Of a stretch of 64,000 nt of DNA, positions 1 to 64,000 are shown piece by piece. The notes beneath the pieces are model-generated. The model worked only from the letters and a program-made list of their open reading frames with translations. It was not told the origin of the DNA and searched no databases. How positions within the stretch are numbered: the stretch's first letter is position 1; each line of letters opens with the position of its first letter. The stretch lies in assembly GCA_963762055.1 (NCBI GenBank), contig CAVXJF010000007.1:71452-135451 (forward strand). Reading direction: 5' to 3'. Position numbers and translations under genes: made by a program. This DNA is from Vicinamibacterales bacterium (GTDB lineage Bacteria; Acidobacteriota; Vicinamibacteria; Vicinamibacterales; JAMQPK01).

Positions 1-384
1 CGGTACGCGTATACCGCCTTCGCGCGCGACGTGGCGCGCGGCGTCGATCGCCGGTGGGTGCGCGATCTCTACAGCTTCGCGGTGCGGCCAGACCTGGCGC
101 TGTACTTCCGTGTGCCGATCGATGTGTCGCTCGATCGCCTGATGGCGCGCCGGGTGAAGCTCAAATTCTACGAAGCCGGCATGGACATGGGGTGGAGCCT
201 GAACGCGCAGGAGAGCTTCCGCATCTTTCAGGGCAAGGTGCTGGAAGAATACGACCGGCTGGTGGACGAATTCGGCCTGAGCGTGATCGACGCATCGCTC
301 GCCATCACCGACCAGCAGCAGATGGTGCGGAACCTCGTGTCGAGGCAGCTCGAGAAACCCACGCTGGAGGCGGTGAATCAGTGA
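1..384 (+). CDS. thymidylate kinase-like protein, C-terminal fragment (5' end outside window)
   Basis: Frame 1 is open from base 1 to TGA 382-384. The tail (RYAYTAFARDVARGVDRRWVRDLY...FRVPIDVSLDRL) is clearly paralogous to the C-terminal half of the next ORF. Confidence 0.6.
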   Translation, partial: RYAYTAFARDVARGVDRRWVRDLYSFAVRPDLALYFRVPIDVSLDRLMARRVKLKFYEAGMDMGWSLNAQESFRIFQGKVLEEYDRLVDEFGLSVIDASLAITDQQQMVRNLVSRQLEKPTLEAVNQ

Positions 385-1214
385 CGCCAGATAAAGAGCA
401 GAAAGCCGAGAGCAAAGAGCAAAAGGGCGAGAGCAAAGAGCACAAGCCCGACCAGAACCCGCCGTTCGGCGCCAACGGAGGGATCCAGCCCGGAGGCTAC
501 TACGGACACGGCCTCCCCTACGCGCCGATCGATCACTACCCGGGCAAGATCATCGCCATCGAAGGCACTGACGGCGTGGGACGCAGCACCCAGATTCGGC
601 TGCTCCGCGAGTGGCTCGAAGTGCAGGGGTACGGTGTCGTCGAAACGGGTTGGACACGGTCGGCGCTGATGCAGCCGACCATCGAGCTCGCCAAGTCGAG
701 CAATACCCTTAACAAACTCACGTTCGTGCTCCTCTACGCCACCGATTTCGCTGACCGCCTGGAAAAGGAAATCCTGCCGGCACTCAAAGCAGGATTCGTC
801 GTGTTGTCGGATCGCTACATCTTTTCGGCCCTCGCGCGGGCGGGCGTCCGCGGAGTGGATCGGGCCTGGCTTCGCAGCTTATACGGCTTCGCCATCGCGC
901 CCCACCTGGTGTTCTATCTCAAAATCGACGTGGATACGTTGATCCGGCGGGTGCTTTCGGCTCGCGGGATGGACTTCTGGGAATCGGGGATGGACCTGAA
1001 GGGCGGCGACGATATCTACGACAGCTTCCGTTCCTATCAGAACAAGCTGCTGCGCGAATATGGGTCGATGGCCGAGGAGTTCGGGTTCCGCGTGCTGGAC
1101 GCCCGGAGGCCCGTGGAGATGCTCCAGGAGGATCTGCGCCGTCAGGTTCAGGCGTTTCTGTCCAATTCGGATATCACTACGGACAACCTGCCGACCTCTG
1201 TAACACGGTGTTAA
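381..1214 (+). CDS. thymidylate kinase-like protein with atypical P-loop (Lys replaced by Arg)
   Basis: GTG 381 overlaps the upstream stop (GTGA). It has a P-loop-like IAIEGTDGVGRSTQ and an LSDRYIFS motif as in dTMP kinases. The first ~25 codons are a Lys/Glu-rich tract encoded by a 21-bp-period repeat. The ORF-track start at 54 lies inside the previous gene in another frame. Confidence 0.6.
   Translation: MTPDKEQKAESKEQKGESKEHKPDQNPPFGANGGIQPGGYYGHGLPYAPIDHYPGKIIAIEGTDGVGRSTQIRLLREWLEVQGYGVVETGWTRSALMQPTIELAKSSNTLNKLTFVLLYATDFADRLEKEILPALKAGFVVLSDRYIFSALARAGVRGVDRAWLRSLYGFAIAPHLVFYLKIDVDTLIRRVLSARGMDFWESGMDLKGGDDIYDSFRSYQNKLLREYGSMAEEFGFRVLDARRPVEMLQEDLRRQVQAFLSNSDITTDNLPTSVTRC
408..442 (+). 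repeat. direct repeat GAGAGCAAAGAGCA x2 (21-bp period) inside the 5' end of the second Tmk-like ORF
   Basis: An exact 14-mer occurs at 408-421 and 429-442, encoding ESKEQKG/ESKEHKP directly after the stop/start overlap. Confidence 0.8.
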
Positions 1215-1361
1215 CACGTGCAATATAAAGTACAGAGGCGTGGCTGAATCCCTGACGACCGCTCCCCAGCTGTCCAAACTCCCGTCCCGAACGAGCGAAT
1301 TGAAGGAGACACCGCTCAAGATCAGGGCTGAAAACTGAACTTCTATTACGGCGACGTCCAG

Positions 1362-2066
1362 GTGCTGCACGAAATCTCGATAAGTCTCCGTTCGAACCAG
1401 GTGTCGGCATTCATCGGTCCGTCGGGGTGCGGCAAAAGCACGTTCCTCCGAACGCTCAACCGGATGAACGACATCATTCCGGGCATGCGCGTCGAAGGGA
1501 AGATCCTGATCGACGATCGCAATATCTATCAGGGAGGCACGGACGTCGTCGACCTGCGGCGCCGCGTCGGGATGGTGTTTCAGAAATCGAACCCGTTTCC
1601 GAAGTCGATTTTCGAAAACGTGGCCTACGGCATCCGCATCAACGGCATGGCGCGCGATCGCAGCGACCTGACCGAACGCGTCGAGCAGAGCCTTCAGCAC
1701 GCCGCGCTGTGGGATGAGGTCAAAGATCGGCTGCACGCATCGGCGCTCGCCTTGTCCGGCGGTCAGCAGCAGCGGCTCTGCATCGCCCGCGCCCTGGCCG
1801 TGCGCCCCGAGATTCTGCTGATGGACGAACCGGCATCCGCCCTCGATCCGATCGCGACGCAGCGCATCGAAGAGCTGATCTACGATTTGAAGAAGAATTA
1901 CACCATCGTGATCGTCACGCACAACATGCAGCAGGCGGCGCGGGTATCCGACTATACGGCGTTTTTCTGGCTGGGCAAGCTCGTCGAGTTCGGCCGCACC
2001 GAGCAGATCTTCACGACGCCGAAAGAAAAATTGACGGAAGACTACATCACTGGACGATTTGGCTAA
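1362..2066 (+). CDS. pstB: phosphate ABC transporter ATP-binding protein PstB (N-terminus displaced by a 1-nt frameshift)
   Basis: Walker [10 protein letters not shown], signature LSGGQQQRL, Walker B LLMDEP and PstB-type C-terminus [10 protein letters not shown] are present. The conserved N-terminal strand is split: PLKIRAEN* is in one frame (from TTG 1300 or GTG 1240) and KLNFYYG is in the main frame, joined at 1330-1338. Confidence 0.85.
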
Positions 2067-2189
2067 TGGAACGTTCCCATTTTCAGCAAGAGCTCGGCGG
2101 GTTGAAAGAACGGCTGCTCGCGATGGGCGGCCTGGCCGAAGACCGCGTCCGCACCGCGATGCAGGGCCTCGTCGATCGCGACGGCGAAC

Positions 2190-2741
2190 TTGATCGACGA
2201 AGTGCTCAACGGCGACATGCCCTTGAACGAGCTCCACATCGAGATCGACGACCAGTGCCTGAAGCTGCTGGCGCTGCACTCGCCGATGGCGGCGGACCTC
2301 CGGGCGGTGATGGCGGCCATCAAGATCAACAGCGATCTCGAGCGGGTCGGCGACATGGCGGTCAACATCGGCGAGGCCGCCCGCCGGTACGCCTCGCATC
2401 CTCCGGTCAAGAAACTGATCGACATCCCGCGGATGGCCACGACGGCCCAGAGCATGTTGCGCGATGCGCTCGACTCCTACGTACGCGGCGACATGCAGCT
2501 CGCCCAGCAGGTGCTGGACGAAGACGACGCGCTGGACTCGCTGAAGACGCAGGTGTTCCGCGAGCTGCTGACGTATATGCTGTCCGATCCCGCGACCATC
2601 GAGCCGGCCCTCGACCTCATCCTGATTTCACGCCACCTCGAGCGCGTCGGCGACCATGCGACGAACATCGCCGAGGACGTCATCTTCATGGTGTCGGGGC
2701 GCGACGTCCGCCACCACGCGGGCGTGGATCATCAAAGCTAG
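2190..2741 (+). CDS. phoU: phosphate signalling regulator PhoU (N-terminal ~41 codons in another frame from ATG 2066)
   Basis: Two PhoU repeats are present (SDLERVGDMAVN, RHLERVGDHATN). [22 protein letters not shown]...DRDGEL is read from ATG 2066 (TAATG overlap with pstB) and joins LIDEVLNGD at about 2190 across a 1-nt frameshift. Confidence 0.85.
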   Translation: MIDEVLNGDMPLNELHIEIDDQCLKLLALHSPMAADLRAVMAAIKINSDLERVGDMAVNIGEAARRYASHPPVKKLIDIPRMATTAQSMLRDALDSYVRGDMQLAQQVLDEDDALDSLKTQVFRELLTYMLSDPATIEPALDLILISRHLERVGDHATNIAEDVIFMVSGRDVRHHAGVDHQS

Positions 2742-2812
2742 CCAGTAGCCGCTAGCCAATAGCCATTAGTCCTGAGGCTGGTAGCAGTCCCGCCGGTAGC
2801 CACTAGCCTTAC
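2739..2812 (+). repeat. TAGCC-word spacer starting with the phoU stop codon
   Basis: Sequence is tagccagtagccgctagccaatagccattagtcc...ggtagccactagcc. The 12-mer TAGCCAGTAGCC recurs at 31461 and 35364, and TAGCCAATAGCC recurs inverted at 28397. Confidence 0.85.
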
Positions 2813-2828
2813 AGTAGAATGTCGTTTT

Positions 2829-3005
2829 GTGCCTGCGCGTGTCTGCGTCTTTTGTCGCCGCGAGCCCGCACAAGCGCCCTGGGTTCCTTTCTGCAGCGAG
2901 CGGTGCAAGCTTCAGGATCTTGCCCGGTGGGTGGACGGCCGCTATCGCGTGCCGGCGGAGCCGGTTCAGCAGGATACGGACGATCACGAGGATTCTGAGG
3001 AATAG
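2829..3005 (+). CDS. yacG: YacG-like zinc-ribbon protein (58 aa, below the ORF-track cutoff)
   Basis: From GTG 2829 to TAG 3003-3005 it reads [58 protein letters not shown]. CxxC plus PFCSxRCxxxDLxxW and an acidic tail match the YacG family as I recall it. Confidence 0.6.
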
Positions 3006-3034
3006 CCGGGAGCCGGAGGCCGACGCCACAACAC

Positions 3035-4314
<1,280 letters not shown>

Positions 4315-4315
<1 letters not shown>

Positions 4316-5280
4316 TGCCCCATAGGTTCGGGTTCGGGTTCCAGGGTTCCGGGTTCCAGGTTCTGGTTCCTGGTTCCGGGTTCTGGGTTCCCTGGCTGCA
4401 GCATTCGCTCTTTGCTCTCTGCCATTCTGCTCTGTCAGCGCAGAAGGAGAAGCCGGCGCCGCCCGCCTTCGACAGCTCCCGCGCGTACGAACATCTCCGG
4501 CAGATCGTCAACATCGGCCCGCGGCCCGCGGGCTCGCCCGGCATCGCCCGCTCGCGCGCCTACATCACCGAGCAGCTGAAAGCGGCAGGCGTATCGGTGG
4601 CCGAACAAAGCTTCGTCGCCAGGACGCCGATCGGCGACATCGCGATGGTCAATCTCGTCGCGACCATTCCGGGCGCGCGCAAGGAGCGCATCGCGATCGC
4701 CGGGCATTACGACACGAAGCTCTTCCGCGAATTTCGCTTCGTCGGGGCCAACGACGGCGGCTCGAGCACGGCGTTCCTCATCGAGCTCGCGCGGGTGATC
4801 AAGGGGCGCGCAAATCCCTTCACGGTTGAGTTGATTTTCTTCGACGGCGAAGAGGCGACGCTGCGCGACTGGGGGCCGGGCGACCACACCTACGGCAGCC
4901 AGCACTACGTCGATCAGGCGCGCAAGGCCGGCACGCTCGCCGGGCTCAAAACGCTGATCCTGGTCGACATGATCGGCGAGCGTTCGCAGCAGTTCATGCG
5001 GGAGGCGAGATCGACGAGGTGGCTCACCGACGTCATCTGGTCCACCGCGCAGAAGATGGGACACCGCACGATCTTCGTCAACGCGGAGACGCCTATCGAG
5101 GACGACCACGTGCCCTTCCTCGATGCAGGCGTCCCGGCGGTGGACATCATCGACCTCGACTACGCCGCCTGGCACACGCCGGCCGACACCCTCGAACAGG
5201 TTTCAGCGCGCAGTCTGCAGGTCGTCGGGGATGTCGTGCTCGCGTCGCTGCCCGCGATCGAAGCCCGCCTCGCCCGGTAA
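4315..5280 (+). CDS. M28 family peptidase (glutaminyl-cyclase-like)
   Basis: Motifs GHYDTK, GANDGGSSTAFLIELARV, FFDGEEA, LVDMIGE and DDHVPF are present. ATG 4315 overlaps the gltA TAA (TAATG). The first ~25 codons are the GGTTCC repeat, and no other canonical start lies downstream. Confidence 0.75.
4325..4392 (+). repeat. GGTTCC/GGTTCT hexamer-word tract
   Basis: Sequence is ggttcgggttcgggttccagggttccgggttccaggttctggttcctggttccgggttctgggttcc. The reverse-complement family occurs at 24713-24775 and 33676-33711, and the same-sense family occurs on the minus strand at 13361-13403. Confidence 0.9.
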
Positions 5281-5298
5281 AATCAATTCTTAAGCAGG

Positions 5299-5364
5299 AG
5301 TTTAGGAGACTAGGAGTTTGGAAGTTCTTTCTTCATAAGAAATTCCTCCTAATCTCCCAATCTC
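5299..5364. terminator. long imperfect hairpin built from AGGAG / CTCCT words between convergent genes
   Basis: The left arm gagtttaggagactaggagtttggaag pairs with the right arm attcctcctaatctcccaatctc. The right arm also encodes the C-terminus of the minus-strand zinc-ribbon ORF. Confidence 0.4.
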
Positions 5365-5565
5365 ATGTTCGTCTTTAGATTCGGCGAAGAGGTACGCGAC
5401 CAGCCCTATCAACACGATGATCGCAAACACGAGGTAAACGATCAGCGGACGCTTGCGCTTCGGCGCGACGTACGGCTTGTGCACCGGCTCTTGCACCGAT
5501 GCGCCGCAACGAAAACAGATCAACGCCTTGTCGGCGATTTCGGTCCCACATTCTCGGCACTTCAT
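5302..5565 (-). CDS. zinc-ribbon membrane protein
   Basis: MKCRECGTEIADKALICFRCGASV (CxxC...CxxC) is followed by one hydrophobic helix (LIVYLVFAIIVLIGLVAYLF). Confidence 0.55.
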   Translation of the reverse strand: MKCRECGTEIADKALICFRCGASVQEPVHKPYVAPKRKRPLIVYLVFAIIVLIGLVAYLFAESKDEHEIGRLGGISYEERTSKLLVS

Positions 5566-5604
5566 ACGCGATACGGGCTGGGATTATATGTCACAATCCA
5601 GCGC

Positions 5605-6264
5605 ATGATTCCGCTGCGCGACGTCATTCCGTCGCGGACCTTTCCGATTTTCACGGTCACCTTCATCGCTCTCAACACCATCGCCTTCATCTTCGATCGC
5701 ACGCTGTCGGAGCGCGGCCGTGAGGCGCTGGTGTTCACCTACGGCGTCGTCCCCGCTCGGCTCGATCTGGTTGCGATCTTTACGTCGATGTTCCTCCACG
5801 GCGGCTGGCTTCACTTTCTCGGCAACATGCTCTACCTCTGGATTTTTGGCGACAACGTCGAAGATCGCCTCGGGCATCTGCGCTTCGTGGTGTTCTATCT
5901 CGTCTGCGGCGCCGCCGCGGTGCTCGCCCACGTGTGGATGAATCCCGCTTCGATGATTCCCACCATCGGAGCCAGCGGTGCAATCGCCGGCGTGATGGGG
6001 GCGTATTTCGTGCTCTATCCGCACTCGCGCGTGCTTGCGCTCGTGCCGCTTTTCATCATCTGGGAAGTGCTCGAGGTGCCCGCGATCATCTTCCTCGGCC
6101 TCTGGTTCCTCATGCAGTTCTTCATGGGCGTCGGAGGACTCGCGACACAGTCAGGGGCGGAAACAGGCGGCGTCGCGTTCTGGGCGCACGTCGCGGGGTT
6201 CGTCGTGGGAATGGCCGCGGTGCTGGTGATGCGGAAACCCTCACGCACACGCTGGGCCGCATAA
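5605..6264 (+). CDS. rhomboid family intramembrane serine protease
   Basis: From ATG 5605 the motifs HGGWLHFLGNMLYLWIFGDNVEDRLG and GASGAIAGVMGAY are present. The ORF-track start at 5365 overlaps the opposite-strand gene. Confidence 0.85.
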   Translation: MIPLRDVIPSRTFPIFTVTFIALNTIAFIFDRTLSERGREALVFTYGVVPARLDLVAIFTSMFLHGGWLHFLGNMLYLWIFGDNVEDRLGHLRFVVFYLVCGAAAVLAHVWMNPASMIPTIGASGAIAGVMGAYFVLYPHSRVLALVPLFIIWEVLEVPAIIFLGLWFLMQFFMGVGGLATQSGAETGGVAFWAHVAGFVVGMAAVLVMRKPSRTRWAA

Positions 6265-6270
6265 GCAATT

Positions 6271-6352
6271 CAACCACAGAGAACACAGAGGTCCACAGAG
6301 AAGAGAATTCCTCTTTCAAAGAACTCTGTGCGTCTCTGCGTCCTCTGTGGTT
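6271..6352. terminator. ~80-nt imperfect hairpin of CACAGAG / CTCTGTG words between convergent genes
   Basis: ccacagagaacacagaggtccacagag pairs with ctctgtgcgtctctgcgtcctctgtgg (27 positions: 3 mismatches, 2 G-U). There is an inner aagag/ctctt stem. Confidence 0.55.
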
Positions 6353-6361
6353 AAAAAGTAT

Positions 6362-7324
6362 CTATTTCGTGGATCGGATCTGGGCGGAAACTTTGGCGAG
6401 TTCGATCGCCAGGCGTTCGAACTCTTCCTCGTACTGACCGGCCGGCATCTGCCCCTTGCGCGCCTTCAACTGCTCGATTTCAGCTTCGATCTCAATGCGC
6501 CGCTTGTCGAGCCCGGCCAGAGCGGCGTTGCCGGACGCCGCGGCGGCAGAAGGGTCGAGAAACGTCGTCCGTGCCAGTACTCCATCGGCGCCGGTGGCGG
6601 TCGCTTCTTTACCTTTCCCGTCGCCGTCGTCATCCATAATCGCCCGCTCGGTGACGAGCGTGCCCTTCTGATCGAAATCCTGCTTCACCGCCTGGCTGGC
6701 ATAGCTGAACGCTTCCCACACCGAGAGCCGGCCGTTCTTGTCGTTGTCGGCCTTCTCTCCCTCCTCCAGCGCCTGAACGAAATATTGCGGGAACACCGTT
6801 GCGTACTTCTGAGCGGCGGAATCGGTCGCGGAAATGACGATGCGGTTCTTGCCGGAGAGTACAGAGACGAACGGAAAGCTCGAGCTCGTCGTGTTCACGA
6901 AGACGAGCCGGGCGGCATTGCCATCGAGCGCTGCCTTCCATTCACTGGCGTCCATGTCCGGCCCGACGAGGTTGAACTTGGCGGCGGTTCCATCGAATGT
7001 GCCATGCCCTATCAGGACGACCAGGAGCGTATCTTCGGCCGTCAGGCGCGACTTGAGCTGGGCCAGCGTTTTCGTCACGCTGTCTCGATTCGCAACCGTC
7101 GTACCTTTCTCGGTGAGAACGGTGATGCGCTCTGTCGCGAACCCCATCCGTTTCTCGAGCGCGGATTGCAGCGACGCAACCAGCGCCTTCTGAGTGTCTG
7201 CGAACTTGTCGCCGCCCGACACTCCGGAAACGATGAGCGCATACCGCTCCTCCGCCAGAACGCCGGCAGGCAGCACGAAGAGTGTCAACAGCGCCAGCGC
7301 GGACAGGAAGACGCCGCGGCGCAT
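6362..7324 (-). CDS. secreted legumain/caspase-fold (C13-like) protein lacking the catalytic Cys, with an EF-hand loop
   Basis: It has a signal peptide and a His-Gly dyad (LLVVLIGHG), but VNTTSSSF sits where the Cys is expected. DNDKNGRLSVWE is a perfect 12-residue EF-hand loop. The C-terminus is a coiled coil. Confidence 0.5.
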   Translation of the reverse strand: MRRGVFLSALALLTLFVLPAGVLAEERYALIVSGVSGGDKFADTQKALVASLQSALEKRMGFATERITVLTEKGTTVANRDSVTKTLAQLKSRLTAEDTLLVVLIGHGTFDGTAAKFNLVGPDMDASEWKAALDGNAARLVFVNTTSSSFPFVSVLSGKNRIVISATDSAAQKYATVFPQYFVQALEEGEKADNDKNGRLSVWEAFSYASQAVKQDFDQKGTLVTERAIMDDDGDGKGKEATATGADGVLARTTFLDPSAAAASGNAALAGLDKRRIEIEAEIEQLKARKGQMPAGQYEEEFERLAIELAKVSAQIRSTK

Positions 7325-9765
7325 TATTGACCAACCACCCGCAGGAGCAGTTCCTGCGCGCGTGGATATCCCGGAGCCACTTCAATCGCCGCAAGCACCG
7401 CGCGGCGCGCTTGCACCTTGTCTCCCAGAGCGAGATAACTTTCGGCCAGGTCGGAATGTGCCCCCGCCATATCGAGCGACCCAGCGGCAACCGCAGCACG
7501 AAATTCGCGGACGGCCGATTGGGGATCGCCAGCTTGCATTTTCAGCCGCCCGAGCGCTGTGTGATTCGCTGCATCGAACGGATCGAGCTGCGCGATGCGC
7601 TCGTAGGCAGCTACGCGCTTCGCTGCGGGAGCGCCGGTGGCTTCAAGCTGTTTTGCAAGCAGCCGCGCCGCATCGAGATCAGTATTGGCGTGCTGCAGCA
7701 GCTTCTCGAGCTCGCTGATCGCGCGTGTCGCGTCCTTCCGCTCGAGCGCCATCTGCGCAAGCGCTGCATGCGGGCTTCGTGGGCCGGTGGCCATCGGCAC
7801 CATCTCTGCCGCCCGCTCGTACACCTTGAATGCTTCGTCGGTGCGGCCGGCCTTGCGAAGGTACTCTCCCAGCGCCACCTGAGCCTGGAAGCTCTCTGGA
7901 AACGCCGCGGCGATTGCCTCCGGATTGCCCTTGCCCGGCTCGAGCTCCTTCGGCGGCTTCAGCGCCTTGACGATCACCCCGTATTTCGACGTCAGCACGT
8001 TGTCGAAGTCGGCCTGCAGCTTGTCGATGTCGACGCCCAGCCCGGCCTTGAGTGCCGCCTCCCCTTCGAGCCCCTCGCCATACGACACGAGCAGCTTGCG
8101 GAGCGCGCCCATACCGTACGTGTCGACGATGTGTTCGGTGAGGATCGAGGCCTGGTAATACGCCAGCGAGATCTTCTCCGGATCCTGGAACGCGGCGTTC
8201 AGTTCGCGCAGGGTCATGTGTTCCCCTTCGCCGTACGCCGCGACGAACGACAGCTCGCCCTCGCGCCCCCAGGCGGGAGACCCCAGTTTCTCTTCGTATG
8301 TGGAAATGCCTTCCGTGAGCCACCGCGGCACGCGCTGCTTCGACAACTGCAGGGAGATGACGTGCGCGAGCTCGTGCCACAACGTCGGCGCCCAGTTGAA
8401 GTCGCCAGGTGGCCGCGCCTTCGGCGAGTCGAGCGTCACGACCCGGCCAAAACAGGCGCCGAGCGCGCCGATCATGCCCGGCAGCCCGATGGTGCGAACC
8501 GCGAAGTCGTCGTGCTTCGGGAACATCTCGATGAGAATCGGTCCCTTGGGCGCGAACTTGTACTTTTCCTCGAAGGTCTTCAGCGCGTGTTGCGCGAGCG
8601 GCACGACGTACTCGCGCATGACTGGCGTCTCGCTCGGATGGCTCTTGAACACGATCGGCCCTTCGGTAATCGTGTCGAACTTCTCGAGCGAGTCCATCAT
8701 CGTCAGCAGGTTGAACGTCGTCTTGTCGTATTTGTCGATCGAGAAGGACTTCTCGAGCACCTGCCGCGCTTCGGTCTCGTCGCCCGTTCGGAGAAGCTGC
8801 ACGCCAAGCGCCGAGAGAGTCCGGACATCGGACGGATCGATCTCGAGCGCTTTCCGGCTGAGGGCAACCGCTTCTTCGAACCGGTAGTTGGCGGCCGCGA
8901 GCTCCGCCGGCACGCGATACGCGCCGCTGAACCGCGGGTTGATTTTCAGCGCCGCGTTGGCTTCCTGTTGAAAGTCGCTCTGGCGATCCTCGACATAGGC
9001 CACCGCCGCGCTCCATGCGTGGGCGTCGAGGCTGGCCGGATTGATCGACTTCGCCTTGGCGATAGCCGCCTTGGCGGCCTCACGATCGCTCTTGTCGAGG
9101 TGCAACTGCGCAACGATCAGGTGCGCATCGACGATCGTCGGATCGAGGGAAAGCGCCTGCTCGACCGCCTTCTCGGCTCCCGGCGGATTTACCTCGAGCA
9201 ACGCATGAGCCATTCCGACGAGCGCCGGAATCCATTTGTCGTCGACCTTGAGTGCGTCCTGGAATGACTGTGCCGCCTCGGCGTTGTCGTGGACCTGCAG
9301 GAACAGATCGCCCCAGCCGGTGTGAAACGCGGGATCGTTGGGCGCTTTTTCGGTCGCGATGCGATATGCATCGTTGGCGAGCTGGAATTCTCCGAGCGCA
9401 CGAGCCGCGCGCCCAAGGCGGGCGTAATCGGCAGGGGACGTACCCGATCCGACCTGCGTGTCGGCGATGCGCTGCAGCATCGGGCGCGATTCGTCCCGGC
9501 GCCCCATCATTTCGTAGAACAGCGCCAGTTCCAGAGCCGCTTCGCCCTGAGGCAGCTTCCCGGCCAACGGCTTCAAGAGCGCTTCGGCTTCTGCGTATTG
9601 GCCGCTGTTGATGGCCGCGCGCGCTTTGACGACGGTTGGATCGACAGCTCCCTGGGCGTAGGCGATGCGGCTGGTCCGCCCGTCGGAGACCGAACCGATG
9701 GCCAGCGCCACCGCGAGGAAGCGGACCAGCGCGCCACGCCACATACCGGGCTTCATGGAAAGCAT
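7324..9765 (-). CDS. TPR-repeat protein with embedded MA-clan (HExxH...E) metallopeptidase domain
   Basis: 813 aa with a signal peptide and TPR blocks on both sides of WHELAHVISL...TEGISTYEE. Its stop overlaps the start of the downstream gene by 1 nt. Confidence 0.65.
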   Translation of the reverse strand: MLSMKPGMWRGALVRFLAVALAIGSVSDGRTSRIAYAQGAVDPTVVKARAAINSGQYAEAEALLKPLAGKLPQGEAALELALFYEMMGRRDESRPMLQRIADTQVGSGTSPADYARLGRAARALGEFQLANDAYRIATEKAPNDPAFHTGWGDLFLQVHDNAEAAQSFQDALKVDDKWIPALVGMAHALLEVNPPGAEKAVEQALSLDPTIVDAHLIVAQLHLDKSDREAAKAAIAKAKSINPASLDAHAWSAAVAYVEDRQSDFQQEANAALKINPRFSGAYRVPAELAAANYRFEEAVALSRKALEIDPSDVRTLSALGVQLLRTGDETEARQVLEKSFSIDKYDKTTFNLLTMMDSLEKFDTITEGPIVFKSHPSETPVMREYVVPLAQHALKTFEEKYKFAPKGPILIEMFPKHDDFAVRTIGLPGMIGALGACFGRVVTLDSPKARPPGDFNWAPTLWHELAHVISLQLSKQRVPRWLTEGISTYEEKLGSPAWGREGELSFVAAYGEGEHMTLRELNAAFQDPEKISLAYYQASILTEHIVDTYGMGALRKLLVSYGEGLEGEAALKAGLGVDIDKLQADFDNVLTSKYGVIVKALKPPKELEPGKGNPEAIAAAFPESFQAQVALGEYLRKAGRTDEAFKVYERAAEMVPMATGPRSPHAALAQMALERKDATRAISELEKLLQHANTDLDAARLLAKQLEATGAPAAKRVAAYERIAQLDPFDAANHTALGRLKMQAGDPQSAVREFRAAVAAGSLDMAGAHSDLAESYLALGDKVQARRAVLAAIEVAPGYPRAQELLLRVVGQ

Positions 9766-9768
9766 TTA

Positions 9769-10119
9769 TTATGCGCGGTTGCCGCGATTGTCGTCATCCG
9801 GATCGTAGTTGCCGCCGCCGACATTCCCTGCCTCGTCGAGGAACACCATCGACTGGTGCGAGGGAATCTCGAAGCGCTTGCCGCACGCCTTGCACGTGAC
9901 GTCATCGTCCATCCGGATGAGATAATCACGCAGCTTTGCGAACAGCGCGCGGTCCCTTGCATCGGCGTTGCCGGGAATGTTTTTCTTCTTCGTCCGGCGC
10001 ATCCAGCGCACCATGTATTCGTTGCGCCGCTTGCAGCGGGGACACGAGTATTGAACCGGCCGCTGCTCGGGCCGCTCAGTAAAAAAGTCCCGTTCGTCCA
10101 TGGACCAATCATATCCCAT
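9769..10119 (-). CDS. zinc-ribbon protein, function unknown
   Basis: Contains CPRCKRR...CKACGKR. The start is at 10119 or 10101. It overlaps the divergent gene start at 10100. Confidence 0.45.
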   Translation of the reverse strand: MGYDWSMDERDFFTERPEQRPVQYSCPRCKRRNEYMVRWMRRTKKKNIPGNADARDRALFAKLRDYLIRMDDDVTCKACGKRFEIPSHQSMVFLDEAGNVGGGNYDPDDDNRGNRA

Positions 10120-11227
10120 CGTCTTTTACGTTTCGGGGCACGGCTTCGGCCACACATCGCGCGTCATCGAAGTGATTCATGCGGTGCTCCGGGCAATGCC
10201 CGGGGTCAGAATTACCGTCAAAACCGGGGCCCCGCGGGCGTTGTTCGAGCGGACGCTCGCCGACCGGATCGAGCTCGTCGAGCTCGAGTGTGACGCCGGA
10301 GTGGTGCAAAGGGACAGCCTGAGTATCGATGCCGCCGAAACGGTGCGGCAGGCAAAGGCATTTCAGGCGCGCCTGCCGGCGCTTGCGGCGGCGGAAGCGG
10401 CATTCCTGAAAGCGTCCGCCGGGCGTCTCGTCGTTGGCGACATTCCCCCGCTTGCGTTTGCCGCCGCCGAGAGTGCGGGCGTCCCATCGATCGGCATCGG
10501 CAATTTCACCTGGGATTGGATATACGAGGGCTATCCGGAGGAGAGCCCTGAGGACCTTGCGCGCGACATCCGTCGCGGCTACGAGAAGGCAACCCTCATG
10601 TTGCGGCTGCCGATGTCGGCAGGCTTTGCAGGTCTCGATACGATCACGCGGGATATTCCCTTCATCGCTCGCAAATCGAACCGCGCGCAAAACGACGTGC
10701 GCCTCGCCCTGGGCCTCATGCCCCGCCCTGAGGGAAAGCCGCTCGTTCTCATGTCGTTCGGCAGGTACGGCGTAGATGGCCTGAACGCACGGACGCTCGC
10801 CGCGCTCGACGAGTACGTCATTGCGACGACGACGGCCCCGCCGCCAGGCCGGGAAGAGACACCGAACGTGTTGTACATCTCCGAGCAACAGCTGCTCGAA
10901 AGAGGCCTCCAATATCAGGACCTCGTCCTTGCCGCCGACGTCGTCGTCGCCAAGCCCGGCTACGGCATCATCAGCGAAGCCATGGCAAACGACACCGCAC
11001 TGCTCTACACATCACGCGGCCGTTTTGTCGAATACGACGTGCTGGTCAACGAAATGCCACGATTCCTGAGAGCGCAATTCATCGAGCAGGAGGATTTGTT
11101 GAGTGGGAAGTGGGCAGCCGCACTGGAAAGCCTGCTACGCCAGCCGGCGGCACCCGAGAGACCGGCATTGAATGGTGCGGAAGTTGTGGCAGGGGAAATT
11201 GTGAGACGAGTAAGGAAGACCGAATAA
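10100..11227 (+). CDS. GT-B fold glycosyltransferase-like protein (GT28/MurG-related)
   Basis: The N-terminal FYVSGHGFGHTSRV motif and the C-terminal VVAKPGYGIISEA segment resemble MurG-type nucleotide-sugar transferases. The family assignment is from memory only. Confidence 0.45.
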   Translation: MDQSYPIVFYVSGHGFGHTSRVIEVIHAVLRAMPGVRITVKTGAPRALFERTLADRIELVELECDAGVVQRDSLSIDAAETVRQAKAFQARLPALAAAEAAFLKASAGRLVVGDIPPLAFAAAESAGVPSIGIGNFTWDWIYEGYPEESPEDLARDIRRGYEKATLMLRLPMSAGFAGLDTITRDIPFIARKSNRAQNDVRLALGLMPRPEGKPLVLMSFGRYGVDGLNARTLAALDEYVIATTTAPPPGREETPNVLYISEQQLLERGLQYQDLVLAADVVVAKPGYGIISEAMANDTALLYTSRGRFVEYDVLVNEMPRFLRAQFIEQEDLLSGKWAAALESLLRQPAAPERPALNGAEVVAGEIVRRVRKTE

Positions 11228-11256
11228 CGCAAAAGGAATAACGGTTTTGCGTTTTT
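11228..11256. terminator. intrinsic terminator hairpin between convergent genes
   Basis: The structure is acgcaaaa-ggaataacgg-ttttgcgt followed by TTTT. Confidence 0.6.
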
Positions 11257-11261
11257 CCTTA

Positions 11262-11896
11262 TCAGAATCGAATGTGATGCACCCACGCCGGAGGCACGTT
11301 GACCCAGACCCACTCGCGCGCGAATTCGCGCTCGCCGAGAACGCCGTCGATGGCTTCCCCGACGCCCTTCAGGCGCGTGCGCTCGGGGCCGGCGCTGACG
11401 AACATCTTTGCCGGCCGAATGAGAATGTACTGGAAGAACGAGAGTATGCCCCCCGGCTTGAGGAGCTTGCCGTAGGCCTGCAGGATATCGCGCACGTCCT
11501 CGGATGAAAAATTGTTGAGCGGAAGGCCCGAGATCACGACGTCGAATTGTCCTTCGTGGCCGAGCTGCTGAACCGAACCCTCAATCAGATGACAGCGGCT
11601 CGCGGCGTCGCGGAACGACGGCTTTTCTTTGAACGCGCCGCGCAGATGCGCCGCAAACGTCGGGTTCAGCTCCACCATCCACAACTGATCGTCGTGCCGC
11701 AGGCGGTCGATGATGCACGAGGTCACCGCCCCGGTTCCCGGTCCCGCCTCCAGAATCTTCTGCGGCGCTGTCCCGTCGCCGACGTAACGGCAAAGCGCGG
11801 AGCCCAGCGCGCGGCCGCTGGGAATCACTGAGCCCGTCGTGTTGTAGTTGCGGAGAAACTGGGTGAGGAACGTCTGGTAATCGGCCAGCCGATTCA
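11262..11896 (-). CDS. pmtA: phospholipid N-methyltransferase, Sinorhizobium PmtA type
   Basis: From ATG 11896 the motifs SVIPSGRALG, ILEAGPGTGAVT, FDVVISGLPLNNF and the C-terminal VNVPPAWVHHIRF parallel the S. meliloti PmtA layout as I recall it. Confidence 0.6.
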
Positions 11897-11958
11897 TGAT
11901 CTCGCGTCCCTCGACTGGCGCTCGGGACGCCCTGAGGGAACTCGAAGGGCGGGGGCTG

Positions 11959-12684
11959 CTACCCCCGGCGTGGCTTCGCGGCTTCAGAGTCATTGGCGCA
12001 AATCACCAGCGACCAGATGCGCGGAAGATTCACCTTTTCGATCGACGCGGCACGGAGGCCCGTCTGCGCCAGGAACGCGGGCAGGTCGAAATCGGATTTG
12101 AAGCCGAGGTGCACGGTAAGCGGTGCAATCGCGCGTTCGAGCTTCGACGTGACGATGTTGTCGCTGAGGAAATGATTCAGGAACACGAGGCGTCCACCCG
12201 GACGGCACACGCGCCGCATCTCCCGCGTGACAGCCAGCGGATCGGGCACGCAGCTGATGAAGTAGGGGGCGTAGACGATGTCGAACGAATTGTCAGGGAA
12301 CTTCAACTCGGTCGCATCCATCTGAATGAGCCGCACGTTGCGGAGCTTGTATTGCTCCACGCGCGCGCGGGCGCGCTCGAGCATGCCTTCGGAAAGGTCA
12401 ATCGCGGTCACAGAACACTTGGCTGGATACAGCGGAAGACTGATACCGGTCCCAACGCCTACCTCGAGAATCCGGTCGTCAGGCGCGATGGCCATGCGGG
12501 CAATGGCTTTCGCGCGGCCGTGATGCAAAGGGAGCCCGAAAAACAGGTCATACACCGAGGCCATTTTCTCGTAGACGCCTTCGACGAAGGACGTCTCGAG
12601 CGATATGGCCGACAAAGAACGTGTTGCAGCGTCTGAAGTGATTGCGAATTCTTTATCCTCTTCTCTCGGGAAGAGCAGCGCCAT
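11959..12684 (-). CDS. pmtA: class I SAM methyltransferase, Rhodobacter PmtA/UbiE-like type
   Basis: Motifs VYDLFFG, ILEVGVGTGISLPLY, AIDLSEGML and FDIVYAPYFISCVPDP are present. Confidence 0.55.
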   Translation of the reverse strand: MALLFPREEDKEFAITSDAATRSLSAISLETSFVEGVYEKMASVYDLFFGLPLHHGRAKAIARMAIAPDDRILEVGVGTGISLPLYPAKCSVTAIDLSEGMLERARARVEQYKLRNVRLIQMDATELKFPDNSFDIVYAPYFISCVPDPLAVTREMRRVCRPGGRLVFLNHFLSDNIVTSKLERAIAPLTVHLGFKSDFDLPAFLAQTGLRAASIEKVNLPRIWSLVICANDSEAAKPRRG

Positions 12685-12706
12685 TACGCCTCCGTCGAGG
12701 ACTATA

Positions 12707-13360
12707 TCAGATCGTCATACGTTGGTGAGCAAGCGTCTTGCCATCAATCAGGAGGTAGGAAGCCGACACCTCTTCGAGACCGATCGACGGCACGTGCTGA
12801 CGCTCGGCCACCGTGTATTTGTGGTGATGGCCAAAGAGATGCGCCCGCGGCTGCATAGCGGCGAGGACTTCGTTGATTGGTGTCTTGCCGGCGTCCTGTA
12901 CTCTCGGCAGAGGATAGGGACGAGCGGCTTCGTGTGACAGGAAGATGTCGATGCCCTTCATGGCCGAACATGCGTCGACCTCGCTGCGTACGAAGTGACG
13001 GCGGCGGTCGTCGCGCGCTGACAATCGCCGGAGCTCGAGTGTCGGCTTTTCGTACCACGTCGGCGCGTACGTGCCGCCTAGCCCCGCCAGGCGGAATCCC
13101 TCGGCCTCGACGATCGCGCCATTCGGGATGTAGTACAGGTTCGGCAGCGTACCGCCGCCGGCTGGCTGGGCGGCGACGAAATCGAAGTCTTCGTTGTTGC
13201 CTTTGATCCAATACAGGGGAGAGCGCGGCGTCGGGTACTCCCCGCTCTCCGAGGCAACGTCGCCGGGACAAACCCAGAATGCGACCTCCGGATGGCGCGC
13301 CATCACGCGATCGAGCGCCTCGAAGTCGCCATGCAGATCGCCAATCGCGCCAAAGAACAT
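12707..13360 (-). CDS. metallophosphoesterase
   Basis: From ATG 13360 the protein reads MFFGAIGDLHGDF, followed by GDV, GNNED and GHHH motifs. The upstream part of the ORF-track entry overlaps the next gene. Confidence 0.7.
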   Translation of the reverse strand: MFFGAIGDLHGDFEALDRVMARHPEVAFWVCPGDVASESGEYPTPRSPLYWIKGNNEDFDFVAAQPAGGGTLPNLYYIPNGAIVEAEGFRLAGLGGTYAPTWYEKPTLELRRLSARDDRRRHFVRSEVDACSAMKGIDIFLSHEAARPYPLPRVQDAGKTPINEVLAAMQPRAHLFGHHHKYTVAERQHVPSIGLEEVSASYLLIDGKTLAHQRMTI

Positions 13361-13403
13361 GGAATAGAACCTGAACGTGGAAACTGGAACGCGGAACTGG
13401 AAC
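13361..13403 (-). repeat. GGTTCC-word spacer filling the whole gap between two minus-strand genes
   Basis: The minus strand reads TAG|gttccagttccgcgttccagtttccacgttcaggttctattcc|ATG. It shares the 12-mer GGAACGCGGAAC with 24726-24737. Confidence 0.85.
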
Positions 13404-13889
13404 CTAACGTTGTGCCGGCGTGACAGCGTCAGAAGGCGGCGGCACAAGGAGATCTTTCTTGTCCCAGACGAAATCGGTCCGGTTGTAGACCGCGAGCTCG
13501 TAGTCTTTGCCCATGAAGATCGCGGACACAGGGCACGCCTCTTCGCAAAAGCCGCAGAAGATGCAGCGGGTCTTGTGAATCTGATAGGTGATGGCGTAGC
13601 GCGGTCCCGCCAGCACGGTGCCGTCGTTTTCCGCGGCCTCCAGGTAGATGGCGTCGGCAGGGCACGCAACCGCGCACAGCCCGCATGCGACGCACTTTTC
13701 GAGTCCCGCTTCGTCGCGCATGAGCACCTGTTTCCCGCGCCACTTGGGAAACATCGGCACTTTCTGATCGGGATAATTGACGGTCACCGCCGGCTTGAAC
13801 ATGTACTTGAATGTCGTCGCAAAGCCGGTGATCAATGCCCGTGTATTCTCGAGAATCCGCTTAACCATGCTGGGAACATTGTAAGCCAC
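13404..13889 (-). CDS. nuoI: NuoI-like 2x[4Fe-4S] ferredoxin (NADH-quinone oxidoreductase subunit I family), not in a nuo operon
   Basis: CVACGLCAVACP and CIFCGFCEEACP clusters are present, with the NuoI-type N-terminal region. Confidence 0.75.
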   Translation of the reverse strand: MAYNVPSMVKRILENTRALITGFATTFKYMFKPAVTVNYPDQKVPMFPKWRGKQVLMRDEAGLEKCVACGLCAVACPADAIYLEAAENDGTVLAGPRYAITYQIHKTRCIFCGFCEEACPVSAIFMGKDYELAVYNRTDFVWDKKDLLVPPPSDAVTPAQR

Positions 13890-13930
13890 AATTTGTTAAG
13901 CTCTCCCTTACCGAGGATGCCCGAGCCGAG

Positions 13931-15247
13931 ATGTTCGTAACGGCCGATCAGTTTCTCCTGACGACCCTGGTCGTCAAGATCACGATCGTCGCGGCGCTTG
14001 CCACGATCCTCGTGCGGTACCACCGGTTTCGTCACATTCTGATCTCGGAGCGGCGGGCATGGCCCGAGCGCCTCCTGTTTGCGTTCAGCCTTGGCGTACC
14101 CCTGGCCGCGGGAGTCGCGTCGAGAATTCTGCTCAACTACGACGCGGCCGATCTGACGCTCGAGGGCGCCTTTCTTGCCGGACTGATCGCAGGGCCGTAC
14201 GCCGGGGCGATTGTCGGGCTGATGGTGGCTGTCCCGGCCCTTCTCAGCCACGAGTTCATCGCGCTGTTCTTCGCCGTGGGCTGCGGCTTCGCCGGCGGCG
14301 GCCTGCGCGAAGCCTGCCCGAACAAGGAAGAGATCTGGCACTTCTCGCCGTTTGTCTTCACCAAGCTGCACCGCCACCTATGGCGCATGCTCCGGAACGT
14401 CAGCGTCGACTGGGCCGTCATCTTCCTGCTCGCGCCGGTCGCGCTCGAGCTGCTGCGTCAGGCGCTTGGCTGGCGATTCGGGGAAGCGCGCCTCTTCTTT
14501 CTCGCCCCCGAAAACATGACGCCGTGGCGCATCTCACTGGTGGTGCTGACGACGGTGCTCTGCGTGGCGACCGCGATCAAGATCTGGAACAACGCGCGCA
14601 TCGAACATCGCCTCGAAGAGCAGGAGAAGCTGCTGTTGACCGCGCGCGTCGAAGCGCTGGCCAGCCAGATCAACCCGCACTTTCTCTTCAACACGCTGAC
14701 GTCGATTCAGTCGCTCATCCGCACGAACCCCGAGACCGCCAGGACGGTTGTCGTCAAACTGTCGGGTCTGCTCCGCCGGCTGCTGCGCAGCCGGGATCAT
14801 TTCGTGACGCTGCGCGAGGAGCTCGAATCGATCGACGAATACCTCGACATCGAGGTCATCCGGTTCGGTCCGCAACTCAAGATTGACAAGCAGATCAGCC
14901 CCGACACGCTCGACGTCATCGTGCCCAGCATGATCCTGCAACCGCTGGTCGAGAACTCGATCAAACACGGGTTCTCGCGTAAGGTGGGCGGCGGGCGCAT
15001 CATCATCCGCAGCGTGCGCCACAACGCGCACGCCATCATCGAGGTGGAAGACGACGGGCTCGGGATGACCGAAGATCGAATGAATACGGCGCTGACCGAC
15101 GGGATCGGGCTCAGCAACGTGAACGAACGTCTCAGCGTGATCTACGGATCGGGATATCGCGTGCGGATCACGAGCGCGCCGAACCTCGGGACGATCATCC
15201 GGCTGGAAATCCCCGACATGGTGTCGGCGGAGAGAATTACGGCCTAG
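13931..15247 (+). CDS. LytS/YehU-type sensor histidine kinase
   Basis: A multi-TM N-terminus is followed by the His_kinase motif INPHFLFNTL and an HATPase region (LVENSIKHG, DDGLGM). Confidence 0.85.
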   Translation: MFVTADQFLLTTLVVKITIVAALATILVRYHRFRHILISERRAWPERLLFAFSLGVPLAAGVASRILLNYDAADLTLEGAFLAGLIAGPYAGAIVGLMVAVPALLSHEFIALFFAVGCGFAGGGLREACPNKEEIWHFSPFVFTKLHRHLWRMLRNVSVDWAVIFLLAPVALELLRQALGWRFGEARLFFLAPENMTPWRISLVVLTTVLCVATAIKIWNNARIEHRLEEQEKLLLTARVEALASQINPHFLFNTLTSIQSLIRTNPETARTVVVKLSGLLRRLLRSRDHFVTLREELESIDEYLDIEVIRFGPQLKIDKQISPDTLDVIVPSMILQPLVENSIKHGFSRKVGGGRIIIRSVRHNAHAIIEVEDDGLGMTEDRMNTALTDGIGLSNVNERLSVIYGSGYRVRITSAPNLGTIIRLEIPDMVSAERITA

Positions 15248-15288
15248 GTAAAAAGAGGGTCAGACCCCCTTTTTACGTTTTTTGTAAA
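15248..15288 (+). terminator. nested palindrome / terminator-like hairpin between lytS-like and lytTR genes
   Basis: gtaaaaagagggtc-a-gaccccctttttac is followed by gTTTTTT. About 25 nt (gggtcagacccc(c)tttttacgtttt) recur inside gltB at 58579-58602. Confidence 0.6.
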
Positions 15289-15289
15289 T

Positions 15290-16063
15290 ATGTCATTAAA
15301 AGCCGTGGTCGTGGATGACGAACAGCTCGCCCGGGACGAGCTGTGTTACATGCTCGAACAGATTGGCAGCATCGAAGTCGTCGGCCAGGCTGGCAACGGC
15401 GTCGAGGCCGTCAGTATCGTCGAACGCCTGACGCCCGACGTCCTTTTCCTCGACGTCCAGATGCCCGGACTCAACGGCTTCGAGGTTGCGCACCGGCTCA
15501 TCCAGAACGGCGTGTCACCCAATATCGTGTTCGTGACCGCCTTCGATCGCCATGCCATCGAAGCCTTCGAAGTGAACGCGGTGGACTACCTCCTGAAGCC
15601 GGTCGAGGCCGCGAGGCTCGAGAAGGCCGTCGAGCGGGCGCGGCAGCGGATAGCACCCGCCCGGGAAGGCCCCCTGAACGATCAAATCGAAAAGATCGTC
15701 CAACTTATGGCGGAGCGCCAGCAGAAGCGGGAGCGCGTGGCTGTCAAGGTGGGCGAGCGTTTTCTGCTGGTTCAGGCCGAAGAGATTATCTATGCCTCTC
15801 TGACCGATGACTCGATTAACATAGTAACGAGCCAGCTGGCGGGCACGTCCAATTTCAGGACGCTTGATGAACTTCAAGCGCGGCTCGACCCGGGCGTGTT
15901 CTGGCGCGTGCATCGGTCGCACCTGGTTAACATCAACAAGGTCAAGGAGATAGTCCCCTGGTTCAGCAGGAATTACATCCTCAGGATGAAGGACGCGAAG
16001 GCGACGGAGATACCGGTCAGCCGCGCCCAGACGAAGCGGCTCCGGGAATACCTCCGCCTCTAG
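15290..16063 (+). CDS. LytTR-family response regulator
   Basis: A receiver domain (VVDDE...DVLFLDVQMPG) is followed by a C-terminal LytTR DNA-binding domain. Confidence 0.9.
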   Translation: MSLKAVVVDDEQLARDELCYMLEQIGSIEVVGQAGNGVEAVSIVERLTPDVLFLDVQMPGLNGFEVAHRLIQNGVSPNIVFVTAFDRHAIEAFEVNAVDYLLKPVEAARLEKAVERARQRIAPAREGPLNDQIEKIVQLMAERQQKRERVAVKVGERFLLVQAEEIIYASLTDDSINIVTSQLAGTSNFRTLDELQARLDPGVFWRVHRSHLVNINKVKEIVPWFSRNYILRMKDAKATEIPVSRAQTKRLREYLRL

Positions 16064-16104
16064 ATTCCCTGGATTCCGGGAGCCCCCTTCCGGCTGCCGC
16101 ACGC

Positions 16105-16767
16105 ATGCAGCTGGGTGACGGGGAGCAGCTTCGCATGGGGATGGAACCTGCCCTGGCCGGGGATGCCCCTGCAGCCGTTGCTACCCCGGTCATCGTCTCA
16201 GTGCCAGGCCCCGCCGACCCGGCCGTCCGCTCCAAGACCGCCGAGCGGCTGCGGATGGTCCGCGACGAACTGGTCGCCTGGTTCAAGACGCTCGCCTCGG
16301 CAGCCGTGTATGCCACGTTAATCGTCACGTTCGGCTTCCAGGTGGCGCGCGTCGAAGGCATGAGCATGGCTCCGACGCTGGAAGATCAAGACCGCCTCAT
16401 CGTCAACAAGCTGGCCTACCGCATTGGCGAGCCGCATCACGGCGACATCGTGATGCTCTACTACCCCATCGATCCGAATAAATCGTTCGTCAAACGCGTC
16501 ATCGCCGAAGAAGGTGATACCGTCCGCATCGTCGACGGCAACGTCTTCGTCAACGAGACGCCGATGAAAGACGACTTCGTTCCCGAAGACTATCGCGCAC
16601 ACGACGACTGGGGCCCGCAGGTCATCCCCGAGGGCTATTACTTCGTGCTCGGCGATCATCGCAACAACAGCTCCGACAGCCGTCACTGGGGCTTCGTGCC
16701 GAAGCGCTATATCATCGGGAAAGTCCAGGTCCGGTGGTGGCCGATTCCGACTGCCAGACTCTTCTGA
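16105..16767 (+). CDS. lepB: signal peptidase I
   Basis: Motifs GMSMAPTL, VKRVIA and GDHRNNSSDSRHWGFVP are present. The start codon is uncertain (several in-frame Met). Confidence 0.85.
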   Translation: MQLGDGEQLRMGMEPALAGDAPAAVATPVIVSVPGPADPAVRSKTAERLRMVRDELVAWFKTLASAAVYATLIVTFGFQVARVEGMSMAPTLEDQDRLIVNKLAYRIGEPHHGDIVMLYYPIDPNKSFVKRVIAEEGDTVRIVDGNVFVNETPMKDDFVPEDYRAHDDWGPQVIPEGYYFVLGDHRNNSSDSRHWGFVPKRYIIGKVQVRWWPIPTARLF

Positions 16768-16791
16768 ATGCTGAACTCGTAGGATTGGAAG

Positions 16792-16826
16792 ATTGGTAGA
16801 TTGAACGACTGAAGCAATCTGCCAAT
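16792..16826 (+). terminator. hairpin after lepB whose 3' arm (CAATCTGCCAAT) overlaps the next start codon
   Basis: attggtagattg (16792-16803) pairs with caatctgccaat (16815-16826) as 11 Watson-Crick pairs plus 1 G-U. ATG 16825 lies in the stem. Confidence 0.45.
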
Positions 16827-17694
16827 GCGAAGCGAGTCACGGCACGCCGAAGTCCGAAAAGTCCTCATTCGTATTCTGTTTCTCAACCTCGCCGTCGCGC
16901 TGGCCAAGGTCGTGTTCGGGCAGCTCAGCGGATCCATCGGCATCCTGTCAGACGGCTTTCACTCGCTCACCGACGGCGCCTCGAACGTCGTCGCGCTCGT
17001 CGGCCTGCGGCTGGCCTACAAGCCTCCGGACGCGAATCATCCCTACGGCCACCGCAAGTTCGAGACGCTCGCCGCGGGCGGCATCGCGCTCTTTCTTCTG
17101 GTTGTGGTCGTTGAGGTGGCGCAAGCCGCGTTTTTCAGGTTCCGAAGCGGCGGATCCCCGTCCGTGACGGTCGCAAGCTTTGTCATCATGGGCGTAACGC
17201 TGCTGATTAACCTCGCCGTCGTCCGCGCGGAACGGAAGGCGGCCCGCCGCCTGTCGAGCGAGCTGCTGCTCGCCGACGCGAGGCATACACAGAGTGACGT
17301 GCTCACCTCGTTAGCAGTGATCGCGGCGCTGGCCGGATCGGCTCTCGGATTCCCTATCCTCGATCCGCTGGCCGCCCTGGTTGTCATGGGCTTTATCGGC
17401 TACGCCGGCTTCAACATCGCGAAAGATGCCGCGTCGATCCTTTCCGACGCGATCGCGATTTCAGAGGAAGGGGTGCGGAGCGTGGTCGAGAGCGTTCCCG
17501 AAGTACTGGGCTGCCATCAGATACGTTCGCGGGGTTCAGCGGATCATGCCTTTCTCGACCTGCACGTGTGGCTCGACGGCTCAACCCCGCTGATGCAGGC
17601 GCATGCCGTGTCGCACCGGGTGAAGGATCTCCTGATGGAGCGCTATCCGCAGATCGCGGACGCGATCATTCACATAGAGCCACCGCCTAAATAG
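16825..17694 (+). CDS. cation diffusion facilitator family transporter
   Basis: Six hydrophobic segments and the motifs HSLTDGASN and HTQSDVLTS are present, with a C-terminal cytoplasmic domain. Confidence 0.85.
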   Translation: MRSESRHAEVRKVLIRILFLNLAVALAKVVFGQLSGSIGILSDGFHSLTDGASNVVALVGLRLAYKPPDANHPYGHRKFETLAAGGIALFLLVVVVEVAQAAFFRFRSGGSPSVTVASFVIMGVTLLINLAVVRAERKAARRLSSELLLADARHTQSDVLTSLAVIAALAGSALGFPILDPLAALVVMGFIGYAGFNIAKDAASILSDAIAISEEGVRSVVESVPEVLGCHQIRSRGSADHAFLDLHVWLDGSTPLMQAHAVSHRVKDLLMERYPQIADAIIHIEPPPK

Positions 17695-17756
17695 GTGCGT
17701 TGGGTGCGTTGGGTGCGTTGGGTGCGCTAGGTGCGCTGGGTGCGTCGGGTGCGCAC
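17695..17756 (+). repeat. tandem 9-bp repeat GGTGCGTTG x7 directly after a TAG stop
   Basis: Sequence is ggtgcgttg x3, ggtgcgcta, ggtgcgctg, ggtgcgtcg, ggtgcgcac. The same unit occurs in reverse complement at 37674-37750. Confidence 0.9.
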
Positions 17757-18218
17757 ATATTCGCCGGAACGGCCGCCGCGTTTTTCGAGCACGCAAATCT
17801 CGCCGATGACCATCGTCTTGTCGAGCGCCTTCAGCATGTCGTAGATCGTCAGCGCCGCTACCGACACGGCCGTGAGCGCTTCCATTTCCACACCGGTCCG
17901 GCCTGTCGTGCGCACCCGCGACTCGATGGCGTAGCCGTTCTTCTCCCGGGTGATTTCGACATCCACGTGCGACAGCTGCAGCGGATGGCACAGGGGAATG
18001 AGATCCGACGTGCGCTTCGCCGCCAGGATGCCGGCGAGACGGGCGGTCTGGAGCGGGTCGCCTTTCTTGACCTTGCCGGCGCGAATCGCCCGAAGCGCGG
18101 CGGCCCCGACGCTGATCCGCCCGCGCGCGACGGCTTCGCGGGCTGTTTCAGCCTTGTCGCCGACGTCCACCATCCGTACCCGGCCACGCGCATCGACATG
18201 CGACAGTCGGTTTTTCAT
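17727..18218 (-). CDS. moaC: cyclic pyranopterin monophosphate synthase MoaC
   Basis: Begins [18 protein letters not shown], with LIPLCHPL present. The last ~10 codons run into the 9-bp repeat. Confidence 0.9.
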
Positions 18219-18868
18219 TCCTGCTCCTGCGCAAGATAGAACGACAGGCTCTCCAGTGAGACGGTCAAGTCCACGCTCTTCAGCTTCACGTCTTCCGGAG
18301 CCCAGAGCGTGCCGGGGGAGAAATTCAGAATCGCCTTAATCCCGGCCGCAACCACCTCATCGACGACCTGCTGGGCAGACTCGGCCGGAACAGCGATCAC
18401 CGCAATCGCAATCTTCTCGCGCTCGGCGATTTTCCTCAGCACACCAATGTCGAAGATCGGCACGCCCGCGCGCGATTTCTGTCCGATCTTGCCGGGCAGC
18501 GTATCGAAGAGCGCCGCAATCTGAAACCCTTCCTGCTGGAACCCGGGATAATCGGCCAGCGCGAGACCCAGATTGCCCGCGCCGAAGATCGCCACCCTGA
18601 GCCGGCGATCGAGGCCGAGGATCTGACGGAGGTGCTGCTTCAAATCCTTCACGTAATAGCCGACGCCCCGCACGCCGAACTCGCCGAAATACGCGAGGTC
18701 TTTGCGGATCTGCGCGGCGTTGAGGTGGAACTGATGCGCGAGGGCCTGGGACGACACCGTCTTCACTCCCTCGGCGTCAAGAGTGTTGAGGCATCGAAGG
18801 TAAACCGAGAGCCGGTTGGTCGTGAGCTCGGATACTTGGTCGCTCAGCTGTTTGCGTTTGGTCGCCAA
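18215..18868 (-). CDS. rex: redox-sensing transcriptional repressor Rex
   Basis: A winged-helix N-terminus (RLSVYLRCL) is followed by a Rossmann motif (AIFGAGNLG). It has a TTG start and a 4-nt overlap with moaC. Confidence 0.85.
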
Positions 18869-18954
18869 TTACAGGAGGATCTTATAGCGGTTCCTTCCGG
18901 AACAGGTACAATCGAAACAGCTTGCCGCGCGCGAGCACGCCGCGCGGCCCATAT

Positions 18955-20100
18955 ATGCGGCAGTTCCGACTCATCATCACAGCAGCCGCGTTTCTTGCGG
19001 CGGCGAGCGCTCCCGAGGCGCAAATCCCGGTACGCCGCGCCGCGACGCTGGCGGGGCTGCTCACCTATCCAGGCTTCTATCAGGGTCAGGCTGTCGTTCT
19101 GCGCGGGAATCTAGTGACGCGCGATCAACCGGTGTTGTTGTCGCCGAGCATCGATCGCGCCGTGCCGCTGATTTTCAGAGGTCCCTCACCGGTTGACGGT
19201 CCTGTCGAACTGCGCGCAACTTTCTGGGACGTCGGCCGCATGCAGCGTGAAGACCCGCGCATCATGACCGCGGGTCTCGACCGCCTCCTTCGCAATGGCA
19301 TGGAGGGCGACTGGCCGCGACCGGGCGAAGTTATCGCGCTCGTCGTCACCGATGCCATGACCGCCAAGCCCGCGGAGGAAAATCCGACGCTGAGACAAAT
19401 CGCGCTGGACCCATCGCCCTATGTCGGTAAGCGGGTGACGCTCAAGGGACAGTTCCGCGGACGCAATCTGTATGGGGACGCCCCTCAGGGACCCGGCCTC
19501 AGTCAGTGGGATTTCGTCCTGCGTGCGGCCGATGCATCTGTCTGGATTACGGGACTGCGGCCTCGCGGACGCGGCTTCAGCCTCGATACCGGGGCGCGTG
19601 TAGACACCGGCACATGGCTCGAGCTCTCCGGGATCGTGCGCGAAGGCAAAGGCCTGGTGTGGATCGAAGGACAGCAGGTGGCGCGCACGACACCCGATCT
19701 GGAAACGCGGAATGCCGAGACGGCGCCGATTCCGCAAATGGGTCCGCCGCCCGAAGTGATCTTCTCCGACCCCGTGGAGGGCGAATCGGAAGTGGCTCTG
19801 AAAGCGCCGATACGCCTTCAGTTCTCGCGCGACATGAACCCCGATACCTTCAAGGGGCTCGTGCGGTGGAGCTTCACGGCCGCCGACGCGGTCAACGTAG
19901 GCGGCAGCACCCCGCGCGAACCGGGGCGTGAGCCGGCTTTCAAATACGATCGCGCGAAGCGGTCCCTTGAAATCAGTCTGGCTCTGAATGACGGCGCATC
20001 GTTCCGGAACGTCGTCATCGAGCTGCTGGATGGGATCGCCGCCACCGATGGCGCCAGGCTGAAGCCCTGGCAACTGACCTTCTCCTACGGCGCGAAATAG
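18955..20100 (+). CDS. secreted protein of unknown function with C-terminal Ig-like (SbsA_Ig-type) segment
   Basis: The signal peptide is MRQFRLIITAAAFLAAASAPEAQ. Two similar ~110-aa modules are present (YxGQxVxLRG / YVGKRVTLKG), followed by SDPVEGESEV...IRLQFSRDM. Confidence 0.5.
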   Translation: MRQFRLIITAAAFLAAASAPEAQIPVRRAATLAGLLTYPGFYQGQAVVLRGNLVTRDQPVLLSPSIDRAVPLIFRGPSPVDGPVELRATFWDVGRMQREDPRIMTAGLDRLLRNGMEGDWPRPGEVIALVVTDAMTAKPAEENPTLRQIALDPSPYVGKRVTLKGQFRGRNLYGDAPQGPGLSQWDFVLRAADASVWITGLRPRGRGFSLDTGARVDTGTWLELSGIVREGKGLVWIEGQQVARTTPDLETRNAETAPIPQMGPPPEVIFSDPVEGESEVALKAPIRLQFSRDMNPDTFKGLVRWSFTAADAVNVGGSTPREPGREPAFKYDRAKRSLEISLALNDGASFRNVVIELLDGIAATDGARLKPWQLTFSYGAK

Positions 20101-20102
20101 GT

Positions 20103-20831
20103 CTAGACAGGCCCCTGCTCGAGCAGGCGTTCCACGCGGGCGCGGACCTCGTCTGCGAGCGCTTCGCGATCGGCAACGTCCATCCCCCGCGTCTCGACCG
20201 GCTCGCCGATGCGCACGCTCACGTTGGTGGGGCGGACGATCGGACTTCCCTTCCGCATGGACGCTGTCGCGCCGGTAATCGCAACCGGTACGACCGGGAC
20301 TTGCGCCTTCAGCGCCATCAAGAACGGTCCGCGCTTGAATGGCAGCAGCTCTCCCGTGCGGCTGCGCGTGCCTTCGGGAAACGTGAGAAACGAGTTGCCG
20401 CTCCGGAGGGACTCGGCCGCCTGATCGATCGCCGCCATCGATTGTTCACGGCTGTGCCGATCGATCGGCACGAAGCCGCCGATCTGAAAGGCGCGTCCGA
20501 GCAGCGGCAGTTTGGTGAGCTCGCGTTTGAACAGGATGTGCAGGCGCGGATGCAGGGTCTGGAAGAGGATCGGAGGATCGATGTTGCTCTGATGGTTGCA
20601 GCAGAACACCACCGCGCGCGAAGGATCTATGTGCTCACGGCCGGCGACGCGCGTGCGGATGCCGGCCAGCGCGGTGCCGATGCCCACTCCCCAGTGGCCG
20701 AGCACATACAGCAGGCTCTTCCACCGGAATGCCAGCGCCAGCGCCATGCCGATTGGCGCCGCGACGGCGACGTAAAGAGACACGGCGATATAAGCGGCCA
20801 GCGACCGTACTGCGGCGATGAATGTGGCCAT
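20103..20831 (-). CDS. plsC: 1-acyl-sn-glycerol-3-phosphate acyltransferase
   Basis: Motifs NHQSNIDPP and FPEGTRS are present, with a start at ATG 20831. Confidence 0.85.
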   Translation of the reverse strand: MATFIAAVRSLAAYIAVSLYVAVAAPIGMALALAFRWKSLLYVLGHWGVGIGTALAGIRTRVAGREHIDPSRAVVFCCNHQSNIDPPILFQTLHPRLHILFKRELTKLPLLGRAFQIGGFVPIDRHSREQSMAAIDQAAESLRSGNSFLTFPEGTRSRTGELLPFKRGPFLMALKAQVPVVPVAITGATASMRKGSPIVRPTNVSVRIGEPVETRGMDVADREALADEVRARVERLLEQGPV

Positions 20832-20913
20832 TCGAGGGGTCAGACAGCGTACAACAAAAAGGCGGGCCTTGTAGGGCCCGCCTTCCAGACGACAAGCGAT
20901 GGACGATCGACGA

Positions 20914-21498
20914 TTACGACGCTCTTGCGGCGCGGCGAGCCGCAACAGGTCGCGGCGCCACGGGCGCGGCCTTCGCCGCCTTCGCCCGCGCGATTGCGCG
21001 CGTGCGCGTGGCGAAGCTGCGTTCGAGCGCTTTCTCGACGCGGCCTTCGATCGATTCCGACGTTTCGCGCATGACCTCGGAGATTTCGGACACGATCAGG
21101 AACTTCGCCCGATCGAGCATCCGCTTTTCGCGGAACGACAGACTTTTGGATCGGCTCAGCAACGTCAGACTTTTCAGGACGTCTGCAACGTCGTAAATCG
21201 AGCCGGTCCGCATCTTGTCCGAATTGTCCTTGAATCGACCCTTCCAGTTCTGGTGGTTGTCGATCTTTCCGTTGCCGAGCGCGTTAAAGAGGCGTTCGAC
21301 CTCTTCGTCGCCGATGGCGCGGCGCAGGCCGACACCGTCGACGTTGTCGAGCGGCACGAGCACGGTCGTTTCGTTGGCAACAATGCGAAGATGATAGAAG
21401 CCGCAGGTCGTACCGAGAATAGTCTTCTCTTCGATACGCGTGACGACGCCGAGCCCCTGGTTGGGGTAAATGACCTTGTCTCCGACCTCGAATGTCAC
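20914..21498 (-). CDS. carD: CarD family transcriptional regulator
   Basis: From GTG 21498 the protein reads VTFEVGDKVIYPNQGLGVV, with an Ala/Arg-rich C-terminal tail. Confidence 0.8.
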   Translation of the reverse strand: MTFEVGDKVIYPNQGLGVVTRIEEKTILGTTCGFYHLRIVANETTVLVPLDNVDGVGLRRAIGDEEVERLFNALGNGKIDNHQNWKGRFKDNSDKMRTGSIYDVADVLKSLTLLSRSKSLSFREKRMLDRAKFLIVSEISEVMRETSESIEGRVEKALERSFATRTRAIARAKAAKAAPVAPRPVAARRAARAS

Positions 21499-21558
21499 AG
21501 TGATTCCCCCGTCATGCGGTGCGTGATGAAGGCGTGAAATGGCTAAGAACGTCCAACC

Positions 21559-21588
21559 AGTATACTGCGGAAAACGCCCAATGAACAA
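21559..21588 (-). promoter_or_regulatory. candidate sigma-70 promoter for carD
   Basis: The minus strand reads TTGTTC-N18-TATACT about 60 nt upstream of the GTG. Confidence 0.3.
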
Positions 21589-21915
21589 CGGATTGCGGCA
21601 AAAAAACGCGCACTTTCGCCAGTTATTCGCCTGATCGGTGAACGCGCCAGCAAGCGCAATTTCGGCTGTAACGCTTTGATTTACAAGCAAGTAGCCTGTT
21701 TTTCCTGGCGGCGCTTCTGGCTGGATCTCCGGCGTTTGCCCAAGTCACCTTCCCGCCCGGATGACGGCGATCGCCACGCAAATGGCGCGCTCACAGGTGC
21801 TGCATGCACCGCTCGGCCATAAATTCGTCGGATTGGATCCGCTGACCGACGAAGAAATTCAAGTCTTTGAAAAATGGGTGTCCGGCGGCGCCCTTTACCC
21901 TACTGAAATCTCGAA

Positions 21916-22004
21916 TGGTGCCGGAGGACGGAATCGAACCGTCACGGGGTGTAAGCCCCACGGGATTTTGAGTCCCGCGCGTCTGCCAGTTTCACCACTC
22001 CGGC
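21916..22004 (-). tRNA. tRNA-Leu (anticodon CAA), CCA encoded
   Basis: The acceptor is GCCGGAG/CTCCGGC, the anticodon loop is CUCAAAA, there is a long variable arm, the T-loop is GGTTCGATTCC, and the 3' end is ACCA. Confidence 0.9.
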
Positions 22005-22037
22005 TGAAGGTGTGAACAGGAGCAGATAATTATACCC

Positions 22038-23039
22038 GTGGGGTCGCTCCTTTTTCCTCTTTCATTGCTGCTGCTGTTCTCCGTCTCCTGCGTGAGATGG
22101 TCGCCACCGAGCGTTGGTCCTTCGCCGGCGGGCTCGTGCAGATCCGCAGTCGTCACCTGGCTGGCACCCGAAGACGTGAAAGAGCGTGCGCGCCTCGACT
22201 CGTGGTGCGCAGGGGTGGGCGAGGCCGCGCTGCACAACGTGCCCGCCGACGTCCCGCCGCGCGCCACGAACATCGACGAGGTGACGTTCGTGAGCTGGAA
22301 CGTGCACGTGGGAAATGGTGACGTGCGCGCGTTCGTTCGCGATCTGACCCAGGGAACGTTGACCGGCGGACGCCGCGTCTCGCATTACGTTCTTCTTCTT
22401 CAAGAGGTAGTGCGTACCGATGGCGTGCCGCCGTTCGCCAACGGCGCAGTTGGCGCAACCCGTATCGAAGCGCACGATCCCGCGAGCGATATCGTGCGGA
22501 CGAGCCGCGAGTTGGGCCTGTCGCTCGTCTACATCCCATCGATGCGCAACGGCAAATCGCCGCGCGACCCGGCGGAAGATCGCGGGAACGCCATCCTTTC
22601 CACGCTGCCCGTTACCGAGCCTGTTGCCGTCGAGCTTCCCGGCGAGCGCCAGCGGAGAGTGGTCGTTTACGCCAAGATCGGATCGTTCGCCGCCGGAGTC
22701 ATCCACCTCGATGCGCTCGGAAGCGCACGGCGCCTGCGCGTGTTCTGGACGCCATGGTTGCGGGATGTTCAGGTGCGATCGCTGAACGGGCACTTCCCAG
22801 AAGGGCCGCTGGTCATCGGTGCGGATCTGAATACCTGGCACGGCCGCGACGAACTCGCCGCTCGGTTCATGGGCGATGAATTCGGTGCAACGCCTCTGTC
22901 GGTAGACCGCCCCGGGCTCGGTCTGCGCGTCCTCGACTACATGTTCTTCCGCAGCGCAAACGGCCGCAGCGCTAGATACCGCCAGATCGCCAACAAGTAC
23001 GGTTCCGATCATCGGCCGCTAATTGGATGGATTGAGTAG
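22038..23039 (+). CDS. endonuclease/exonuclease/phosphatase (EEP) family protein, secreted
   Basis: A hydrophobic N-terminus is present, with FVSWNVHVGNGD and the C-terminal GSDHRPLIGW. Confidence 0.75.
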   Translation: MGSLLFPLSLLLLFSVSCVRWSPPSVGPSPAGSCRSAVVTWLAPEDVKERARLDSWCAGVGEAALHNVPADVPPRATNIDEVTFVSWNVHVGNGDVRAFVRDLTQGTLTGGRRVSHYVLLLQEVVRTDGVPPFANGAVGATRIEAHDPASDIVRTSRELGLSLVYIPSMRNGKSPRDPAEDRGNAILSTLPVTEPVAVELPGERQRRVVVYAKIGSFAAGVIHLDALGSARRLRVFWTPWLRDVQVRSLNGHFPEGPLVIGADLNTWHGRDELAARFMGDEFGATPLSVDRPGLGLRVLDYMFFRSANGRSARYRQIANKYGSDHRPLIGWIE

Positions 23040-23128
23040 GTTCGTGAGTTCGTAGGTTCGTCGACTCTCAGTGACTCGTCGACCTCGACTTTCGACTTAC
23101 TGGACTCTTTCAGGACTACCAGGACTGG
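23040..23128 (+). repeat. GTTCGT / GACTC / GGACT word spacer after a TAG stop
   Basis: Sequence is gttcgtgagttcgtaggttcgtcgactctcagtgactcgtcgacctcgactttcgacttactggactctttcaggactaccaggactgg. It shares CAGGACTACC with 28387 and CTGGACTCTT with about 32585. Confidence 0.8.
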
Positions 23129-23138
23129 CTTCTGCTAG

Positions 23139-23675
23139 TTAAATGTGTTCGTCCAACAGTTGCCGGTTACTCCGCAACCATTGGCGGGCGCCCTGATAGT
23201 CTGGGCAGGCATGGGCGACCAGGCGCCAGAAGTGGCGCGAATGATCGAGACGTCGAAGGTGCATCAGCTCGTGGATGAGCACGTAGTCGCGCACGGCTTC
23301 CGGCATCAACACGAGGCGCCAGTTCAGGCAGATGTGCCCCGACGGCGAACATGAGCCCCACCGCGACCGCTGATTCCGGATCGAGACCCGCGAGACGACG
23401 AGACCGTGCTGCTCGGCGAGATGATGCAGACGCGGGGGGAGCTCACGCGACGCCTGCTGACGCAATTCCTTGAGCGCCTCCGGGGTGAAGACGAGCCGAG
23501 GATGTGGACTGGGCCGCAACAACGCGCGCTGACGGTCGATCCAGTGGCGCTGCTGCTCGGCAAACAACTCGGCGTGGAGGCGGGAACCCCATCGGGGCAG
23601 GGTGACCCGCACCGTGCCGTCGGGCCTCACGCGAAGTACGTAACGTCTTGCCCTGGGATGCCGGACGAATTCCAT
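23139..23675 (-). CDS. YgjP/DUF45-type metallopeptidase-like protein
   Basis: Contains HELMHLRRLDHSRHFW, with a start at ATG 23675. Confidence 0.7.
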   Translation of the reverse strand: MEFVRHPRARRYVLRVRPDGTVRVTLPRWGSRLHAELFAEQQRHWIDRQRALLRPSPHPRLVFTPEALKELRQQASRELPPRLHHLAEQHGLVVSRVSIRNQRSRWGSCSPSGHICLNWRLVLMPEAVRDYVLIHELMHLRRLDHSRHFWRLVAHACPDYQGARQWLRSNRQLLDEHI

Positions 23676-23697
23676 GAAACAATCCCTATAGTAGCTG

Positions 23698-24519
23698 ATG
23701 CGCACCCCCGCGCTTCTTCTCGCCGCTCTGCTGATTGCGGGCACGGCGGCCGCGCAGTTCGGACTGCCGCGGCAGATGTCCCGGCGGGCGCCGCACGCCT
23801 CGGATCCTTCCGGCGCTCTGCCCGATTATGACGGCGGGTTCCGCTTCTGCCGCATCTGGTTCCGCAACGGGTTGGCAGGGGACGGAGACGGCTGGTATGT
23901 CGACTATCCCCGCGCCGATGAAAATTTATCGATCCGCCTGATGGAAGTCACGAGGTCGCCCGTGACGCAGGACGGCGAAGGCAATCCGTATCCCGTCATC
24001 GTGCGCCTGACCGATCCGTCGCTCTTCCGCTGCCCCTTCGTCATGATGAGCGAGCCGGGCGGTGCGTTCTTCAACACCGTGGAAGCCGCAAACCTGCGCG
24101 CGTACCTGCTGAAAGGCGGATTCCTCTGGGTGGACGACTTCTGGGGCAGCCGCGCGTGGACGAACTGGGAGAATCAGATCGGCAAGGCGCTCTCCCCTGC
24201 CGAATATCCGATCGTCGATCTGCCGGTGAATCACACGATGTTCCGCATGTTGTTTCCGGTGCAGACGCTACCGCAGATTCCCAACGTCGGGTTGTGGAGG
24301 AACGAGCGCCGGACGTCGGAGCGCGGCGCGGACAGCGCTGAGCTCCACGTGCGCGGGATCTACGATCGGTACGGCCGGGTCATGGTGCTGATGACGCACA
24401 ACACTGATTTCGGCGATGCCTACGAGCGCGAATCGGACGATCCGAGCTACTTCCAGACGTTTTCGATCAACGGCTACGCGATCGGCATCGACGTGTTGCT
24501 GTATGCGATGACGCACTGA
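23698..24519 (+). CDS. DUF4159-like secreted protein
   Basis: A signal peptide is present, with YPRADENLSIRL and LRAYLLKGGFLWVDDFWG. The family name is from memory. Confidence 0.5.
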   Translation: MRTPALLLAALLIAGTAAAQFGLPRQMSRRAPHASDPSGALPDYDGGFRFCRIWFRNGLAGDGDGWYVDYPRADENLSIRLMEVTRSPVTQDGEGNPYPVIVRLTDPSLFRCPFVMMSEPGGAFFNTVEAANLRAYLLKGGFLWVDDFWGSRAWTNWENQIGKALSPAEYPIVDLPVNHTMFRMLFPVQTLPQIPNVGLWRNERRTSERGADSAELHVRGIYDRYGRVMVLMTHNTDFGDAYERESDDPSYFQTFSINGYAIGIDVLLYAMTH

Positions 24520-24520
24520 T

Positions 24521-24581
24521 GCTAGCCATAGCCAGTAGCTGGTAGCTGGTCGCCGTACGTAGTGTCCGGCTTTAGCCGGAC
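24521..24581 (+). repeat. TAGCC-word tract plus 28-bp hairpin element
   Basis: gctagccatagccagtagctggtagctgg is followed by cgtacgtagtgtccggctttagccggac (24554-24581). That 28-mer is the exact reverse complement of 37351-37378. Confidence 0.9.
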
Positions 24582-26700
24582 CCTGCCCGTATCCGATCTC
24601 CATAGTCCAAGAGTCCGCCGGCTGTTAGAATCGCGGCGTTCGGGAGTCCATCGCGCCGTGCCCATTTCGAAATCAACACGTCGGCCAGTTTCGCCGCACA
24701 GCGCGAAGCGAGAAACCCAGAACCGGGAACGCGGAACCACGAACCCGGAACCTGGAACCAGGAACCCGGAACCGCGGAAGCTGCTGCTGGTGTGTCCAGC
24801 GGTCATCATCGCCGCCATCGTGTTGGTCTATGCCAACAGTTTGTCGGCGCCGTTTATTTTCGATGACGACGTTTCGATCGTTTCGAATTCGGCCATACGC
24901 TCGCTGGCTACGGCAGCATCCCAGCCACCGAACACGCCGCTTGCTGGGCGGCCGGTCGCGGGGCTCACCTTTGCGCTGAACTTCGCACTGAGCGACCTCG
25001 ACCCGTCCGCCTATCGCCTCACGAACATCGCCGTTCACATCGTCGCTGCGCTGCTGCTATTTGGCCTCGTGCGGCGCACGCTCGCTCTTCCCGTGCTTCA
25101 ACCGCGATTTGGCTCGTCGGCAAACGACCTCGCGCTGGCCGTCGCGTTGCTGTGGGCCGTTCATCCCTTGACGACCGATGCGGTGACCTACATCACACAG
25201 CGCACGGAATCGCTGATGGCGCTTCTTTATCTCGCCACGCTGTACGCGAGCCTGCGGGCGTTTTCGTCACAACGCCCTGGCTTGTGGCATGCCGTTGCGG
25301 TCGTCTCCTGTGTGTTGGGCATGGGCACCAAAGAATCGATGGTGACCGCGCCAGTCGTTGTCGTGCTGTTCGATCGCGTGTTCCTCTACCGTTCTTTCCG
25401 CGAGGCGTTTGCCGCGCGCTGGCGGCTTTACGCGGGCCTCGCGCTGACGTGGCTGTTCCTTGCGCAGCAGGTGATCACGACTCCGCGGTCAGGCTCCGCA
25501 GGCTTCGGCACCGAGGTAAGCGTGTGGACATACCTTCTCAATCAGACCGTCGTGATCACACGGTATCTGCGACTGGTGGTATGGCCGGCTGACCTGGTGA
25601 TCAACTACGGTCCGCCGGTCGCTTATCAGCTGAGCGATGTGCTTCCGCACCTGATGTTCATCTCGGCCCTTTTGCTACTGACGCTCGCGGCATTCCGCTG
25701 GAGCCCCAAGGTTGCGTTTCTTGGCGCGGTCTTCTTCATTACTCTGGCGCCATCTTCCAGCTTCGTGCCCATTGCAACGGAGGTCGCCGCGGAACGGCGC
25801 ATGTATCTGCCCCTGATGGCCATCGCTGCCGGGCTTGTCGCAGGACTCTTCATCTGGACGCGACAGCACATCACCCGCACGTGGGCGGCGGCGCTGGTTG
25901 CAGTCGCCGTGGCTGCGCTCGGCGCCGGCACCATCCACCGGAACTCAGAACATCAATCGTGGCTCGTGCTTTCCGAAACGACGCTCGAACGCTGGCCCTC
26001 CGACGTCGCGCATGCCGCTGTCGGTGGAGAGCTGACACGGCTTGGCCGCGACGAGGAGGCGTTACCGTTCCTGCGCACGGGCGCCCGCTCCGACGCGCGA
26101 GCCCGTTACAACCTCGGGGTCGCGTTGTACAACCTGAAAAGATATGACGAGGCGATTCGAGAACTGGAAGTACTGGTCGCCACGTATCCGATGCGAGAAG
26201 AGGTTCCCTGGTCCAGGCGCCTCATGGGGCATGCCTACGCGCGCTTGTCACGCTGGCCCGACGCCATCGCACAGCTGCGCATGACCCTTGCGATGACGCC
26301 GGCAGACGCTGAGGCGCGACGAATTCTTGTGGATAGCTACAACAGCTACGGCATAGACCTCGCCGAGAGCCAGAACTTCCCGGCGGCTATCACCGCGTTC
26401 CGCGACGCCCTTGGTCTCGACGACCGAAACGCGACCGCGCGTTACAACCTGGCCACTGCCCTCTTCGACGCGGGACAGATGCAGGAGTCGCTCACTCACG
26501 CGCAACTCGCGCTGGCTCAGAATCCAGACAACGCCGATGCATACCATCTCGTAGGAAAGCTGATGGCGTTGAGCGGGCGCACGGATGAGGCGCTGGCAAA
26601 CCTCGAAACCGCCGCAAGACTTCACCCGTCCGACGAACTCATTCGCGAGGACCTCGCCCGCCTTCGCTCGCTTCGCGAGCTACGGCGCGGCAGGCCCTGA
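24562..26700 (+). CDS. multi-pass membrane protein (TMTC/PMT_2-like) with C-terminal TPR repeats
   Basis: Contains YANSLSAPFIFDDD, many hydrophobic helices and then TPR units. The first ~75 ORF codons are spacer repeats, so the real start is probably near GTG 24790. Confidence 0.65.
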   Translation: MSGFSRTLPVSDLHSPRVRRLLESRRSGVHRAVPISKSTRRPVSPHSAKRETQNRERGTTNPEPGTRNPEPRKLLLVCPAVIIAAIVLVYANSLSAPFIFDDDVSIVSNSAIRSLATAASQPPNTPLAGRPVAGLTFALNFALSDLDPSAYRLTNIAVHIVAALLLFGLVRRTLALPVLQPRFGSSANDLALAVALLWAVHPLTTDAVTYITQRTESLMALLYLATLYASLRAFSSQRPGLWHAVAVVSCVLGMGTKESMVTAPVVVVLFDRVFLYRSFREAFAARWRLYAGLALTWLFLAQQVITTPRSGSAGFGTEVSVWTYLLNQTVVITRYLRLVVWPADLVINYGPPVAYQLSDVLPHLMFISALLLLTLAAFRWSPKVAFLGAVFFITLAPSSSFVPIATEVAAERRMYLPLMAIAAGLVAGLFIWTRQHITRTWAAALVAVAVAALGAGTIHRNSEHQSWLVLSETTLERWPSDVAHAAVGGELTRLGRDEEALPFLRTGARSDARARYNLGVALYNLKRYDEAIRELEVLVATYPMREEVPWSRRLMGHAYARLSRWPDAIAQLRMTLAMTPADAEARRILVDSYNSYGIDLAESQNFPAAITAFRDALGLDDRNATARYNLATALFDAGQMQESLTHAQLALAQNPDNADAYHLVGKLMALSGRTDEALANLETAARLHPSDELIREDLARLRSLRELRRGRP
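24713..24775 (+). repeat. GGAACC-word tract (reverse-complement family of 4325-4392)
   Basis: Sequence is cccagaaccgggaacgcggaaccacgaacccggaacctggaaccaggaacccggaacc. Confidence 0.9.
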
Positions 26701-26738
26701 CGGCTTGGCGGGCTACAGCGAGGCAGGCCCTGAACGTT

Positions 26739-27977
26739 TCAGAAGAACAAATAGCACAACACGGCGCCGACGACCGTCATCGACAGCCCCCACATCAACA
26801 ACTTGTTGAATACGCTTCGCACGCTCTCGCCCGTCGCGATCGCGGCGATGCAGAGCGCTCCTGTCGTGGACAACGGCGACAGGTCCACCAGGTGAGCACC
26901 GATGTTCATCGATGCGGCAATGGCGAGTGGATCGCCGCCGCCCAGCCGCTCGATGAGCCCGGGAATGGTTGGCAGAAACGCCGGAAGCACGACACCGGAC
27001 GTGCTGCTGTACACGGAGATGAGTCCCGTGACGAACGCGATGACGCCCGTGACGGTATCGGGTGTCGCGAGTCGCGCCAGAGCGGCCGTGAACAAGTCGA
27101 GCCCGCCCGTTTTCTCCATCAGCGCGATCAGCACTGTGACGCCGCTCATCATCACGATGACCGACCACGGCATCTTCTTGACAGACTCTTTGTGGTCGGC
27201 GGCGCCGAGCACGGCCAGCACTACCGCTCCGGCGAAAGCCCCCATGCCGACGTTGACGCCGAAGAACAACACGCCCACGAGCAGGGCACCGATGACCACC
27301 ATCGTGAGGACGTTGTTTCTGTCGAACTGAATGTCTTCCGGCTTCGGATCGATCGTGACGGCCGCAGTGGACTTGAAAAGCGCCAGCCCCCCGAAAATCG
27401 CGTAGCCGCCGAATGCAACGGCGGCGTGAGCCGCGAGATTGGTCCAGTAGGTGAACCACTCATGGCCCGGCAGCCCGATCTGTGCCATCAGCCCGTTCAC
27501 GATCACGCCGGTGGGCGCAAATGGCGAGAGCGACCCGGCCTGCGCGCCATTGCCGACCATGATGATCATCAGGAATGATGGAATCGCGGCGCGGCCCGCA
27601 ACCGCCATGGCCATCGGGCCCAGCAGCGCGGCGGTCGACACGTTTCCCGGCCCCATCGACGCCAGCGCACACCCGAGCGCAAAAAACATGATGGGAATCA
27701 GCCCCGCATTGCCGCGGCATATGCGCACCGCACGGTGGGCGATGCGGTCGAGGGTCAGGTTGAGCTGCGCCTGTGTAAAGAGCAGCGTCACGCCGGCAAG
27801 CGTCACGAAGAGTGATACGGGGAACCCGGCGAGAACGTCGTTCAGCGGACGGCCATCGATGTAGACACCCACCACCCACGCGAGGGCGAGGGCCAGAATG
27901 CCGACGTTCAGCTCCGTAAAACAACTGACCAGGATGGCTACGACCAGCGCAGCCAGAGACACGTAAGCGATATTCAT
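26739..27977 (-). CDS. ion-transporter superfamily anion permease (SLC13/CitMHS/MatC-like)
   Basis: 412 aa and about 11-12 hydrophobic helices in a two-fold repeated architecture. The family call is approximate. Confidence 0.5.
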   Translation of the reverse strand: MNIAYVSLAALVVAILVSCFTELNVGILALALAWVVGVYIDGRPLNDVLAGFPVSLFVTLAGVTLLFTQAQLNLTLDRIAHRAVRICRGNAGLIPIMFFALGCALASMGPGNVSTAALLGPMAMAVAGRAAIPSFLMIIMVGNGAQAGSLSPFAPTGVIVNGLMAQIGLPGHEWFTYWTNLAAHAAVAFGGYAIFGGLALFKSTAAVTIDPKPEDIQFDRNNVLTMVVIGALLVGVLFFGVNVGMGAFAGAVVLAVLGAADHKESVKKMPWSVIVMMSGVTVLIALMEKTGGLDLFTAALARLATPDTVTGVIAFVTGLISVYSSTSGVVLPAFLPTIPGLIERLGGGDPLAIAASMNIGAHLVDLSPLSTTGALCIAAIATGESVRSVFNKLLMWGLSMTVVGAVLCYLFF

Positions 27978-28062
27978 TCAGGCGGATTGGAAGATGCGTG
28001 CGAAGTTTACCTCAAGGACGCCGGGACTGATTTCCTGTGCCGGTGAGGCAGATAAAACACCC

Positions 28063-28278
28063 ATGCAATGCGCAGGGTTTGCTGGTGTGGTCGGCGCCGC
28101 CATGATCTGCGCTACCGCCCCTGTTTTCGGTGCAGATTTGATGGGAACTGTGCAGGTTTCTGGTAAGCCCGCGGCCGACATGGTCGTTTGGCTGGATATG
28201 CCCCGTCCCACCTGTTGCAACGCAACTTTCTCGCGTCGTCGTCGACCAGCGGAAATCGTCGCACCGTCGTTGCCGTAA
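28063..28278 (+). pseudogene. possible decayed N-terminal remnant of a secreted cupredoxin-like protein
   Basis: A signal peptide (MQCAGFAGVVGAAMICATAPVFGA) is followed by GTVQVSGKPAADMVVWLD. The expected VVVDQR... continuation is only visible in other frames, and the ORF ends at the hairpin. Confidence 0.3.
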
Positions 28279-28290
28279 GCAGAGCCCTGA

Positions 28291-28362
28291 CCACAGGAAC
28301 ACAGAGAGCACAGAGAGCACATAGAAAACATTTCTTCTCCGTGTCCTCTGTGACCTCTGTGG
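28291..28362. terminator. second CACAGAG / CTCTGTG imperfect hairpin
   Basis: The structure is ccacaggaacacagagagcacagagagcac ... gtgtcctctgtgacctctgtgg. Confidence 0.45.
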
Positions 28363-28365
28363 TTT

Positions 28366-28427
28366 TGGTAGTTCCGCTACCAGCCACAGGACTACCGGCT
28401 ATTGGCTACCGGCCACCGGCAATCTCG
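28366..28427 (+). repeat. GGTAG/GGCTA word spacer (inverse TAGCC family)
   Basis: Sequence is ggtagttccgctaccagccacaggactaccggctattggctaccggccaccggc. Confidence 0.8.
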
Positions 28428-28518
28428 TCGACAGAATCCCGCGTCCACCGTAGGCGTTCGCCGCAATTTTGTGCAAGGATGGACGCGCAAAGTTTCTTAT
28501 CGGACATAAACGGACAAC

Positions 28519-29202
28519 ATGCCGCGTGTATTAATCGTCGAAGACGACACGGATATTGCCGCGCTCGTCGCCCACTATCTCGAGAAGGCGGGATTCGCCG
28601 CGGAGATCATCCCGGACGGCGGGCGAGCCCTCACCGGCGCCAGAGAAACACCGCCGGATCTGATCATTCTCGATCTGATGCTGCCCGGGCTGAGCGGTCT
28701 GGAGGTATGCAGGGCCCTGCGCGCGGATAACCGCACCGCTGCCGTGCCGATTCTCATGGTGACGGCGCGCGGGGAGGAATCGGAGCGCATCCTCGGCCTC
28801 GATTCGGGCGCGGACGATTACGTCGTGAAGCCGTTCAGCCCGAACGAGCTGATGGCACGCGTCCGGGCGCTGCTCCGCCGCGCGGCGCCGCACCCGCCGT
28901 CGAAAGAACGCGTGTTGCGGTGCGGGCCGATCAGCGTGGACGTCGAACGGCATACGGTGTCCGACGCCGACGAACCCGTGCGTCTCACCGCGAAAGAATT
29001 CTTGCTCCTTCAATACCTGCTCGAGCACCGGGGGCGCGTGCTGTCGCGCGATCGGCTGCTGTCCGACGTGTGGGACTACCAGTATCCCGGCGCCACGCGC
29101 ACGGTCGATGTGCACGTGAGACGGCTCAGGGAGAAGCTGCCATATCTCGAGCAGGCGCTCGTCACCGTGCAGCAGTTTGGCTACAAGCTTGCCGAGCCAT
29201 AA
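28519..29202 (+). CDS. OmpR/PhoB-family response regulator
   Basis: A receiver domain (LIVEDD...[11 protein letters not shown]) is followed by a winged-helix output domain. Confidence 0.9.
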
Positions 29203-29207
29203 GGTCG

Positions 29208-30401
29208 ATGGCCGAGTTCCTTATCTATCTGTTCGTCGCCGCAACCGCCGGAGTGGCCGGTGTCTGGATAGGATCGGCTTTGGCGACGCAGCGCAGCCGC
29301 TCGTGGCGATCGCGTACGCAGACGGAGATGAGCGGGCTGTCGAGGCGCGTCAGCGAGCTGGAGACAGATCGCGCGCGCATGGCGGCCATCTTGTCGGGCA
29401 TGGTCGAAGGCGTGCTGGTGGTGGACGGTGAAGGCCGGCTGCGGCTCGTCAACGAGGCCGCGCGCGCGATGCTGAATCTCGAGAGCAACCTGCTGGGCCG
29501 GCACTACGTCGAGGCTGTCAGGCAGCCAGGCGTTGTCGGACAGCTCGGCGCGGCCTTGAAGGGTGAACACAGAGCACCCATCGAAGTGCCGCTCGACGCC
29601 GTCAGCGTCGCCGCCGGCCCGAGAATTTTCCGCGCCCAGGCGACGCCCGCCGTCGTCGAAGGTGCGGGCGCGGTGCTCGTGCTCCATGACATCAGCGATT
29701 TGCGGCGGGTCGATCGCGTGCGGCGCGATTTCGTCGCGAACGTGTCGCACGAACTGCGAACCCCGCTGACTGCGGTGCGCGGGTACGTGGAAGCGTTGAT
29801 GGACGAGCCCATCGAGCCAGCGCAGCGGATGAAGTTCCTCGAGGTGATCGATCGGCACACGGGCCGCATGGAGCGGCTGGTGCGCGATCTGCTGCAACTG
29901 GCGCGCCTCGATGCCCAGCAGGAAACCGCCGATCTCCATCCCATCGACGTCGCCGTGCTCTTTCGATCGGCGTCAGCCGACATCGCCGAACGCATCGAGC
30001 GCCAGCGCATCCACGTAACCATCAACGTGGACCCCGATGCCGCTTCGGTTGCGGCGGATCCGACGAAAATGCACGACGCTCTCCGCAACCTGATTGAAAA
30101 TGCGGTGAATTATTCGAGCGAAGGCGGAAACGTCGAGCTCGCTGCCAAAGTGGACGGCGATCGCATTCTGCTGACGGTCAGCGACGAAGGACCGGGCTTG
30201 CCCGAAGCGGATCTGGGACGTGTGTTCGAACGTTTCTATCGCGTCGACAAGTCACGCACGCGCGATCCAGGCGGCACGGGTCTCGGCCTGTCGATCGTGC
30301 GCCACCTGGTGGAACTGCACGGCGGCCGCGTGCGCGCCGCAAATCGCCCGCGTACTGGAGCGATGTTCACGATTTCGCTGCCCCACAAACCGACTCGATG
30401 A
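29208..30401 (+). CDS. PhoR-like sensor histidine kinase (TM, PAS, HisKA, HATPase)
   Basis: From ATG 29208 the motifs [15 protein letters not shown] and GTGLGLSIV are present. The ORF-track start at 28920 overlaps the regulator gene. Confidence 0.85.
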
Positions 30402-30406
30402 ATCTT

Positions 30407-30463
30407 TCAATCTGCCAATCTACCCATCCTCCAATCTGCCAACCCATCCTCCAATCTGCCAAT
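30407..30463 (+). repeat. CAATCTGCCAA(T) direct repeats x3 after the kinase stop
   Basis: The exact 12-mer occurs at 30408 and 30452, with an 11/12 copy at 30432. The embedded repeat ccatcctccaatctgccaa occurs twice. The same 12-mer is at 16815. Confidence 0.9.
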
Positions 30464-30475
30464 AGTGATTGCCGA

Positions 30476-31249
30476 TCAGTTCCACCCTCGCAGACGGTAA
30501 TAAACGATTGCCCCCAGGTCGTGCATCATCGCGCTCGTGGCCTCGAGGGCGGCTTCCGAGGGGATGAACAGCGACAACCTTCCGTCGTCAGGCACGAAAA
30601 AGTCCGGGCTCGACGGAACTGGATCGAGGCCGGCGTTACGGAATGCCCGCAGCGATCGCGCCATGTGCTGACGAGACGTGACCATCACGAATTGTTTTAC
30701 GCCGCGCTGCTGGAGCAGCGGCGGCACGTACAACGTGTGGTCGTGCGTGTTGCGCGACTTTCCCTCTTCGACGATCCGGTCCGCCGCGACTCCCAGCGCG
30801 ATCAGCGACCGGGCCATCTCTGCCGCTTCCGTTTTGCGCTCGGGCTCCAGGCTGCCGGTTACTATCACCCACGGGTGATCGAGGATCCGGTAGACACGCG
30901 CCGCCTCGAGCGCGCGGAGCGAATGTTCGCGGTTTCCCTGCAGCACCATCGCTCCCCGCGAACGGTAGGCGTGCACGCCTCCACCCAGCACCACGATGGC
31001 GGTCGCGTGGCGCGCCTGTTCTCGACTTTCAACCGGGTTGTATGCGGGCGACAGGGCTCGCACCAGGGCGATGGCGGCGAACGGTGTGCTGCCAATCCAG
31101 TAGAACGTGACCAGCGCGACAAGCCATCTGCGGCCGGCGCGGCCGTTGTTCGCCTTTCGAAACAACAGCAGCGTGCCAATCGTTGCAGCGAACAGGAAGA
31201 AGAGGATGGTTCCGGGGACGAACAGCTCTTTCAGGATTGGGGGGACCAT
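30476..31249 (-). CDS. YdcF/ElyC (DUF218) family protein
   Basis: Two N-terminal helices are followed by the VVLGGG...VTS..HM.R pattern. Confidence 0.7.
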   Translation of the reverse strand: MVPPILKELFVPGTILFFLFAATIGTLLLFRKANNGRAGRRWLVALVTFYWIGSTPFAAIALVRALSPAYNPVESREQARHATAIVVLGGGVHAYRSRGAMVLQGNREHSLRALEAARVYRILDHPWVIVTGSLEPERKTEAAEMARSLIALGVAADRIVEEGKSRNTHDHTLYVPPLLQQRGVKQFVMVTSRQHMARSLRAFRNAGLDPVPSSPDFFVPDDGRLSLFIPSEAALEATSAMMHDLGAIVYYRLRGWN

Positions 31250-31443
31250 TCGCTCCGCAGCTCGCGCGCGCGCTCGTAGAGCGTCGAGCGGTCGGGATAA
31301 AGCTCGCGCAGGAGGATCTCTTCGTTATCATCCCGCACTCGCACGACACGCAGCTCGGCGCCGCCACAGCAGCTCACCATGAGGCACGCTGTGGTCGAAT
31401 CGCCGCTAGGAACTTCCCAGAGCACCTGATCGTCTCTGCGCAT
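31231..31443 (-). CDS. small hypothetical protein (70 aa)
   Basis: From ATG 31443 the protein reads MRRDDQVLWEVPSGDSTTACLMVSCCGGAELRVVRV.... Its 3' end overlaps the ydcF-like start by 19 nt. Confidence 0.35.
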   Translation of the reverse strand: MRRDDQVLWEVPSGDSTTACLMVSCCGGAELRVVRVRDDNEEILLRELYPDRSTLYERARELRSEWSPQS

Positions 31444-31454
31444 TGATAGCAAAT

Positions 31455-31500
31455 GTCCGGTAGCCAGTAGCCCTCGACCCTAAGCTCTCTGCTCTCTGCT
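31455..31500 (+). repeat. TAGCCAGTAGCC plus CTCTGCT word spacer
   Basis: Sequence is ccggtagccagtagccctcgaccctaagctctctgctctctgct. Confidence 0.8.
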
Positions 31501-32529
31501 CTACCGAGAGTACCGCCCCATCGCCATACCAACGATTTCCTCGATCAGCTGGGTGTAGGTCCTGCCCGCTTTGCGCGCGGCCTGGGCGAGCTCGGCGCGC
31601 GATGAGAGCCAGGGGTTGGGGTTCACTTCGATGACGGCGACGGTGCCGTCGGGCTTGAGGCGCATGTCGACGCGGCCGTAGTCGCGAAGTTCGAGCGCCT
31701 GATAGGCCGAAATCGCGGTCGACTGCAGCAGCGCGGTGGTTTCCTCGGACAAGTCTGTCGCGACGATCGATTTCGCGTCGCGATAGGCTTTCGTGCCTTT
31801 GGCCCACTTCACTTCGGCCGCCGCAATCTTCGGCATCCCCTCCGGCAGCTTCGACAGATCCAGTTCGATGACGGGCAGCGCTTCTGGCGTCTCGTTGCCG
31901 AGCACGCCGACATACATTTCGCGCCCGACGACGTATTCCTCGATGAGGATCGGCGAATCGAACTGCTCGTGCAGCCAGTCGATGCGCTCCATGAGCTCTT
32001 TGATGGACGAGACGACGGCATCGAATTCGATGCCGATAGAGCCGTCTTCACGCATCGGCTTGACGATGACCGGAAAATGCAGCTCGTGCGAAAACGCCAG
32101 CCGGCCGCGGAACGAGCGCGCGAACACGGGCGTCGCAATGCCGTGGAACGCGAAGATCTTCTTCGCCACGCTCTTGTCCTGCGCCAGCATCAACCCGTGG
32201 CTGCCGGCGCCGGTGAACTGCTTGCCGGCGAGCTCGAGATACGCCGCGATGTTGTAATCGGCCGTGTCGTTGCCGCCGAACGATTCACTGAGATTGAAAA
32301 TGATGTCGCAGTCGAACTTGGCGAGCGCGTGCAGGCTCTTGAGCGATCCGTCGAGCTGGTGGAGCGAAGCCTCGTGCCCCAGTTTGCCGAGCGCGTCGAC
32401 CACTTCCTCCTCGACCTCTTTCTTGTCGAGTGTGCGAACGAGGGGAGATTTGCCGTTCGTGCCGGCGGCCTCCTCGTCAGGCTCCCACCGATCGTATAGG
32501 ACGCAGATCTTCAGTTTGCCTGTCGTCAT
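31501..32529 (-). CDS. D-alanine--D-alanine ligase-like ATP-grasp enzyme
   Basis: From ATG 32529 the protein reads MTTGKLKICVLYD..., with FPVIVKP, EEYVVGREM and GRVDMRLKPDGTVAVIEVNPNPW. The ORF-track N-terminal 300 aa is an Arg-rich read-through over the upstream gene. Confidence 0.8.
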   Translation of the reverse strand: MTTGKLKICVLYDRWEPDEEAAGTNGKSPLVRTLDKKEVEEEVVDALGKLGHEASLHQLDGSLKSLHALAKFDCDIIFNLSESFGGNDTADYNIAAYLELAGKQFTGAGSHGLMLAQDKSVAKKIFAFHGIATPVFARSFRGRLAFSHELHFPVIVKPMREDGSIGIEFDAVVSSIKELMERIDWLHEQFDSPILIEEYVVGREMYVGVLGNETPEALPVIELDLSKLPEGMPKIAAAEVKWAKGTKAYRDAKSIVATDLSEETTALLQSTAISAYQALELRDYGRVDMRLKPDGTVAVIEVNPNPWLSSRAELAQAARKAGRTYTQLIEEIVGMAMGRYSR

Positions 32530-33626
32530 CAAGAAGCAGCTGACTTTGGACTGTGGACTATGGCCCCTGGAGTCTTGTGCGACCCTGGACTCTTGTGTCC
32601 CACTTTCGCCGGCTTGCGTTTGTCGCCAGTGAAGGTACCACGAGTCAGGAAATTCATGGCCAACGTTGTTCCGAACGCCGTCAGCTCGACGAGGTACGCC
32701 GGCTCGTGGCCGACTTCGCCCCACAGCTTGAGGCGCTCGCAGTTCTTGCAGATCGCTTCGACTAACGCGCGCACGACGGCGCGCCGCACGCCCGTCCAGT
32801 ACGTGATCTTGTCGATCAGCTCGCGGCGGTACTTCGTCACGATGTCTGCCGCGGGCCGACCCTCGCGCGGTTTGCGATTGAGGAAGATTTCCGACAGGTG
32901 CGCGTCCATCGCAAGATCGACGCGCAGGTCGCGCTCCTTCTCCGCGCGCCGGTAGAACTCTTCGACCGTCAGGCGCATGTCGTCGACGGTGATGTCGACT
33001 TCGCCCGTGCGCACGATCGGCTCCTGATTGGCGAACGTCCGCGCCATCCGGTCGACGTAGCGGAGCTTGCGCATCGCCGGCCAGCCTTTGTATCGGCGCC
33101 TCCACGCGCTGCCGGGAGTGAGCCAGACGGCAAACGTTTCGGCGAAGTCTTCGTCGGGATGCTTTTGCGCGTACCAGCCTTCCATGTGGCGCACGTAATT
33201 GCGGCTGAACGGCACCGGGCGGTATTTGTCCCGGTACGGCCGATTGAACGGGCCGAAGAGCGCCAGCCAGTCGGGCCGGGTGTAGAGGCGGTAGGCGTAG
33301 TTGAAGACGTGCCCCGCCTCGTGACGCATGTAGCGCATGATCTCGCGGCTGTCCTCGAGGTCGTCGATCGCGCGTTCGAGCCGGCCGAGATTCGGATCGG
33401 CCAGATAGAAAGGAATCCCGAGCACGGGCTGCATGTTGGGGCAGCCCCATTCGTCCGTGAGATAGCAGACCGGACGGAACTTGTGGAAGCCGCGCCGCTC
33501 GAGCTCCTTGTACAGCTGACGTACATAGGGTTCGACCGGCGAACCCTCCAGCCGCAGCCCCAGCTCGCGGATGCGCTTGCCCAGCACGCCTCTCAGCTCA
33601 GGGTCGAGCGTTTCGAATGCAGCCAT
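32529..33626 (-). CDS. putative zinc metallopeptidase (HEAGH; Peptidase_Mx-like)
   Basis: Contains MRHEAGHVFNY and HPDEDFAETFAVWL. The stop/start overlap with the ATP-grasp gene is TGATGA. The last ~20 codons are GGACT-word repeat. Confidence 0.6.
   Translation of the reverse strand: MAAFETLDPELRGVLGKRIRELGLRLEGSPVEPYVRQLYKELERRGFHKFRPVCYLTDEWGCPNMQPVLGIPFYLADPNLGRLERAIDDLEDSREIMRYMRHEAGHVFNYAYRLYTRPDWLALFGPFNRPYRDKYRPVPFSRNYVRHMEGWYAQKHPDEDFAETFAVWLTPGSAWRRRYKGWPAMRKLRYVDRMARTFANQEPIVRTGEVDITVDDMRLTVEEFYRRAEKERDLRVDLAMDAHLSEIFLNRKPREGRPAADIVTKYRRELIDKITYWTGVRRAVVRALVEAICKNCERLKLWGEVGHEPAYLVELTAFGTTLAMNFLTRGTFTGDKRKPAKVGHKSPGSHKTPGAIVHSPKSAAS
32540..32600 (+). repeat. GGACT-word tract forming the 3' coding end of the peptidase gene
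   Basis: Sequence is gactttggactgtggactatggcccctggagtcttgtgcgaccctggactcttgtgtcc. Confidence 0.7.
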
Positions 33627-33675
33627 CTCTCTGAACTCTATCGGTTCTTCGTGCCGGGTGCTAGGCGCTGGGGGT

Positions 33676-33711
33676 CAGAACCCCAGAACCCACCACCAAG
33701 CACTCAGAACC
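33676..33711 (+). repeat. CAGAACC words x3 in the divergent intergenic region
   Basis: Sequence is cagaaccccagaacccaccaccaagcactcagaacc. Confidence 0.7.
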
Positions 33712-33797
33712 CGTACTTGACCCTGCCGCCGTACCCGGCGACAATCATGTGAGTCCATCAGTTCGTCCATACATAATTGTCTGCTCTCTAAAAACGC

Positions 33798-35366
33798 ATG
33801 AGCACCGCTCGCGCCCAAGCCAAACCAACCGGCGACGCCTCGACGCGCGAGGTCCGCCGACTCGCCAGTCTGCTCGATACGAGCCAGGCACTCACAGGTA
33901 CTCTCGACCTCAAGGCGGGACTGCACCGCGTGCTCGAGATTCTCGGCCGCCACCATGGCGCGGTCCGCAGCACCGTCGTCATGCTCGACGAAGACACCGG
34001 CCAGCTCCAGGTCGAGGCCTCCGACGGCCTTGACCGCCCGGGCTACCGCGTGAGCTATCAGCTCGGCGAAGGCATCACCGGCCGCGTGGTCGAAAGCGGC
34101 AAATCGATCGTCGTACCGCAAATCAGCCGCGAGCCGATGTTCCTGAATCGCGCCTCGAAGCGCAGCGAGCTGCCGCAGCAGGAGCTCTCCTTCATCTGTG
34201 TGCCGATCATGCTGACCCGCAAGGCCGTCGGCGCGCTCGGCGTCGATATGAAGTTCAAGCCCGATCGCGACTACGACCGCACCCAGAAATTTCTCGGCGT
34301 CGTCGCGTCGATGATCTCCCAGGCCGTCAAGGTGCAGCGCCTCATCGACAACGAGCGCAAAAAGCTGCTCGACGAGAATACGCACCTGCGGCAGGAGCTC
34401 CGCGAGAGATACGACTTCTCCAATCTTCTCGGCACGAGCGGGCCGATGCGCCAGATCTGCGAGCAGGTCGCACAGGTCGCACGTTCGATGACGACGGCGC
34501 TGATTCGCGGCGAGAGCGGGACCGGCAAGGAGCTCATCGCGCACGCGATCCACTACAACTCGCTGCGCGCCAACAAACCGTTCGTCAAGGTGAGTTGCGC
34601 CGCCCTGCCCGAGAGCCTGATCGAGTCGGAGCTCTTCGGCTACGAGAGGGGCGCGTTCACCGGCGCGCAGAACCGCAAGAAGGGGCGCTTCGAACTGGCG
34701 GAAGGCGGCACGCTGTTTCTCGACGAAATCGGCGACATCAACCTCGCGACGCAGGTAAAACTCCTGCGCGTGCTGCAGGAGCGCGAATACGAGCGCCTCG
34801 GCGGCACCGAAACGCTGAAGTCGAACGTGCGGTTGATCGCCGCGACCAACAAGGATCTCGAAAAGGCGATTCAGGAGGGCACGTTCCGCGAGGATCTGTA
34901 CTACCGCCTCAACGTGTTCAGCATCTTCGTGCCGCCGCTGCGGGAACGAAAAACCGACCTGCTGCTGCTCGCCGATCACTTCCTGGAGGCGTTTTCGCGG
35001 ACGCACAACAAGAACATCAAGCGCATCTCGACGCCCGCCATCGACATGTTGATGAGTTATCACTGGCCGGGCAACGTGCGGGAGCTGGAAAACACGCTCG
35101 AGCGGGCGATTCTGGTGTGCGATGGACACGTCATTCATGCCCATCATCTACCTCCGACCCTGCAGACCGCAGAAGCCTCGGGCACGGTGACTCGCGTATC
35201 GCTGCGCGATGCCGTCGCCGCCTACGAAAAGGATTTGATTTCGGACGCGCTCAAGACCACCCGGGGCAACCGCGCCAAAGCCGCCAGGCTGCTCAACACG
35301 ACCGAACGGATCATCAACTACCAGGTGAAGAAATATTCGATCGATTACCGGCGGTTCAAGAACTAG
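33798..35366 (+). CDS. GAF-domain sigma-54-dependent transcriptional activator (NifA-like architecture), copy 1
   Basis: A GAF N-terminus is followed by an AAA+ core with GESGTGKE and GAFTGA and a C-terminal Fis-type HTH. There is no receiver domain. Confidence 0.9.
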   Translation: MSTARAQAKPTGDASTREVRRLASLLDTSQALTGTLDLKAGLHRVLEILGRHHGAVRSTVVMLDEDTGQLQVEASDGLDRPGYRVSYQLGEGITGRVVESGKSIVVPQISREPMFLNRASKRSELPQQELSFICVPIMLTRKAVGALGVDMKFKPDRDYDRTQKFLGVVASMISQAVKVQRLIDNERKKLLDENTHLRQELRERYDFSNLLGTSGPMRQICEQVAQVARSMTTALIRGESGTGKELIAHAIHYNSLRANKPFVKVSCAALPESLIESELFGYERGAFTGAQNRKKGRFELAEGGTLFLDEIGDINLATQVKLLRVLQEREYERLGGTETLKSNVRLIAATNKDLEKAIQEGTFREDLYYRLNVFSIFVPPLRERKTDLLLLADHFLEAFSRTHNKNIKRISTPAIDMLMSYHWPGNVRELENTLERAILVCDGHVIHAHHLPPTLQTAEASGTVTRVSLRDAVAAYEKDLISDALKTTRGNRAKAARLLNTTERIINYQVKKYSIDYRRFKN

Positions 35367-35385
35367 CCAGTAGCCGTAGCCCCGC
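35364..35385 (+). repeat. TAGCCAGTAGCC word spacer beginning with the stop codon
   Basis: Sequence is tagccagtagccgtagccccgc. The TAG at 35364-35366 is the activator's stop codon. Confidence 0.85.
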
Positions 35386-35423
35386 GAACGCGATGCAGAA
35401 GATGGGATATTGTTTCCCTGCAA

Positions 35424-36455
35424 ATGACTGCATCGAGGCATAGAACCAAGCTCAAGGTTGGCGTGATCGGGGTCGGGCGCCTGGGAAAGGTGTACGTTCG
35501 CGATCTCGCTTCACGCATCCCGGAAACCACGGTAACGGCGGTCGCGGACGTCGATCGGACGCTCGCCGCGAGCGTCGCGGAAGAATTCGGCGTGGCCGCG
35601 GTATACGCGTCCGCCGAAGAGCTGATCGCCGATCCTCAGGTGGATGCGATCGTCATCGTCAGTCCGACGCACGCGCACCGCGATAACGTCGTGGCCGCCG
35701 CGCACTCGAAAAAGCCGACGTTCTGCGAAAAGCCTCCGGCCCTGGGTCTGGCCGAATGCCGCGCCATGGCGGACGCCATCAACGCATCTGGATCCTTTTT
35801 TCAGATGGGATTCATGCGGCGCTTCGATCCGGGATATGCGGCCGCCAAGGAAAAACTCGCGCAGGGCGCGATTGGCCGCGCCGTCGTCTTCAAGTCGAGC
35901 TCGCGCGATCCGTTTCGTCCAAGCCTCGAGTACGCGAACCCGGCGAGCAGCGGCGGCATCATGGTGGACATGGGCATCCACGACTTCGACCTCGCGCGCT
36001 GGTTCATGGGAGAGGTCGACAGGGTATCGGCGGCGGGCGCTGTGCTCGCCTATCCGGAGATGGCGTCGATAGGCGACATCGACAACGCCATCGCGACGCT
36101 CGTGTTCGCCGATGGCCGCCTCGGCGTGATCGATCTCACCCGCAACGGCGTGTATGGCTACGACATCAGCACCGAACTTCTCGGCGACGCCGGAACGCTG
36201 CGTGTCGGCTACCTCCGTGAAACGCCCTTGTTGACGATGACGAAAAACAACGTGTCACACGACACGGTGCCGTATTTCATGGAGCGGTTCGAGCGCGCTT
36301 ACACCATCCAGCTGCAGAATTTCGCTCAGAACGTCCTGCACGATCGGACGCCGCCAGTCGTGATCGAGGACGGCATCGAGGCGCTCCGCATCGCGCTTGC
36401 CGCCACGGCCGCGCATCGCACCGGACAGCCCGTGCAGGTCAGCAGCATCCAGTGA
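35424..36455 (+). CDS. Gfo/Idh/MocA family oxidoreductase (inositol dehydrogenase-like)
   Basis: An N-terminal Rossmann motif (VGVIGVGRLG) and the EKP motif (FCEKPPA) are present. Confidence 0.8.
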   Translation: MTASRHRTKLKVGVIGVGRLGKVYVRDLASRIPETTVTAVADVDRTLAASVAEEFGVAAVYASAEELIADPQVDAIVIVSPTHAHRDNVVAAAHSKKPTFCEKPPALGLAECRAMADAINASGSFFQMGFMRRFDPGYAAAKEKLAQGAIGRAVVFKSSSRDPFRPSLEYANPASSGGIMVDMGIHDFDLARWFMGEVDRVSAAGAVLAYPEMASIGDIDNAIATLVFADGRLGVIDLTRNGVYGYDISTELLGDAGTLRVGYLRETPLLTMTKNNVSHDTVPYFMERFERAYTIQLQNFAQNVLHDRTPPVVIEDGIEALRIALAATAAHRTGQPVQVSSIQ

Positions 36456-37360
36456 CCCGCGCGTTCGACGTCGCCGGTGTCGGAACGAACTCCGTCGATC
36501 ACGTTCTGATGCTCTCCGACAGCCTCCAGCATGTCTCGGAAACTGGAAAGTCCCGCGTGGCCGTGCAGCACCGGTTTTTCGGCGGGCAGACCGCAACCGC
36601 CGTGTGCGCCTGCGCTTCGCTCGGGCTTCGCGCTCGATACGCCGGTGTGTTCGGGTCTGACCACGACGGGCAATTGATGCGCGAAGCGCTGCACGCCCGC
36701 GGCATCGACACGTCGGCCAGCGTCGAATCGGACGGCCTCAACAGGCAGGCGGTCATTCTCGTGTACCCGGACGGTCGGCGGACGGTGCTCTGGCATCGGC
36801 CGGACCATCTCACCGGTGCCGCGCGCCGGCTGAGCGGCCTGGTGCTCGACGCGCGGGTCCTGCATCTGGACGATGACGATCCCGAACTGGCGCTGGTGGC
36901 GGCCCAGGCCGCCGCGGCGTCGCAGATGGAGATTACCGCCGACCTCGAACACGCCGGCGAGACTACGGAGCAGCTGATCGCTGCCGTCACCTACCCGATC
37001 TTCGAGCAGAATTTTCCTGGGAGGATCACCGGCGAATCCGATCCGGAGCGGGCGCTGCGAAAGCTGCGGCGTATCACGCCCAACCTGATGTGTGTGACGC
37101 TCGGCGACGCAGGCGCCGCGGCGCTCGACGGCGATCGATTCCACCACTCCCCTGCGTTCGAGGTGGATGCCGTGGACACAACAGGGGCCGGCGATGTCTT
37201 CCGCGGTGCCTTCACCTATGGGCTGCTGCAGGGATGGGATGTGCCGGCGCGGCTGCGGTTCGCGAACGCGGCGGCCGCGCTCAGCTGCACGCGCCTCGGC
37301 GCGATTCCGTCGGTGCCGATGCTGACAGAGGTAGAAGAGCTGCTCCGAAGGTCCGGCTAA
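36452..37360 (+). CDS. PfkB-family carbohydrate kinase
   Basis: It has a GTGA overlap with the upstream gene and the C-terminal DTTGAGDVFRGAF motif. Confidence 0.8.
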   Translation: MTRAFDVAGVGTNSVDHVLMLSDSLQHVSETGKSRVAVQHRFFGGQTATAVCACASLGLRARYAGVFGSDHDGQLMREALHARGIDTSASVESDGLNRQAVILVYPDGRRTVLWHRPDHLTGAARRLSGLVLDARVLHLDDDDPELALVAAQAAAASQMEITADLEHAGETTEQLIAAVTYPIFEQNFPGRITGESDPERALRKLRRITPNLMCVTLGDAGAAALDGDRFHHSPAFEVDAVDTTGAGDVFRGAFTYGLLQGWDVPARLRFANAAAALSCTRLGAIPSVPMLTEVEELLRRSG

Positions 37361-37431
37361 AGCCGGACACTACGTACGATCGTTAAGCCGGACACTACGT
37401 ACGATCGTTAGAGCCGGACGTTACGTACGAT
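37351..37431 (+). repeat. 28-bp hairpin element followed by 25-bp tandem repeats
   Basis: The hairpin gtccggc-taaa-gccggac overlaps the pfkB TAA. The unit agccggacactacgtacgatcgtta occurs exactly twice (37361-37385, 37386-37410), followed by a degenerate third copy. Confidence 0.9.
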
Positions 37432-38805
37432 TTCATTGACGCGTTGACTGGACGCCTCGACCTGCTTCTGCACGTCTTCGTTCAGGCCGAGCTGCCGGCG
37501 GTGCTCCGCGGTGCGGAGAAAGATGTACGCGCGGTCGAGCTCCCGGCAGACCTGTTCGGATATCAACCCGGCCTTGGAGATCGCCTCGAGCACCGTGAGC
37601 GTGCTCGTCTGACGGAGCGAGGGTTGTTGTGACCCGTGCGCCAGCTGGAAGGCACGGGTCAAGGCGTCGATCTCACCTGTCGCACCCGTCGCACCCGTCG
37701 CACCTGTCGCACCCGTCGCACCCAACGCACCTGTCGCACCCAACGCACCCATTCCCGCTGAGGGTCCGTAGACAAATGGCTGGCACACCGACAGGAACTT
37801 CGCGCCCAGTTGCGCGTCACCGCCGATGGGACGCGCGCGGGTCAAGGCGAGGCGCTCCGACACGTCATTCGACGCGCCGTAGTGTTCGGCGTATTCGGCC
37901 AGCGAACAGGCCTTCAGCCACCCATCGGATTGCGGCCACGGCGGCAGGGCGACCCGGTAGAGTACTCCGTCGCGCGTCTCATCCCGGAGAGCCGCAGTCA
38001 GATCGCATCCGACCCTGACGAAGAAGTCACGAACCACCGCCGGATCCTGGGCGCCGTCGGTCAGCGCGTCGAACACATAGAGCAGCTCGATGTGATCGTC
38101 GTAACTCATGTCGCGGCCGCCAAGAGGGCCCATCGCGATTACCGCGAATGTCCCCGGCAGACGCTCGAGCGCGTCGGCGTCGAGCCGCTGCTGCATGACA
38201 ATCGCCAGCGCAAAGTCGACGGTGACCGAGGCCACGTCCGACAACTGCGCGGCGGCCGTCTGCACGGTCTCGTGACGCAGCAGATCGCGCGTGCCGATCC
38301 GCAGGGTCTCCCGGCGCTTCCAGCGCCGAAGCATGTTCAACCCTTCGAAGGGATCGTCGATCGCGGCAAACGCCGACACGAGCTCCTCTTCGTGGTCCTG
38401 CCGATCGGGGGCGCTGCGCGCGACCTGCGACACGAGCCAGTGGAAGTACTCAGGTGTGCGAATCAGGATCTCACTGAGCGGCGGCGACGCCCCCATCACA
38501 TACGTCATCACGTGGAGCGCGCGGGGGTCGTCGCGCAGGTAGTCGAGCAGCATGGCGCGGCTGGTGCGCGACGACACGTATTGCGCGATGTTGGCGGCCG
38601 CGGCGTCGGGATCGGGAGATTCGAGCAGCGCCGCGATCAGATCGGGCGCGATGCGGCCGAGCGCCTCACGGACGACGAGCTCGTCCGCCATCCGCTGCAG
38701 GCATTCGTCCACCGCCGCGGGATCGCGGAAGCCGAGCGACTTAAGATACGCGCGCGCCTGTTCTTCTGTGAGTTCCGCCGAGAGGAAGAGATCTGATGGG
38801 TTCAT
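37408..38805 (-). CDS. half-size GlnE-like nucleotidyltransferase (single NTase module)
   Basis: 465 aa, resembling one GlnE module (RRWKRRETLRIGTRDLL, AMGPLGGRDMSYDDHIELLYVF, then a helical C-domain). It contains an in-frame (GAL/GAT) repeat. Confidence 0.6.
   Translation of the reverse strand: MNPSDLFLSAELTEEQARAYLKSLGFRDPAAVDECLQRMADELVVREALGRIAPDLIAALLESPDPDAAAANIAQYVSSRTSRAMLLDYLRDDPRALHVMTYVMGASPPLSEILIRTPEYFHWLVSQVARSAPDRQDHEEELVSAFAAIDDPFEGLNMLRRWKRRETLRIGTRDLLRHETVQTAAAQLSDVASVTVDFALAIVMQQRLDADALERLPGTFAVIAMGPLGGRDMSYDDHIELLYVFDALTDGAQDPAVVRDFFVRVGCDLTAALRDETRDGVLYRVALPPWPQSDGWLKACSLAEYAEHYGASNDVSERLALTRARPIGGDAQLGAKFLSVCQPFVYGPSAGMGALGATGALGATGATGATGATGATGEIDALTRAFQLAHGSQQPSLRQTSTLTVLEAISKAGLISEQVCRELDRAYIFLRTAEHRRQLGLNEDVQKQVEASSQRVNEIVRNVRL
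37674..37750 (-). repeat. in-frame 9-bp tandem repeat (8.5 units) inside the glnE-like CDS
   Basis: The minus strand reads ggtgcgttg/ggtgcgaca/ggtgcgacg units encoding GALGATGALGATGATGATGATGATG. It is the same unit family as 17695-17756. Confidence 0.9.
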
Positions 38806-38816
38806 TGTCCATCGAT

Positions 38817-39146
38817 CTAAACGTCCTTCTCGCCCGTTCGAATGTTGTAGCCCTGCTCCACCGGCATCACGAACACGCGGCCATCGCCGATCTCGCCGGT
38901 TCGCGCTGCGCCGATGATCGCCTTGATGGCTTCGTCGACGGCGGCGTCAGGCACGACCACTTCGATTTCCATCTTGGGCAGCAGGCTCACTTCGTATTCG
39001 CGTCCGCGATAGACCGCCGTGTGCCCCTTCTGACGGCCGTGGCCCCGGACTTCGGTGACCGTCATGCCCGCGATGTTCATTTTGCCCAGCGCTTCCTTGA
39101 TGTTGTCCACCATGTTGGGCCGGACGATTGCCTTGATCAGCTTCAT
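38817..39146 (-). CDS. glnB: nitrogen regulatory protein P-II
   Basis: Begins MKLIKAIVRP, with the T-loop GHGRQKGHTAVYRGREY (Tyr51 present). Confidence 0.9.
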   Translation of the reverse strand: MKLIKAIVRPNMVDNIKEALGKMNIAGMTVTEVRGHGRQKGHTAVYRGREYEVSLLPKMEIEVVVPDAAVDEAIKAIIGAARTGEIGDGRVFVMPVEQGYNIRTGEKDV

Positions 39147-39159
39147 TTCCGCTGTCTCC

Positions 39160-41769
39160 TTATTGTGTCGTGTGATGACCGTCGCGCATCGCCGCTCGCG
39201 GCTCCTGAAGCATGCGCTCGAGGCCCGCTTTCAAGGCGGCTTCCTCGCTGTCCGAAAGCTTCGCACCGGCGCGCGTCATGTGAAACACGTCGATGGCTTT
39301 GTGCCCTTCGGTCGAGATCAGGACCAGATCGACGTCAATCCCCTGATCGGAGATGACCCGGCTGACTCGATACAATAATCCCGGCGCGTCTTCGGCAACG
39401 AGTTCGAGCACGGTGTAGCGCTGCGAGTGGCCGTTGTCGAAATACACGACCGGCTCGCGGCGTACGACCGATCGCCGAACCAGCACGCTGCCCTCTTTTC
39501 CCTTGAGCAGCGAGGATACGTCTATTTTCCCGCTCACGACCTCGTGCAGCCGCTTGTCGAATTCCTTCCGGCCTTCGGAATTCCGCTCGAAGAACTCATC
39601 GGTGTCGGCAAACTGGAACACATCGAGCGCCGTCCCGGAAAGGCTGGTGAGCGCGTGCCCGCGGAGAATGTCCATGCTGAAGTATGCGAGCACACCGCAG
39701 ATGTTGGAGAACAGAAACGGCTTGTCGAGCGAGACGACCGTCAGCTCCCACGACTCGGCCTTGCGTTCGAGGAAAAAATGCGCCTCGTCCGGCTTGATGT
39801 CGCGCGAGAGGCGCACGTGGCGGTAGATCGCGTCGGGCGAAAACAGGATCAGGTAGCGTCTGGGCAGACCCTCGAGGAATGCGGCCATCTCGCCCTCGGA
39901 AATGTCGCCCGGCCGATTCGTCTGCAGAGCGGCCACCGACGCCTGCTCGCGGTCGATGATGTCGTCGCCGTAGCCGAGGGTCATCTGGTTGTAGGCGTCG
40001 ACATACAGCCGCCAGAGCAATTCTTCCTTCCACGGCGTCAGCGTGTCGGGGCTGACGGCGCCGACGTCGCACAGCGTCAGTAGAACGAGCATCTTCAGGT
40101 GCTCTTCGGTGCTGAACAACGAGGCGAATTGCCGGACGACTTCTGGCTCTTCGGTATCGCGACGGAACGCCACGCGCGACATATTGAGGTGATAGCGAAT
40201 CAGAAAATCGATCGTCTGCCTGCCGTCTTCATCGAGACCGAGCCGCTGCGCCATGCCCCTCGCCATCTCGGCGCCGACGATGGAATGGTCGCCTTCGCGC
40301 GCCTTGCCCACGTCGTGATACAGCAGCGCGAGGACGAGCAGCTCGGGAACGCGCACCTCGCGCAGAATCGGACCGAACCTCGGGTTGTTCAACAGGCGCT
40401 CGGCGTTGCGCACCGTGAGGAGCGTGTGCTCGTCGACGGTGTATTTGTGATAGAAATCGCGCGTCACCTGGCACGAAATTTCGTTCAGCTCGGGAAAAAT
40501 CGCGCCCAGCAGGCCGCAGTCGCGCATCTCGCTGAGCCGCGCCGACAATCCGGGACGCGGCCGCATGAACTGCAGAATCCGCTGCTGATGGGCGGGGGTC
40601 GGGTGAAACACCTGCGGCGGGTAGTTGTGCACCTGCTGCTCTCGCTCCATCATCGCGAGCGCATCATCGGCCACCGGCACGTTGCGAGAAACAGCGGCCT
40701 CGAATGCGAGCAGCCATTCGGCGGGCGACGCGGCCGCCTTGGCGGGATCGCGGAACGTGATGCCCTCGACCACCCACATCAGGTTTTCGCCGACGAGGCG
40801 GATGGGAATCGGCGCAGGCGGCACGGCCGCGCGGCGCACGCGGCCGAGCGCGCGCGTCACGCTCCGCGCATCGCGGAAAAACCCGGTCATCAACGACTCG
40901 ACCCGGCGGCGCATGTCGGCCCCGGGAATCTTCATCCGCTCGACGGCTTTCTCCTGGAGCTCATAGCTGAGCACATTGGCGTTCCGCCCGGTGTCGAGAT
41001 GCAGGCCCGAGCGAATGCGCGTGAGGAATTCTTCGGCGTCATTCACACGGTCGGGTGACGGCCCGCGTACGATGTGGCGACGGTCGCCGCCGAGCCGCAG
41101 CATCATGCGGGTCGCCCAGACGTCGCGCAGCGCGCCAGGTCCGTCCTTCACGTCGGGCTCGAGCTGATAGAACGTGTCATGGAACTCGCTGTGACGTTGA
41201 TCGGTCAGGTTCATGAGCGCGTCGATAATCTGCGGCCGCCACGCGTCGGCCACCGACGTCACAAAGCCGTCGAGGTGCTGCAGGAGCTTCCGATCGCCGG
41301 CCAGCGGCCTCAAGTCCATCAGCGCGAGCAGATATTCGGGGTTGCTGGTGTCGGGCTGGTCGAAGTCGCCGAGTTCGCGGACGTGATGGCCGACCTGAAA
41401 GCGCAGGTCCCACAGCGGATGCAGGAGCGCTTTGACGAATCGCTCATCGGGACGGCCGATCGCCGCGCCGAAGACCACGAGGAGGTCGATATCGGAATGC
41501 AGGAACTGCGACTTGCGGCCGTAACCACCCACCGCACACACCGCAAGCGGCGCATTCGTGTGTACGCGCGCGGCATCGACCAGCTCGCGGATGATGCCGT
41601 CGATCGCGTCGGCGTGCCTCGTCAGGGCGGCGCGGCCACCTTCGCCGCGCTCGGTGGCGGCAATCAGCTCCTGCCGCGCAGTCTGCAACGCCGTGGACAG
41701 CCGGGTACGCAGCTCCGCCTGGTCGACGTCTTTCCCCTTAGCGGGGCGCATTGCCACCCATGACGCCAT
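39160..41769 (-). CDS. glnD: [protein-PII] uridylyltransferase/uridylyl-removing enzyme GlnD
   Basis: 869 aa. The NTase motif GGYGRKSQFLHSDIDLLVVF, an HD domain (LLYHDVGK) and two C-terminal ACT-like segments are present. Confidence 0.9.
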   Translation of the reverse strand: MASWVAMRPAKGKDVDQAELRTRLSTALQTARQELIAATERGEGGRAALTRHADAIDGIIRELVDAARVHTNAPLAVCAVGGYGRKSQFLHSDIDLLVVFGAAIGRPDERFVKALLHPLWDLRFQVGHHVRELGDFDQPDTSNPEYLLALMDLRPLAGDRKLLQHLDGFVTSVADAWRPQIIDALMNLTDQRHSEFHDTFYQLEPDVKDGPGALRDVWATRMMLRLGGDRRHIVRGPSPDRVNDAEEFLTRIRSGLHLDTGRNANVLSYELQEKAVERMKIPGADMRRRVESLMTGFFRDARSVTRALGRVRRAAVPPAPIPIRLVGENLMWVVEGITFRDPAKAAASPAEWLLAFEAAVSRNVPVADDALAMMEREQQVHNYPPQVFHPTPAHQQRILQFMRPRPGLSARLSEMRDCGLLGAIFPELNEISCQVTRDFYHKYTVDEHTLLTVRNAERLLNNPRFGPILREVRVPELLVLALLYHDVGKAREGDHSIVGAEMARGMAQRLGLDEDGRQTIDFLIRYHLNMSRVAFRRDTEEPEVVRQFASLFSTEEHLKMLVLLTLCDVGAVSPDTLTPWKEELLWRLYVDAYNQMTLGYGDDIIDREQASVAALQTNRPGDISEGEMAAFLEGLPRRYLILFSPDAIYRHVRLSRDIKPDEAHFFLERKAESWELTVVSLDKPFLFSNICGVLAYFSMDILRGHALTSLSGTALDVFQFADTDEFFERNSEGRKEFDKRLHEVVSGKIDVSSLLKGKEGSVLVRRSVVRREPVVYFDNGHSQRYTVLELVAEDAPGLLYRVSRVISDQGIDVDLVLISTEGHKAIDVFHMTRAGAKLSDSEEAALKAGLERMLQEPRAAMRDGHHTTQ

Positions 41770-41800
41770 AAGGATACTTCGCCGCCGGCATCGACGAGCA

Positions 41801-41862
41801 GGGATTCGGTACCCGGGTTTATCCCGATCCCGGATTCACCAATCCCCGATCCCCGATCCCGA
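41801..41862 (+). repeat. CCCGATCC word spacer
   Basis: Sequence is gggattcggtacccgggtttatcccgatcccggattcaccaatccccgatccccgatcccga. Confidence 0.75.
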
Positions 41863-41879
41863 GTAGCGAGAACGCGTCT

Positions 41880-42749
41880 TCAGTAGGTCATGCCGATGCC
41901 GATGGAGACGATAACCTGGCTGCCTTCGGGCTCGCCGTCCTTGACGTTGAGCGATTTCGTCCCGTCGCCAAGGGCGAGGAAGTTCACGCCGCCGTGAAGA
42001 TTCCAGGTGCCGAACTTCGTCGGAGCGCTCGAGAACGGCACGGTGACCAGCGCGCCGATATCGAAAAAGCCGAACCCGTTGTCCTCGCCGTTGGCCTCGT
42101 AGTAATCGCTCAAGCTGAAACCGAGCTTCAGCGGAATGCCGAGCGTCGCCCCGCCGCCGCCCAGCGGAAAGCTTGGCGCGGCGCCGAGCTCCGCGTAGGT
42201 GCCCTCTTCCGACCCGCCGTCAGCCTGCCCGCTCAACTCGAACGCCACGAGGCCGTAGGGCGCGAACCTGCTCGCGTGCGCGAACTTGAACGCGAGCTCC
42301 TTCACCGTGCCGAACGAGCCGTTCCCGCTGGTGTAGGCGGTATAGAACGGGGAGATCGTGATGCCCTTCCCCACGCCGAGGTTGAGCATGGCGTAGAAAT
42401 CTTCTTCGTAGTGGCTCCCCTTGCCGGGTATGTCTGAACCGGAACCGGACGAGCCGGTGTTGAGGCTGCTCCACACGCCGAAGTTCATGCTGACGCTCTG
42501 TCCGTCGTCGTTCGAAAACAGCGAGATGCCAACGTCGCCGAAGGCGAACATCGTCAGCGACGGATCCGCTTCCTGCCGGATGCCGCGGAAGAAGTACACA
42601 CTCGGGAAGTCCACGCCCGTCGCGAGCGTGATCGCTCCCGGATTGGGATCATCCTGGGCGCGGGCCGTGCTTGCCGCGCCTGTCAACAGGATTGCCGCAG
42701 CGAGGGTCGTTCTGACGAGTCTGGACGTGTAGGACGAAGATGCGATCAC
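41880..42749 (-). CDS. outer-membrane beta-barrel protein (TorF/Gcw_chp-like putative porin)
   Basis: A signal peptide, alternating beta-strand pattern and an aromatic C-terminus (GIGMTY) are present. The gene sits between amtB and glnD. Confidence 0.55.
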   Translation of the reverse strand: MIASSSYTSRLVRTTLAAAILLTGAASTARAQDDPNPGAITLATGVDFPSVYFFRGIRQEADPSLTMFAFGDVGISLFSNDDGQSVSMNFGVWSSLNTGSSGSGSDIPGKGSHYEEDFYAMLNLGVGKGITISPFYTAYTSGNGSFGTVKELAFKFAHASRFAPYGLVAFELSGQADGGSEEGTYAELGAAPSFPLGGGGATLGIPLKLGFSLSDYYEANGEDNGFGFFDIGALVTVPFSSAPTKFGTWNLHGGVNFLALGDGTKSLNVKDGEPEGSQVIVSIGIGMTY

Positions 42750-42812
42750 GTAGGGCCTCCAGATATGAGGTGCCGGCGGAGCTCCGTGCCCCGCCGGCGG
42801 TTAAGGACACAC

Positions 42813-44216
42813 TCAGGCAACTTCAGCGCGGTTGCGCAGCGACACGGGCGGCGCAAAACCGACATACGCCTCCTGGCCGTGCTCGCCGATATCGAGACCC
42901 ATTTCTTCCTCTTCCTTGCTGACGCGGAGCCCGATCGTGTACTTGATGAGCAGCCAGAACACCGTCGAAATAACCAGGGTATAGACGCCGACGGCCACAA
43001 TGCCCTTGATCTGCGCCATCAGCAGCGTCATGCCGCCGCCATGCAGCAGGCCGTTGCCCGTTGCCGCGCCGGTGATCTTGTCGACGGCGAAAATGCCGAC
43101 ACACAGCGTTCCGAACACGCCGTTGAACAGGTGCACGGGGACCGCACCGACCGGATCGTCAATCTTCAGCGAGTCGAGCAGCTTGACGGCGAAGACGACA
43201 AGCATGCCGGCGAGCAACCCGATGACCAGCGACGCCTGAACGGTCACAAACGCGCACGGCGCGGTGATCGCGACGAGACCGGCGAGCACGCCGTTGACCG
43301 ACATGCTGAGGTCGGGCTTGCCCTCCCACATCCAGTTGATCGCCGTCGCCGACAGGAGCCCCATGAAGGCCGCCGTATTGGTTGTCATGAAGATGTGCGC
43401 GATGGCGTTCGCGTCGACGGCCATCGTGGACCCCGGATTGAACCCGAACCAGCCCAGCCACAACACGAAGCAGCCGATCACGCCCGAGGTGAAACTGTGC
43501 GGCGGAATCGCGTTGACCTTCCCATCCGGGCCGTATTTGCCGAGCCGCGGGCCGAGCACGAGAATGCCCGCCAGCGCCGCCCATCCGCCCACGCTGTGCA
43601 CGACCGTCGATCCCGCGAAGTCCCAGAACCCGGCTGACGCGAGGAAGCCTCCGCCCCAGATCCAGTGGCCGGTGATCGGATAGACAAAGGCCACGAGCAG
43701 GAACGAAAAGACGATGAACGACAGATACTTGATGCGCTCGGCGACGGCGCCTGACACGATCGTCGCCGCCGTGCCGGCGAAGACGAGCTGGAAGAAAAAT
43801 TTCGCGTTCAGCGGAACGCCCGTCCACGCGATCGACTTATAGGCGCCCACATAGGCATCACCGGTCGCGGGACTGTTATCCGCGCCGCCCAGCGCGAAGA
43901 GGCCTTCCAGCCCCATCAACCCGGTGCCGTTGCCGAACATCAGGCCCCAGCCGAACACGTAAAACGCCAGACAGGAGATCGCGAAGACGATGAAGTTCTT
44001 CGAGAGGATGTTGACGGTGTTTTTCGCCCGGCAGAATCCCGACTCCACGAGGGCGAAGCCGAGGTTCATGAAAAATACGAGCGACGCGGTGATTAAAACC
44101 CAGACAGTGTCCATCCCGACTTTGAGGTCGGCAGGCGTCTGCGCCAGTGCGGGTGTCGCTCCCATCACGGATAGCAGCAGCCCGGCCGCCACGATTCCTG
44201 GCAATTGCTTTCTCAT
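42813..44216 (-). CDS. amtB: ammonium transporter AmtB
   Basis: 467 aa with a signal peptide, 11 TM segments and Amt signatures (DFAGSTVVHSVGGWAAL, VHLFNGVFGTL). AAGGAGG lies 5 nt upstream of the ATG. Confidence 0.95.
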   Translation of the reverse strand: MRKQLPGIVAAGLLLSVMGATPALAQTPADLKVGMDTVWVLITASLVFFMNLGFALVESGFCRAKNTVNILSKNFIVFAISCLAFYVFGWGLMFGNGTGLMGLEGLFALGGADNSPATGDAYVGAYKSIAWTGVPLNAKFFFQLVFAGTAATIVSGAVAERIKYLSFIVFSFLLVAFVYPITGHWIWGGGFLASAGFWDFAGSTVVHSVGGWAALAGILVLGPRLGKYGPDGKVNAIPPHSFTSGVIGCFVLWLGWFGFNPGSTMAVDANAIAHIFMTTNTAAFMGLLSATAINWMWEGKPDLSMSVNGVLAGLVAITAPCAFVTVQASLVIGLLAGMLVVFAVKLLDSLKIDDPVGAVPVHLFNGVFGTLCVGIFAVDKITGAATGNGLLHGGGMTLLMAQIKGIVAVGVYTLVISTVFWLLIKYTIGLRVSKEEEEMGLDIGEHGQEAYVGFAPPVSLRNRAEVA

Positions 44217-44281
44217 CGTTCCTCCTTGAACAGAAATGAATGCGGCGCGCCCGATGAACTGTCGCCTCTGCCTACAGGAAT

Positions 44282-44297
44282 TGCACGAGGGATGCCA
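44282..44297 (-). promoter_or_regulatory. sigma-54 (-24/-12) promoter upstream of amtB
   Basis: The minus strand reads TGGCATCCCTCGTGCA, with GG and GC at the consensus spacing (TGGCAC-N5-TTGCA). It lies about 65 nt upstream of the amtB ATG and next to a sigma-54 activator gene. Confidence 0.55.
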
Positions 44298-44557
44298 TTG
44301 TGTGCAAGGGGTAAATTGCGTTTTTGCTAAGGATTTGCACTATTTAGTCGATCCCGCGATCACACAAACGCGTCAGACTACCTGCGCTGAGCGACAATCC
44401 TGTACCTTTCACGAATTGACTCCGGGCCGCGGCAGCCACCGATCGCGGCACAGAATTTTTCGACTCCGGCAAAAACTGTGCAACTCGCCGCGGGCAACGG
44501 CGTCAGGAAGATGGGCCTACAAACTTGTCGGTGTGAACCGAACGGGCAGCGTTTTTG

Positions 44558-46132
44558 TTACTTCTTGAACCGGCGCCAGTCGATGCCCAGCAGCCGCACC
44601 TTGTAGTTCATGATGCGGCCGGTGGTGTTGAGCAGACGCGCGGCCTTGGCCCGGTTGCCGCGCGCCGTCTTCAACGCATCCTGGATCAAGTCCTTCTCAT
44701 ACGCATCGATCGCGTCCTTCAATGAGAGGCTCATCGCCGTGCCGGACGAGGCCGCCGTCTGCAGCGATGGCGGCAGGTGATGCGCGTGCACGACCTGGCC
44801 GTCGCAGACGACCACGGCCCGTTCGACCGCGTTCTCCAGTTCGCGCACGTTGCCGGGCCAGTGATACGCCATCAACATGTCGATCGCCGGTGTCGAGATC
44901 CGCTTGATGTGTTTGCCGTGCGCGAGTGACGCCTTCTCGAGGAAATGGTCGGCGAGCAACAGCAGGTCGGGTTTCCGCTCGCGCAGGGGCGGCAGAAAAA
45001 TGGAGAACACGTTGAGACGGTAGTAGAGATCTTCCCGGAAGCCGCCGTCGGCAATCGCTTTCTCCACGTCCTTGTTGGTGGCGGCGATCATCCGCACGTT
45101 CGTGCGAAGCGTCTTCGTCCCTCCGAGGCGCTCGAATTCTCGCGCCTGAAGCACGCGCAGCAGCTTGATCTGCGTCGCGACGTTCAGCTCCCCGATTTCG
45201 TCGAGAAACAGCGTGCCCCCTTCGGCGAGCTCGAACCGCCCCTTTTTGGCGGCGTGCGCCCCGGTAAACGCGCCCTTTTCATAGCCGAACAGCTCTGACT
45301 CGATCAGGCTTTCGGGAAGCGCCGCGCAGCTGACTTTGATGAACGGCCGTTTCGCGCGCAGCGAGTTGTAGTGCACGGCCTGCGCGATGAGCTCCTTGCC
45401 GGTCCCCGATTCCCCGCGGATGAGCACCGTCGTATCGGTGCGCGCCACTTGAGACACCTGCTCGTACACCAGCCGCATCGGCCCGCTCGTGCCGAGGATG
45501 TTCGAGAAATCGTACCGCTCGCGCAGCTCGCTCTTGAGGTGCGTGTTTTCCTCGCGCAGCCGATCGCGTTCGGCGTCGATGACGCGCTGTATGCGGATCG
45601 ACTGGGCCATGAGCGACGCCACGACGCCCAGGAACTTGACGGTGCGATCGAAATCCCGTTCGGCCTTGAAGCGGAAATCGGCGCCGAGCGCGCCGACAGC
45701 CTTGCGGTTCAGCAGAATGGGCACGCACACGTAACTGATCTCTTCGCGCGACAGCTCCGGCCGATCGGCCGTGCGCCGCAGGAACATCGGCTCCCGCGAC
45801 ACGCGCGGCACGACGATCGGCTTGCCGCTCTGGACGACCCGTCCGGTAATCCCCTCGCCGAGCCGGAATTTCGCGTCGGCGTTTCCGCCCGCCGGCCCTT
45901 CCGAGGCGGCGACCTCGATATCGCCGCTCGCCGTGAGGAGCGTGACGGTGCTCCGGACGACGCTGTGATGGCGCTCGAGAATCGTGAGTACCTGGTGCAG
46001 TGCGGTTTTGTGATTGCTTCCAGCCGCGAGCGTCTGACTGATTTCGAGCAACGTCGACAATCGCCGAAGCTCGCTCGTCCCGCTGCTGGTTGTTGCTTCC
46101 GCTAGTTTCAACCCGGCTGCGCTCCATGCCAT
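44558..46132 (-). CDS. GAF-domain sigma-54-dependent transcriptional activator (NifA-like architecture), copy 2
   Basis: It has the same architecture as 33798-35366 and by eye about 70% identity to it ([17 protein letters not shown]). Confidence 0.9.
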
Positions 46133-46273
46133 ATGGGGTCCCTCGTGTCTGCTGTTCTCAACAGCAAACCGAGTTCCACATCGCGTGGGCGAAGGTTTTG
46201 CAGAAAACGTTAGAAAATCATCGGATTAGGCGAATGTGACGGCGGGAGTCAAACACACAAACTTGCAGACAAT

Positions 46274-46715
46274 TCATTTGGCATGAACATTCGTGTTACT
46301 TTCGGATTTTGCCGCGGCGCCCTTTTTCGGGCTCGTCAGGAACGCTGTCATGCGCGTTGTGCGTTGACCGATCTGCTTGCCTTTCTGCATGGCGCTGACC
46401 GTCACGTCCCAGGCTCCCGCCATCGTCACGATGGCAATGCCGTTGTATTTTCCGCCCCCGACGTTGTTCAGCTGCCCCTGCGTGCGCATCTCCGGGTGTT
46501 TCGTCTTCGGGTCGGCAGGCATCACGAGCAAGAGGGAGACCTCGGCATTCGCGACCGGCTGCCCCTTGGCGTCCTGTACCTGTCACTTCGAAAAAGTTCT
46601 GACCCAAACCCAGCGGAGATGGCCGTGTGGTGAGCGCCAGCCTCGCGCCGCCGCCCTGCGCGGCAACCGGCACGATGGCCGCCAGAACGATGACGGACAG
46701 AAGCAATCGTCGCAT
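46274..46715 (-). CDS. YtkA/FixH-like periplasmic protein downstream of copA, interrupted by a 1-nt frameshift
   Basis: MRRLLLSVIVLAAIVPVAAQ...GQNFFEVT is in one frame and VQDAKGQPVANAEVSLLLVMPADP...GKYNGIAIVTMAGAWDVTV is in the next, joined at about 46580. Confidence 0.6.
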
Positions 46716-46728
46716 GAAGAATGATCGC

Positions 46729-49068
46729 CTAGATGTGGACCCGCCGCAAACGCAGCGCATTCCCGATGACCGACACCGAACTGAACGTCATCGCCGCGCT
46801 GGCAATCATCGGGCTCAACACAATGCCGACGGGATACAGCGCCCCTGCGGCAATGGGGACGCCGAGCGCGTTGTAGATGAAAGCAAAAAACAGGTTCTGT
46901 CTGATGTTCTTCATCACCGCCCGGCTGAGCCGCCGGGCGCGGACAATGCCGCGCAGGTCGCCTTTGACCAGCGTGATGCCGGCACTTTCCATCGCGATGT
47001 CGGTTCCGGTGCCCATGGCAATGCCGACGTCGGCCTGCGCGAGCGCCGGCGCATCATTTATTCCGTCGCCCGCCATCGCCACCCGCTCGCCCTTGTCCTG
47101 CAGCTGCCGGACGACTTCTGCCTTTCGTTCGGGCAACACTTCGGCTTCAACGTGATCGATGCCAACGGACCGCGCGACCACTTCGGCCGCGGCGCGGCTG
47201 TCGCCGGTGAGCATGACGACTTTCACGCCCTCGCGATGGAGAGCGTCGATAGCTTCGCGCGCCGTCGGCTTGATGGCATCGGCCACACCGATGAGGCCAG
47301 CCGGTTTCCCGTCGACCGCGATGAACATGACCGTCTCGCCTCGACGCCGCAATTCGTCGGCCCGCGCCGAGAGTGGACCCCAGTGGATCGAGTCCCCTTC
47401 GAAGAGCCCCGGGTTGCCGGCCATCACCCGGCGACCGTCGACTTCACCGTGCACACCCTTCCCCGTCACCGACCGGAACGCCCGGACAGGCGACAGCGCG
47501 ATATGCCGTTCACGCGCCCCGCCGACCACCGCCCCCGCGAGGGGATGTTCGCTGACCGCTTCAACGCTTGCCGCTAGCTGAAGCAGTGTCGTCTCATCGA
47601 CGCCGTCGTTCGGGACGACGGTGACGAGCCGCGGTTTGCCCTCGGTGAGCGTGCCGGTCTTGTCCACCACCAGAGTGGTGACTTTCTGCAGAATTTCGAG
47701 GGCCTCGGCGTTCCGGAACAGGATCCCCGACTCGGCGCCGCGGCCGGTGCCAACCATAATCGACATGGGCGTCGCCAGACCGAGCGCGCACGGACACGCG
47801 ATGATGAGCACGGCGACCGCATTGACCAGCGCATATGCGAACCGCGGTTCCGGTCCGACGGTACTCCACAGGAGGAATGTCGCGGCCGCAACGGCGACAA
47901 CAATTGGGACGAACCAACCCGATACCGTATCGGCCAGACGCTGAACTGGCGCGCGGGATCGCTGAGCCTCGCTCACGAGCCGCACGATCTGCGCGAGCAT
48001 CGTGTCGTTGCCGACGCGCTGCGCTTCCATCACGAACGTGCCCGTTCCGTTTACCGTCCCCCCGGTCACCTTGGCGCGCGTACTTTTCTCGACTGGAATA
48101 GGCTCGCCGGTCACCATCGACTCATCGACGCTCGACGAGCCTTCGATGACCGTGCCATCGACTGGAACCCGCTCCCCGGGCCGCACGCGCAACCGCTGGC
48201 CCACGCGGACGTCGGCAAGCGGCACGTCGCGCTCGCGCCCATCGGCGTCAACTACGCGCGCCGTCGCGGGCGCCAGGCCGAGCAGGCTCCGGAGCGCCGC
48301 GCTCGTGCGGCTGCGAGCCCGCAACTCGAGCACCTGTCCGAGCAGCACCAGGACGACGATCACCGCGGCGGGCTCGAAGTACACCGCGATCGCGTCACCC
48401 ATGCGGAACGAATGCGGAAACAGATCTGGAAAGACGGTCGCGATGACGCTGAATCCGTACGCCGCGCCGACACCGAGCGCTATCAGCGTGAACATGTTCA
48501 GGTGGCGGGTGGCCACAGATGCCCAGCCGCGGACGAAAAACGGCCATCCGCCCCACAACACCACTGGCGTCGCGAGCGCCAGCTGAATCCAGTTCATCGC
48601 GCCTGCGGGAATTGCCCGCTGGATGGGCTGTGCCGGAAGGAGCTCGGAAGCCATGACGGCGAGGATCGGGGCCGTCAGCGCGAGCGACCACCCGAACCGG
48701 CGCGTCATGTCGAGAAGCTCTTCGTTCGGCTGCTCTTCGAGCGAGACCATCACGGGCTCGAGTGCCATCCCGCATATCGGGCACGTGCCCGGTCCGATCT
48801 GCCGGACTTCCGGATCCATCGGGCAGGTGTACTCGGCGGTGGGGGGCGCTAGCGCCGGTTCGGGAGTCTCCGGCCGCAGAAAATGCTCTGGATCGGCTTT
48901 GAACCGATCGACACAGCGGAGGTTGCAGAAATAGTAGGTCGTACCGCGGTAGTCCCACTTCCCGGCCGCTGTGGAGGGCAAAACCATCATGCCGCACACC
49001 GGATCGCGCACGCGCTCCTCTTTCGAGGAATCGTGCATAGGCAGCATGACGCCAAGGATCGGGGGCAT
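46729..49068 (-). CDS. copA: copper-translocating P1B-type ATPase with N-terminal YHS/TRASH and HMBD-type metal-binding segments
   Basis: Motifs CPC ([13 protein letters not shown]), [15 protein letters not shown], an N-terminal DPVCGM...YYFC and YTCPMDPEV...CPICGM are present. Confidence 0.9.
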
Positions 49069-49486
49069 GAGTGTTAGGACGCGCGGGCTAGCGCGAAGGA
49101 TCGTGAACGGGCCAAAAACGCGTCGATCGCCGGTTGATCCGCAGCTTCACGACACGGTTGGGCTTCATTGGCGCCACCGTCAATGAGCTCCTCTTCACTC
49201 GCGTCATCTTATATGAGATAAGTCTTCCTTACTGCTTGGCGCTGATACTCGCGTGCCGACGTTGAAGCTGCCGCCGCCCGCCCTCGCCGATCCCCTCGCG
49301 CTCGCCGCGGAAATCCGAGCGCAGTTGACCGGACCGGCGGCTCCGGGCGCGGCGCGCGCAATGGACAAGCCCGTCGTCCTGAAAGCGGACTTTTCGCGTC
49401 CCTGACGGCCAATGTCGTACACTGAGATGGAACGCCAAAAGAGGGGTCGGGTGACCCTTGGATTACTGATTACTTTGGAGCTCGTC

Positions 49487-49993
49487 ATGATCAAACGGAT
49501 TGCCGCTGCCGCGTTTGTCGTCGTTCTGTCGTTTGCTGTCTTGCGCGCTCACGTGGTCGTTACACCGCGCGAGTCCGCACCGGGCGCCGAGCAGCTCTAT
49601 ACGGTGCGCGTTCCCACCGAGGGAACCGTCCCGACGACATCGATCGAACTCGACATCCCCGCCGGGCTTCACGTGATGAAGGTGACGACGGGTGAAGGAT
49701 TTTCGTTCGATGTGAAAAAAGATGGCGATCGCATCGTGTCGATCACCTGGAAGCGGGAGATCAAGCCCAAGGAGTTCGCGCTCTTCACGTTCACCGCGCA
49801 CAATCCTTCGTCAGGCGCGCTCCGATGGAACGCACACCAGACGTTTGCCGACGGATCGATGCGCCACTGGACTGGCGAACGCGGCACCCCAGATCCCGCG
49901 TCGATGACGACCATCGTGGCCAAGGACGCGCCGGCGGCCGCTCCTTCGGCCGACCCGGCTCACCAGCACGCTGAGCCGGCTCACAAGCACTAG
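49487..49993 (+). CDS. ycnI: YcnI/DUF1775 copper-binding protein
   Basis: The signal peptide ends at ...LRA|HVVVTP (N-terminal His of the mature protein). There is a His-rich C-terminal tail. Confidence 0.7.
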   Translation: MIKRIAAAAFVVVLSFAVLRAHVVVTPRESAPGAEQLYTVRVPTEGTVPTTSIELDIPAGLHVMKVTTGEGFSFDVKKDGDRIVSITWKREIKPKEFALFTFTAHNPSSGALRWNAHQTFADGSMRHWTGERGTPDPASMTTIVAKDAPAAAPSADPAHQHAEPAHKH

Positions 49994-49998
49994 GAGGC

Positions 49999-50463
49999 AT
50001 GATGTCCCGGCGCAGCCTGGCGATTTTCGTTCTGGTCGCAGCACTCGCATCACTGGGGATTGCGGCCGCCCAGCAGAAGCCCGCGGCCGGCCCCCTGGTC
50101 GAAGTCTTCAAGACGCCGACGTGCGGCTGCTGCGCCAAATGGGTCGAGCACATGCGCGCGAGCGGGTTCACGGTGCGCACGACCGACCTCAACGATCTCG
50201 CCGAGATCAAGAAGTCGCGCGGAGTTCCCGACAACGCTCAGTCATGCCACACCGCCGTAGTGAACGGGTACGTGGTCGAAGGCCACGTCCCGGCGGCAGA
50301 CGTGCAGCGCATGCTCAAGGAGAAACCTGCAATCGCGGGCCTCACCCTGCCTGGCATGCCGGTCGGTTCGCCCGGGATGGAGTATCCAGGCAGCCCGGCG
50401 CAACCGTACGCCGTGCTCTCATTCGACAAAAAGGGCGCCACTCAGGTGTTCGCGAAACATTAA
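49999..50463 (+). CDS. DUF411 (CopG-like) metal-binding protein
   Basis: A signal peptide, the CGCC motif (TPTCGCCAKW) and MPVGSPGME are present. Confidence 0.7.
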   Translation: MMSRRSLAIFVLVAALASLGIAAAQQKPAAGPLVEVFKTPTCGCCAKWVEHMRASGFTVRTTDLNDLAEIKKSRGVPDNAQSCHTAVVNGYVVEGHVPAADVQRMLKEKPAIAGLTLPGMPVGSPGMEYPGSPAQPYAVLSFDKKGATQVFAKH

Positions 50464-50484
50464 CGTCGTCGATCGACAGCGTTC

Positions 50485-50991
50485 TCAGTCTGCTTCGCGC
50501 ATTTCTGCTGCAACCGCTCGCCCCGCGGCCTGGGCGCGCTCGCTTTCGTAGAGCTCGGTCTCCACCTCATGAATCCCCGAGCCCCGCACCCGGGCAAGCT
50601 CGCGGAGATCCACTCCTTCAATCTGTTCGAGAAGGTGCTCGAACTCGTGCGCGAGCAGCTCTGAGTAATCGCTGCTCGGCGGCAGGTGCATATCGGCTCG
50701 AATCGTTTGCCCGTGCCGTTCCACCCGCGTGAACGCCCGGCAATAACTCGGCAGTCTGACATTGAGAAAAACGCGGATGGTCAGGTCAGGATGGGAGACG
50801 ATGCGATCGTACTGCGTTCGAAACGTGTGTGACCGGTGGTAAATGCGTCCGAGCACCCGGTCGAAGCCAGGGGGCATCTGCATGCTCGACGGGATCTTCA
50901 GGCGCGCGCACCGTCCCAGCTCTGCAGACATCGAAGAAACGAACAACACCAGACACATTGCCGTTACACCCGTCGACGATTTGATCCGCAT
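50485..50991 (-). CDS. secreted hypothetical protein with HExxH motif
   Basis: A signal-like N-terminus is present, with LLAHEFEHLLEQIEG. Confidence 0.45.
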   Translation of the reverse strand: MRIKSSTGVTAMCLVLFVSSMSAELGRCARLKIPSSMQMPPGFDRVLGRIYHRSHTFRTQYDRIVSHPDLTIRVFLNVRLPSYCRAFTRVERHGQTIRADMHLPPSSDYSELLAHEFEHLLEQIEGVDLRELARVRGSGIHEVETELYESERAQAAGRAVAAEMREAD

Positions 50992-51246
50992 GATCTCTCC
51001 TCACGCGGCTCGTTGACGCACAACGCGCTCGCGTTGCGCTCAGAGAGGAGCAAGCCGAACGCCAAGCTCACGATCCGAATATTTGCGAGTAAATCCTCGC
51101 AATCTTCAAAAATGAATCAGCGCAGGATCCACACGAATGTGGGCGAAGCGGGGTGAGATGTACGCGAATGTCAGAGGGTCGCGACGAGTCGGATATCGGG
51201 ATTGCCGGTTGAAATGGACGGCCGGCTGACGGGCGCGCCGCGTTCG

Positions 51247-51276
51247 TTGACATTCAATTTAGGTCAGGACTAAATT
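51247..51276 (+). promoter_or_regulatory. candidate sigma-70 promoter for the downstream kinase gene
   Basis: Reads TTGACA-N17-CTAAAT (or N18-TAAATT), about 40 nt upstream of ATG 51315. Confidence 0.35.
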
Positions 51277-51314
51277 GCCTCGACCGCCCAAATTCCGCAG
51301 TCAGGACCTATTCA

Positions 51315-52919
51315 ATGTCCAGCGCGTCACGGACGGCATCCATCCTCGTCGGGGCCATCGGCGCCCTGGTGTTCTTCGGCGGCTGGATGCTCGGCATCGA
51401 ACTGCTGAAGAGCGCAGGTGGCGGCATCACGATGAAGGCGAATGGCGCCCTCGGCCTTTTGCTCGGCGCCGTCTCGCTGTGGTTCATCGGAAGCGAATCA
51501 CGGCTTGGCCGGCGCGTTGGCATCGCGTGCGCAGCGCTCATGGGACTCCTTGGCGCGGCCACGCTCAGCCAACACCTGACGGGGTGGGATCTCGGCATCG
51601 ATCAGCTTTTTTTCGTCGAATCCGCCGGTGCCGCGGCAACGGCGAGTCCCAACCGGATAGGGCCCAACACATCGCTGAGCTTCTTCCTGCAATCGGTCGC
51701 GCTGATACTGCTTCACCAATCGGGGGCGCGCGGCATCGCGCGCGCGCAGGTGATTTCTGCCGGCGCAACCATTCTGGCGATCATTCCTCTCGTCGGCTAC
51801 GCCTACGGCGCAGAGGAGCTTTATGGGCTCGCGCGGATCTCGGGCATCGCGATGCACACGGCGGCCGCGCTTCTGATACTGGGCATCGGCATTGTGACCG
51901 CGCGGCTCGATGTCGGGCCGGTTGGCGCGCTGGCGAGCGAGGGCGCGGGCGGGGTCCTCACCCGCCGGATGATCGTTCCCTCCCTTGTGCTCCCGTTTCT
52001 TCTCGGTTATCTCTGGCTTATCGGCGAGCGCGCCGGTTATTACGATGCGGGGCTCGAATCCGCCCTCTCCGCGACATCGCTGGCCGTCGTGCTCTGGATC
52101 ATCATCTGGCGGACGGGCCTCGTGCTCGATCGGATCGATCACGAGCGGAGCGCCGCGCTGACGCGTGAGCGCGCCGCGCGCGCCGAAGCGGAACACGCGA
52201 CGAAGCTGAAAGACGAGTTTCTCGCGGTGCTGTCGCACGAGCTCCGCACGCCGCTGAACGCCATTCTCGGATGGACGTCGATGCTGCACCGGCACACGAT
52301 GCCGGCCGACCAGAGAGACCATGCGACGCAGATCATCGCCAGGAACGGCGAACGGCTTGGCCGGCTGATTGAAGATCTGCTGGACGTATCGCGCATCTCG
52401 TCCGGGCATCTGACGCTGACGATCGAACCGGTGGACATCGCCGAAGTGATCGACAACGCGGTCGAGGCGTTGACGCCGGCCGCCGCCCACCGCCAGGTTC
52501 ACATCGAATGCCGGCTCGCGGAAGATGCCTACGGTGTTGCCGGCGATCCTCGGAGGCTCGAGCAGATTGTGCGGAATCTCTTGTCGAACGCGATCAAATT
52601 CACCGGCGCGGGCGGCAGCGTCACGATCAGCACCCGGCGGGTATCGGATGAGATCGTTCTCGACGTGCGCGATACGGGATGCGGCATCGACGCGGCCTTT
52701 CTGCCGCATGTGTTCGACAGGTTCCGGCAGGGGGACTCGAGTCTCACGCGCGAGCACGGCGGCCTCGGGCTCGGACTGGCGATCGTGAGGGATTTGACGG
52801 CTCTTCACGGGGGCCGCGTAGAGATTACGAGTCCCGGTCCCGGTCTGGGGACGACGGTGACCGTGAAGCTGCCGCTCGTCTCGTCGGTGAAGGGCGATCT
52901 CAGCCGCCGGGCGATGTAG
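51315..52919 (+). CDS. membrane sensor histidine kinase (multi-TM input, HisKA, HATPase)
   Basis: About 7 hydrophobic helices are followed by [19 protein letters not shown] and GGLGLGLAIV. There is no adjacent response regulator. Confidence 0.85.
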   Translation: MSSASRTASILVGAIGALVFFGGWMLGIELLKSAGGGITMKANGALGLLLGAVSLWFIGSESRLGRRVGIACAALMGLLGAATLSQHLTGWDLGIDQLFFVESAGAAATASPNRIGPNTSLSFFLQSVALILLHQSGARGIARAQVISAGATILAIIPLVGYAYGAEELYGLARISGIAMHTAAALLILGIGIVTARLDVGPVGALASEGAGGVLTRRMIVPSLVLPFLLGYLWLIGERAGYYDAGLESALSATSLAVVLWIIIWRTGLVLDRIDHERSAALTRERAARAEAEHATKLKDEFLAVLSHELRTPLNAILGWTSMLHRHTMPADQRDHATQIIARNGERLGRLIEDLLDVSRISSGHLTLTIEPVDIAEVIDNAVEALTPAAAHRQVHIECRLAEDAYGVAGDPRRLEQIVRNLLSNAIKFTGAGGSVTISTRRVSDEIVLDVRDTGCGIDAAFLPHVFDRFRQGDSSLTREHGGLGLGLAIVRDLTALHGGRVEITSPGPGLGTTVTVKLPLVSSVKGDLSRRAM

Positions 52920-52920
52920 C

Positions 52921-54369
52921 TCAGGCCAGGGGAGCGGGCAGGTCGGACTTCCCCATCAAGTACAGATCAACGCCCCGTGCTGCGCTGCGGCCTTCGGCGA
53001 TCGCCCAGACGATGAGCGATTGGCCGCGCTGCATGTCGCCGGCCGTGAACACACCGGGCACGCTGGTCATCCAGTTGGTGTCACGCCACACGTTGCCGCG
53101 CTCGGTCAGCTTGACGCCGAAGTTGTCGAGCAGCCCCTGGCGCTCCGGCCCGAGAAAACCCATCGCCAGCAGCACGAGATCGACGTCCAATTCGAACTCG
53201 CCGTCGGGAACGTTTTCGAATGCCATGCGCCCGTCCTTGCGCACGAGCTCGACCTTGGAGCCGTGGAGCTTGCTGACCCGCCCCTGGCTGTCGCCGCTGA
53301 ACCGCTGCGTCGACACGGAATAGACCCGTTCCCCACCCTCTTCGTGAGCCGTCGACACACGGAATACGTTCGGCCACTGTGGCCACGGATTTTCGGCGGC
53401 ACGGGTGTCGGGCGGCCTGGGAAGGAGCTCGAATTGGTGCACGGACAAGGCACCCTGGCGGTGCACCGTGCCGAGACAGTCGGCGCCGGTATCGCCGCCG
53501 CCGATGATCACCACGCGCTTGCCCTCGGCGGTGATGAAGTCGCCATCGCGAATCGGATCCCCCTCGACGCGTTTATTCGACAGCGTGAGATATTCCATCG
53601 CGTAATGAATGCCTTTGAGCTCCCGCCCCGGCACCTGAAGATCGCGCGGCCATCCTGCTCCGCCAGCGAGCACGACCGCGTCGAACTCCGATTTCATCTG
53701 ATCCAGAGTGACGTCGACACCGACATTGACGCCCGCGCGGAACGTCACCCCCTCCTGTTCCATGAGGTCGAGCCGCCGGTTCAGAACCTTCTTCTCCATC
53801 TTGAATTCGGGAATGCCGTAGCGCATCAGCCCCCCGATTCGATCCGACTTTTCAAACACGGTCACGAAGTGACCGGCGCGATTCAGCTGCTCTGCCGCCG
53901 CGAGACCGGCGGGGCCCGATCCCACCACGGCGACCTTCTTGCCCGTTCGCACCAGGGGCGGCTGCGGCGTGACCCATCCGTTCTCGAAGGCCCTCTCGAC
54001 GATCGCGACTTCGATCGACTTGATCGTGACCGGATCGTCGTTGATGCCGAGCACGCAGGAACCCTCACACGGGGCAGGACACAGACGTCCGGTGAACTCG
54101 GGAAAGTTGTTGGTCGCGTGCAGCCGCTCGATGGCCGGCTCCCAGCGATTGCGATAGACCAGGTCGTTCCAGTCGGGAATCAGATTGCCGAGGGGACATC
54201 CCTGATGGCAGAACGGGATGCCGCAGTCCATGCAACGCGCGCCCTGCTTCTGGAGCTCTTCCTGCGGATACGGCAGGTAGACTTCGTTCCAGTCCTTCAG
54301 CCTCTCGGCGACGGGACGCGTCGTCTGCTTCTTGCGATGGATTTCGATAAAACCTGTAGGTTTCCCCAT
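52921..54369 (-). CDS. gltD: glutamate synthase small subunit
   Basis: Begins MGKPTGFIEI, with Cys clusters and two dinucleotide folds (VAVVGSGPAGLAAA, VVIIGGGDTGADC). Confidence 0.95.
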   Translation of the reverse strand: MGKPTGFIEIHRKKQTTRPVAERLKDWNEVYLPYPQEELQKQGARCMDCGIPFCHQGCPLGNLIPDWNDLVYRNRWEPAIERLHATNNFPEFTGRLCPAPCEGSCVLGINDDPVTIKSIEVAIVERAFENGWVTPQPPLVRTGKKVAVVGSGPAGLAAAEQLNRAGHFVTVFEKSDRIGGLMRYGIPEFKMEKKVLNRRLDLMEQEGVTFRAGVNVGVDVTLDQMKSEFDAVVLAGGAGWPRDLQVPGRELKGIHYAMEYLTLSNKRVEGDPIRDGDFITAEGKRVVIIGGGDTGADCLGTVHRQGALSVHQFELLPRPPDTRAAENPWPQWPNVFRVSTAHEEGGERVYSVSTQRFSGDSQGRVSKLHGSKVELVRKDGRMAFENVPDGEFELDVDLVLLAMGFLGPERQGLLDNFGVKLTERGNVWRDTNWMTSVPGVFTAGDMQRGQSLIVWAIAEGRSAARGVDLYLMGKSDLPAPLA

Positions 54370-54382
54370 TTCAGTTCAATTC

Positions 54383-54460
54383 GACGCAGAGACGCAAAGA
54401 CGCAAAGACGCAAAGGGCGGATTTTTCCTTCGAAGCTCTGCGCCTCTGCGCCTCTGCGTC
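54383..54460. terminator. GACGCAAAG / CTCTGCGCC word hairpin between gltB and gltD
   Basis: gacgcagagacgcaaagacgcaaagacgcaaag pairs with gaagctctgcgcctctgcgcctctgcgtc. Confidence 0.45.
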
Positions 54461-54467
54461 AAAATCA

Positions 54468-57400
54468 TCAAACCGAGCCGACCAGTTCGGCGAAGTCAGG
54501 CTCGCGGTGTTCGGCGCGCGCGCGTGCCTCGGCCGCCAGCACGCGTTTGTAGTCGCGCGGCATGACCTTGACGAACGGCTGATCGGCGAGCACGGCGAGG
54601 ATCTTCTTCGCATACGCGCTGCCGGTAAACATGATGTGCCGTGCGATCATCTCGCGCAGAATCGTCCAGTCCTCTTCCGCGAGCGGATCGAGATCGACCA
54701 TCCCCTTGTTGCAGCGCCCCGCAAACGTCTCGTTTTGATCGAGCACGTAGGCGATGCCGCCGCTCATCCCTGCAGCGAAATTGCGGCCCGTCCTGCCCAG
54801 CACGACGACCCGCCCTCCCGTCATGTATTCGCAGCCATGGTCGCCCACGCCTTCGACGACAGCCCGCGCGCCGCTGTTCCGGACGGCAAACCGTTCGCCG
54901 GCGACACCGCGCAGGTAGACCTCGCCGCTCGTCGCGCCATACAGCGTGACGTTGCCGACGATGATGTTTTCTTCGGGGACGAACGTCGATCTCGATGACG
55001 GAAACACCGCGATCGTGCCGCCCGAGAGCCCTTTGCCGACGTAATCGTTGGCGTCCCCTTCGAGCGTGAGCGTCATCCCCTTCGGGACGAATGCGCCGAA
55101 GCTCTGGCCGGCCGAGCCGCTGAAATGGATCTTGATCGTGCCGTCGGGCAACCCCGCCGCACCGAACGCGCGGGTGACCTCGGACCCGAGAATGGTGCCG
55201 ACGGTGCGGTTCACATTGCGGATCGGTATGCTGAACTCGACCGGCTTCCGCCGCAGCAGCGCATCCTGACAGCGTCGAATCAGCTCGTTGTCGAGCGCCT
55301 TGTCGAGCCCGTGATCCTGGCCGCGCACGCACCGCTGCGCCACGGTCGGCGCCACGACCGGCTTGTACAGAATCTGCGACAGATCGACGCCCGCGGCTTT
55401 CCAGTGATCGACGGCTTTCGTCACGTCGATCTTGTCCACTCGCCCGATCATGTCGTCCATCGACTTGAAGCCGAGTTGGGCCATCAGCTCGCGCACGTCT
55501 TCGGCGACGAAGCGGAAGAAGGTCTCGACGAATTCGGGCTGACCCGCGAACCGTTTGCGCAATTCCGGATCCTGCGTCGCCACGCCGACCGGGCACGTGT
55601 TCAGATGGCACACGCGCATCATCACGCAGCCCAGCACTACGAGCGGTGCAGTGGCGAACCCGAACTCCTCGGCACCGAGCAGCGCGCCGATGACCACGTC
55701 ACGGCCGGTCTTCATCTGGCCGTCCACCTGCACGACGATGCGGTCGCGCAGGTTGTTGAGCACGAGCACTTGCTGCGTTTCCGCCAGCCCGAGCTCCCAT
55801 GGCACGCCGGCATGTTTGAGGCTCGTCAGCGGCGACGCGCCGGTGCCGCCGTCGTGGCCCGAAATGAGCACCACGTCCGAGTGTGCTTTCGCAACGCCGG
55901 CGGCGACGGTGCCCACGCCCACTTCAGCGACGAGCTTCACGTGCACGCGGGCGCGCGGGTTGGCGTTTTTCAAGTCGTAGATCAGCTGCGCGAGATCTTC
56001 GATCGAATAAATGTCGTGATGCGGTGGCGGCGAAATCAGCCCGACGCCAGGCGTGGCAAAACGCACTTTCGCGATCCACGGATACACCTTGTGGCCGGGA
56101 AGCTGTCCGCCCTCTCCCGGCTTCGCACCCTGCGCCATCTTGATCTGCAGATCGTCGGCATTTACCAGGTATTCGCTCGTCACCCCGAACCGCGCCGACG
56201 CCACCTGTTTGATGGCGCTGCGACGCGAATCGCCGTTGGCGTCGGGCACATAGCGCGCCGGATCTTCTCCACCCTCGCCCGTGTTCGACTTGCCGCCGAG
56301 ACGGTTCATCGCGATCGCGAGCGTCTCGTGCGCTTCCTGGCTGATCGATCCGTACGACATCGCACCCGTCGCGAACCGCTTCAGAATCGACTCGACCGGT
56401 TCGACCTGTTCAATCGGGATCGGCTTCGCCGCCAGCTTCAACTCGAACAGGCCGCGCAGGGTTGCGCGGTTTCGCGTCTGGTCGTTGACCGCGCGCGTGT
56501 ACTCCTTATAGATGCTGTATTGACCGCTGCGCGTCGCGTGCTGGAGCTTGTACACGGTCTCGGGATTGAAGAGGTGATATTCGCCGTCGCGCCGCCACTG
56601 ATATTCGCCGCCTTCGTCGAGATCGCGATCGGCCACCGGGCGCTCAGGGAACGCCAGCTCGTGCCGCTTCCGGACCTCTTCGGCAATGGCGTCGATGCCC
56701 ACGCCGCCGATCCGCGACGCCGTCCAGGTGAAGTAGCGATCGATGAAGTCCTTTTCGAGGCCCACGGCCTCGAAAATCTGCGCGCCGCGATAACTCTGCA
56801 GCGTGGAGATGCCCATCTTCGACATCACCTTGAGCACGCCCTTGTTCAGCGCCTTGATGTAGTTCTTGACCGCCTTCTCGTGGTTCAGGCCCGGCGCGGG
56901 GGCCCCCGGCGCGGCAGCCGCGCTGGGGTCGCTTAGCATCCCGCTGCGGATCATGTCGTCGATCGTCTCGAACGCGAGGTAGGGGTTCACCGCGCCGGCG
57001 CCATAGCCGATGAGGAGGGCAAGATGATGCACTTCGCGCGCGTCGCCGGTTTCAACGACCAGCGCGGCGCGATTGCGGAGCCCTTCACGGACGAGATGAT
57101 GGTGCACGCCGGCGGTCGCCAGGAGACTCGGAATGGGCGCGAGCTTCATGTTCACGCCGCGGTCCGACAGGATGATGATGGTGTATCCCTCTTCGACCGC
57201 TACGCTGGTGCGCCGCTCGAGATCTTCGAGGGCCCTGGCGAGCCCGTCGCCACCCGAGTCGGCGTCGAACAGCATCGGCAGGGTGATGGACTTGAAACCG
57301 CGCTCGCCGATGTGGCGCAGCTTCGCCAGTTCCTCGTTATTGACGATGGCCGAGGCGACCTTGATCTGACGGCACGCTTCCTGACCGGGCTTCAACAGGT

Positions 57401-58631
57401 TCGCTTCCGGACCGATCGTCGAACCCATCGACGTCACCAGCTCCTCACGGATGGCGTCGAGCGGCGGGTTGGTGACCTGGGCGAACAGCTGGCTGAAGTA
57501 GTCGTAGAGCAGCCGCGGCCGGTCCGACAACACGGCGAGCGAGGTGTCGGTGCCCATGGAACCGATCGCTTCTTCGCCGTTCTGCGCCATCGGCGCGATC
57601 AGAATCCTGAGATCTTCCTGGGTGTAGCCGAACGTGCGCTGCCGGTTCAGCATCGTGTAGTGATCGGGCAGCGGCAGCAGCGGCGCCGGCTTGAGCTCTT
57701 CGAGCGTGATCATGTTGTCGGCGAGCCACTGCGCATACGGCTGTGCGGTGGCAAGCGACTTCTTGATCTCCTCGTCGGCGATGATGCGTCCCTGCTCGGT
57801 ATCGATGAGGAAGATGCGGCCCGGATGCAGCCGTTCCTTCAAGAGGATGTTCTCGTCGGGGATGTCGAGCACCCCTACCTCGGACGCCATCACGACGAGG
57901 TCGTCTTTGGTCACGTAGTACCTGGACGGGCGGAGGCCGTTGCGATCGAGCACGGCGCCAATCACCCTGCCGTCGGTGAACGCGATCGACGCCGGGCCGT
58001 CCCACGGCTCCATCATCGTCGCGTGATACTCGTAGAACGCCTTGCGCTCGGCCGGCATCGATTCGTGGCCGGCCCAGGGCTCGGGAATCATCATCAGCAC
58101 CGCGTGCGGGAGCGACCGGCCCGTCATCACGAGAAATTCGAGGACGTTGTCGAAGGTCGCCGTATCGCTGCCGCCCTCGCGGATAATCGGCAGGATCTTC
58201 TGGAGGTCGGCGCCGAGCAGATCGGACTCGCACATCGCCTCGCGCGCGTGCATCCAGTTGATGTTGCCGCGGAGCGTGTTGATCTCGCCGTTGTGCGCGG
58301 CGTACCGGTATGGATGCGCAAGCGGCCACGACGGAAAGGTATTGGTGCTGAAGCGCTGGTGCACCAGCGCCAGCGCTGACTCCACATCCGGATTCGTCAG
58401 ATCGGGGAACATCGTCTCGATCTGATCGGCGATGAGCATGCCCTTGTAGATGAGCGTGTTCGCCGAGAGGCTCGGGATGTAGAAATATTTCTTGTCGGCC
58501 ATCGAGATCGGCAGCTTGTCGACCGCGTGCTCGATGCGCTTGCGAATGACGTACAGCTTCCGCTCGAACGCAGCAACGGGGTCAGACCCCTTTTTACGTT
58601 TTCCGTAAAAGGGGGTCTGACCCCTTCCCAA
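54468..58631 (-). CDS. gltB: glutamate synthase large subunit, residues after the amidotransferase loop (C-terminal 1387-aa fragment)
   Basis: The remainder of the Ntn amidotransferase domain and the central, FMN and GXGXG domains are all recognisable. Its apparent N-terminus ([17 protein letters not shown]) is translation of the palindromic insert. Confidence 0.9.
58578..58624. repeat. 47-bp nested palindrome inserted in gltB
   Basis: The structure is ggggtcagacccctttttacg-tttt-ccgtaaaagggggtctgacccc: 21-bp arms, one mismatch, a 4-nt loop. Each arm ends in the 13-bp palindrome GGGGTC(A/T)GACCCC. Confidence 0.9.
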
Positions 58632-59094
58632 CGAAGATTTGCTTGAAATACGGCTCGACGGCGACAGCCGATGCGCCGACCAGGCGATTGTCGGTCGGCA
58701 GATCGCGCCATCCGAGCAGCGTCTGCCCTTCCTCGTCGATGATCTCGTCGATCAGCGCCTGGATCGTGGCTCTGGCCGACGAATCCCGCGGCAGAAAGAC
58801 ACACCCGGCGCCGTAATCGCCGGCCGCGGGCAGCGTGATCCCGAAGTTCCGCGCCTCCTTGCGGAGAAACTTGTCCGGCATCTGGATGAGGATGCCGGCG
58901 CCGTCGCCGGTGTTTACTTCGCAGCCACAGGCGCCGCGATGGAGCAGATTGACGAGGAGCTGAAGTGCCTGCTTGACGATGGAATGCGAGCGCACCCCCT
59001 TGACGTGCACGACGAAGCCAACGCCGCACGCGTCTTTTTCGTGTGCGGGGTCATAGAGTCCCTGCGGGGAAGGGCAACCCGGTTCGCGATCCAT
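58594..59094 (-). CDS. gltB: glutamate synthase large subunit, N-terminal 166-aa fragment
   Basis: The Ntn-amidotransferase start ...HEKDA|[17 protein letters not shown] and GWRDLPTDN are present. It terminates at a TAA inside the palindrome. Confidence 0.9.
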
Positions 59095-59210
59095 AAAGAA
59101 GTGATAGTTATCGGGTACACCCAGTCATAAGTAAAATACAATTTATATATCCGAAGTATCTGTTTTGGGAATACTACAGGAATGAAGGCTGAGGAATCAG
59201 GGATTCCGGA

Positions 59211-61049
59211 TCAGGCGCTGCATTCCCCTTCCTGGATTTCCGGATTGAACTGGGCTGTTTCGGCCAGATCGACGAAGTCGTCCGGCTCGGTGCTGGCCGC
59301 TGACATCTGCTCGAGGTCTGCAAGAAGGCTCTTCACCACGGCGACATCGACCCGGCCGAAAAATGCGGTCGCGGACTCGCCGGAGTTTCGGTCCCGGAGA
59401 TACAAATCGAGCAAGCGCTCGAGCACCACGTTCATCCGGCGGGCCGGCACCTTGGACGCAAGGCGGGCAAACCGGACACCATCGCCCTCGGGTCCGCCGC
59501 CCACCATCACGAAATATTGCGGCACGGCCTTGCCCCCGACTTTCCGCACACTCCCCTGAAAACCGAGGCCTGCGATGTGGTGGCGGCCGCAGCCGTTCGG
59601 GCACCCGCTGATCTTGATTTGCAGGTCAGGGGCCTTGTCGATGAGCTCCGGATGCTCCCGCAGATGGTCGCCGAGGAATTTGCCGAGTCCGCGCGATTGC
59701 GTGACGGCGAGCTTGCACGACTCCGCGCCGGGGCAGCTCGTCACATCGGCAATCGTTCCCGCGTCGGGAAGCCCCATACCGGCGGCCGAGAGCTGCCTGT
59801 AAAGCTCCGGAACCGCGTCGGCCGCGACCCAGCGGAAGACGAGATCCTGCTCGGCGGTGATGCGTATGGCGCCGTCCGCGTAGGCGTTGGCGAGATCGCC
59901 GAGGATCCGCATCTGCTGGCTCGTGAAGTCGCCGAGCGTAATCGTCGCGGTGACGAAGAAGTAGCCGCTCTGCCTCTGCTTGCGCACGTTGGTGCCGAGC
60001 CAATGGGAGTAATCGCCGTTCATCGTCGGCAGCATCGGCCGCACCTGAGGAACGATTCCCGGTCCCGTCACCTGGGAGCTCGTGGCTCGCGACACGGTCT
60101 CGAGAATCGGCGGCGAGTCTACCTGCCGCCATGCGGGAGCGGATTCGACAGGCGGATTTTCGGGATCGAACGGCAGCCGGGCACCGCCCTGGCTCTGGAA
60201 CTCGGATAGCTTCCGGCGGTATTCGGCGAGGAAGCCGTCCCACCCGAGCTTCTTGATGAGGAACTTCAGGCGATTCGCCTGTTTGTGCTTGTAGTCCCCG
60301 AACTCGTGGAACACGCGGATGACGGCTTCGGCGACGTCGAAGATCTCAGATGCCGGCACGAACTCGTGTACCGGCTCCGCCGACTTGACCATGATCGACG
60401 TGCCTCCGCCGACGACCACGCGGAACCCGCGCCTGCCGTCCTTGATGGCCGCGCGATACCCGAGATCGTGCATGCCGAGCAGCGCGTGATCTTCGTCGGT
60501 GCAGCCTTCGAACGCGATCTTGAACTTGCGCGGCAGCGACGAGCTGAGTGGGTGCCGCAGCAGATATCGCGTCATCGCCTCGGAGTATGGAGTGACGTCG
60601 AACAACTCGGTCGGCGACACACCTGCCTGCGGGCAGCATGTGATGTTGCGTACGGAGTTGCCGCAGGCTTCACGCGTCGTCATGCCGGCCTCGGCCAGCA
60701 TGCGCATCGCTGTCTCGACGTCGTGAAGCTTCACGAAATGGAACTGGATGTTCTGGCGCGTCGTGATGTGCCCGAAACCGCGCGAGAACTTCTCGCCGAC
60801 GTCGGCGAGCGCGTCGAGCTGGGGCGCGGTCAGCACCCCCTGCGGAATCTTGATGCGCAGCATCTGCACGTCGCCAGGCTGCCGCTGGCCGTATGTGCCT
60901 CGGACGAGGCGAAATAACCGCCACTGGTCGGGCGTCAACTCGCCGCGCTCGAATTTGTCGAGTGTCGAGACGAATTCGTCGATGTCGGCCTCGCTCGCGA
61001 ACGAGAGGCGGGTCCTTCCAAGCGTCTTGGGGTCGTCTACTGCTGCCAT
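59211..61049 (-). CDS. nitrite/sulfite reductase family hemoprotein (ferredoxin-dependent type)
   Basis: There are two NIR_SIR repeats and a siroheme/4Fe-4S Cys cluster (TSCPGAESC ... GCPNGC). The substrate cannot be assigned from sequence. Confidence 0.8.
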   Translation of the reverse strand: MAAVDDPKTLGRTRLSFASEADIDEFVSTLDKFERGELTPDQWRLFRLVRGTYGQRQPGDVQMLRIKIPQGVLTAPQLDALADVGEKFSRGFGHITTRQNIQFHFVKLHDVETAMRMLAEAGMTTREACGNSVRNITCCPQAGVSPTELFDVTPYSEAMTRYLLRHPLSSSLPRKFKIAFEGCTDEDHALLGMHDLGYRAAIKDGRRGFRVVVGGGTSIMVKSAEPVHEFVPASEIFDVAEAVIRVFHEFGDYKHKQANRLKFLIKKLGWDGFLAEYRRKLSEFQSQGGARLPFDPENPPVESAPAWRQVDSPPILETVSRATSSQVTGPGIVPQVRPMLPTMNGDYSHWLGTNVRKQRQSGYFFVTATITLGDFTSQQMRILGDLANAYADGAIRITAEQDLVFRWVAADAVPELYRQLSAAGMGLPDAGTIADVTSCPGAESCKLAVTQSRGLGKFLGDHLREHPELIDKAPDLQIKISGCPNGCGRHHIAGLGFQGSVRKVGGKAVPQYFVMVGGGPEGDGVRFARLASKVPARRMNVVLERLLDLYLRDRNSGESATAFFGRVDVAVVKSLLADLEQMSAASTEPDDFVDLAETAQFNPEIQEGECSA

Positions 61050-61156
61050 GTCCTGCAGAAACCGGCCTGAGAAACGTGCGGAGCCGGAAAGCCCATTATG
61101 TCACTTCTTCGCCGGCTCCGTCGGCAGCGGATACGGGCTGATCACCCAGGGTCGGC

Positions 61157-62092
61157 TCATACCACGCGCGCACCCTGCGAGGCCACCTTCCCCGCATAGA
61201 GAGTGCTGTTCAGCCCCGCGCTCGAGCGAAACGCTGCCTGCATTGCGGCGCCGACTGCCTGGGCGGCGTCGGCATTACCGACCAAAGCAAACACCGATGG
61301 ACCTGAACCCGCTATCGAACAGCCCAGGGCTCCGGCATCGAGCGCGGCCTGTTTGACCGCGTCGAACCCTGGAATCAGGCGCGCGCGCAGCGGCTCGACG
61401 AGCCGGTCATTGATGCTGCGTCCGAGCAGTCCAAGATCGCCCGACGCCAGGGCCGCCACGAACCCGGCGATATTGCCCAGGTTCGGGACGATCTCATCCA
61501 ACGCGAACTTGCGGCCGTTGACGAGCTTCCGCGCCTCCGCGGTGGAGACTTCGCACTGCGGATGCACGACGCTGATATGGAGCGTATCCGGGACGGGAAG
61601 CGCGACAACTTCAAACGGCTCGTAACTGCGTACCAGCACGATCCCGCCCATTACGCTCGGGGCTACGTTGTCCGCGTGTGGCGTCCCCGACGCCGGCCGC
61701 TCCCCTTCCATCGCGCACAACACGACATCGCCTACCGGCAACGGCCGGCCCAGGAGCTCATTGGCCACGAATGCTCCCGCCGCGCTGCTGGCGCCGGAGC
61801 TGCCGAGGCCGCTGGCCAGCGGCATCCGTTTGTGCAAACGCATCCGGAGGCCGTGCGATGACTGTGCGTGCCGCAGCACAGCCGCGGCGGCCACTGCGGC
61901 TACGTTCTTCTCCGAATCGCGGCTCAGGATGCCGCCATCTCCGGTGATCTCGACGATCTCCACACCACCATCGGGCGTGAGCTCGGCTTCGATGAGATCG
62001 CCGGGACTCGAGAGGGCCAGGCCCAGGACATCAAATCCTGGCCCAAGATTGGCTACAGTGGCAGGTGCGAACACCCTGACGGCGCGTCCCAT
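61157..62092 (-). CDS. thrB: homoserine kinase
   Basis: Contains APATVANLGPGFDVLG and the GHMP motif (PLASGLGSSGASS). Confidence 0.85.
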   Translation of the reverse strand: MGRAVRVFAPATVANLGPGFDVLGLALSSPGDLIEAELTPDGGVEIVEITGDGGILSRDSEKNVAAVAAAAVLRHAQSSHGLRMRLHKRMPLASGLGSSGASSAAGAFVANELLGRPLPVGDVVLCAMEGERPASGTPHADNVAPSVMGGIVLVRSYEPFEVVALPVPDTLHISVVHPQCEVSTAEARKLVNGRKFALDEIVPNLGNIAGFVAALASGDLGLLGRSINDRLVEPLRARLIPGFDAVKQAALDAGALGCSIAGSGPSVFALVGNADAAQAVGAAMQAAFRSSAGLNSTLYAGKVASQGARVV

Positions 62093-62257
62093 TCGGGGTT
62101 TTGAAGATTATCGCAGAAAATTCGCGCTGTCACGATCTCGCGCGCGTGTGCGCTTTTCGAAACTGCACTTGATCGAGGCAGCAGAAGTCGAAGGTGACGA
62201 GTGGTGGTCGTGACGCATCGAACGGTGTAGCCTATCAACGTTATCGGCCCCAACCGT

Positions 62258-62341
62258 GCGAAAGTGGCGGAACTGGCAGACGCGCCGGACTTAGGATCCG
62301 GTGGCCGAAAGGCCTTGGGGGTTCGACTCCCCCCTTTCGCA
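62258..62341 (+). tRNA. tRNA-Leu (anticodon TAG)
   Basis: The acceptor is GCGAAAG/CTTTCGC, the anticodon loop is CUUAGGA, there is a long variable arm (GGCCGAAAGGCC), and the T-arm is GGGGGTTCGACTCCCCC. CCA is not encoded. Confidence 0.9.
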
Positions 62342-62420
62342 AATCATTTCTTCACCGATCGATGCGCACGATGGACGTCTGCTGCCGCGATGGCGCCCCT
62401 CCGCACGGTATAATCCAGTA

Positions 62421-63702
62421 GTGAAAACCGAATTCGCCGATCTCACCGAAACGAAGAAGAGCGTCGCCGTCGAAATTCCGAGCGACATCGTCGACGCTCA
62501 GATCGATCGCGTGGCACGGAGCTATAGCAGGCAGGCGCGCATTCCCGGCTTCAGACAGGGAAAGGTGCCGCCGACGCTCATCAAGAAACGCTTCCGCGAA
62601 CAGATCCTTCACGATGTGGCCCACGATCTCATCCCGCGCGCCATCGACGAGGCGTTGCGCGAGCGCGGGCTGGAGCCGGTCGATACGCCCGACGTCAAAG
62701 ATGTGAGCCTCGACGAAGGCCAGGCCCTGACGTTCACGGCGACCTTCGAGACGCTCCCTCCCATCGAGCCGGGCCCGTTGAACACCATTTCGCTGACCCG
62801 GCCCGCGGTGACGCTCGAAGAGGGCGCGGTCGAGAAGACTCTGGACCAGCTGCGCACCCGCGCGGCGCGTTACGAACCGGTCGAAGGCCGAGGCGCCGAA
62901 ACCGGCGACACGGTCACGCTCGACATCGAGCGCAAACCGATAGCCGCGGGGGACAAGGCCGACCATCATCACGACGTCGTGGTCGAAATCGGAGGCAAGG
63001 CGAACCCGCCGGGGTTCGACGAACACCTTCTGGGTCTGTCGGCAGGCGCGCAGAAGAGCTTCACCATCCATTACCCGGACGACTACGCGGTGAAAGAAAT
63101 GGCCGGCACCAGCGTGGACTACGCGGTGAACGTGAAAGACCTCCGGAAGCGGGCGCTGCCCGAGCTGGATGATGAGTTCGCCAAGGACGTCGGCGAGTTC
63201 GAGACGCTGCAGGCGCTACGCGACCGCATCGAGCAGGATCTCCACAGGGAAGCGGAGAGCGAAGCCGACAGAAATCTGCGTGGCGCGCTCATGAAGGAGC
63301 TGGCCGGGCGTGTCACGGTGGACCTTCCCGACTCGCTCGTCGAGCGCGAGCTCGACCGGCGCACCGAGGAGTTCGCGCGCCGCCTCATGGATCAGAATAT
63401 CGATCCCCGGCGCGCCAACATCGACTGGGACCAGTTCCGCGACAGCCAGCGCGACGCCAGCCGCGAATCGGTGAAGAGCGCGCTCGGTACTCGACGAGAT
63501 CTCGAGACGCGAGAACGTGACCGTGTCGGACGAGGACATCGAGAAAGACGTGGCGCAGTACGCGGAGCGCAGCGGGCTGACGCCGGCGGCGGTGCGCGCG
63601 CGCCTCGAGAAAGACGGCGCGCTGTCGCGCCTGGCGGCGGGACTTCGCCGCGAAAAGACCATGGATTACGTTCTGTCCCAGGCTCAAGTCGTTCGCGACT
63701 AG
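62421..63702 (+). CDS. tig: trigger factor (1-nt frameshift near 63486)
   Basis: From GTG 62421 the protein reads VKTEFADLTETKKSVAVEIP...IPGFRQGKVP. After ...SVKSAL the conserved C-terminus (VLDEISRRENVTVSDEDIEKDV...) continues in the +1 frame to TAG 63700-63702. Confidence 0.85.
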
Positions 63703-63737
63703 TGCCGATATCTTCTTAAAGGCGGGGTGCCCCTTCT

Positions 63738-64000
63738 ATGTCCGACATGCGCATGCAGCTTGTCCCGATGGTCGTCGAACAAACCAACCGCGGGGAGCGG
63801 GCGTACGACATCTTTTCGCGGCTGCTGAAAGACAGCATCATCTTCATCGGGACGCCGATCGATGACACGGTCGCGAACCTGGTGATCGCGCAGATGCTCT
63901 TTCTCGAGGCCGAAGATCCGGACAAGGACATCACGCTCTACATCAACAGCCCCGGGGGATCGATCACCGCAGGGCTCGCGATTTACGACACGATGCAGTT
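63738..64000 (+). CDS. clpP: ATP-dependent Clp protease proteolytic subunit, N-terminal part (runs off window)
   Basis: Reads [87 protein letters not shown]. It is not in the ORF track because no stop lies in the window. Confidence 0.95.

Follow-up and report, generated by a model that had tools for sequence, protein, structure and literature searches.

What are the degenerate short words that fill so many gene boundaries in this 64,000-nt stretch of DNA (the window), and why do they lie where they do? In this soil acidobacterium of the order Vicinamibacterales, the DNA directly 3′ of genes is packed with rapidly evolving runs of 7-9-base words. All of the tracts listed in a first-pass annotation are present (Table 1), as are the exact words that it quoted (CAGGACTACC at 23111 and 28387, GGAACGCGGAAC at 13386 and 24726, and CAATCTGCCAAT at 16815, 30408 and 30452). 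The loci at 16815, 31455-31475, 33676-33711, 35364-35385 and 24521-24550, while present, have two to three units each and are weak singly.

Table 1. Short-word tracts of the window, with supporting evidence and neighbouring genes.
Position	Strand	Tract	Evidence	Context
383-454		AAAGAGC-type array, 7-nt words, 21-nt higher-order unit	TRF 393-442, translation	Starts at upstream ORF stop (384); read as N-terminal extension DKEQKAESKEQKGESKEHK of thymidylate kinase ORF (Pfam Tmk domain from residue 60)
2737-2812		TAGCCNN array, period 7/14; inverted GGCTNGTAGC words in distal half	Weak fold, z -1.4	PhoU stop TAG (2739-2741) within unit 1
4325-4392		GGTTCCN array, 9.9 units	Unstructured, z -1.1	10 nt past citrate synthase stop (4313-4315); inside putative N-terminus/signal-peptide region of M28 peptidase ORF
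5299-5364		Two-armed AGGAG / CTCCT array hairpin	Fold 5290-5366, z -3.1	Between convergent M28 peptidase (+, stop 5280) and 87-aa zinc-ribbon/TM ORF (5302-5565, -), of which it forms the final ~20 codons
6271-6352		Two-armed CACAGAG(NN) / CTCTGNG array hairpin	Fold 6265-6361, -40.6 kcal/mol, z -6.6	Between convergent rhomboid (+) and C13-like peptidase (-) genes
13361-13403		GGAAC-word array	Exact fill of 43-nt spacer	Ferredoxin gene stop (13404, -) and metallophosphoesterase gene ATG (13360, -)
16783-16826		GATTGGNA x2.6, then inverted CAATCTGCCAAT, short hairpin	TRF; fold 16775-16830 weak, z -2.5	Between signal peptidase stop (16767) and CDF transporter start (16825)
17694-17756		GGTGCGTTG x6.7, period 9	TRF; unstructured	Unit 1 overlaps CDF transporter stop TAG (17692-17694); moaC convergent on other side
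23036-23128		Mosaic of GTTCGTNAG units, then GACTC/GGACT words	z -1.0	Between convergent genes; first GTTCGTNAG unit includes stop TAG 23037-23039
24521-24550		Short TAGCC / GTAGCTG array		2 nt past DUF4159 gene stop (24517-24519); REP-like palindrome directly after
24713-24779		GGAACCN array, period 7, 21-nt higher order	TRF	Upstream of/inside N-terminal tail preceding TM helix of TPR protein
28291-28362		Two-armed CACAGAGAG / CTCTGTGNC array hairpin	Fold 28285-28372, z -4.5; TRF	Within divergent spacer 27978-28518
28366-28427		GGTAG / CTACC / GGCTA word mosaic; CAGGACTACC in common with tract at 23111	z -1.4	Adjoins 28291-28362 hairpin
30408-30463		CAATCTGCC / CCATCCTC array, period 8/20	TRF; unstructured	Fills spacer of convergent histidine kinase (stop 30401) and DUF218 (stop 30476) genes
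31455-31502		GCTCTCT x2.7 + GTAGCC x2		GCTCTCT starts at stop of D-Ala-D-Ala-ligase-like (Ddl-like) gene
32540-32600		GGACT/GAGTC words	Translation	Read as final ~25 codons of Peptidase_Mx-like ORF (32529-33626, -)
33676-33711		Short CAGAACCC word tract	Weak on its own	Divergent spacer
35364-35385		TAGCCAG TAGCCG TAGCCCC		Unit 1 = stop codon (35364-35366) of sigma-54 activator gene
37674-37751		CACCCGTCG x8.6, period 9/27, in frame	Translation	Encodes (GAT/GAL)n linker of GlnE-like protein
41801-41862		CCCGATC x5.3 (opposite strand GGGGATC)	TRF; z -0.8	18 nt 3′ of upstream minus-strand gene's stop (41880), ahead of glnD
54383-54460	-	Two-armed GACGCAAA / CTCTGCGC array hairpin	Fold 54375-54467, -56.8 kcal/mol, z -7.9	Inside operon, from gltB stop (54468) to gltD start (54369)

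Architecture and abundance of the arrays

The tracts are head-to-tail arrays of 7-9-nt units, 7 nt being the commonest period, and far exceed what chance would give. TRF recovered periods of 7, 8 and 9 for most of the listed tracts, and five window tracts passed a strict fixed-period threshold that was passed by none in every one of 20 Markov-3 shuffles. At an array score cut-off of ≥40, arrays of period 7, 8 or 14 occur at 13.5 per 100 kb here versus 2 per 100 kb in the GC-matched control, S. meliloti pSymB. Non-coding arrays number 151 at period 7, 66 at period 8 and 52 at period 14, while those of periods 6, 9, 12 and 15 are mostly coding; independent JGI contigs totalling 0.52 Mb reproduced the period-7 bias (64 non-coding versus 20 coding). 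The modal array has about four units (∼30 nt), and copy number peaks at 4.0-4.5 units, without monotonic decay, for GGG-containing and other words alike. About 40% of tracts are two-armed, an array being joined by its inverted copy to form a long stem that has no U-tract; over half of 222 sites are one-armed direct arrays. Tracts of this kind were found in 160 independent contigs of Vicinamibacterales, which come from many projects and assemblers, both short- and long-read. The arrays are a trait of the whole order and extend genome-wide.

Placement relative to genes and reading frames

Most tracts are non-coding and typically start on a stop codon or within ∼15 nt past it. The padding of gene boundaries reported at first pass was borne out, with tracts in 83 of 245 convergent spacers (34%), 90 of 754 tandem spacers (12%) and 24 of 233 divergent spacers (10%). 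The median distance from a tract is 12 nt to the adjacent stop versus 70 nt to the start, and 145 of 421 array-to-3′-end distances lie within -10 to +15 nt of the stop codon, versus 46 of 311 for start codons, in agreement with the annotated starts at stop codons; the first unit of many arrays includes the stop itself. The translations show that other tracts are, as had been proposed, read as ORF ends or linkers. Such coding arrays appear to be tolerated, since the period-9 linker of the GlnE-like protein is absent from relatives, in which the linker has no repeat and varies in sequence, and the tail of the Peptidase_Mx-like ORF (32540-32600) is hypervariable between relatives. Arrays last only where harm is small: on or just past stops, above all between convergent genes, and also in short intra-operon spacers and dispensable protein tails or linkers.

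Recurrence and composition of the words

The GGGAGTT, GGGATTT, GGCAGATT and GGTTCNN families recur at many loci throughout the order (GGGAGTT in 19 arrays in 11 records), and word families occur in both orientations, as annotated. Identical heptamers are shared by many unrelated loci and by genomes only ∼70-78% identical. The CAGATTGG family is also present in the orthologous histidine kinase/DUF218 spacer of relatives, and the site matching 24713-24779 holds a GGTTCT array in one relative (L004). The recurrence of exact 12-28-mers claimed at first pass proved weak: shared 12-mers are near chance (1385 observed versus about 1040 expected), and the longest shared words are not tracts, coming instead from paralogous sigma-54 activator genes and from a separate 29-nt REP-like element (24554-24582 and 37350-37378) that is distinct from the arrays. 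Only three tract-tract pairs share at least 14 nt; a 14-mer is common to the tracts at 35364-35385 and 2738, and a 17-mer to those at 37674-37751 and 17701. A genuine REP-like palindrome family coexists with the arrays in the same spacers.

Unit composition is not random. TTGG/CCAA is present in 70 of 235 units versus 26 expected and GATT in 50 versus 11 expected, while ATG/CAT and TGT/ACA are depleted. These biases favor a reading, which we consider unlikely, in which selection maintains the arrays as cis-acting elements for binding or structure, serving either as multimeric sites for a single-strand nucleic-acid-binding protein that reads ∼7 nt per subunit, for example a cold-shock-domain (CSD) protein, or as four-tract G-quadruplexes (G4), and placed at gene ends to tune 3′-end formation, the stability of the mRNA or the topology of the DNA nearby. 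The classical Y-box core of cold-shock-domain proteins is ATTGG. Also in keeping with such elements, word families endure order-wide while single arrays turn over, the four-unit mode holds for GGG and other words as for published G4-forming heptamers, and G4 structures could form at 4325-4392, 17694-17756 and 41801-41862; on heptamer direct repeats, each heptamer binds one CspB protein (PMC4679880). Against them, the 167 period-7 arrays comprise 95 distinct heptamer necklaces, units show no enrichment of GGG/CCC (72 versus 63 expected), the direction of transcription does not bias the orientation of one-armed arrays, and near-conspecific genomes may have or lack an array at a given junction without visible compensation. 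No CSD gene was found among the window ORFs scanned against Pfam, and no binding protein was identified.

Turnover between close relatives

Among five genomes at 94-96% ANI, arrays have been gained and lost, their copy number altered and their loops flipped. One junction has no array, +64 nt or +110 nt depending on the genome; at another, array size ranges from 126 to 239 nt; a loop is inverted between its inverted arms, and one insertion is confined to a single genome. The junction past the Ddl-like gene stop (31455-31502) has no tract in seven relatives and at least six word families in others. The presence/absence polymorphism that the first-pass annotation had proposed as a check was found both in these five genomes and at the Ddl-like junction, and arrays arise, disappear, change size and rearrange fast.

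Such polymorphism, the presence of word families at many loci in both orientations, the central loop of two-armed forms, the flanking of single genes by inverted arrays of one family (e.g. a vWA-like gene in L002, L003 and L008) and the occurrence of a true REP-like family with a GTAG motif in the same spacers would all suit non-autonomous mobile elements (REP/BIME- or MITE-like) copied to gene ends by a transposase whose gene lies elsewhere in the genome, e.g. a Y1 enzyme of the RAYT/IS200 type. This origin is nonetheless quite improbable, and the REP/MITE reading of the arrays is unsupported: neither their length nor their termini are constant, polymorphic junctions carry no target-site duplication, their sizes vary in whole-unit steps, dozens of unrelated words are involved, and more than half of sites are one-armed. 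The remnant in L048 reflects a deletion inside the flanked gene rather than excision at the arms. As stated at first pass, the window contains no mobilising gene, a comparison of ∼50 ORFs with Pfam yielding no transposase, integrase or RAYT.

Folding of the two-armed arrays

Folding z-scores below -3 to -2 were obtained for 38-45% of the 222 sites versus 7-16% of control spacers. Of the window tracts folded, four form strong hairpins, upholding the annotated long hairpins, one is weak and seven are unstructured. The minus-strand (sense) transcript of 54383-54460 forms a 34-bp stem (28 + 6, with a single internal loop) in which G-U pairs take part. Among hairpins in tandem spacers, those whose sense-strand RNA folds more stably outnumber the others 26 to 15, a marginal bias (p about 0.05-0.12). 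Very stable stems, enriched between convergent genes and beside stop codons, could be ordinary bidirectional intrinsic (Rho-independent) terminators, with the remaining tracts chance low-complexity sequence. This is very improbable, given that, of 85 strong hairpin sites, just 2 have TTTT on either strand at 10 nt or less from the stem, that a consensus terminator scan showed no enrichment (20 found versus 16.7 expected), that the gltB-gltD operon contains a strong hairpin, and that one-armed arrays are far above chance. Assembly or polishing artefacts have practically no claim left, since like arrays, often at orthologous junctions, occur in the 160 short- and long-read contigs and respect reading frames and stop codons, even though repeats are hard to assemble and two array sites are masked by N runs in the relative L034.

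Proposed origin and role

Taken as a whole, the data are probably best explained by heptamer-dominated repeat arrays that are born by slippage and placed by selection, the two-armed ones acting as RNA stem-loops. We infer both the generating mechanism and any function. Arrays would grow and shrink in unit steps by replication slippage or unequal exchange, inverted arms might be made and homogenised through template switching or recombination between arms, and purifying selection on coding sequence and promoters would shape the sites at which arrays survive. The two-armed ∼40% would be transcribed as long stem-loops lacking a U-tract, located between cistrons or at the 3′ ends of mRNAs, most likely resembling REP hairpins in blocking 3′ exonucleases or in providing sites of factor-dependent pausing or termination. 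One-armed arrays may be nascent or decayed forms, for which no function is required.

Some observations fit this explanation less well. Neighbouring units resemble each other no more closely than distant ones do (0.96 versus 1.14 mismatches; 10 versus 17 arrays), a pattern not expected from recent local slippage. Because heptamers recur across loci and genomes and TTGG and GATT are over-represented, random seeds plus slippage are insufficient. The explanation does not account for the same words at many loci or for the four-unit mode, and the copy-number peak at 4.0-4.5 units counts against it. The scarcity of T-runs, the marginal strand bias and the unoriented one-armed arrays would likewise weigh against an RNA role for the hairpins.

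Comparison with known repeats

The first-pass annotation was confirmed in part as an observation and supported in part as an interpretation: placement, hairpins and orientation stand, while the exact long words and the status of an undescribed family do not. The arrays belong to the class of heptamer-dominated long simple-sequence repeats, whose anatomy, as relayed in PMC4679880 and PMC4692102, they match; these were reported from large, high-GC genomes by Mrazek et al. (2007, via the same two papers). The published repeats have no established function, and slippage has already been proposed for such anatomy. GGGAATC arrays are known in Xanthomonas and GGGGA(C/T)T arrays in Nostoc (Rehm 2015, PMC4692102), and a four-unit mode has been reported for G4-forming heptamers. 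Like the long simple-sequence repeats and the Xanthomonas and Nostoc heptamers, the present arrays are dominated by period 7, are non-coding with a mode of four units, lie near stop codons and rarely between divergent genes, and differ in length and sequence between close relatives. This kind of bacterial simple-sequence repeat has thus been described before, and what is new here is the lineage and the word set, in which the GGGGATC of 41801-41862 comes close to the GGGNATC type of Xanthomonas and Nostoc.

Tandem short-period arrays in the window and across the order

All the tracts listed in the first-pass annotation, and all the exact words quoted there, were present at their positions, and most of the tracts were reported by Tandem Repeats Finder (TRF) with periods of 7, 8 and 9. 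A strict fixed-period detector found five tracts in the window against none in 20 Markov-order-3 shuffles. The accompanying claim that the tracts recur as exact 12-28-mers did not hold, and exact k-mer sharing was set aside as a signal: shared 12-mers numbered 1385 where about 1040 are expected by chance, and the long ones among the maximal shared words of 14 nt or more belong to paralogous sigma-54 activator genes or to a 29-nt palindromic, REP-like element. Among pairs of tracts, just three have 14 nt or more in common (2738/35363, 6329/54383 and 17701/37735). It is the tandem short-period structure that is robust, not the exact long words. The longest "repeats" of the window are explained by its two GAF/sigma-54-activator paralogues, which have exact 20-26-mers in common between 34428-34732 and 45192-45496.

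The main sample consisted of the window and 80 loci of about 21 kb each from GTDB species representatives of the same order (1.56 Mb, of which a GC3-based gene caller marked 85.7% as coding); 80 further JGI metagenome contigs (0.52 Mb) served as an independent sample and 100 kb of S. meliloti pSymB as a GC-matched control, the G+C content of the window being 61-66%. In the 1.56 Mb, TRF reported 151 non-coding, 16 boundary and 60 coding arrays of period 7, 66, 2 and 62 of period 8, and 52, 1 and 12 of period 14. Periods 6, 9, 12 and 15 were overwhelmingly coding, with coding counts of 267 for period 9 and 151 for period 12. This split was seen again with an independent word-redundancy detector and was replicated in the further JGI contigs. 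Arrays of period 7, 8 or 14 with a score of at least 40 occur at 13.5 per 100 kb, compared with 2 in the 100 kb of pSymB. Copy number is distributed non-monotonically with a mode of 4.0-4.5 units, or about 30 nt (52 of 235 arrays), and the four-unit mode holds in GGG-containing and in other words alike. A slippage signature, in which neighbouring units are more alike than distant ones, was looked for in the arrays and was absent.

The genes of the window are ordinary chromosomal ones, among them tmk, pstB, phoU, citrate synthase, an M28 peptidase, a rhomboid protease, two-component systems and moaC. Several arrays lie inside or between co-regulated units of a dense and itself ordinary nitrogen-regulation neighbourhood, which comprises a glnE-like adenylyltransferase gene, glnB (P-II), glnD, a porin-like ORF, amtB and an NtrC-type activator gene, followed by gltD-gltB. 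Other than two tRNA-Leu genes, Rfam 15 gave no RNA-family match in the window at the gathering score. The D-Ala-D-Ala-ligase-like (Ddl-like) protein is at most 91% identical to soil-MAG proteins named Vicinamibacterales (phylum Acidobacteriota), and no relative nearer than 91% amino-acid identity was found in GTDB representatives or the JGI metagenome collection. A conspecific genome, sought for strain-level polymorphism of the window tracts, was not found, and an exact-protein look-up of citrate synthase returned nothing. Three of the related loci (L010, L029 and L046) come from MAGs titled "uncultured Bifidobacteriaceae bacterium"; their proteins are 72-88% identical to those of Vicinamibacterales and the loci are syntenic, so that these titles look like taxonomic mislabels.

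Since arrays occur in short- and long-read assemblies of many projects and respect reading frames and stops, an assembly artefact is excluded for the phenomenon, if not formally for each single window tract. Related locus L034 has N runs (1656-1787 and 18785-18924) precisely at the sites of heptamer or longer tandem arrays in its sister genome L031, suggesting that arrays break or become masked in some assemblies.

Features of the window and of related Vicinamibacterales loci (L numbers); plain coordinates are window positions
Feature	Position	Strand	Remark
Window hairpin	6265-6361		fold z -6.6
Window hairpin	28285-28372		fold z -4.5
Window hairpin	54375-54467		fold z -7.9
Window hairpin	5290-5366		fold z -3.1
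Weak window hairpin	16775-16830		fold z -2.5
REP-like 29-nt palindromic element	24554-24582 and 37350-37378 (inverted)		separate from arrays
REP-like loci in relatives	L001 12236, L006, L015, L016, L017, L031, L036, L039, L044, L065, L070, L072		
25-nt repeat	37360-37431		2.8 copies
Perfect palindrome	58580-58625		21-bp stem
Single copy of palindrome word	15252-15281		
vWA-like gene	L002 12129-13136; L003 about 12190-13175; L008 12045-13067		
tRNA-Leu	21916-22004	-	anticodon CAA, Rfam
tRNA-Leu	62257-62342	+	anticodon TAG, Rfam
Ddl-like gene	31504-32529	-	
Cys-rich ORF	31231-31450	-	
Zinc-ribbon ORF	5302-5565	-	87 aa
Long rhomboid ORF	5365-6264		
GAF/sigma-54 activator	33798-35366	+	
GAF/sigma-54 activator	44558-46060	-	
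Nitrogen-regulation neighbourhood	37408-46060 and 52921-58631		
Array unit words			GGCAGATT, GGGAGTT, GGTTCCG

Position relative to genes and stop codons

Tracts were found in 83 of 245 convergent spacers (34%), 90 of 754 tandem spacers (12%) and 24 of 233 divergent spacers (10%); the divergent class is the longest, yet it least often holds a tract. The median distance of a tract is 12 nt to the adjacent stop codon and 70 nt to the adjacent start. By TRF boundaries, 145 of 421 distances to 3′ ends lie between -10 and +15 nt, counted from the first stop-codon base, compared with 46 of 311 for starts, which bears out the earlier remark that tracts hug stop codons. In many arrays the stop codon lies inside the first unit, as in the window at 2739 (phoU), 17692 (CDF transporter), 23037, 31501 (Ddl-like) and 35364, and the tract at 13361-13403 fills exactly the 43 nt from a stop to the next ATG. 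The idea that the arrays are "stop-codon pads" providing stops in three frames was rejected: TAG occurs in 46 units against 44 expected, and TGA and TAA are depleted. A sizeable family of TAG-containing arrays does start exactly on stop codons. The stop codon is no general ingredient of array words.

Some tracts are read as the termini of ORFs, as the first-pass annotation had observed. The tail of a Peptidase_Mx-like ORF is encoded by the 32540-32600 tract and is different in each relative, and the core of the protein ends ...TRGTFTGD(K/R)R in all of them. N-terminal extensions hold the tracts at 383-454 (Tmk), 4325-4392 (M28 peptidase) and 24713-24779 (TPR-protein). The in-frame array at 37674-37751, of period 9, encodes a (GAT/GAL)n linker of the GlnE-like protein, and the linker is non-repetitive and variable in relatives. 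The final ~20 codons of a minus-strand ORF of 87 aa come from the hairpin at 5299-5364. That ORF (MKCRECGTEIADKALICFRCG...) encodes a zinc ribbon and a transmembrane segment and overlaps, on the other strand, the initial ~80 codons of the long rhomboid ORF; a start near 5605 (MIPLRD...) is the likelier one for the rhomboid gene.

Word families

Array units are strand-asymmetric, one strand being G+T-rich and the other A+C-rich. Among 235 units of period 7 or 8, TTGG/CCAA occurs in 70 (26 expected) and GATT/AATC in 50 (11 expected), and ATG/CAT and TGT/ACA are depleted. There is no common sequence: when heptamer units are counted as necklaces, 167 arrays hold 95 different ones. The commonest are GGGAGTT (19 arrays in 11 records), GGGATTT (10), GGTGGTT (8), AGCTGGT (7) and a (G/C)GCAGATT group (about 18), each found at several unrelated positions. 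Two arrays share a word three times as often within one record (4.1%) as across records (1.3%).

Three readings of the units were rejected. One-armed arrays, which are direct arrays only, showed no orientation bias relative to transcription, which argues against Rho utilisation (rut) sites or a simple sense-strand RNA signal; in 55 one-armed arrays in tandem spacers the sense strand was C-rich no more often than G-rich. A constant core with a variable spacer, as in a binding site, was not apparent, mismatches showing no significant concentration in two adjacent positions (0.652 against 0.626) and no array reaching p<=0.05. A G-quadruplex-forming GGGNATC family is contradicted by the lack of GGG/CCC enrichment (72 against 63 expected) and by the absence of the exact GGGNATC dimer from 162 loci (2.1 Mb), near-matches occurring only at window 41841-41861.

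Hairpins and the terminator question

Between 38 and 45% of 222 sites fold strongly in comparison with shuffles (z < -3 to -2), and 7-16% of control spacers do so. The well-folding sites consist of an array followed by its inverted copy, and such two-armed sites make up about 40% of the total. The earlier statement that several tracts fold into hairpins stands for four window tracts, which fold strongly; a fifth is weak and seven others are unstructured.

An intrinsic, Rho-independent terminator is a GC-rich stem-loop followed by a U-tract. Since TTTT lies within 10 nt of the stem in only 2 of 85 strong hairpin sites, and since a consensus terminator scan showed no enrichment, the array hairpins are not canonical intrinsic terminators. 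One of them lies within an operon, between gltB and gltD. In tandem spacers the sense-strand RNA gave the more stable fold in 26 cases against 15 (p about 0.05-0.12), a hint of RNA-level selection and no more.

Near the predicted 5′ end of gltB there is a perfect palindrome, GGGGTCAGACCCCTTTTTACG-TTTTC-CGTAAAAGGGGGTCTGACCCC, which implies that gltB starts downstream of 58580. A single copy of its word (GGGTCAGACCCCCTTTTTACGTTTT) follows a histidine kinase gene at 15247. The two occurrences look like a shared terminator-type module, a small GGGGTC/GACCCC hairpin with a T-run.

Turnover among close relatives

Five of the related genomes (L001, L002, L003, L016 and L048) are 94-96% identical to one another (ANI). 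Their ordinary spacers align base for base and their array spacers do not; differences among the five concern whether an array is there, how many copies it has and which way its loop points. Downstream of the glnE-like stop, a tract is missing from two genomes, adds 64 nt in two others and in the fifth is a two-armed CAGATTGG element of +110 nt. A GGTTCGT hairpin between two convergent genes (L001 7058-7235) is 126-239 nt long across the five, and its loop is inverted in three of them relative to the other two. This loop holds a second REP-like unit, GGTAGT-GCGCGACT-TC-AGTCGCGC. A GGAACC insertion in a divergent spacer is private to one genome.

In the spacer between the DUF218 and histidine-kinase genes, inverted CAGATTGG arrays flank a gene for a vWA-like secreted protein (335-340 aa) in L002, L003 and L008. 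In L048 all that the arrays enclose is a remnant of 60 nt of this gene (about 12105-12160), and L001 and the window (spacer 30402-30475) have no such gene and a single array arm (window 30408-30463).

At the Ddl-like stop junction, seven relatives have a 1-10-nt spacer and no tract. In others, and in the window, the junction holds tracts that belong to six or more different word families, which indicates that sites are reused while their sequences are replaced. Immediately downstream of the Ddl-like gene, every close relative has a small conserved Cys-rich ORF (...HHVLWEVS...TTCVMVSCCGGAELQ...), at orthologous positions in L004-L016, and the polymorphic tract separates the two genes.

REP-like elements and mobile-element readings

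REP and BIME elements of enterobacteria and pseudomonads occupy extragenic sites that follow a stop codon or separate convergent genes or cistrons, and form transcribed hairpins without U-tracts that are polymorphic between strains. Each REP is one conserved, imperfect palindrome that carries a GTAG motif and is moved by a RAYT. The arrays resemble these elements in niche, in their U-tract-less hairpins and in polymorphism between strains, and differ in having tandem units and no conserved sequence. A conserved 20-40-nt imperfect palindrome with flanking GTAG was sought; it was not found in the arrays, with their 95 necklaces, and was found only in a separate GTAGT-GTCCGGCTTTAGCCGGAC element, which does fit a REP. 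The consensus of this REP-like family is (AC)GTAGT-GTCCGGCT-TT-AGCCGGAC-C, a palindrome with a 7-8-bp stem after GTAG, as in RAYT-associated REPs. Besides the two window copies, 16 copies were found in 12 of the 80 related loci, nearly all intergenic and often beside heptamer arrays. Where the pfkB-family and glnE-like genes converge, the right half of the REP-like palindrome and its ACTACGTACG flank make up a repeated 25-nt unit (AAGCCGGACACTACGTACGATCGTT); in relatives this junction has CAGATTGG arrays instead.

More generally, a mobile-element reading of the arrays is weak, because they lack fixed ends as well as a target-site duplication and vary in unit steps. A MITE, with fixed length, terminal inverted repeats and a target-site duplication, does not match polymorphic junctions that lack such a duplication and differ in length by unit steps (0, +64 and +110; 126-239 nt). 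Consistent with the first-pass annotation, no transposase, integrase or Y1/RAYT enzyme was found among the ~50 ORFs scanned in the 64-kb window. Gene-in-hairpin cassettes received no significant support, inverted same-family arrays around single genes amounting to about six independent cases against four direct ones once orthologous duplicates were removed. An integron, with attC imperfect inverted repeats 3′ of promoterless cassette genes and an IntI integrase, does not match either: the arrays adjoin core housekeeping genes that lie in both orientations, the window has no integrase, and the L048 deletion is internal to the gene rather than at the arms.

Mechanism and meaning

The arrays are rapidly gained, lost, resized and inverted, and survive only at positions under weak selection. 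They probably change by unit-step slippage or unequal exchange, and also by recombination or template switching between inverted arms, as supported by the loop inversion and by the words common to both arms. Two-armed arrays probably also play a REP-like role as 3′ or intercistronic RNA hairpins lacking a U-tract.

A purely passive model is a misfit in three respects: neighbouring units resemble each other no more closely than distant ones do, words recur across the order, and there is a four-unit mode. These misfits keep alive a functional or directed alternative, for example a protein with a register of 7 nt. The classical Y-box core is ATTGG. CspB binds heptamer repeats with one protein per unit (PMC4679880). 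We consider it unlikely that the arrays are written and maintained by a lineage-specific, sequence-directed process rather than by passive slippage, for example as binding platforms of about four units with a 7-nt register and a TTGG/GATT core. The ligand of such a platform would be a multimeric single-strand-binding protein with a role in setting mRNA 3′ ends or in resolving convergent transcription, and template switching at breaks near stop codons would generate new arrays as copies of existing ones. A directed process, if true, would explain why identical words are found order-wide despite array turnover within 5% divergence, as well as the four-unit mode and the equal likeness of adjacent and distant units.

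As abundant soil bacteria for which many long-read MAGs exist, the Vicinamibacterales offer a rich natural experiment on heptamer arrays, with dozens of word families and about 170 arrays per Mb. Gain, loss, resizing and flipping of arrays can be followed in sets of genomes at 94-96% ANI, which makes the mutation mechanism, selection on copy number and 3′-end function testable. Annotators of these genomes should also know of the arrays, since they extend or truncate predicted ORFs, giving false N- or C-terminal tails and spurious starts, and are likely break points or masked regions in assemblies.

Comparison with known heptamer repeats

Reports of heptamer arrays at the ends of bacterial genes go back to 1990, with surveys in 2007 and 2015; a literature search found no description in Acidobacteria. 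The cyanobacterial short tandemly repeated repetitive (STRR) heptamers of Calothrix and Anabaena (Mazel et al., 1990) are reportedly tandem and intergenic, with several families per genome. We know of no report of stop-codon phasing for them. The arrays likewise comprise several heptamer families in one genome, intergenic and in tandem, but belong to another phylum and have other words, the CCCCAGT dimer being absent from 2.1 Mb of related loci. STRR heptamers are also mentioned in PMC4692102. In marine Beggiatoaceae, TAACTGA forms intergenic tandem heptamers of 2-6 copies beside housekeeping genes; they are of one word, nearly always direct, and lie just upstream of start codons (PMC4679880). 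The present arrays, in contrast, have many words, lie at 3′ ends and frequently have inverted arms, and the TAACTGA dimer is absent from the same 2.1 Mb.

As summarised in PMC4679880 and PMC4692102, Mrazek, Guo and Shah (2007) described long simple-sequence repeats (LSSR) with units of 5-11 nt, among which heptanucleotides are the most abundant. According to these summaries they are typical of large, high-GC genomes of non-pathogens, coding DNA alone holds units whose length is a multiple of three, and the proposed mechanism is slippage, with a 7-nt polymerase footprint; the LSSR-rich genomes that the summaries name include no Acidobacteriota or Vicinamibacterales. The arrays show head-to-tail units of 5-11 nt beyond chance length (TRF, shuffles and the pSymB control), period 7 as the leading period in non-coding DNA and multiples of three in coding DNA, and polymorphism of length and sequence in close relatives. 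They are degenerate mosaics, unlike the near-perfect repeats of the LSSR as summarised.

The closest anatomical counterparts are the genome-wide tandem heptamers of Rehm et al. (2015), GGGAATC in Xanthomonas and GGGGA(C/T)T in Nostoc PCC 7120 (PMC4692102). Those arrays are biased to non-coding DNA, lie within ~50 bp of stop codons beside housekeeping genes, are rare between divergent ORFs, prefer four units, sometimes have inverted copies capable of forming a stem-loop, and vary extensively in length and sequence among close relatives (PMC4692102). Each of these features was tested here and found, including stop-codon proximity, scarcity between divergent ORFs and the preference for four units. 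The arrays of Vicinamibacterales differ in having dozens of word families with no dominant word, in that octamers and nonamers are also common, in that most words lack a G-tract, and in that ~40% of sites are two-armed. The first-pass description was correct in most particulars, but the suggestion of an undescribed repeat family gives way to an anatomy that fits known, heptamer-dominated long simple-sequence repeats. Taken together, the tracts are a real, lineage-wide feature of a known but poorly understood kind rather than of a new one; what is new is the lineage and the words.

Follow-up and report, generated by a model that had tools for sequence, protein, structure and literature searches.

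A putative REPIN-type palindrome in a variable loop of GltB and the probable consensus error that splits the gene

We found that the large-subunit glutamate synthase gene gltB, which falls into two reading frames in the window (the whole stretch of DNA analysed, 64,000 nucleotides), carries a palindromic element at the point of division, and that the split is very probably an assembly (consensus) error of two bases. The fuller explanation that we favour, and hold to be likely, is that a member of a genome-wide palindrome family lies in a loop of GltB and is translated there, that gltB itself is most likely intact, and that the 47-bp form of the element is a consensus error. An intact gene with a translated element is the most likely state in the organism because the loss of 2 nt is taken as an error of an indel-prone assembly. 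Judged by its sequence, the palindrome is a REPIN-type element, namely two inverted REP units that belong to a genome family with its own predicted Y1/HUH transposase.

The palindrome consists of two 21-nt arms with one mismatch around a 5-nt loop (TTTTC), and both arms end in a 13-nt self-complementary core, GGGGTC(A/T)GACCCC (Table 1). The sequence-only reading had described a nested palindrome of 47 bp that interrupts gltB, together with two minus-strand frames of 166 and 1387 aa, and both are borne out by the sequence and its open reading frames; the palindrome's loop, given there as 4 nt, is counted here as 5. We observe that the core pattern, expected 0.05 times per window, occurs four times at no more than one mismatch in the 64-kb window, and that the predicted RNA fold of the gltB element has about -39 to -44 kcal/mol (z = -6.2), a value that none of 200 shuffled sequences reached, so the palindrome is not a product of chance. 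An Rfam scan of positions 58000-59200 returned a chance-level match only (ceN80 snoRNA, at 21.8 bits where the gathering score is 80).

Table 1. Features of the gltB region and a further family copy, in window positions
Feature	Position	Strand	Remarks
47-bp putative REPIN-type palindrome (two inverted REP units); plus strand GGGGTCAGACCCCTTTTTACGTTTTCCGTAAAAGGGGGTCTGACCCC	58578..58624	.	Basis: sequence, family comparison, RNA fold
Arms and loop of the palindrome	arms 58578..58598 and 58604..58624; loop 58599..58603	.	2 nt under the 49-bp family standard
GC-rich core 1, GGGGTCAGACCCC	58578..58590	.	Coding strand: second GSDP
GC-rich core 2, GGGGTCTGACCCC	58612..58624	.	Coding strand: first GSDP, end of the first frame (frame A) before its stop
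Inner AT-rich hairpin module, TTTTTACG-TTTTC-CGTAAAA(G)	58591..58611	.	
Family copy with one core (GGGTCAGACCCC) between two AT-rich hairpin modules	15240..15288	.	C7:86709
gltB 5' fragment, 166 codons	58594..59094	-	N-terminal part of the class-II amidotransferase domain; TAA inside the element; GATase_2 profile positions 1-137
gltB 3' fragment, 1387 codons	54468..58631	-	GATase_2 positions 141-420, Glu_syn_central, Glu_synthase, GXGXG; no other stop
gltD-like small subunit, 482 aa	52921..54369	-	Directly downstream of gltB; Fer4_20 + Pyr_redox_2
Nitrite/sulfite reductase-family gene, 612 aa	59211..61049	-	Directly upstream of gltB; NIR_SIR + NIR_SIR_ferr

The gene is recognisable as gltB by the domain set GATase_2, Glu_syn_central, Glu_synthase and GXGXG, by its gltD neighbour, and by PDB matches to 7mfm, 6s6s and 1ea0. 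The Pfam domain GATase_2 is divided between the two frames at profile positions 137/141, both halves are otherwise fully open across 1553 codons, and gltB is present in a single copy in this genome. The gltD-like neighbour is also found at two other gltB loci (L021 and L022) and the NIR_SIR neighbour at one of them (L022); the latter gene puts gltB into a nitrogen-assimilation cluster. In the alignment with the three PDB structures, the insert falls between the strand ending in ...KQIFVG and the following helix of the amidotransferase domain. B. subtilis GltA (7mfm) has a loop with 10 fewer residues at this position, and across the wider order the loop typically has 12 residues, e.g. IGRGPGVRDHAH. 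The proposal that a small palindromic element lies within a variable GltB loop held up.

Upon scanning the genome (G000; 5.17 Mb in 17 contigs, of which the window is C7:71452-135451), a search that the sequence-only reading had called for, we found 54 arms of the family, against 0 for the reversed control pattern. By the names of homologous proteins, the organism belongs to the Vicinamibacterales (Acidobacteriota). The family has about 45 loci, with 17 canonical 49-bp short doublets, each with a core spacing of 36 nt, 5 long doublets (~92 bp, 79-80 nt core to core) and about 25 single arms. The doublet consensus is (AAAn)GGGGTCAGACCC-NN-TTTTTACG-NNNNN-CGTAAAAA-NN-GGGTCTGACCCC(nTTT), and in any one copy the two NN pairs vary together (TC/GA, TA/TA, CA/TG, TG/CA). 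Many copies have a stop codon directly 5' of them, and few are spanned by a long open frame, by a crude test made with no gene calls. Single arms do lie inside long open frames at C4:397952, C6:119692, C9:89042, C16:197306 and C17:1309815, where GC3 is roughly 0.67-0.8 to either side of the arm; they may be additional intragenic copies, or the frames may be spurious. The gltB copy is the sole doublet in the genome that is 2 nt short (core spacing 34 vs 36), and a copy with the same arm sequence is assembled at 49 bp at C6:29245. The second family copy listed in Table 1, taken with the 49-bp form, points to repeats built as mosaics of two hairpin modules.

The two 13-bp palindromes had been read earlier as a duplicated target. 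They are instead the stems of the inverted REP units and are present at the other ~45 loci whatever the flanks; since the cores are the same at every family locus, they are part of the element. A MITE with target-site duplication was rejected for the same reason, with these 13-bp 'duplicates' identical at all family loci, where that model would have them differ from locus to locus. Outside the window, at C17:975110-975832, two inverted arms enclose an open reading frame for a 213-aa transposase with HUH (NHWHLL) and Tyr motifs, which scores 39.6 bits against PF01797 Y1_Tnp (cut-off 23) and 66.8 bits against NCBIfam NF047646 REP_Tyr_transpos, under its cut-off of 80. Because the palindrome family comes with a Y1 transposase gene (IS200-like, RAYT-like) that lies between two of its inverted copies, we assign the family to the REP/REPIN-type systems. 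Pairs of arms at a like spacing (about 720-740 nt; positions of arms only) are found in two related genomes, at C7:176376-177113 of G008 and C6:73755-74487 of G002.

Upon closer examination of independent data, we observe the element at the same gltB site in its canonical length. A 447-nt contig from a soil metagenome run (X2) matches the window at about 99% identity between 58464 and 58900 and differs inside the element by an additional T behind 58589, an additional A behind 58606, and 58612 G>A; its element has the canonical 49 bp and is in frame with gltB, and the two bases that G000 lacks relative to it lie at the outer edges of the inner hairpin module, one per arm. Additionally, a canonical 49-bp copy lies inside a 1529-aa GltB on a JGI contig (L021), and three protein clusters of full-length, 1529-aa GltB (P0003-P0005) have 22-residue loops of the form GSDPLFTxxVKRGSD(P/A). 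Read in the gltB frame, the canonical copy contains no stop and is translated as GSDPLFTxxVKRGSDP. The 49-bp form adds 36 nt (12 residues) to the one-core allele, for a full-length GltB of about 1530 aa. It had been suggested that the true insert might be 33 nt, tolerated in frame as 11 residues; an in-frame, tolerated insert is what we find, and the size needs correction, as the real form in X2, L021 and P0003-P0005 has 36 extra nt and 12 residues.

The single-core state is found as well. The earlier reading had noted that deletion of 34 nt restores a single frame and had predicted an 'empty' allele, and both have a natural counterpart in a gltB contig (X3) that skips exactly 34 nt (58574-58607) and is left with one core. 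At another locus (L022) only a decayed half of the element is kept at gltB. Doublet, half-element and single-core alleles coexist in soils. Among the 80 gltB loci obtained from metagenome assemblies by a protein-seeded scan, all 80 are in frame at the loop. When metagenome contigs were scanned by exact pattern for gltB alleles that contain a REPIN of variable spacing, 0 matches were obtained, for which the coverage of the collection is probably the reason. A contig from X4 with a '+T' was considered as a second gltB allele and rejected, its flank diverging before 58575, which marks it as another family copy.

The gltB split is one of three frameshifts in the window. The other two lie in tig (~63486) and in a YtkA/FixH-like (ytkA-like) gene (~46580) and are verified in the assembly, each as one extra G, in agreement with the earlier remark that the assembly carries other 1-nt insertions. 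Near-identical contigs from independent data show none of the three: for tig, the X2 and X4 contigs lack one base at 63486, and for the ytkA-like gene the X1 and X4 contigs lack one at 46579/46581. With 0 of 3 window frameshifts reproduced in independent data, the split is most likely an assembly error, and gltB, first reported as a split gene, is probably intact. In both tig and the ytkA-like gene the single extra G stands right before GTAC (tcGGTACtc, caGGTACag), which looks like a motif-linked, possibly methylation-related consensus error. A correction of gltB by one error only (G5 to G4, leaving a 46-bp element) was ranked below the 49-bp correction, as every independent allele reads 49 bp.

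Five assemblies in the order are frameshifted exactly in the GltB loop, four of them in the genus (including G000) and the fifth, G021, in a sister family. The frameshifted loops of the other four measure 107 nt (L013, from G001), 100 nt (L014, from G018), 62 nt (L016, from G016) and 55 nt (L018, from G021) between the anchors, and none of their source assemblies exceeds 40 contigs or an estimated completeness of 91%. Among relatives in general, a frameshift at the loop is found only where the assembly has no more than 40 contigs and an estimated completeness of no more than 93%, whereas all relative assemblies with at least 140 contigs are in frame there. The frameshifts at these four loops are probably consensus errors too, at repeat or strain-variable sequence.

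Caveats attach to the assembly error, and the gltB copy may really be 47 bp long in the organism. The losses in G000 are nearly symmetric in the two arms, as expected of hairpin-templated mutation, and the tig and ytkA-like errors, as an extra G before GTAC, are of a different error type from that in gltB. A real frameshift would mean that a 47-bp REPIN variant, arisen by hairpin-templated loss in each arm or by insertion from a 47-bp subfamily, inactivates gltB and that ammonium is assimilated via glutamate dehydrogenase. We regard this as unlikely, and it is the strongest of the rival explanations. Besides the near-symmetric loss, it can draw on gapless 47-nt versions of the element in other contexts (X25) and on identical canonical copies elsewhere in G000 that are correctly assembled; the exact 47-bp junction, when searched in the runs, matched only other family copies (X25, X26). 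It can also draw on the outcome of the check for an alternative GOGAT or GDH that had been called for, which returned no second gltB, the single-copy state itself counting as a point in favour, and one gene of the glutamate/Leu/Phe/Val dehydrogenase family at C15:34969-35541 (PF00208, 202 bits); from this gene an alternative route of ammonium assimilation is predicted, and a loss of GOGAT need not be lethal. Against it, the two halves of gltB are perfectly open over their 1553 codons apart from the element, the 99%-identical X2 allele is in frame, and the independent contigs have none of the three window frameshifts. Furthermore, the arms of L021 and X2 are identical at 44/44 positions, with 6/36 differences in the neighbouring coding nucleotides, yet G000 shows 3 changes from X2 within the arms despite 99% identity in the flanks, a pattern that resembles noise and not evolution.

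Programmed recoding, in which ribosomes would hop between the GAC-CCC (GSDP) sites, skip 34 nt and make a single GltB from a frameshifted mRNA, is highly improbable. In translational bypass, known from T4 gene 60 and from the mitochondrial byps of the yeast Magnusiomyces, a short hairpin insert with identical codons at its bounds breaks the frame of a coding sequence. The gltB insert is likewise hairpin-forming and has matched codons at its bounds: GGG TCN GAC CCC stands at both the potential take-off and the potential landing site, a strong hairpin separates the two, and the gap contains a 0-frame stop. The five assemblies of the order that are frameshifted exactly in this loop would fit as well. 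The normal gltB allele, however, is in frame and translated, with close relatives reading through the element so that no bypass is needed, and the stop does not adjoin the putative take-off site but lies 6 codons past it. The inserts of the frameshifted relatives are unrelated, 55-107 nt long and without a common take-off/landing pair, and the low contig counts and completeness of their assemblies point the same way. That the palindrome is foreign to gltB and the reads were misjoined at a repeat present ~45 times in an error-prone assembly is practically negligible as an explanation, being refuted by X2, L021 and P0003-P0005, in which the element sits at precisely the same position and is bordered by gltB sequence left and right, and by the colinearity of gltB on either side of it.

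The loop that houses the element hosts palindromic repeats in further genomes of the genus. In genomes of the same genus, the stretch between the same anchors consists of differing palindromes of 27-144 nt, nearly all in frame. Next to the family of the window (type A), type B (GGCTCCSGGAGCC-TTTTTC) occupies the gltB loop of G006 (as a single unit), G009, G016 and L023; type C (GGGGTCGGGAGGG-TTTTTCG...CGAAAAA-CCCTCCCGACCCC) that of G004 and of the protein P0006 (a cluster of 141 sequences); type D (GGTTCC/GGAACC arrays) that of G003, G005, G008 and G018; type E (GACCTGAAGGTCRGC) that of G001, G002 and G007; and type F, translated as 'GRGFSRA', that of P0008, P0010 and P0019. A further type with a different core and the same TTTTACGGAAAACGTAAAA module is found at L058. 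By pattern scan, B arms number 56 in G006, 24 in G009, 20 in G016 and 0 in G000; C arms 61 in G004 and 0 in G000; E arms 203 in G002, 58 in G001 and 5 in G000; and A arms 54 in G000 and 0 in G004, G006 and G009. Types A, B, C and E are thus each a genome-wide family in the genomes that have them in gltB, and the loop copies match each genome's own current family. In total, a single genus has about six sequence types in this one GltB loop, at least four of them genome-wide families.

Upon placing the loop types on a tree built from 440 GltB residues outside the loop, which is only partly resolved, we observe that they are interspersed. The type C genome G004 falls within the B clade of G009, G016 and L023 (SH-aLRT 99, branch lengths 0.005-0.02), and the type A protein P0005 stands beside the D-type G018 and P0013. 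On this tree, the occupant of the loop clearly switches fast between close relatives.

Several loops hold more than one unit. That of L015 (from G002) has 48 residues, with three ADLKVSTTTDA-like repeats and an inverted unit, in frame, and that of P0019 contains repeated SPTDAGLQP units; the GltB loop can therefore host tandem arrays of REP units translated in frame. At the outgroup metagenome gltB of L058 (Ga0207648_10089259), the 102-nt loop is an in-frame palindrome of -64 kcal/mol, whose GC core CGACCTCGGGGGTCG differs from that of the window family and whose inner module is the same, a combination that suggests modular evolution of these repeats.

As to mechanism, the element would have reached gltB by RAYT-type single-strand, hairpin-dependent transposition, and the insert would be tolerated because the loop is presumably on the surface and functionally neutral in the protein; this population's own gltB copy would have 49 bp. 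Slippage between the cores probably turns doublets into single cores and back, and the frame would be preserved in the process because the cores are direct and inverted repeats exactly 36 nt (12 codons) apart. The presence/absence polymorphism at gltB (X2 vs X3) and the copy numbers that differ between genomes lend indirect support to a putative mobilisation of the palindromes in trans by the transposase. A bolder reading, that the GltB loop is a dedicated landing site in which successive REP/RAYT families replace one another in frame, is tentative and in our estimate rather doubtful; bearing on it are GltB proteins with different families although only 0.005-0.02 changes per column separate them, and the arms that stay identical (44 of 44) next to diverging codons (6 of 36). 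The repeat occupation may fit transposases that target or convert the resident hairpin, in which case the loop would be a natural read-out of REPIN insertion specificity, and it may also fit selection for a strong hairpin in the gltB mRNA or DNA, for instance one that makes translation pause behind the first amidotransferase subdomain, or one that serves in processing or attenuation.

These findings indicate that calling gltB a pseudogene here is not justified by present evidence. The gltB genes of G001, G016, G018 and G021, with frameshifts in the loop, are at risk of the same annotation, and equal caution applies to them and to G005, whose frameshift lies elsewhere in gltB. The interest of the locus is mainly in the repeat nest of the loop and not in the apparent gene disruption, and it offers a clean case, in a little-studied phylum, of selfish palindromic repeats translated within a central metabolic enzyme. 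To our knowledge, the basis on which REPs select a site for insertion has yet to be understood; the GltB loop, with its unusual family-switching occupation, could be used to study this choice, as well as to test the effect on expression of strong hairpins inside a coding sequence.

In comparison with known systems, in-frame intragenic REPs, Rickettsia RPEs as the classic case, and the turnover of REP classes are already known (PMC3733652, PMC10969869, PMC3686654), and what is new here is the phylum and the gene for in-frame REPs and an unusually dense turnover at the same site. In REPIN-RAYT systems, inverted doublets are dominant, a Y1/HUH transposase gene lies between inverted copies (Bertels & Rainey 2011, PMC3116915; Nunvar et al. 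2013, PMC3686654), copy numbers are lineage-specific (PMC3116915, PMC3686654) and REP classes turn over fast between related strains (PMC3686654). The family described here is similar in forming many short imperfect palindromes in one genome (54 arms vs 0 in the control), in that inverted doublets are common (17 short ones of 49 bp and 5 long ones of ~92 bp vs about 25 single arms), in being mostly extragenic, with many copies right after a stop codon and few spanned by a long open frame in the crude test made with no gene calls, and in having a Y1/HUH gene within inverted copies at the C17 locus. It differs in that REPINs have been described as extragenic (PMC3116915, PMC3686654) whereas the gltB copy is intragenic, in that the transposase remains under the NCBIfam RAYT equivalog cut-off (66.8 vs 80 bits), and in the modular repeat of a GC core and an AT hairpin. 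The 5' GTAG/CGTC tetranucleotide is absent from the family consensus AAAnGGGGTCWGACCCnnTTTTTACG, and the family is closer to the TIR-type repeats and their TIRYT genes (PMC3733652) than to the classical GTAG REPs.

Rickettsia RPEs are palindromic selfish repeats that stand in frame in housekeeping genes at fold-compatible positions (Ogata et al. 2000, summarised in PMC10969869 and PMC3733652); they measure about 100-150 bp, occur in an obligate intracellular alphaproteobacterium and have no known cognate transposase (PMC10969869, PMC3733652). The likeness is confined to the in-frame behaviour. The element here has 49 bp, whereas RPEs are 100-150-bp repeats with a family-specific conserved peptide and are presumably unrelated to it in sequence.

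A parallel in translation is given by the 'REP-decorated proteins' of Di Nocera et al. 2013 (BMC Genomics 14:522, PMC3733652), in which REPs and REP dimers are intragenic and in frame. Most REPs are extragenic, and a minority lie wholly inside open reading frames, often as dimers and in genes for known proteins, where they encode 20-30 residues (PMC3733652). The gltB element is likewise a short palindromic repeat translated in frame inside the gene of a known protein, but the REPs of that study are defined by a GTAG or CGTC tag, which the family here lacks, and the host here is an acidobacterium and the target gltB. Two Xanthomonas species have different REPs at about the same recB site (PMC3733652); with at least four families and about six types at one loop within one genus, the same-site turnover in GltB is far denser.
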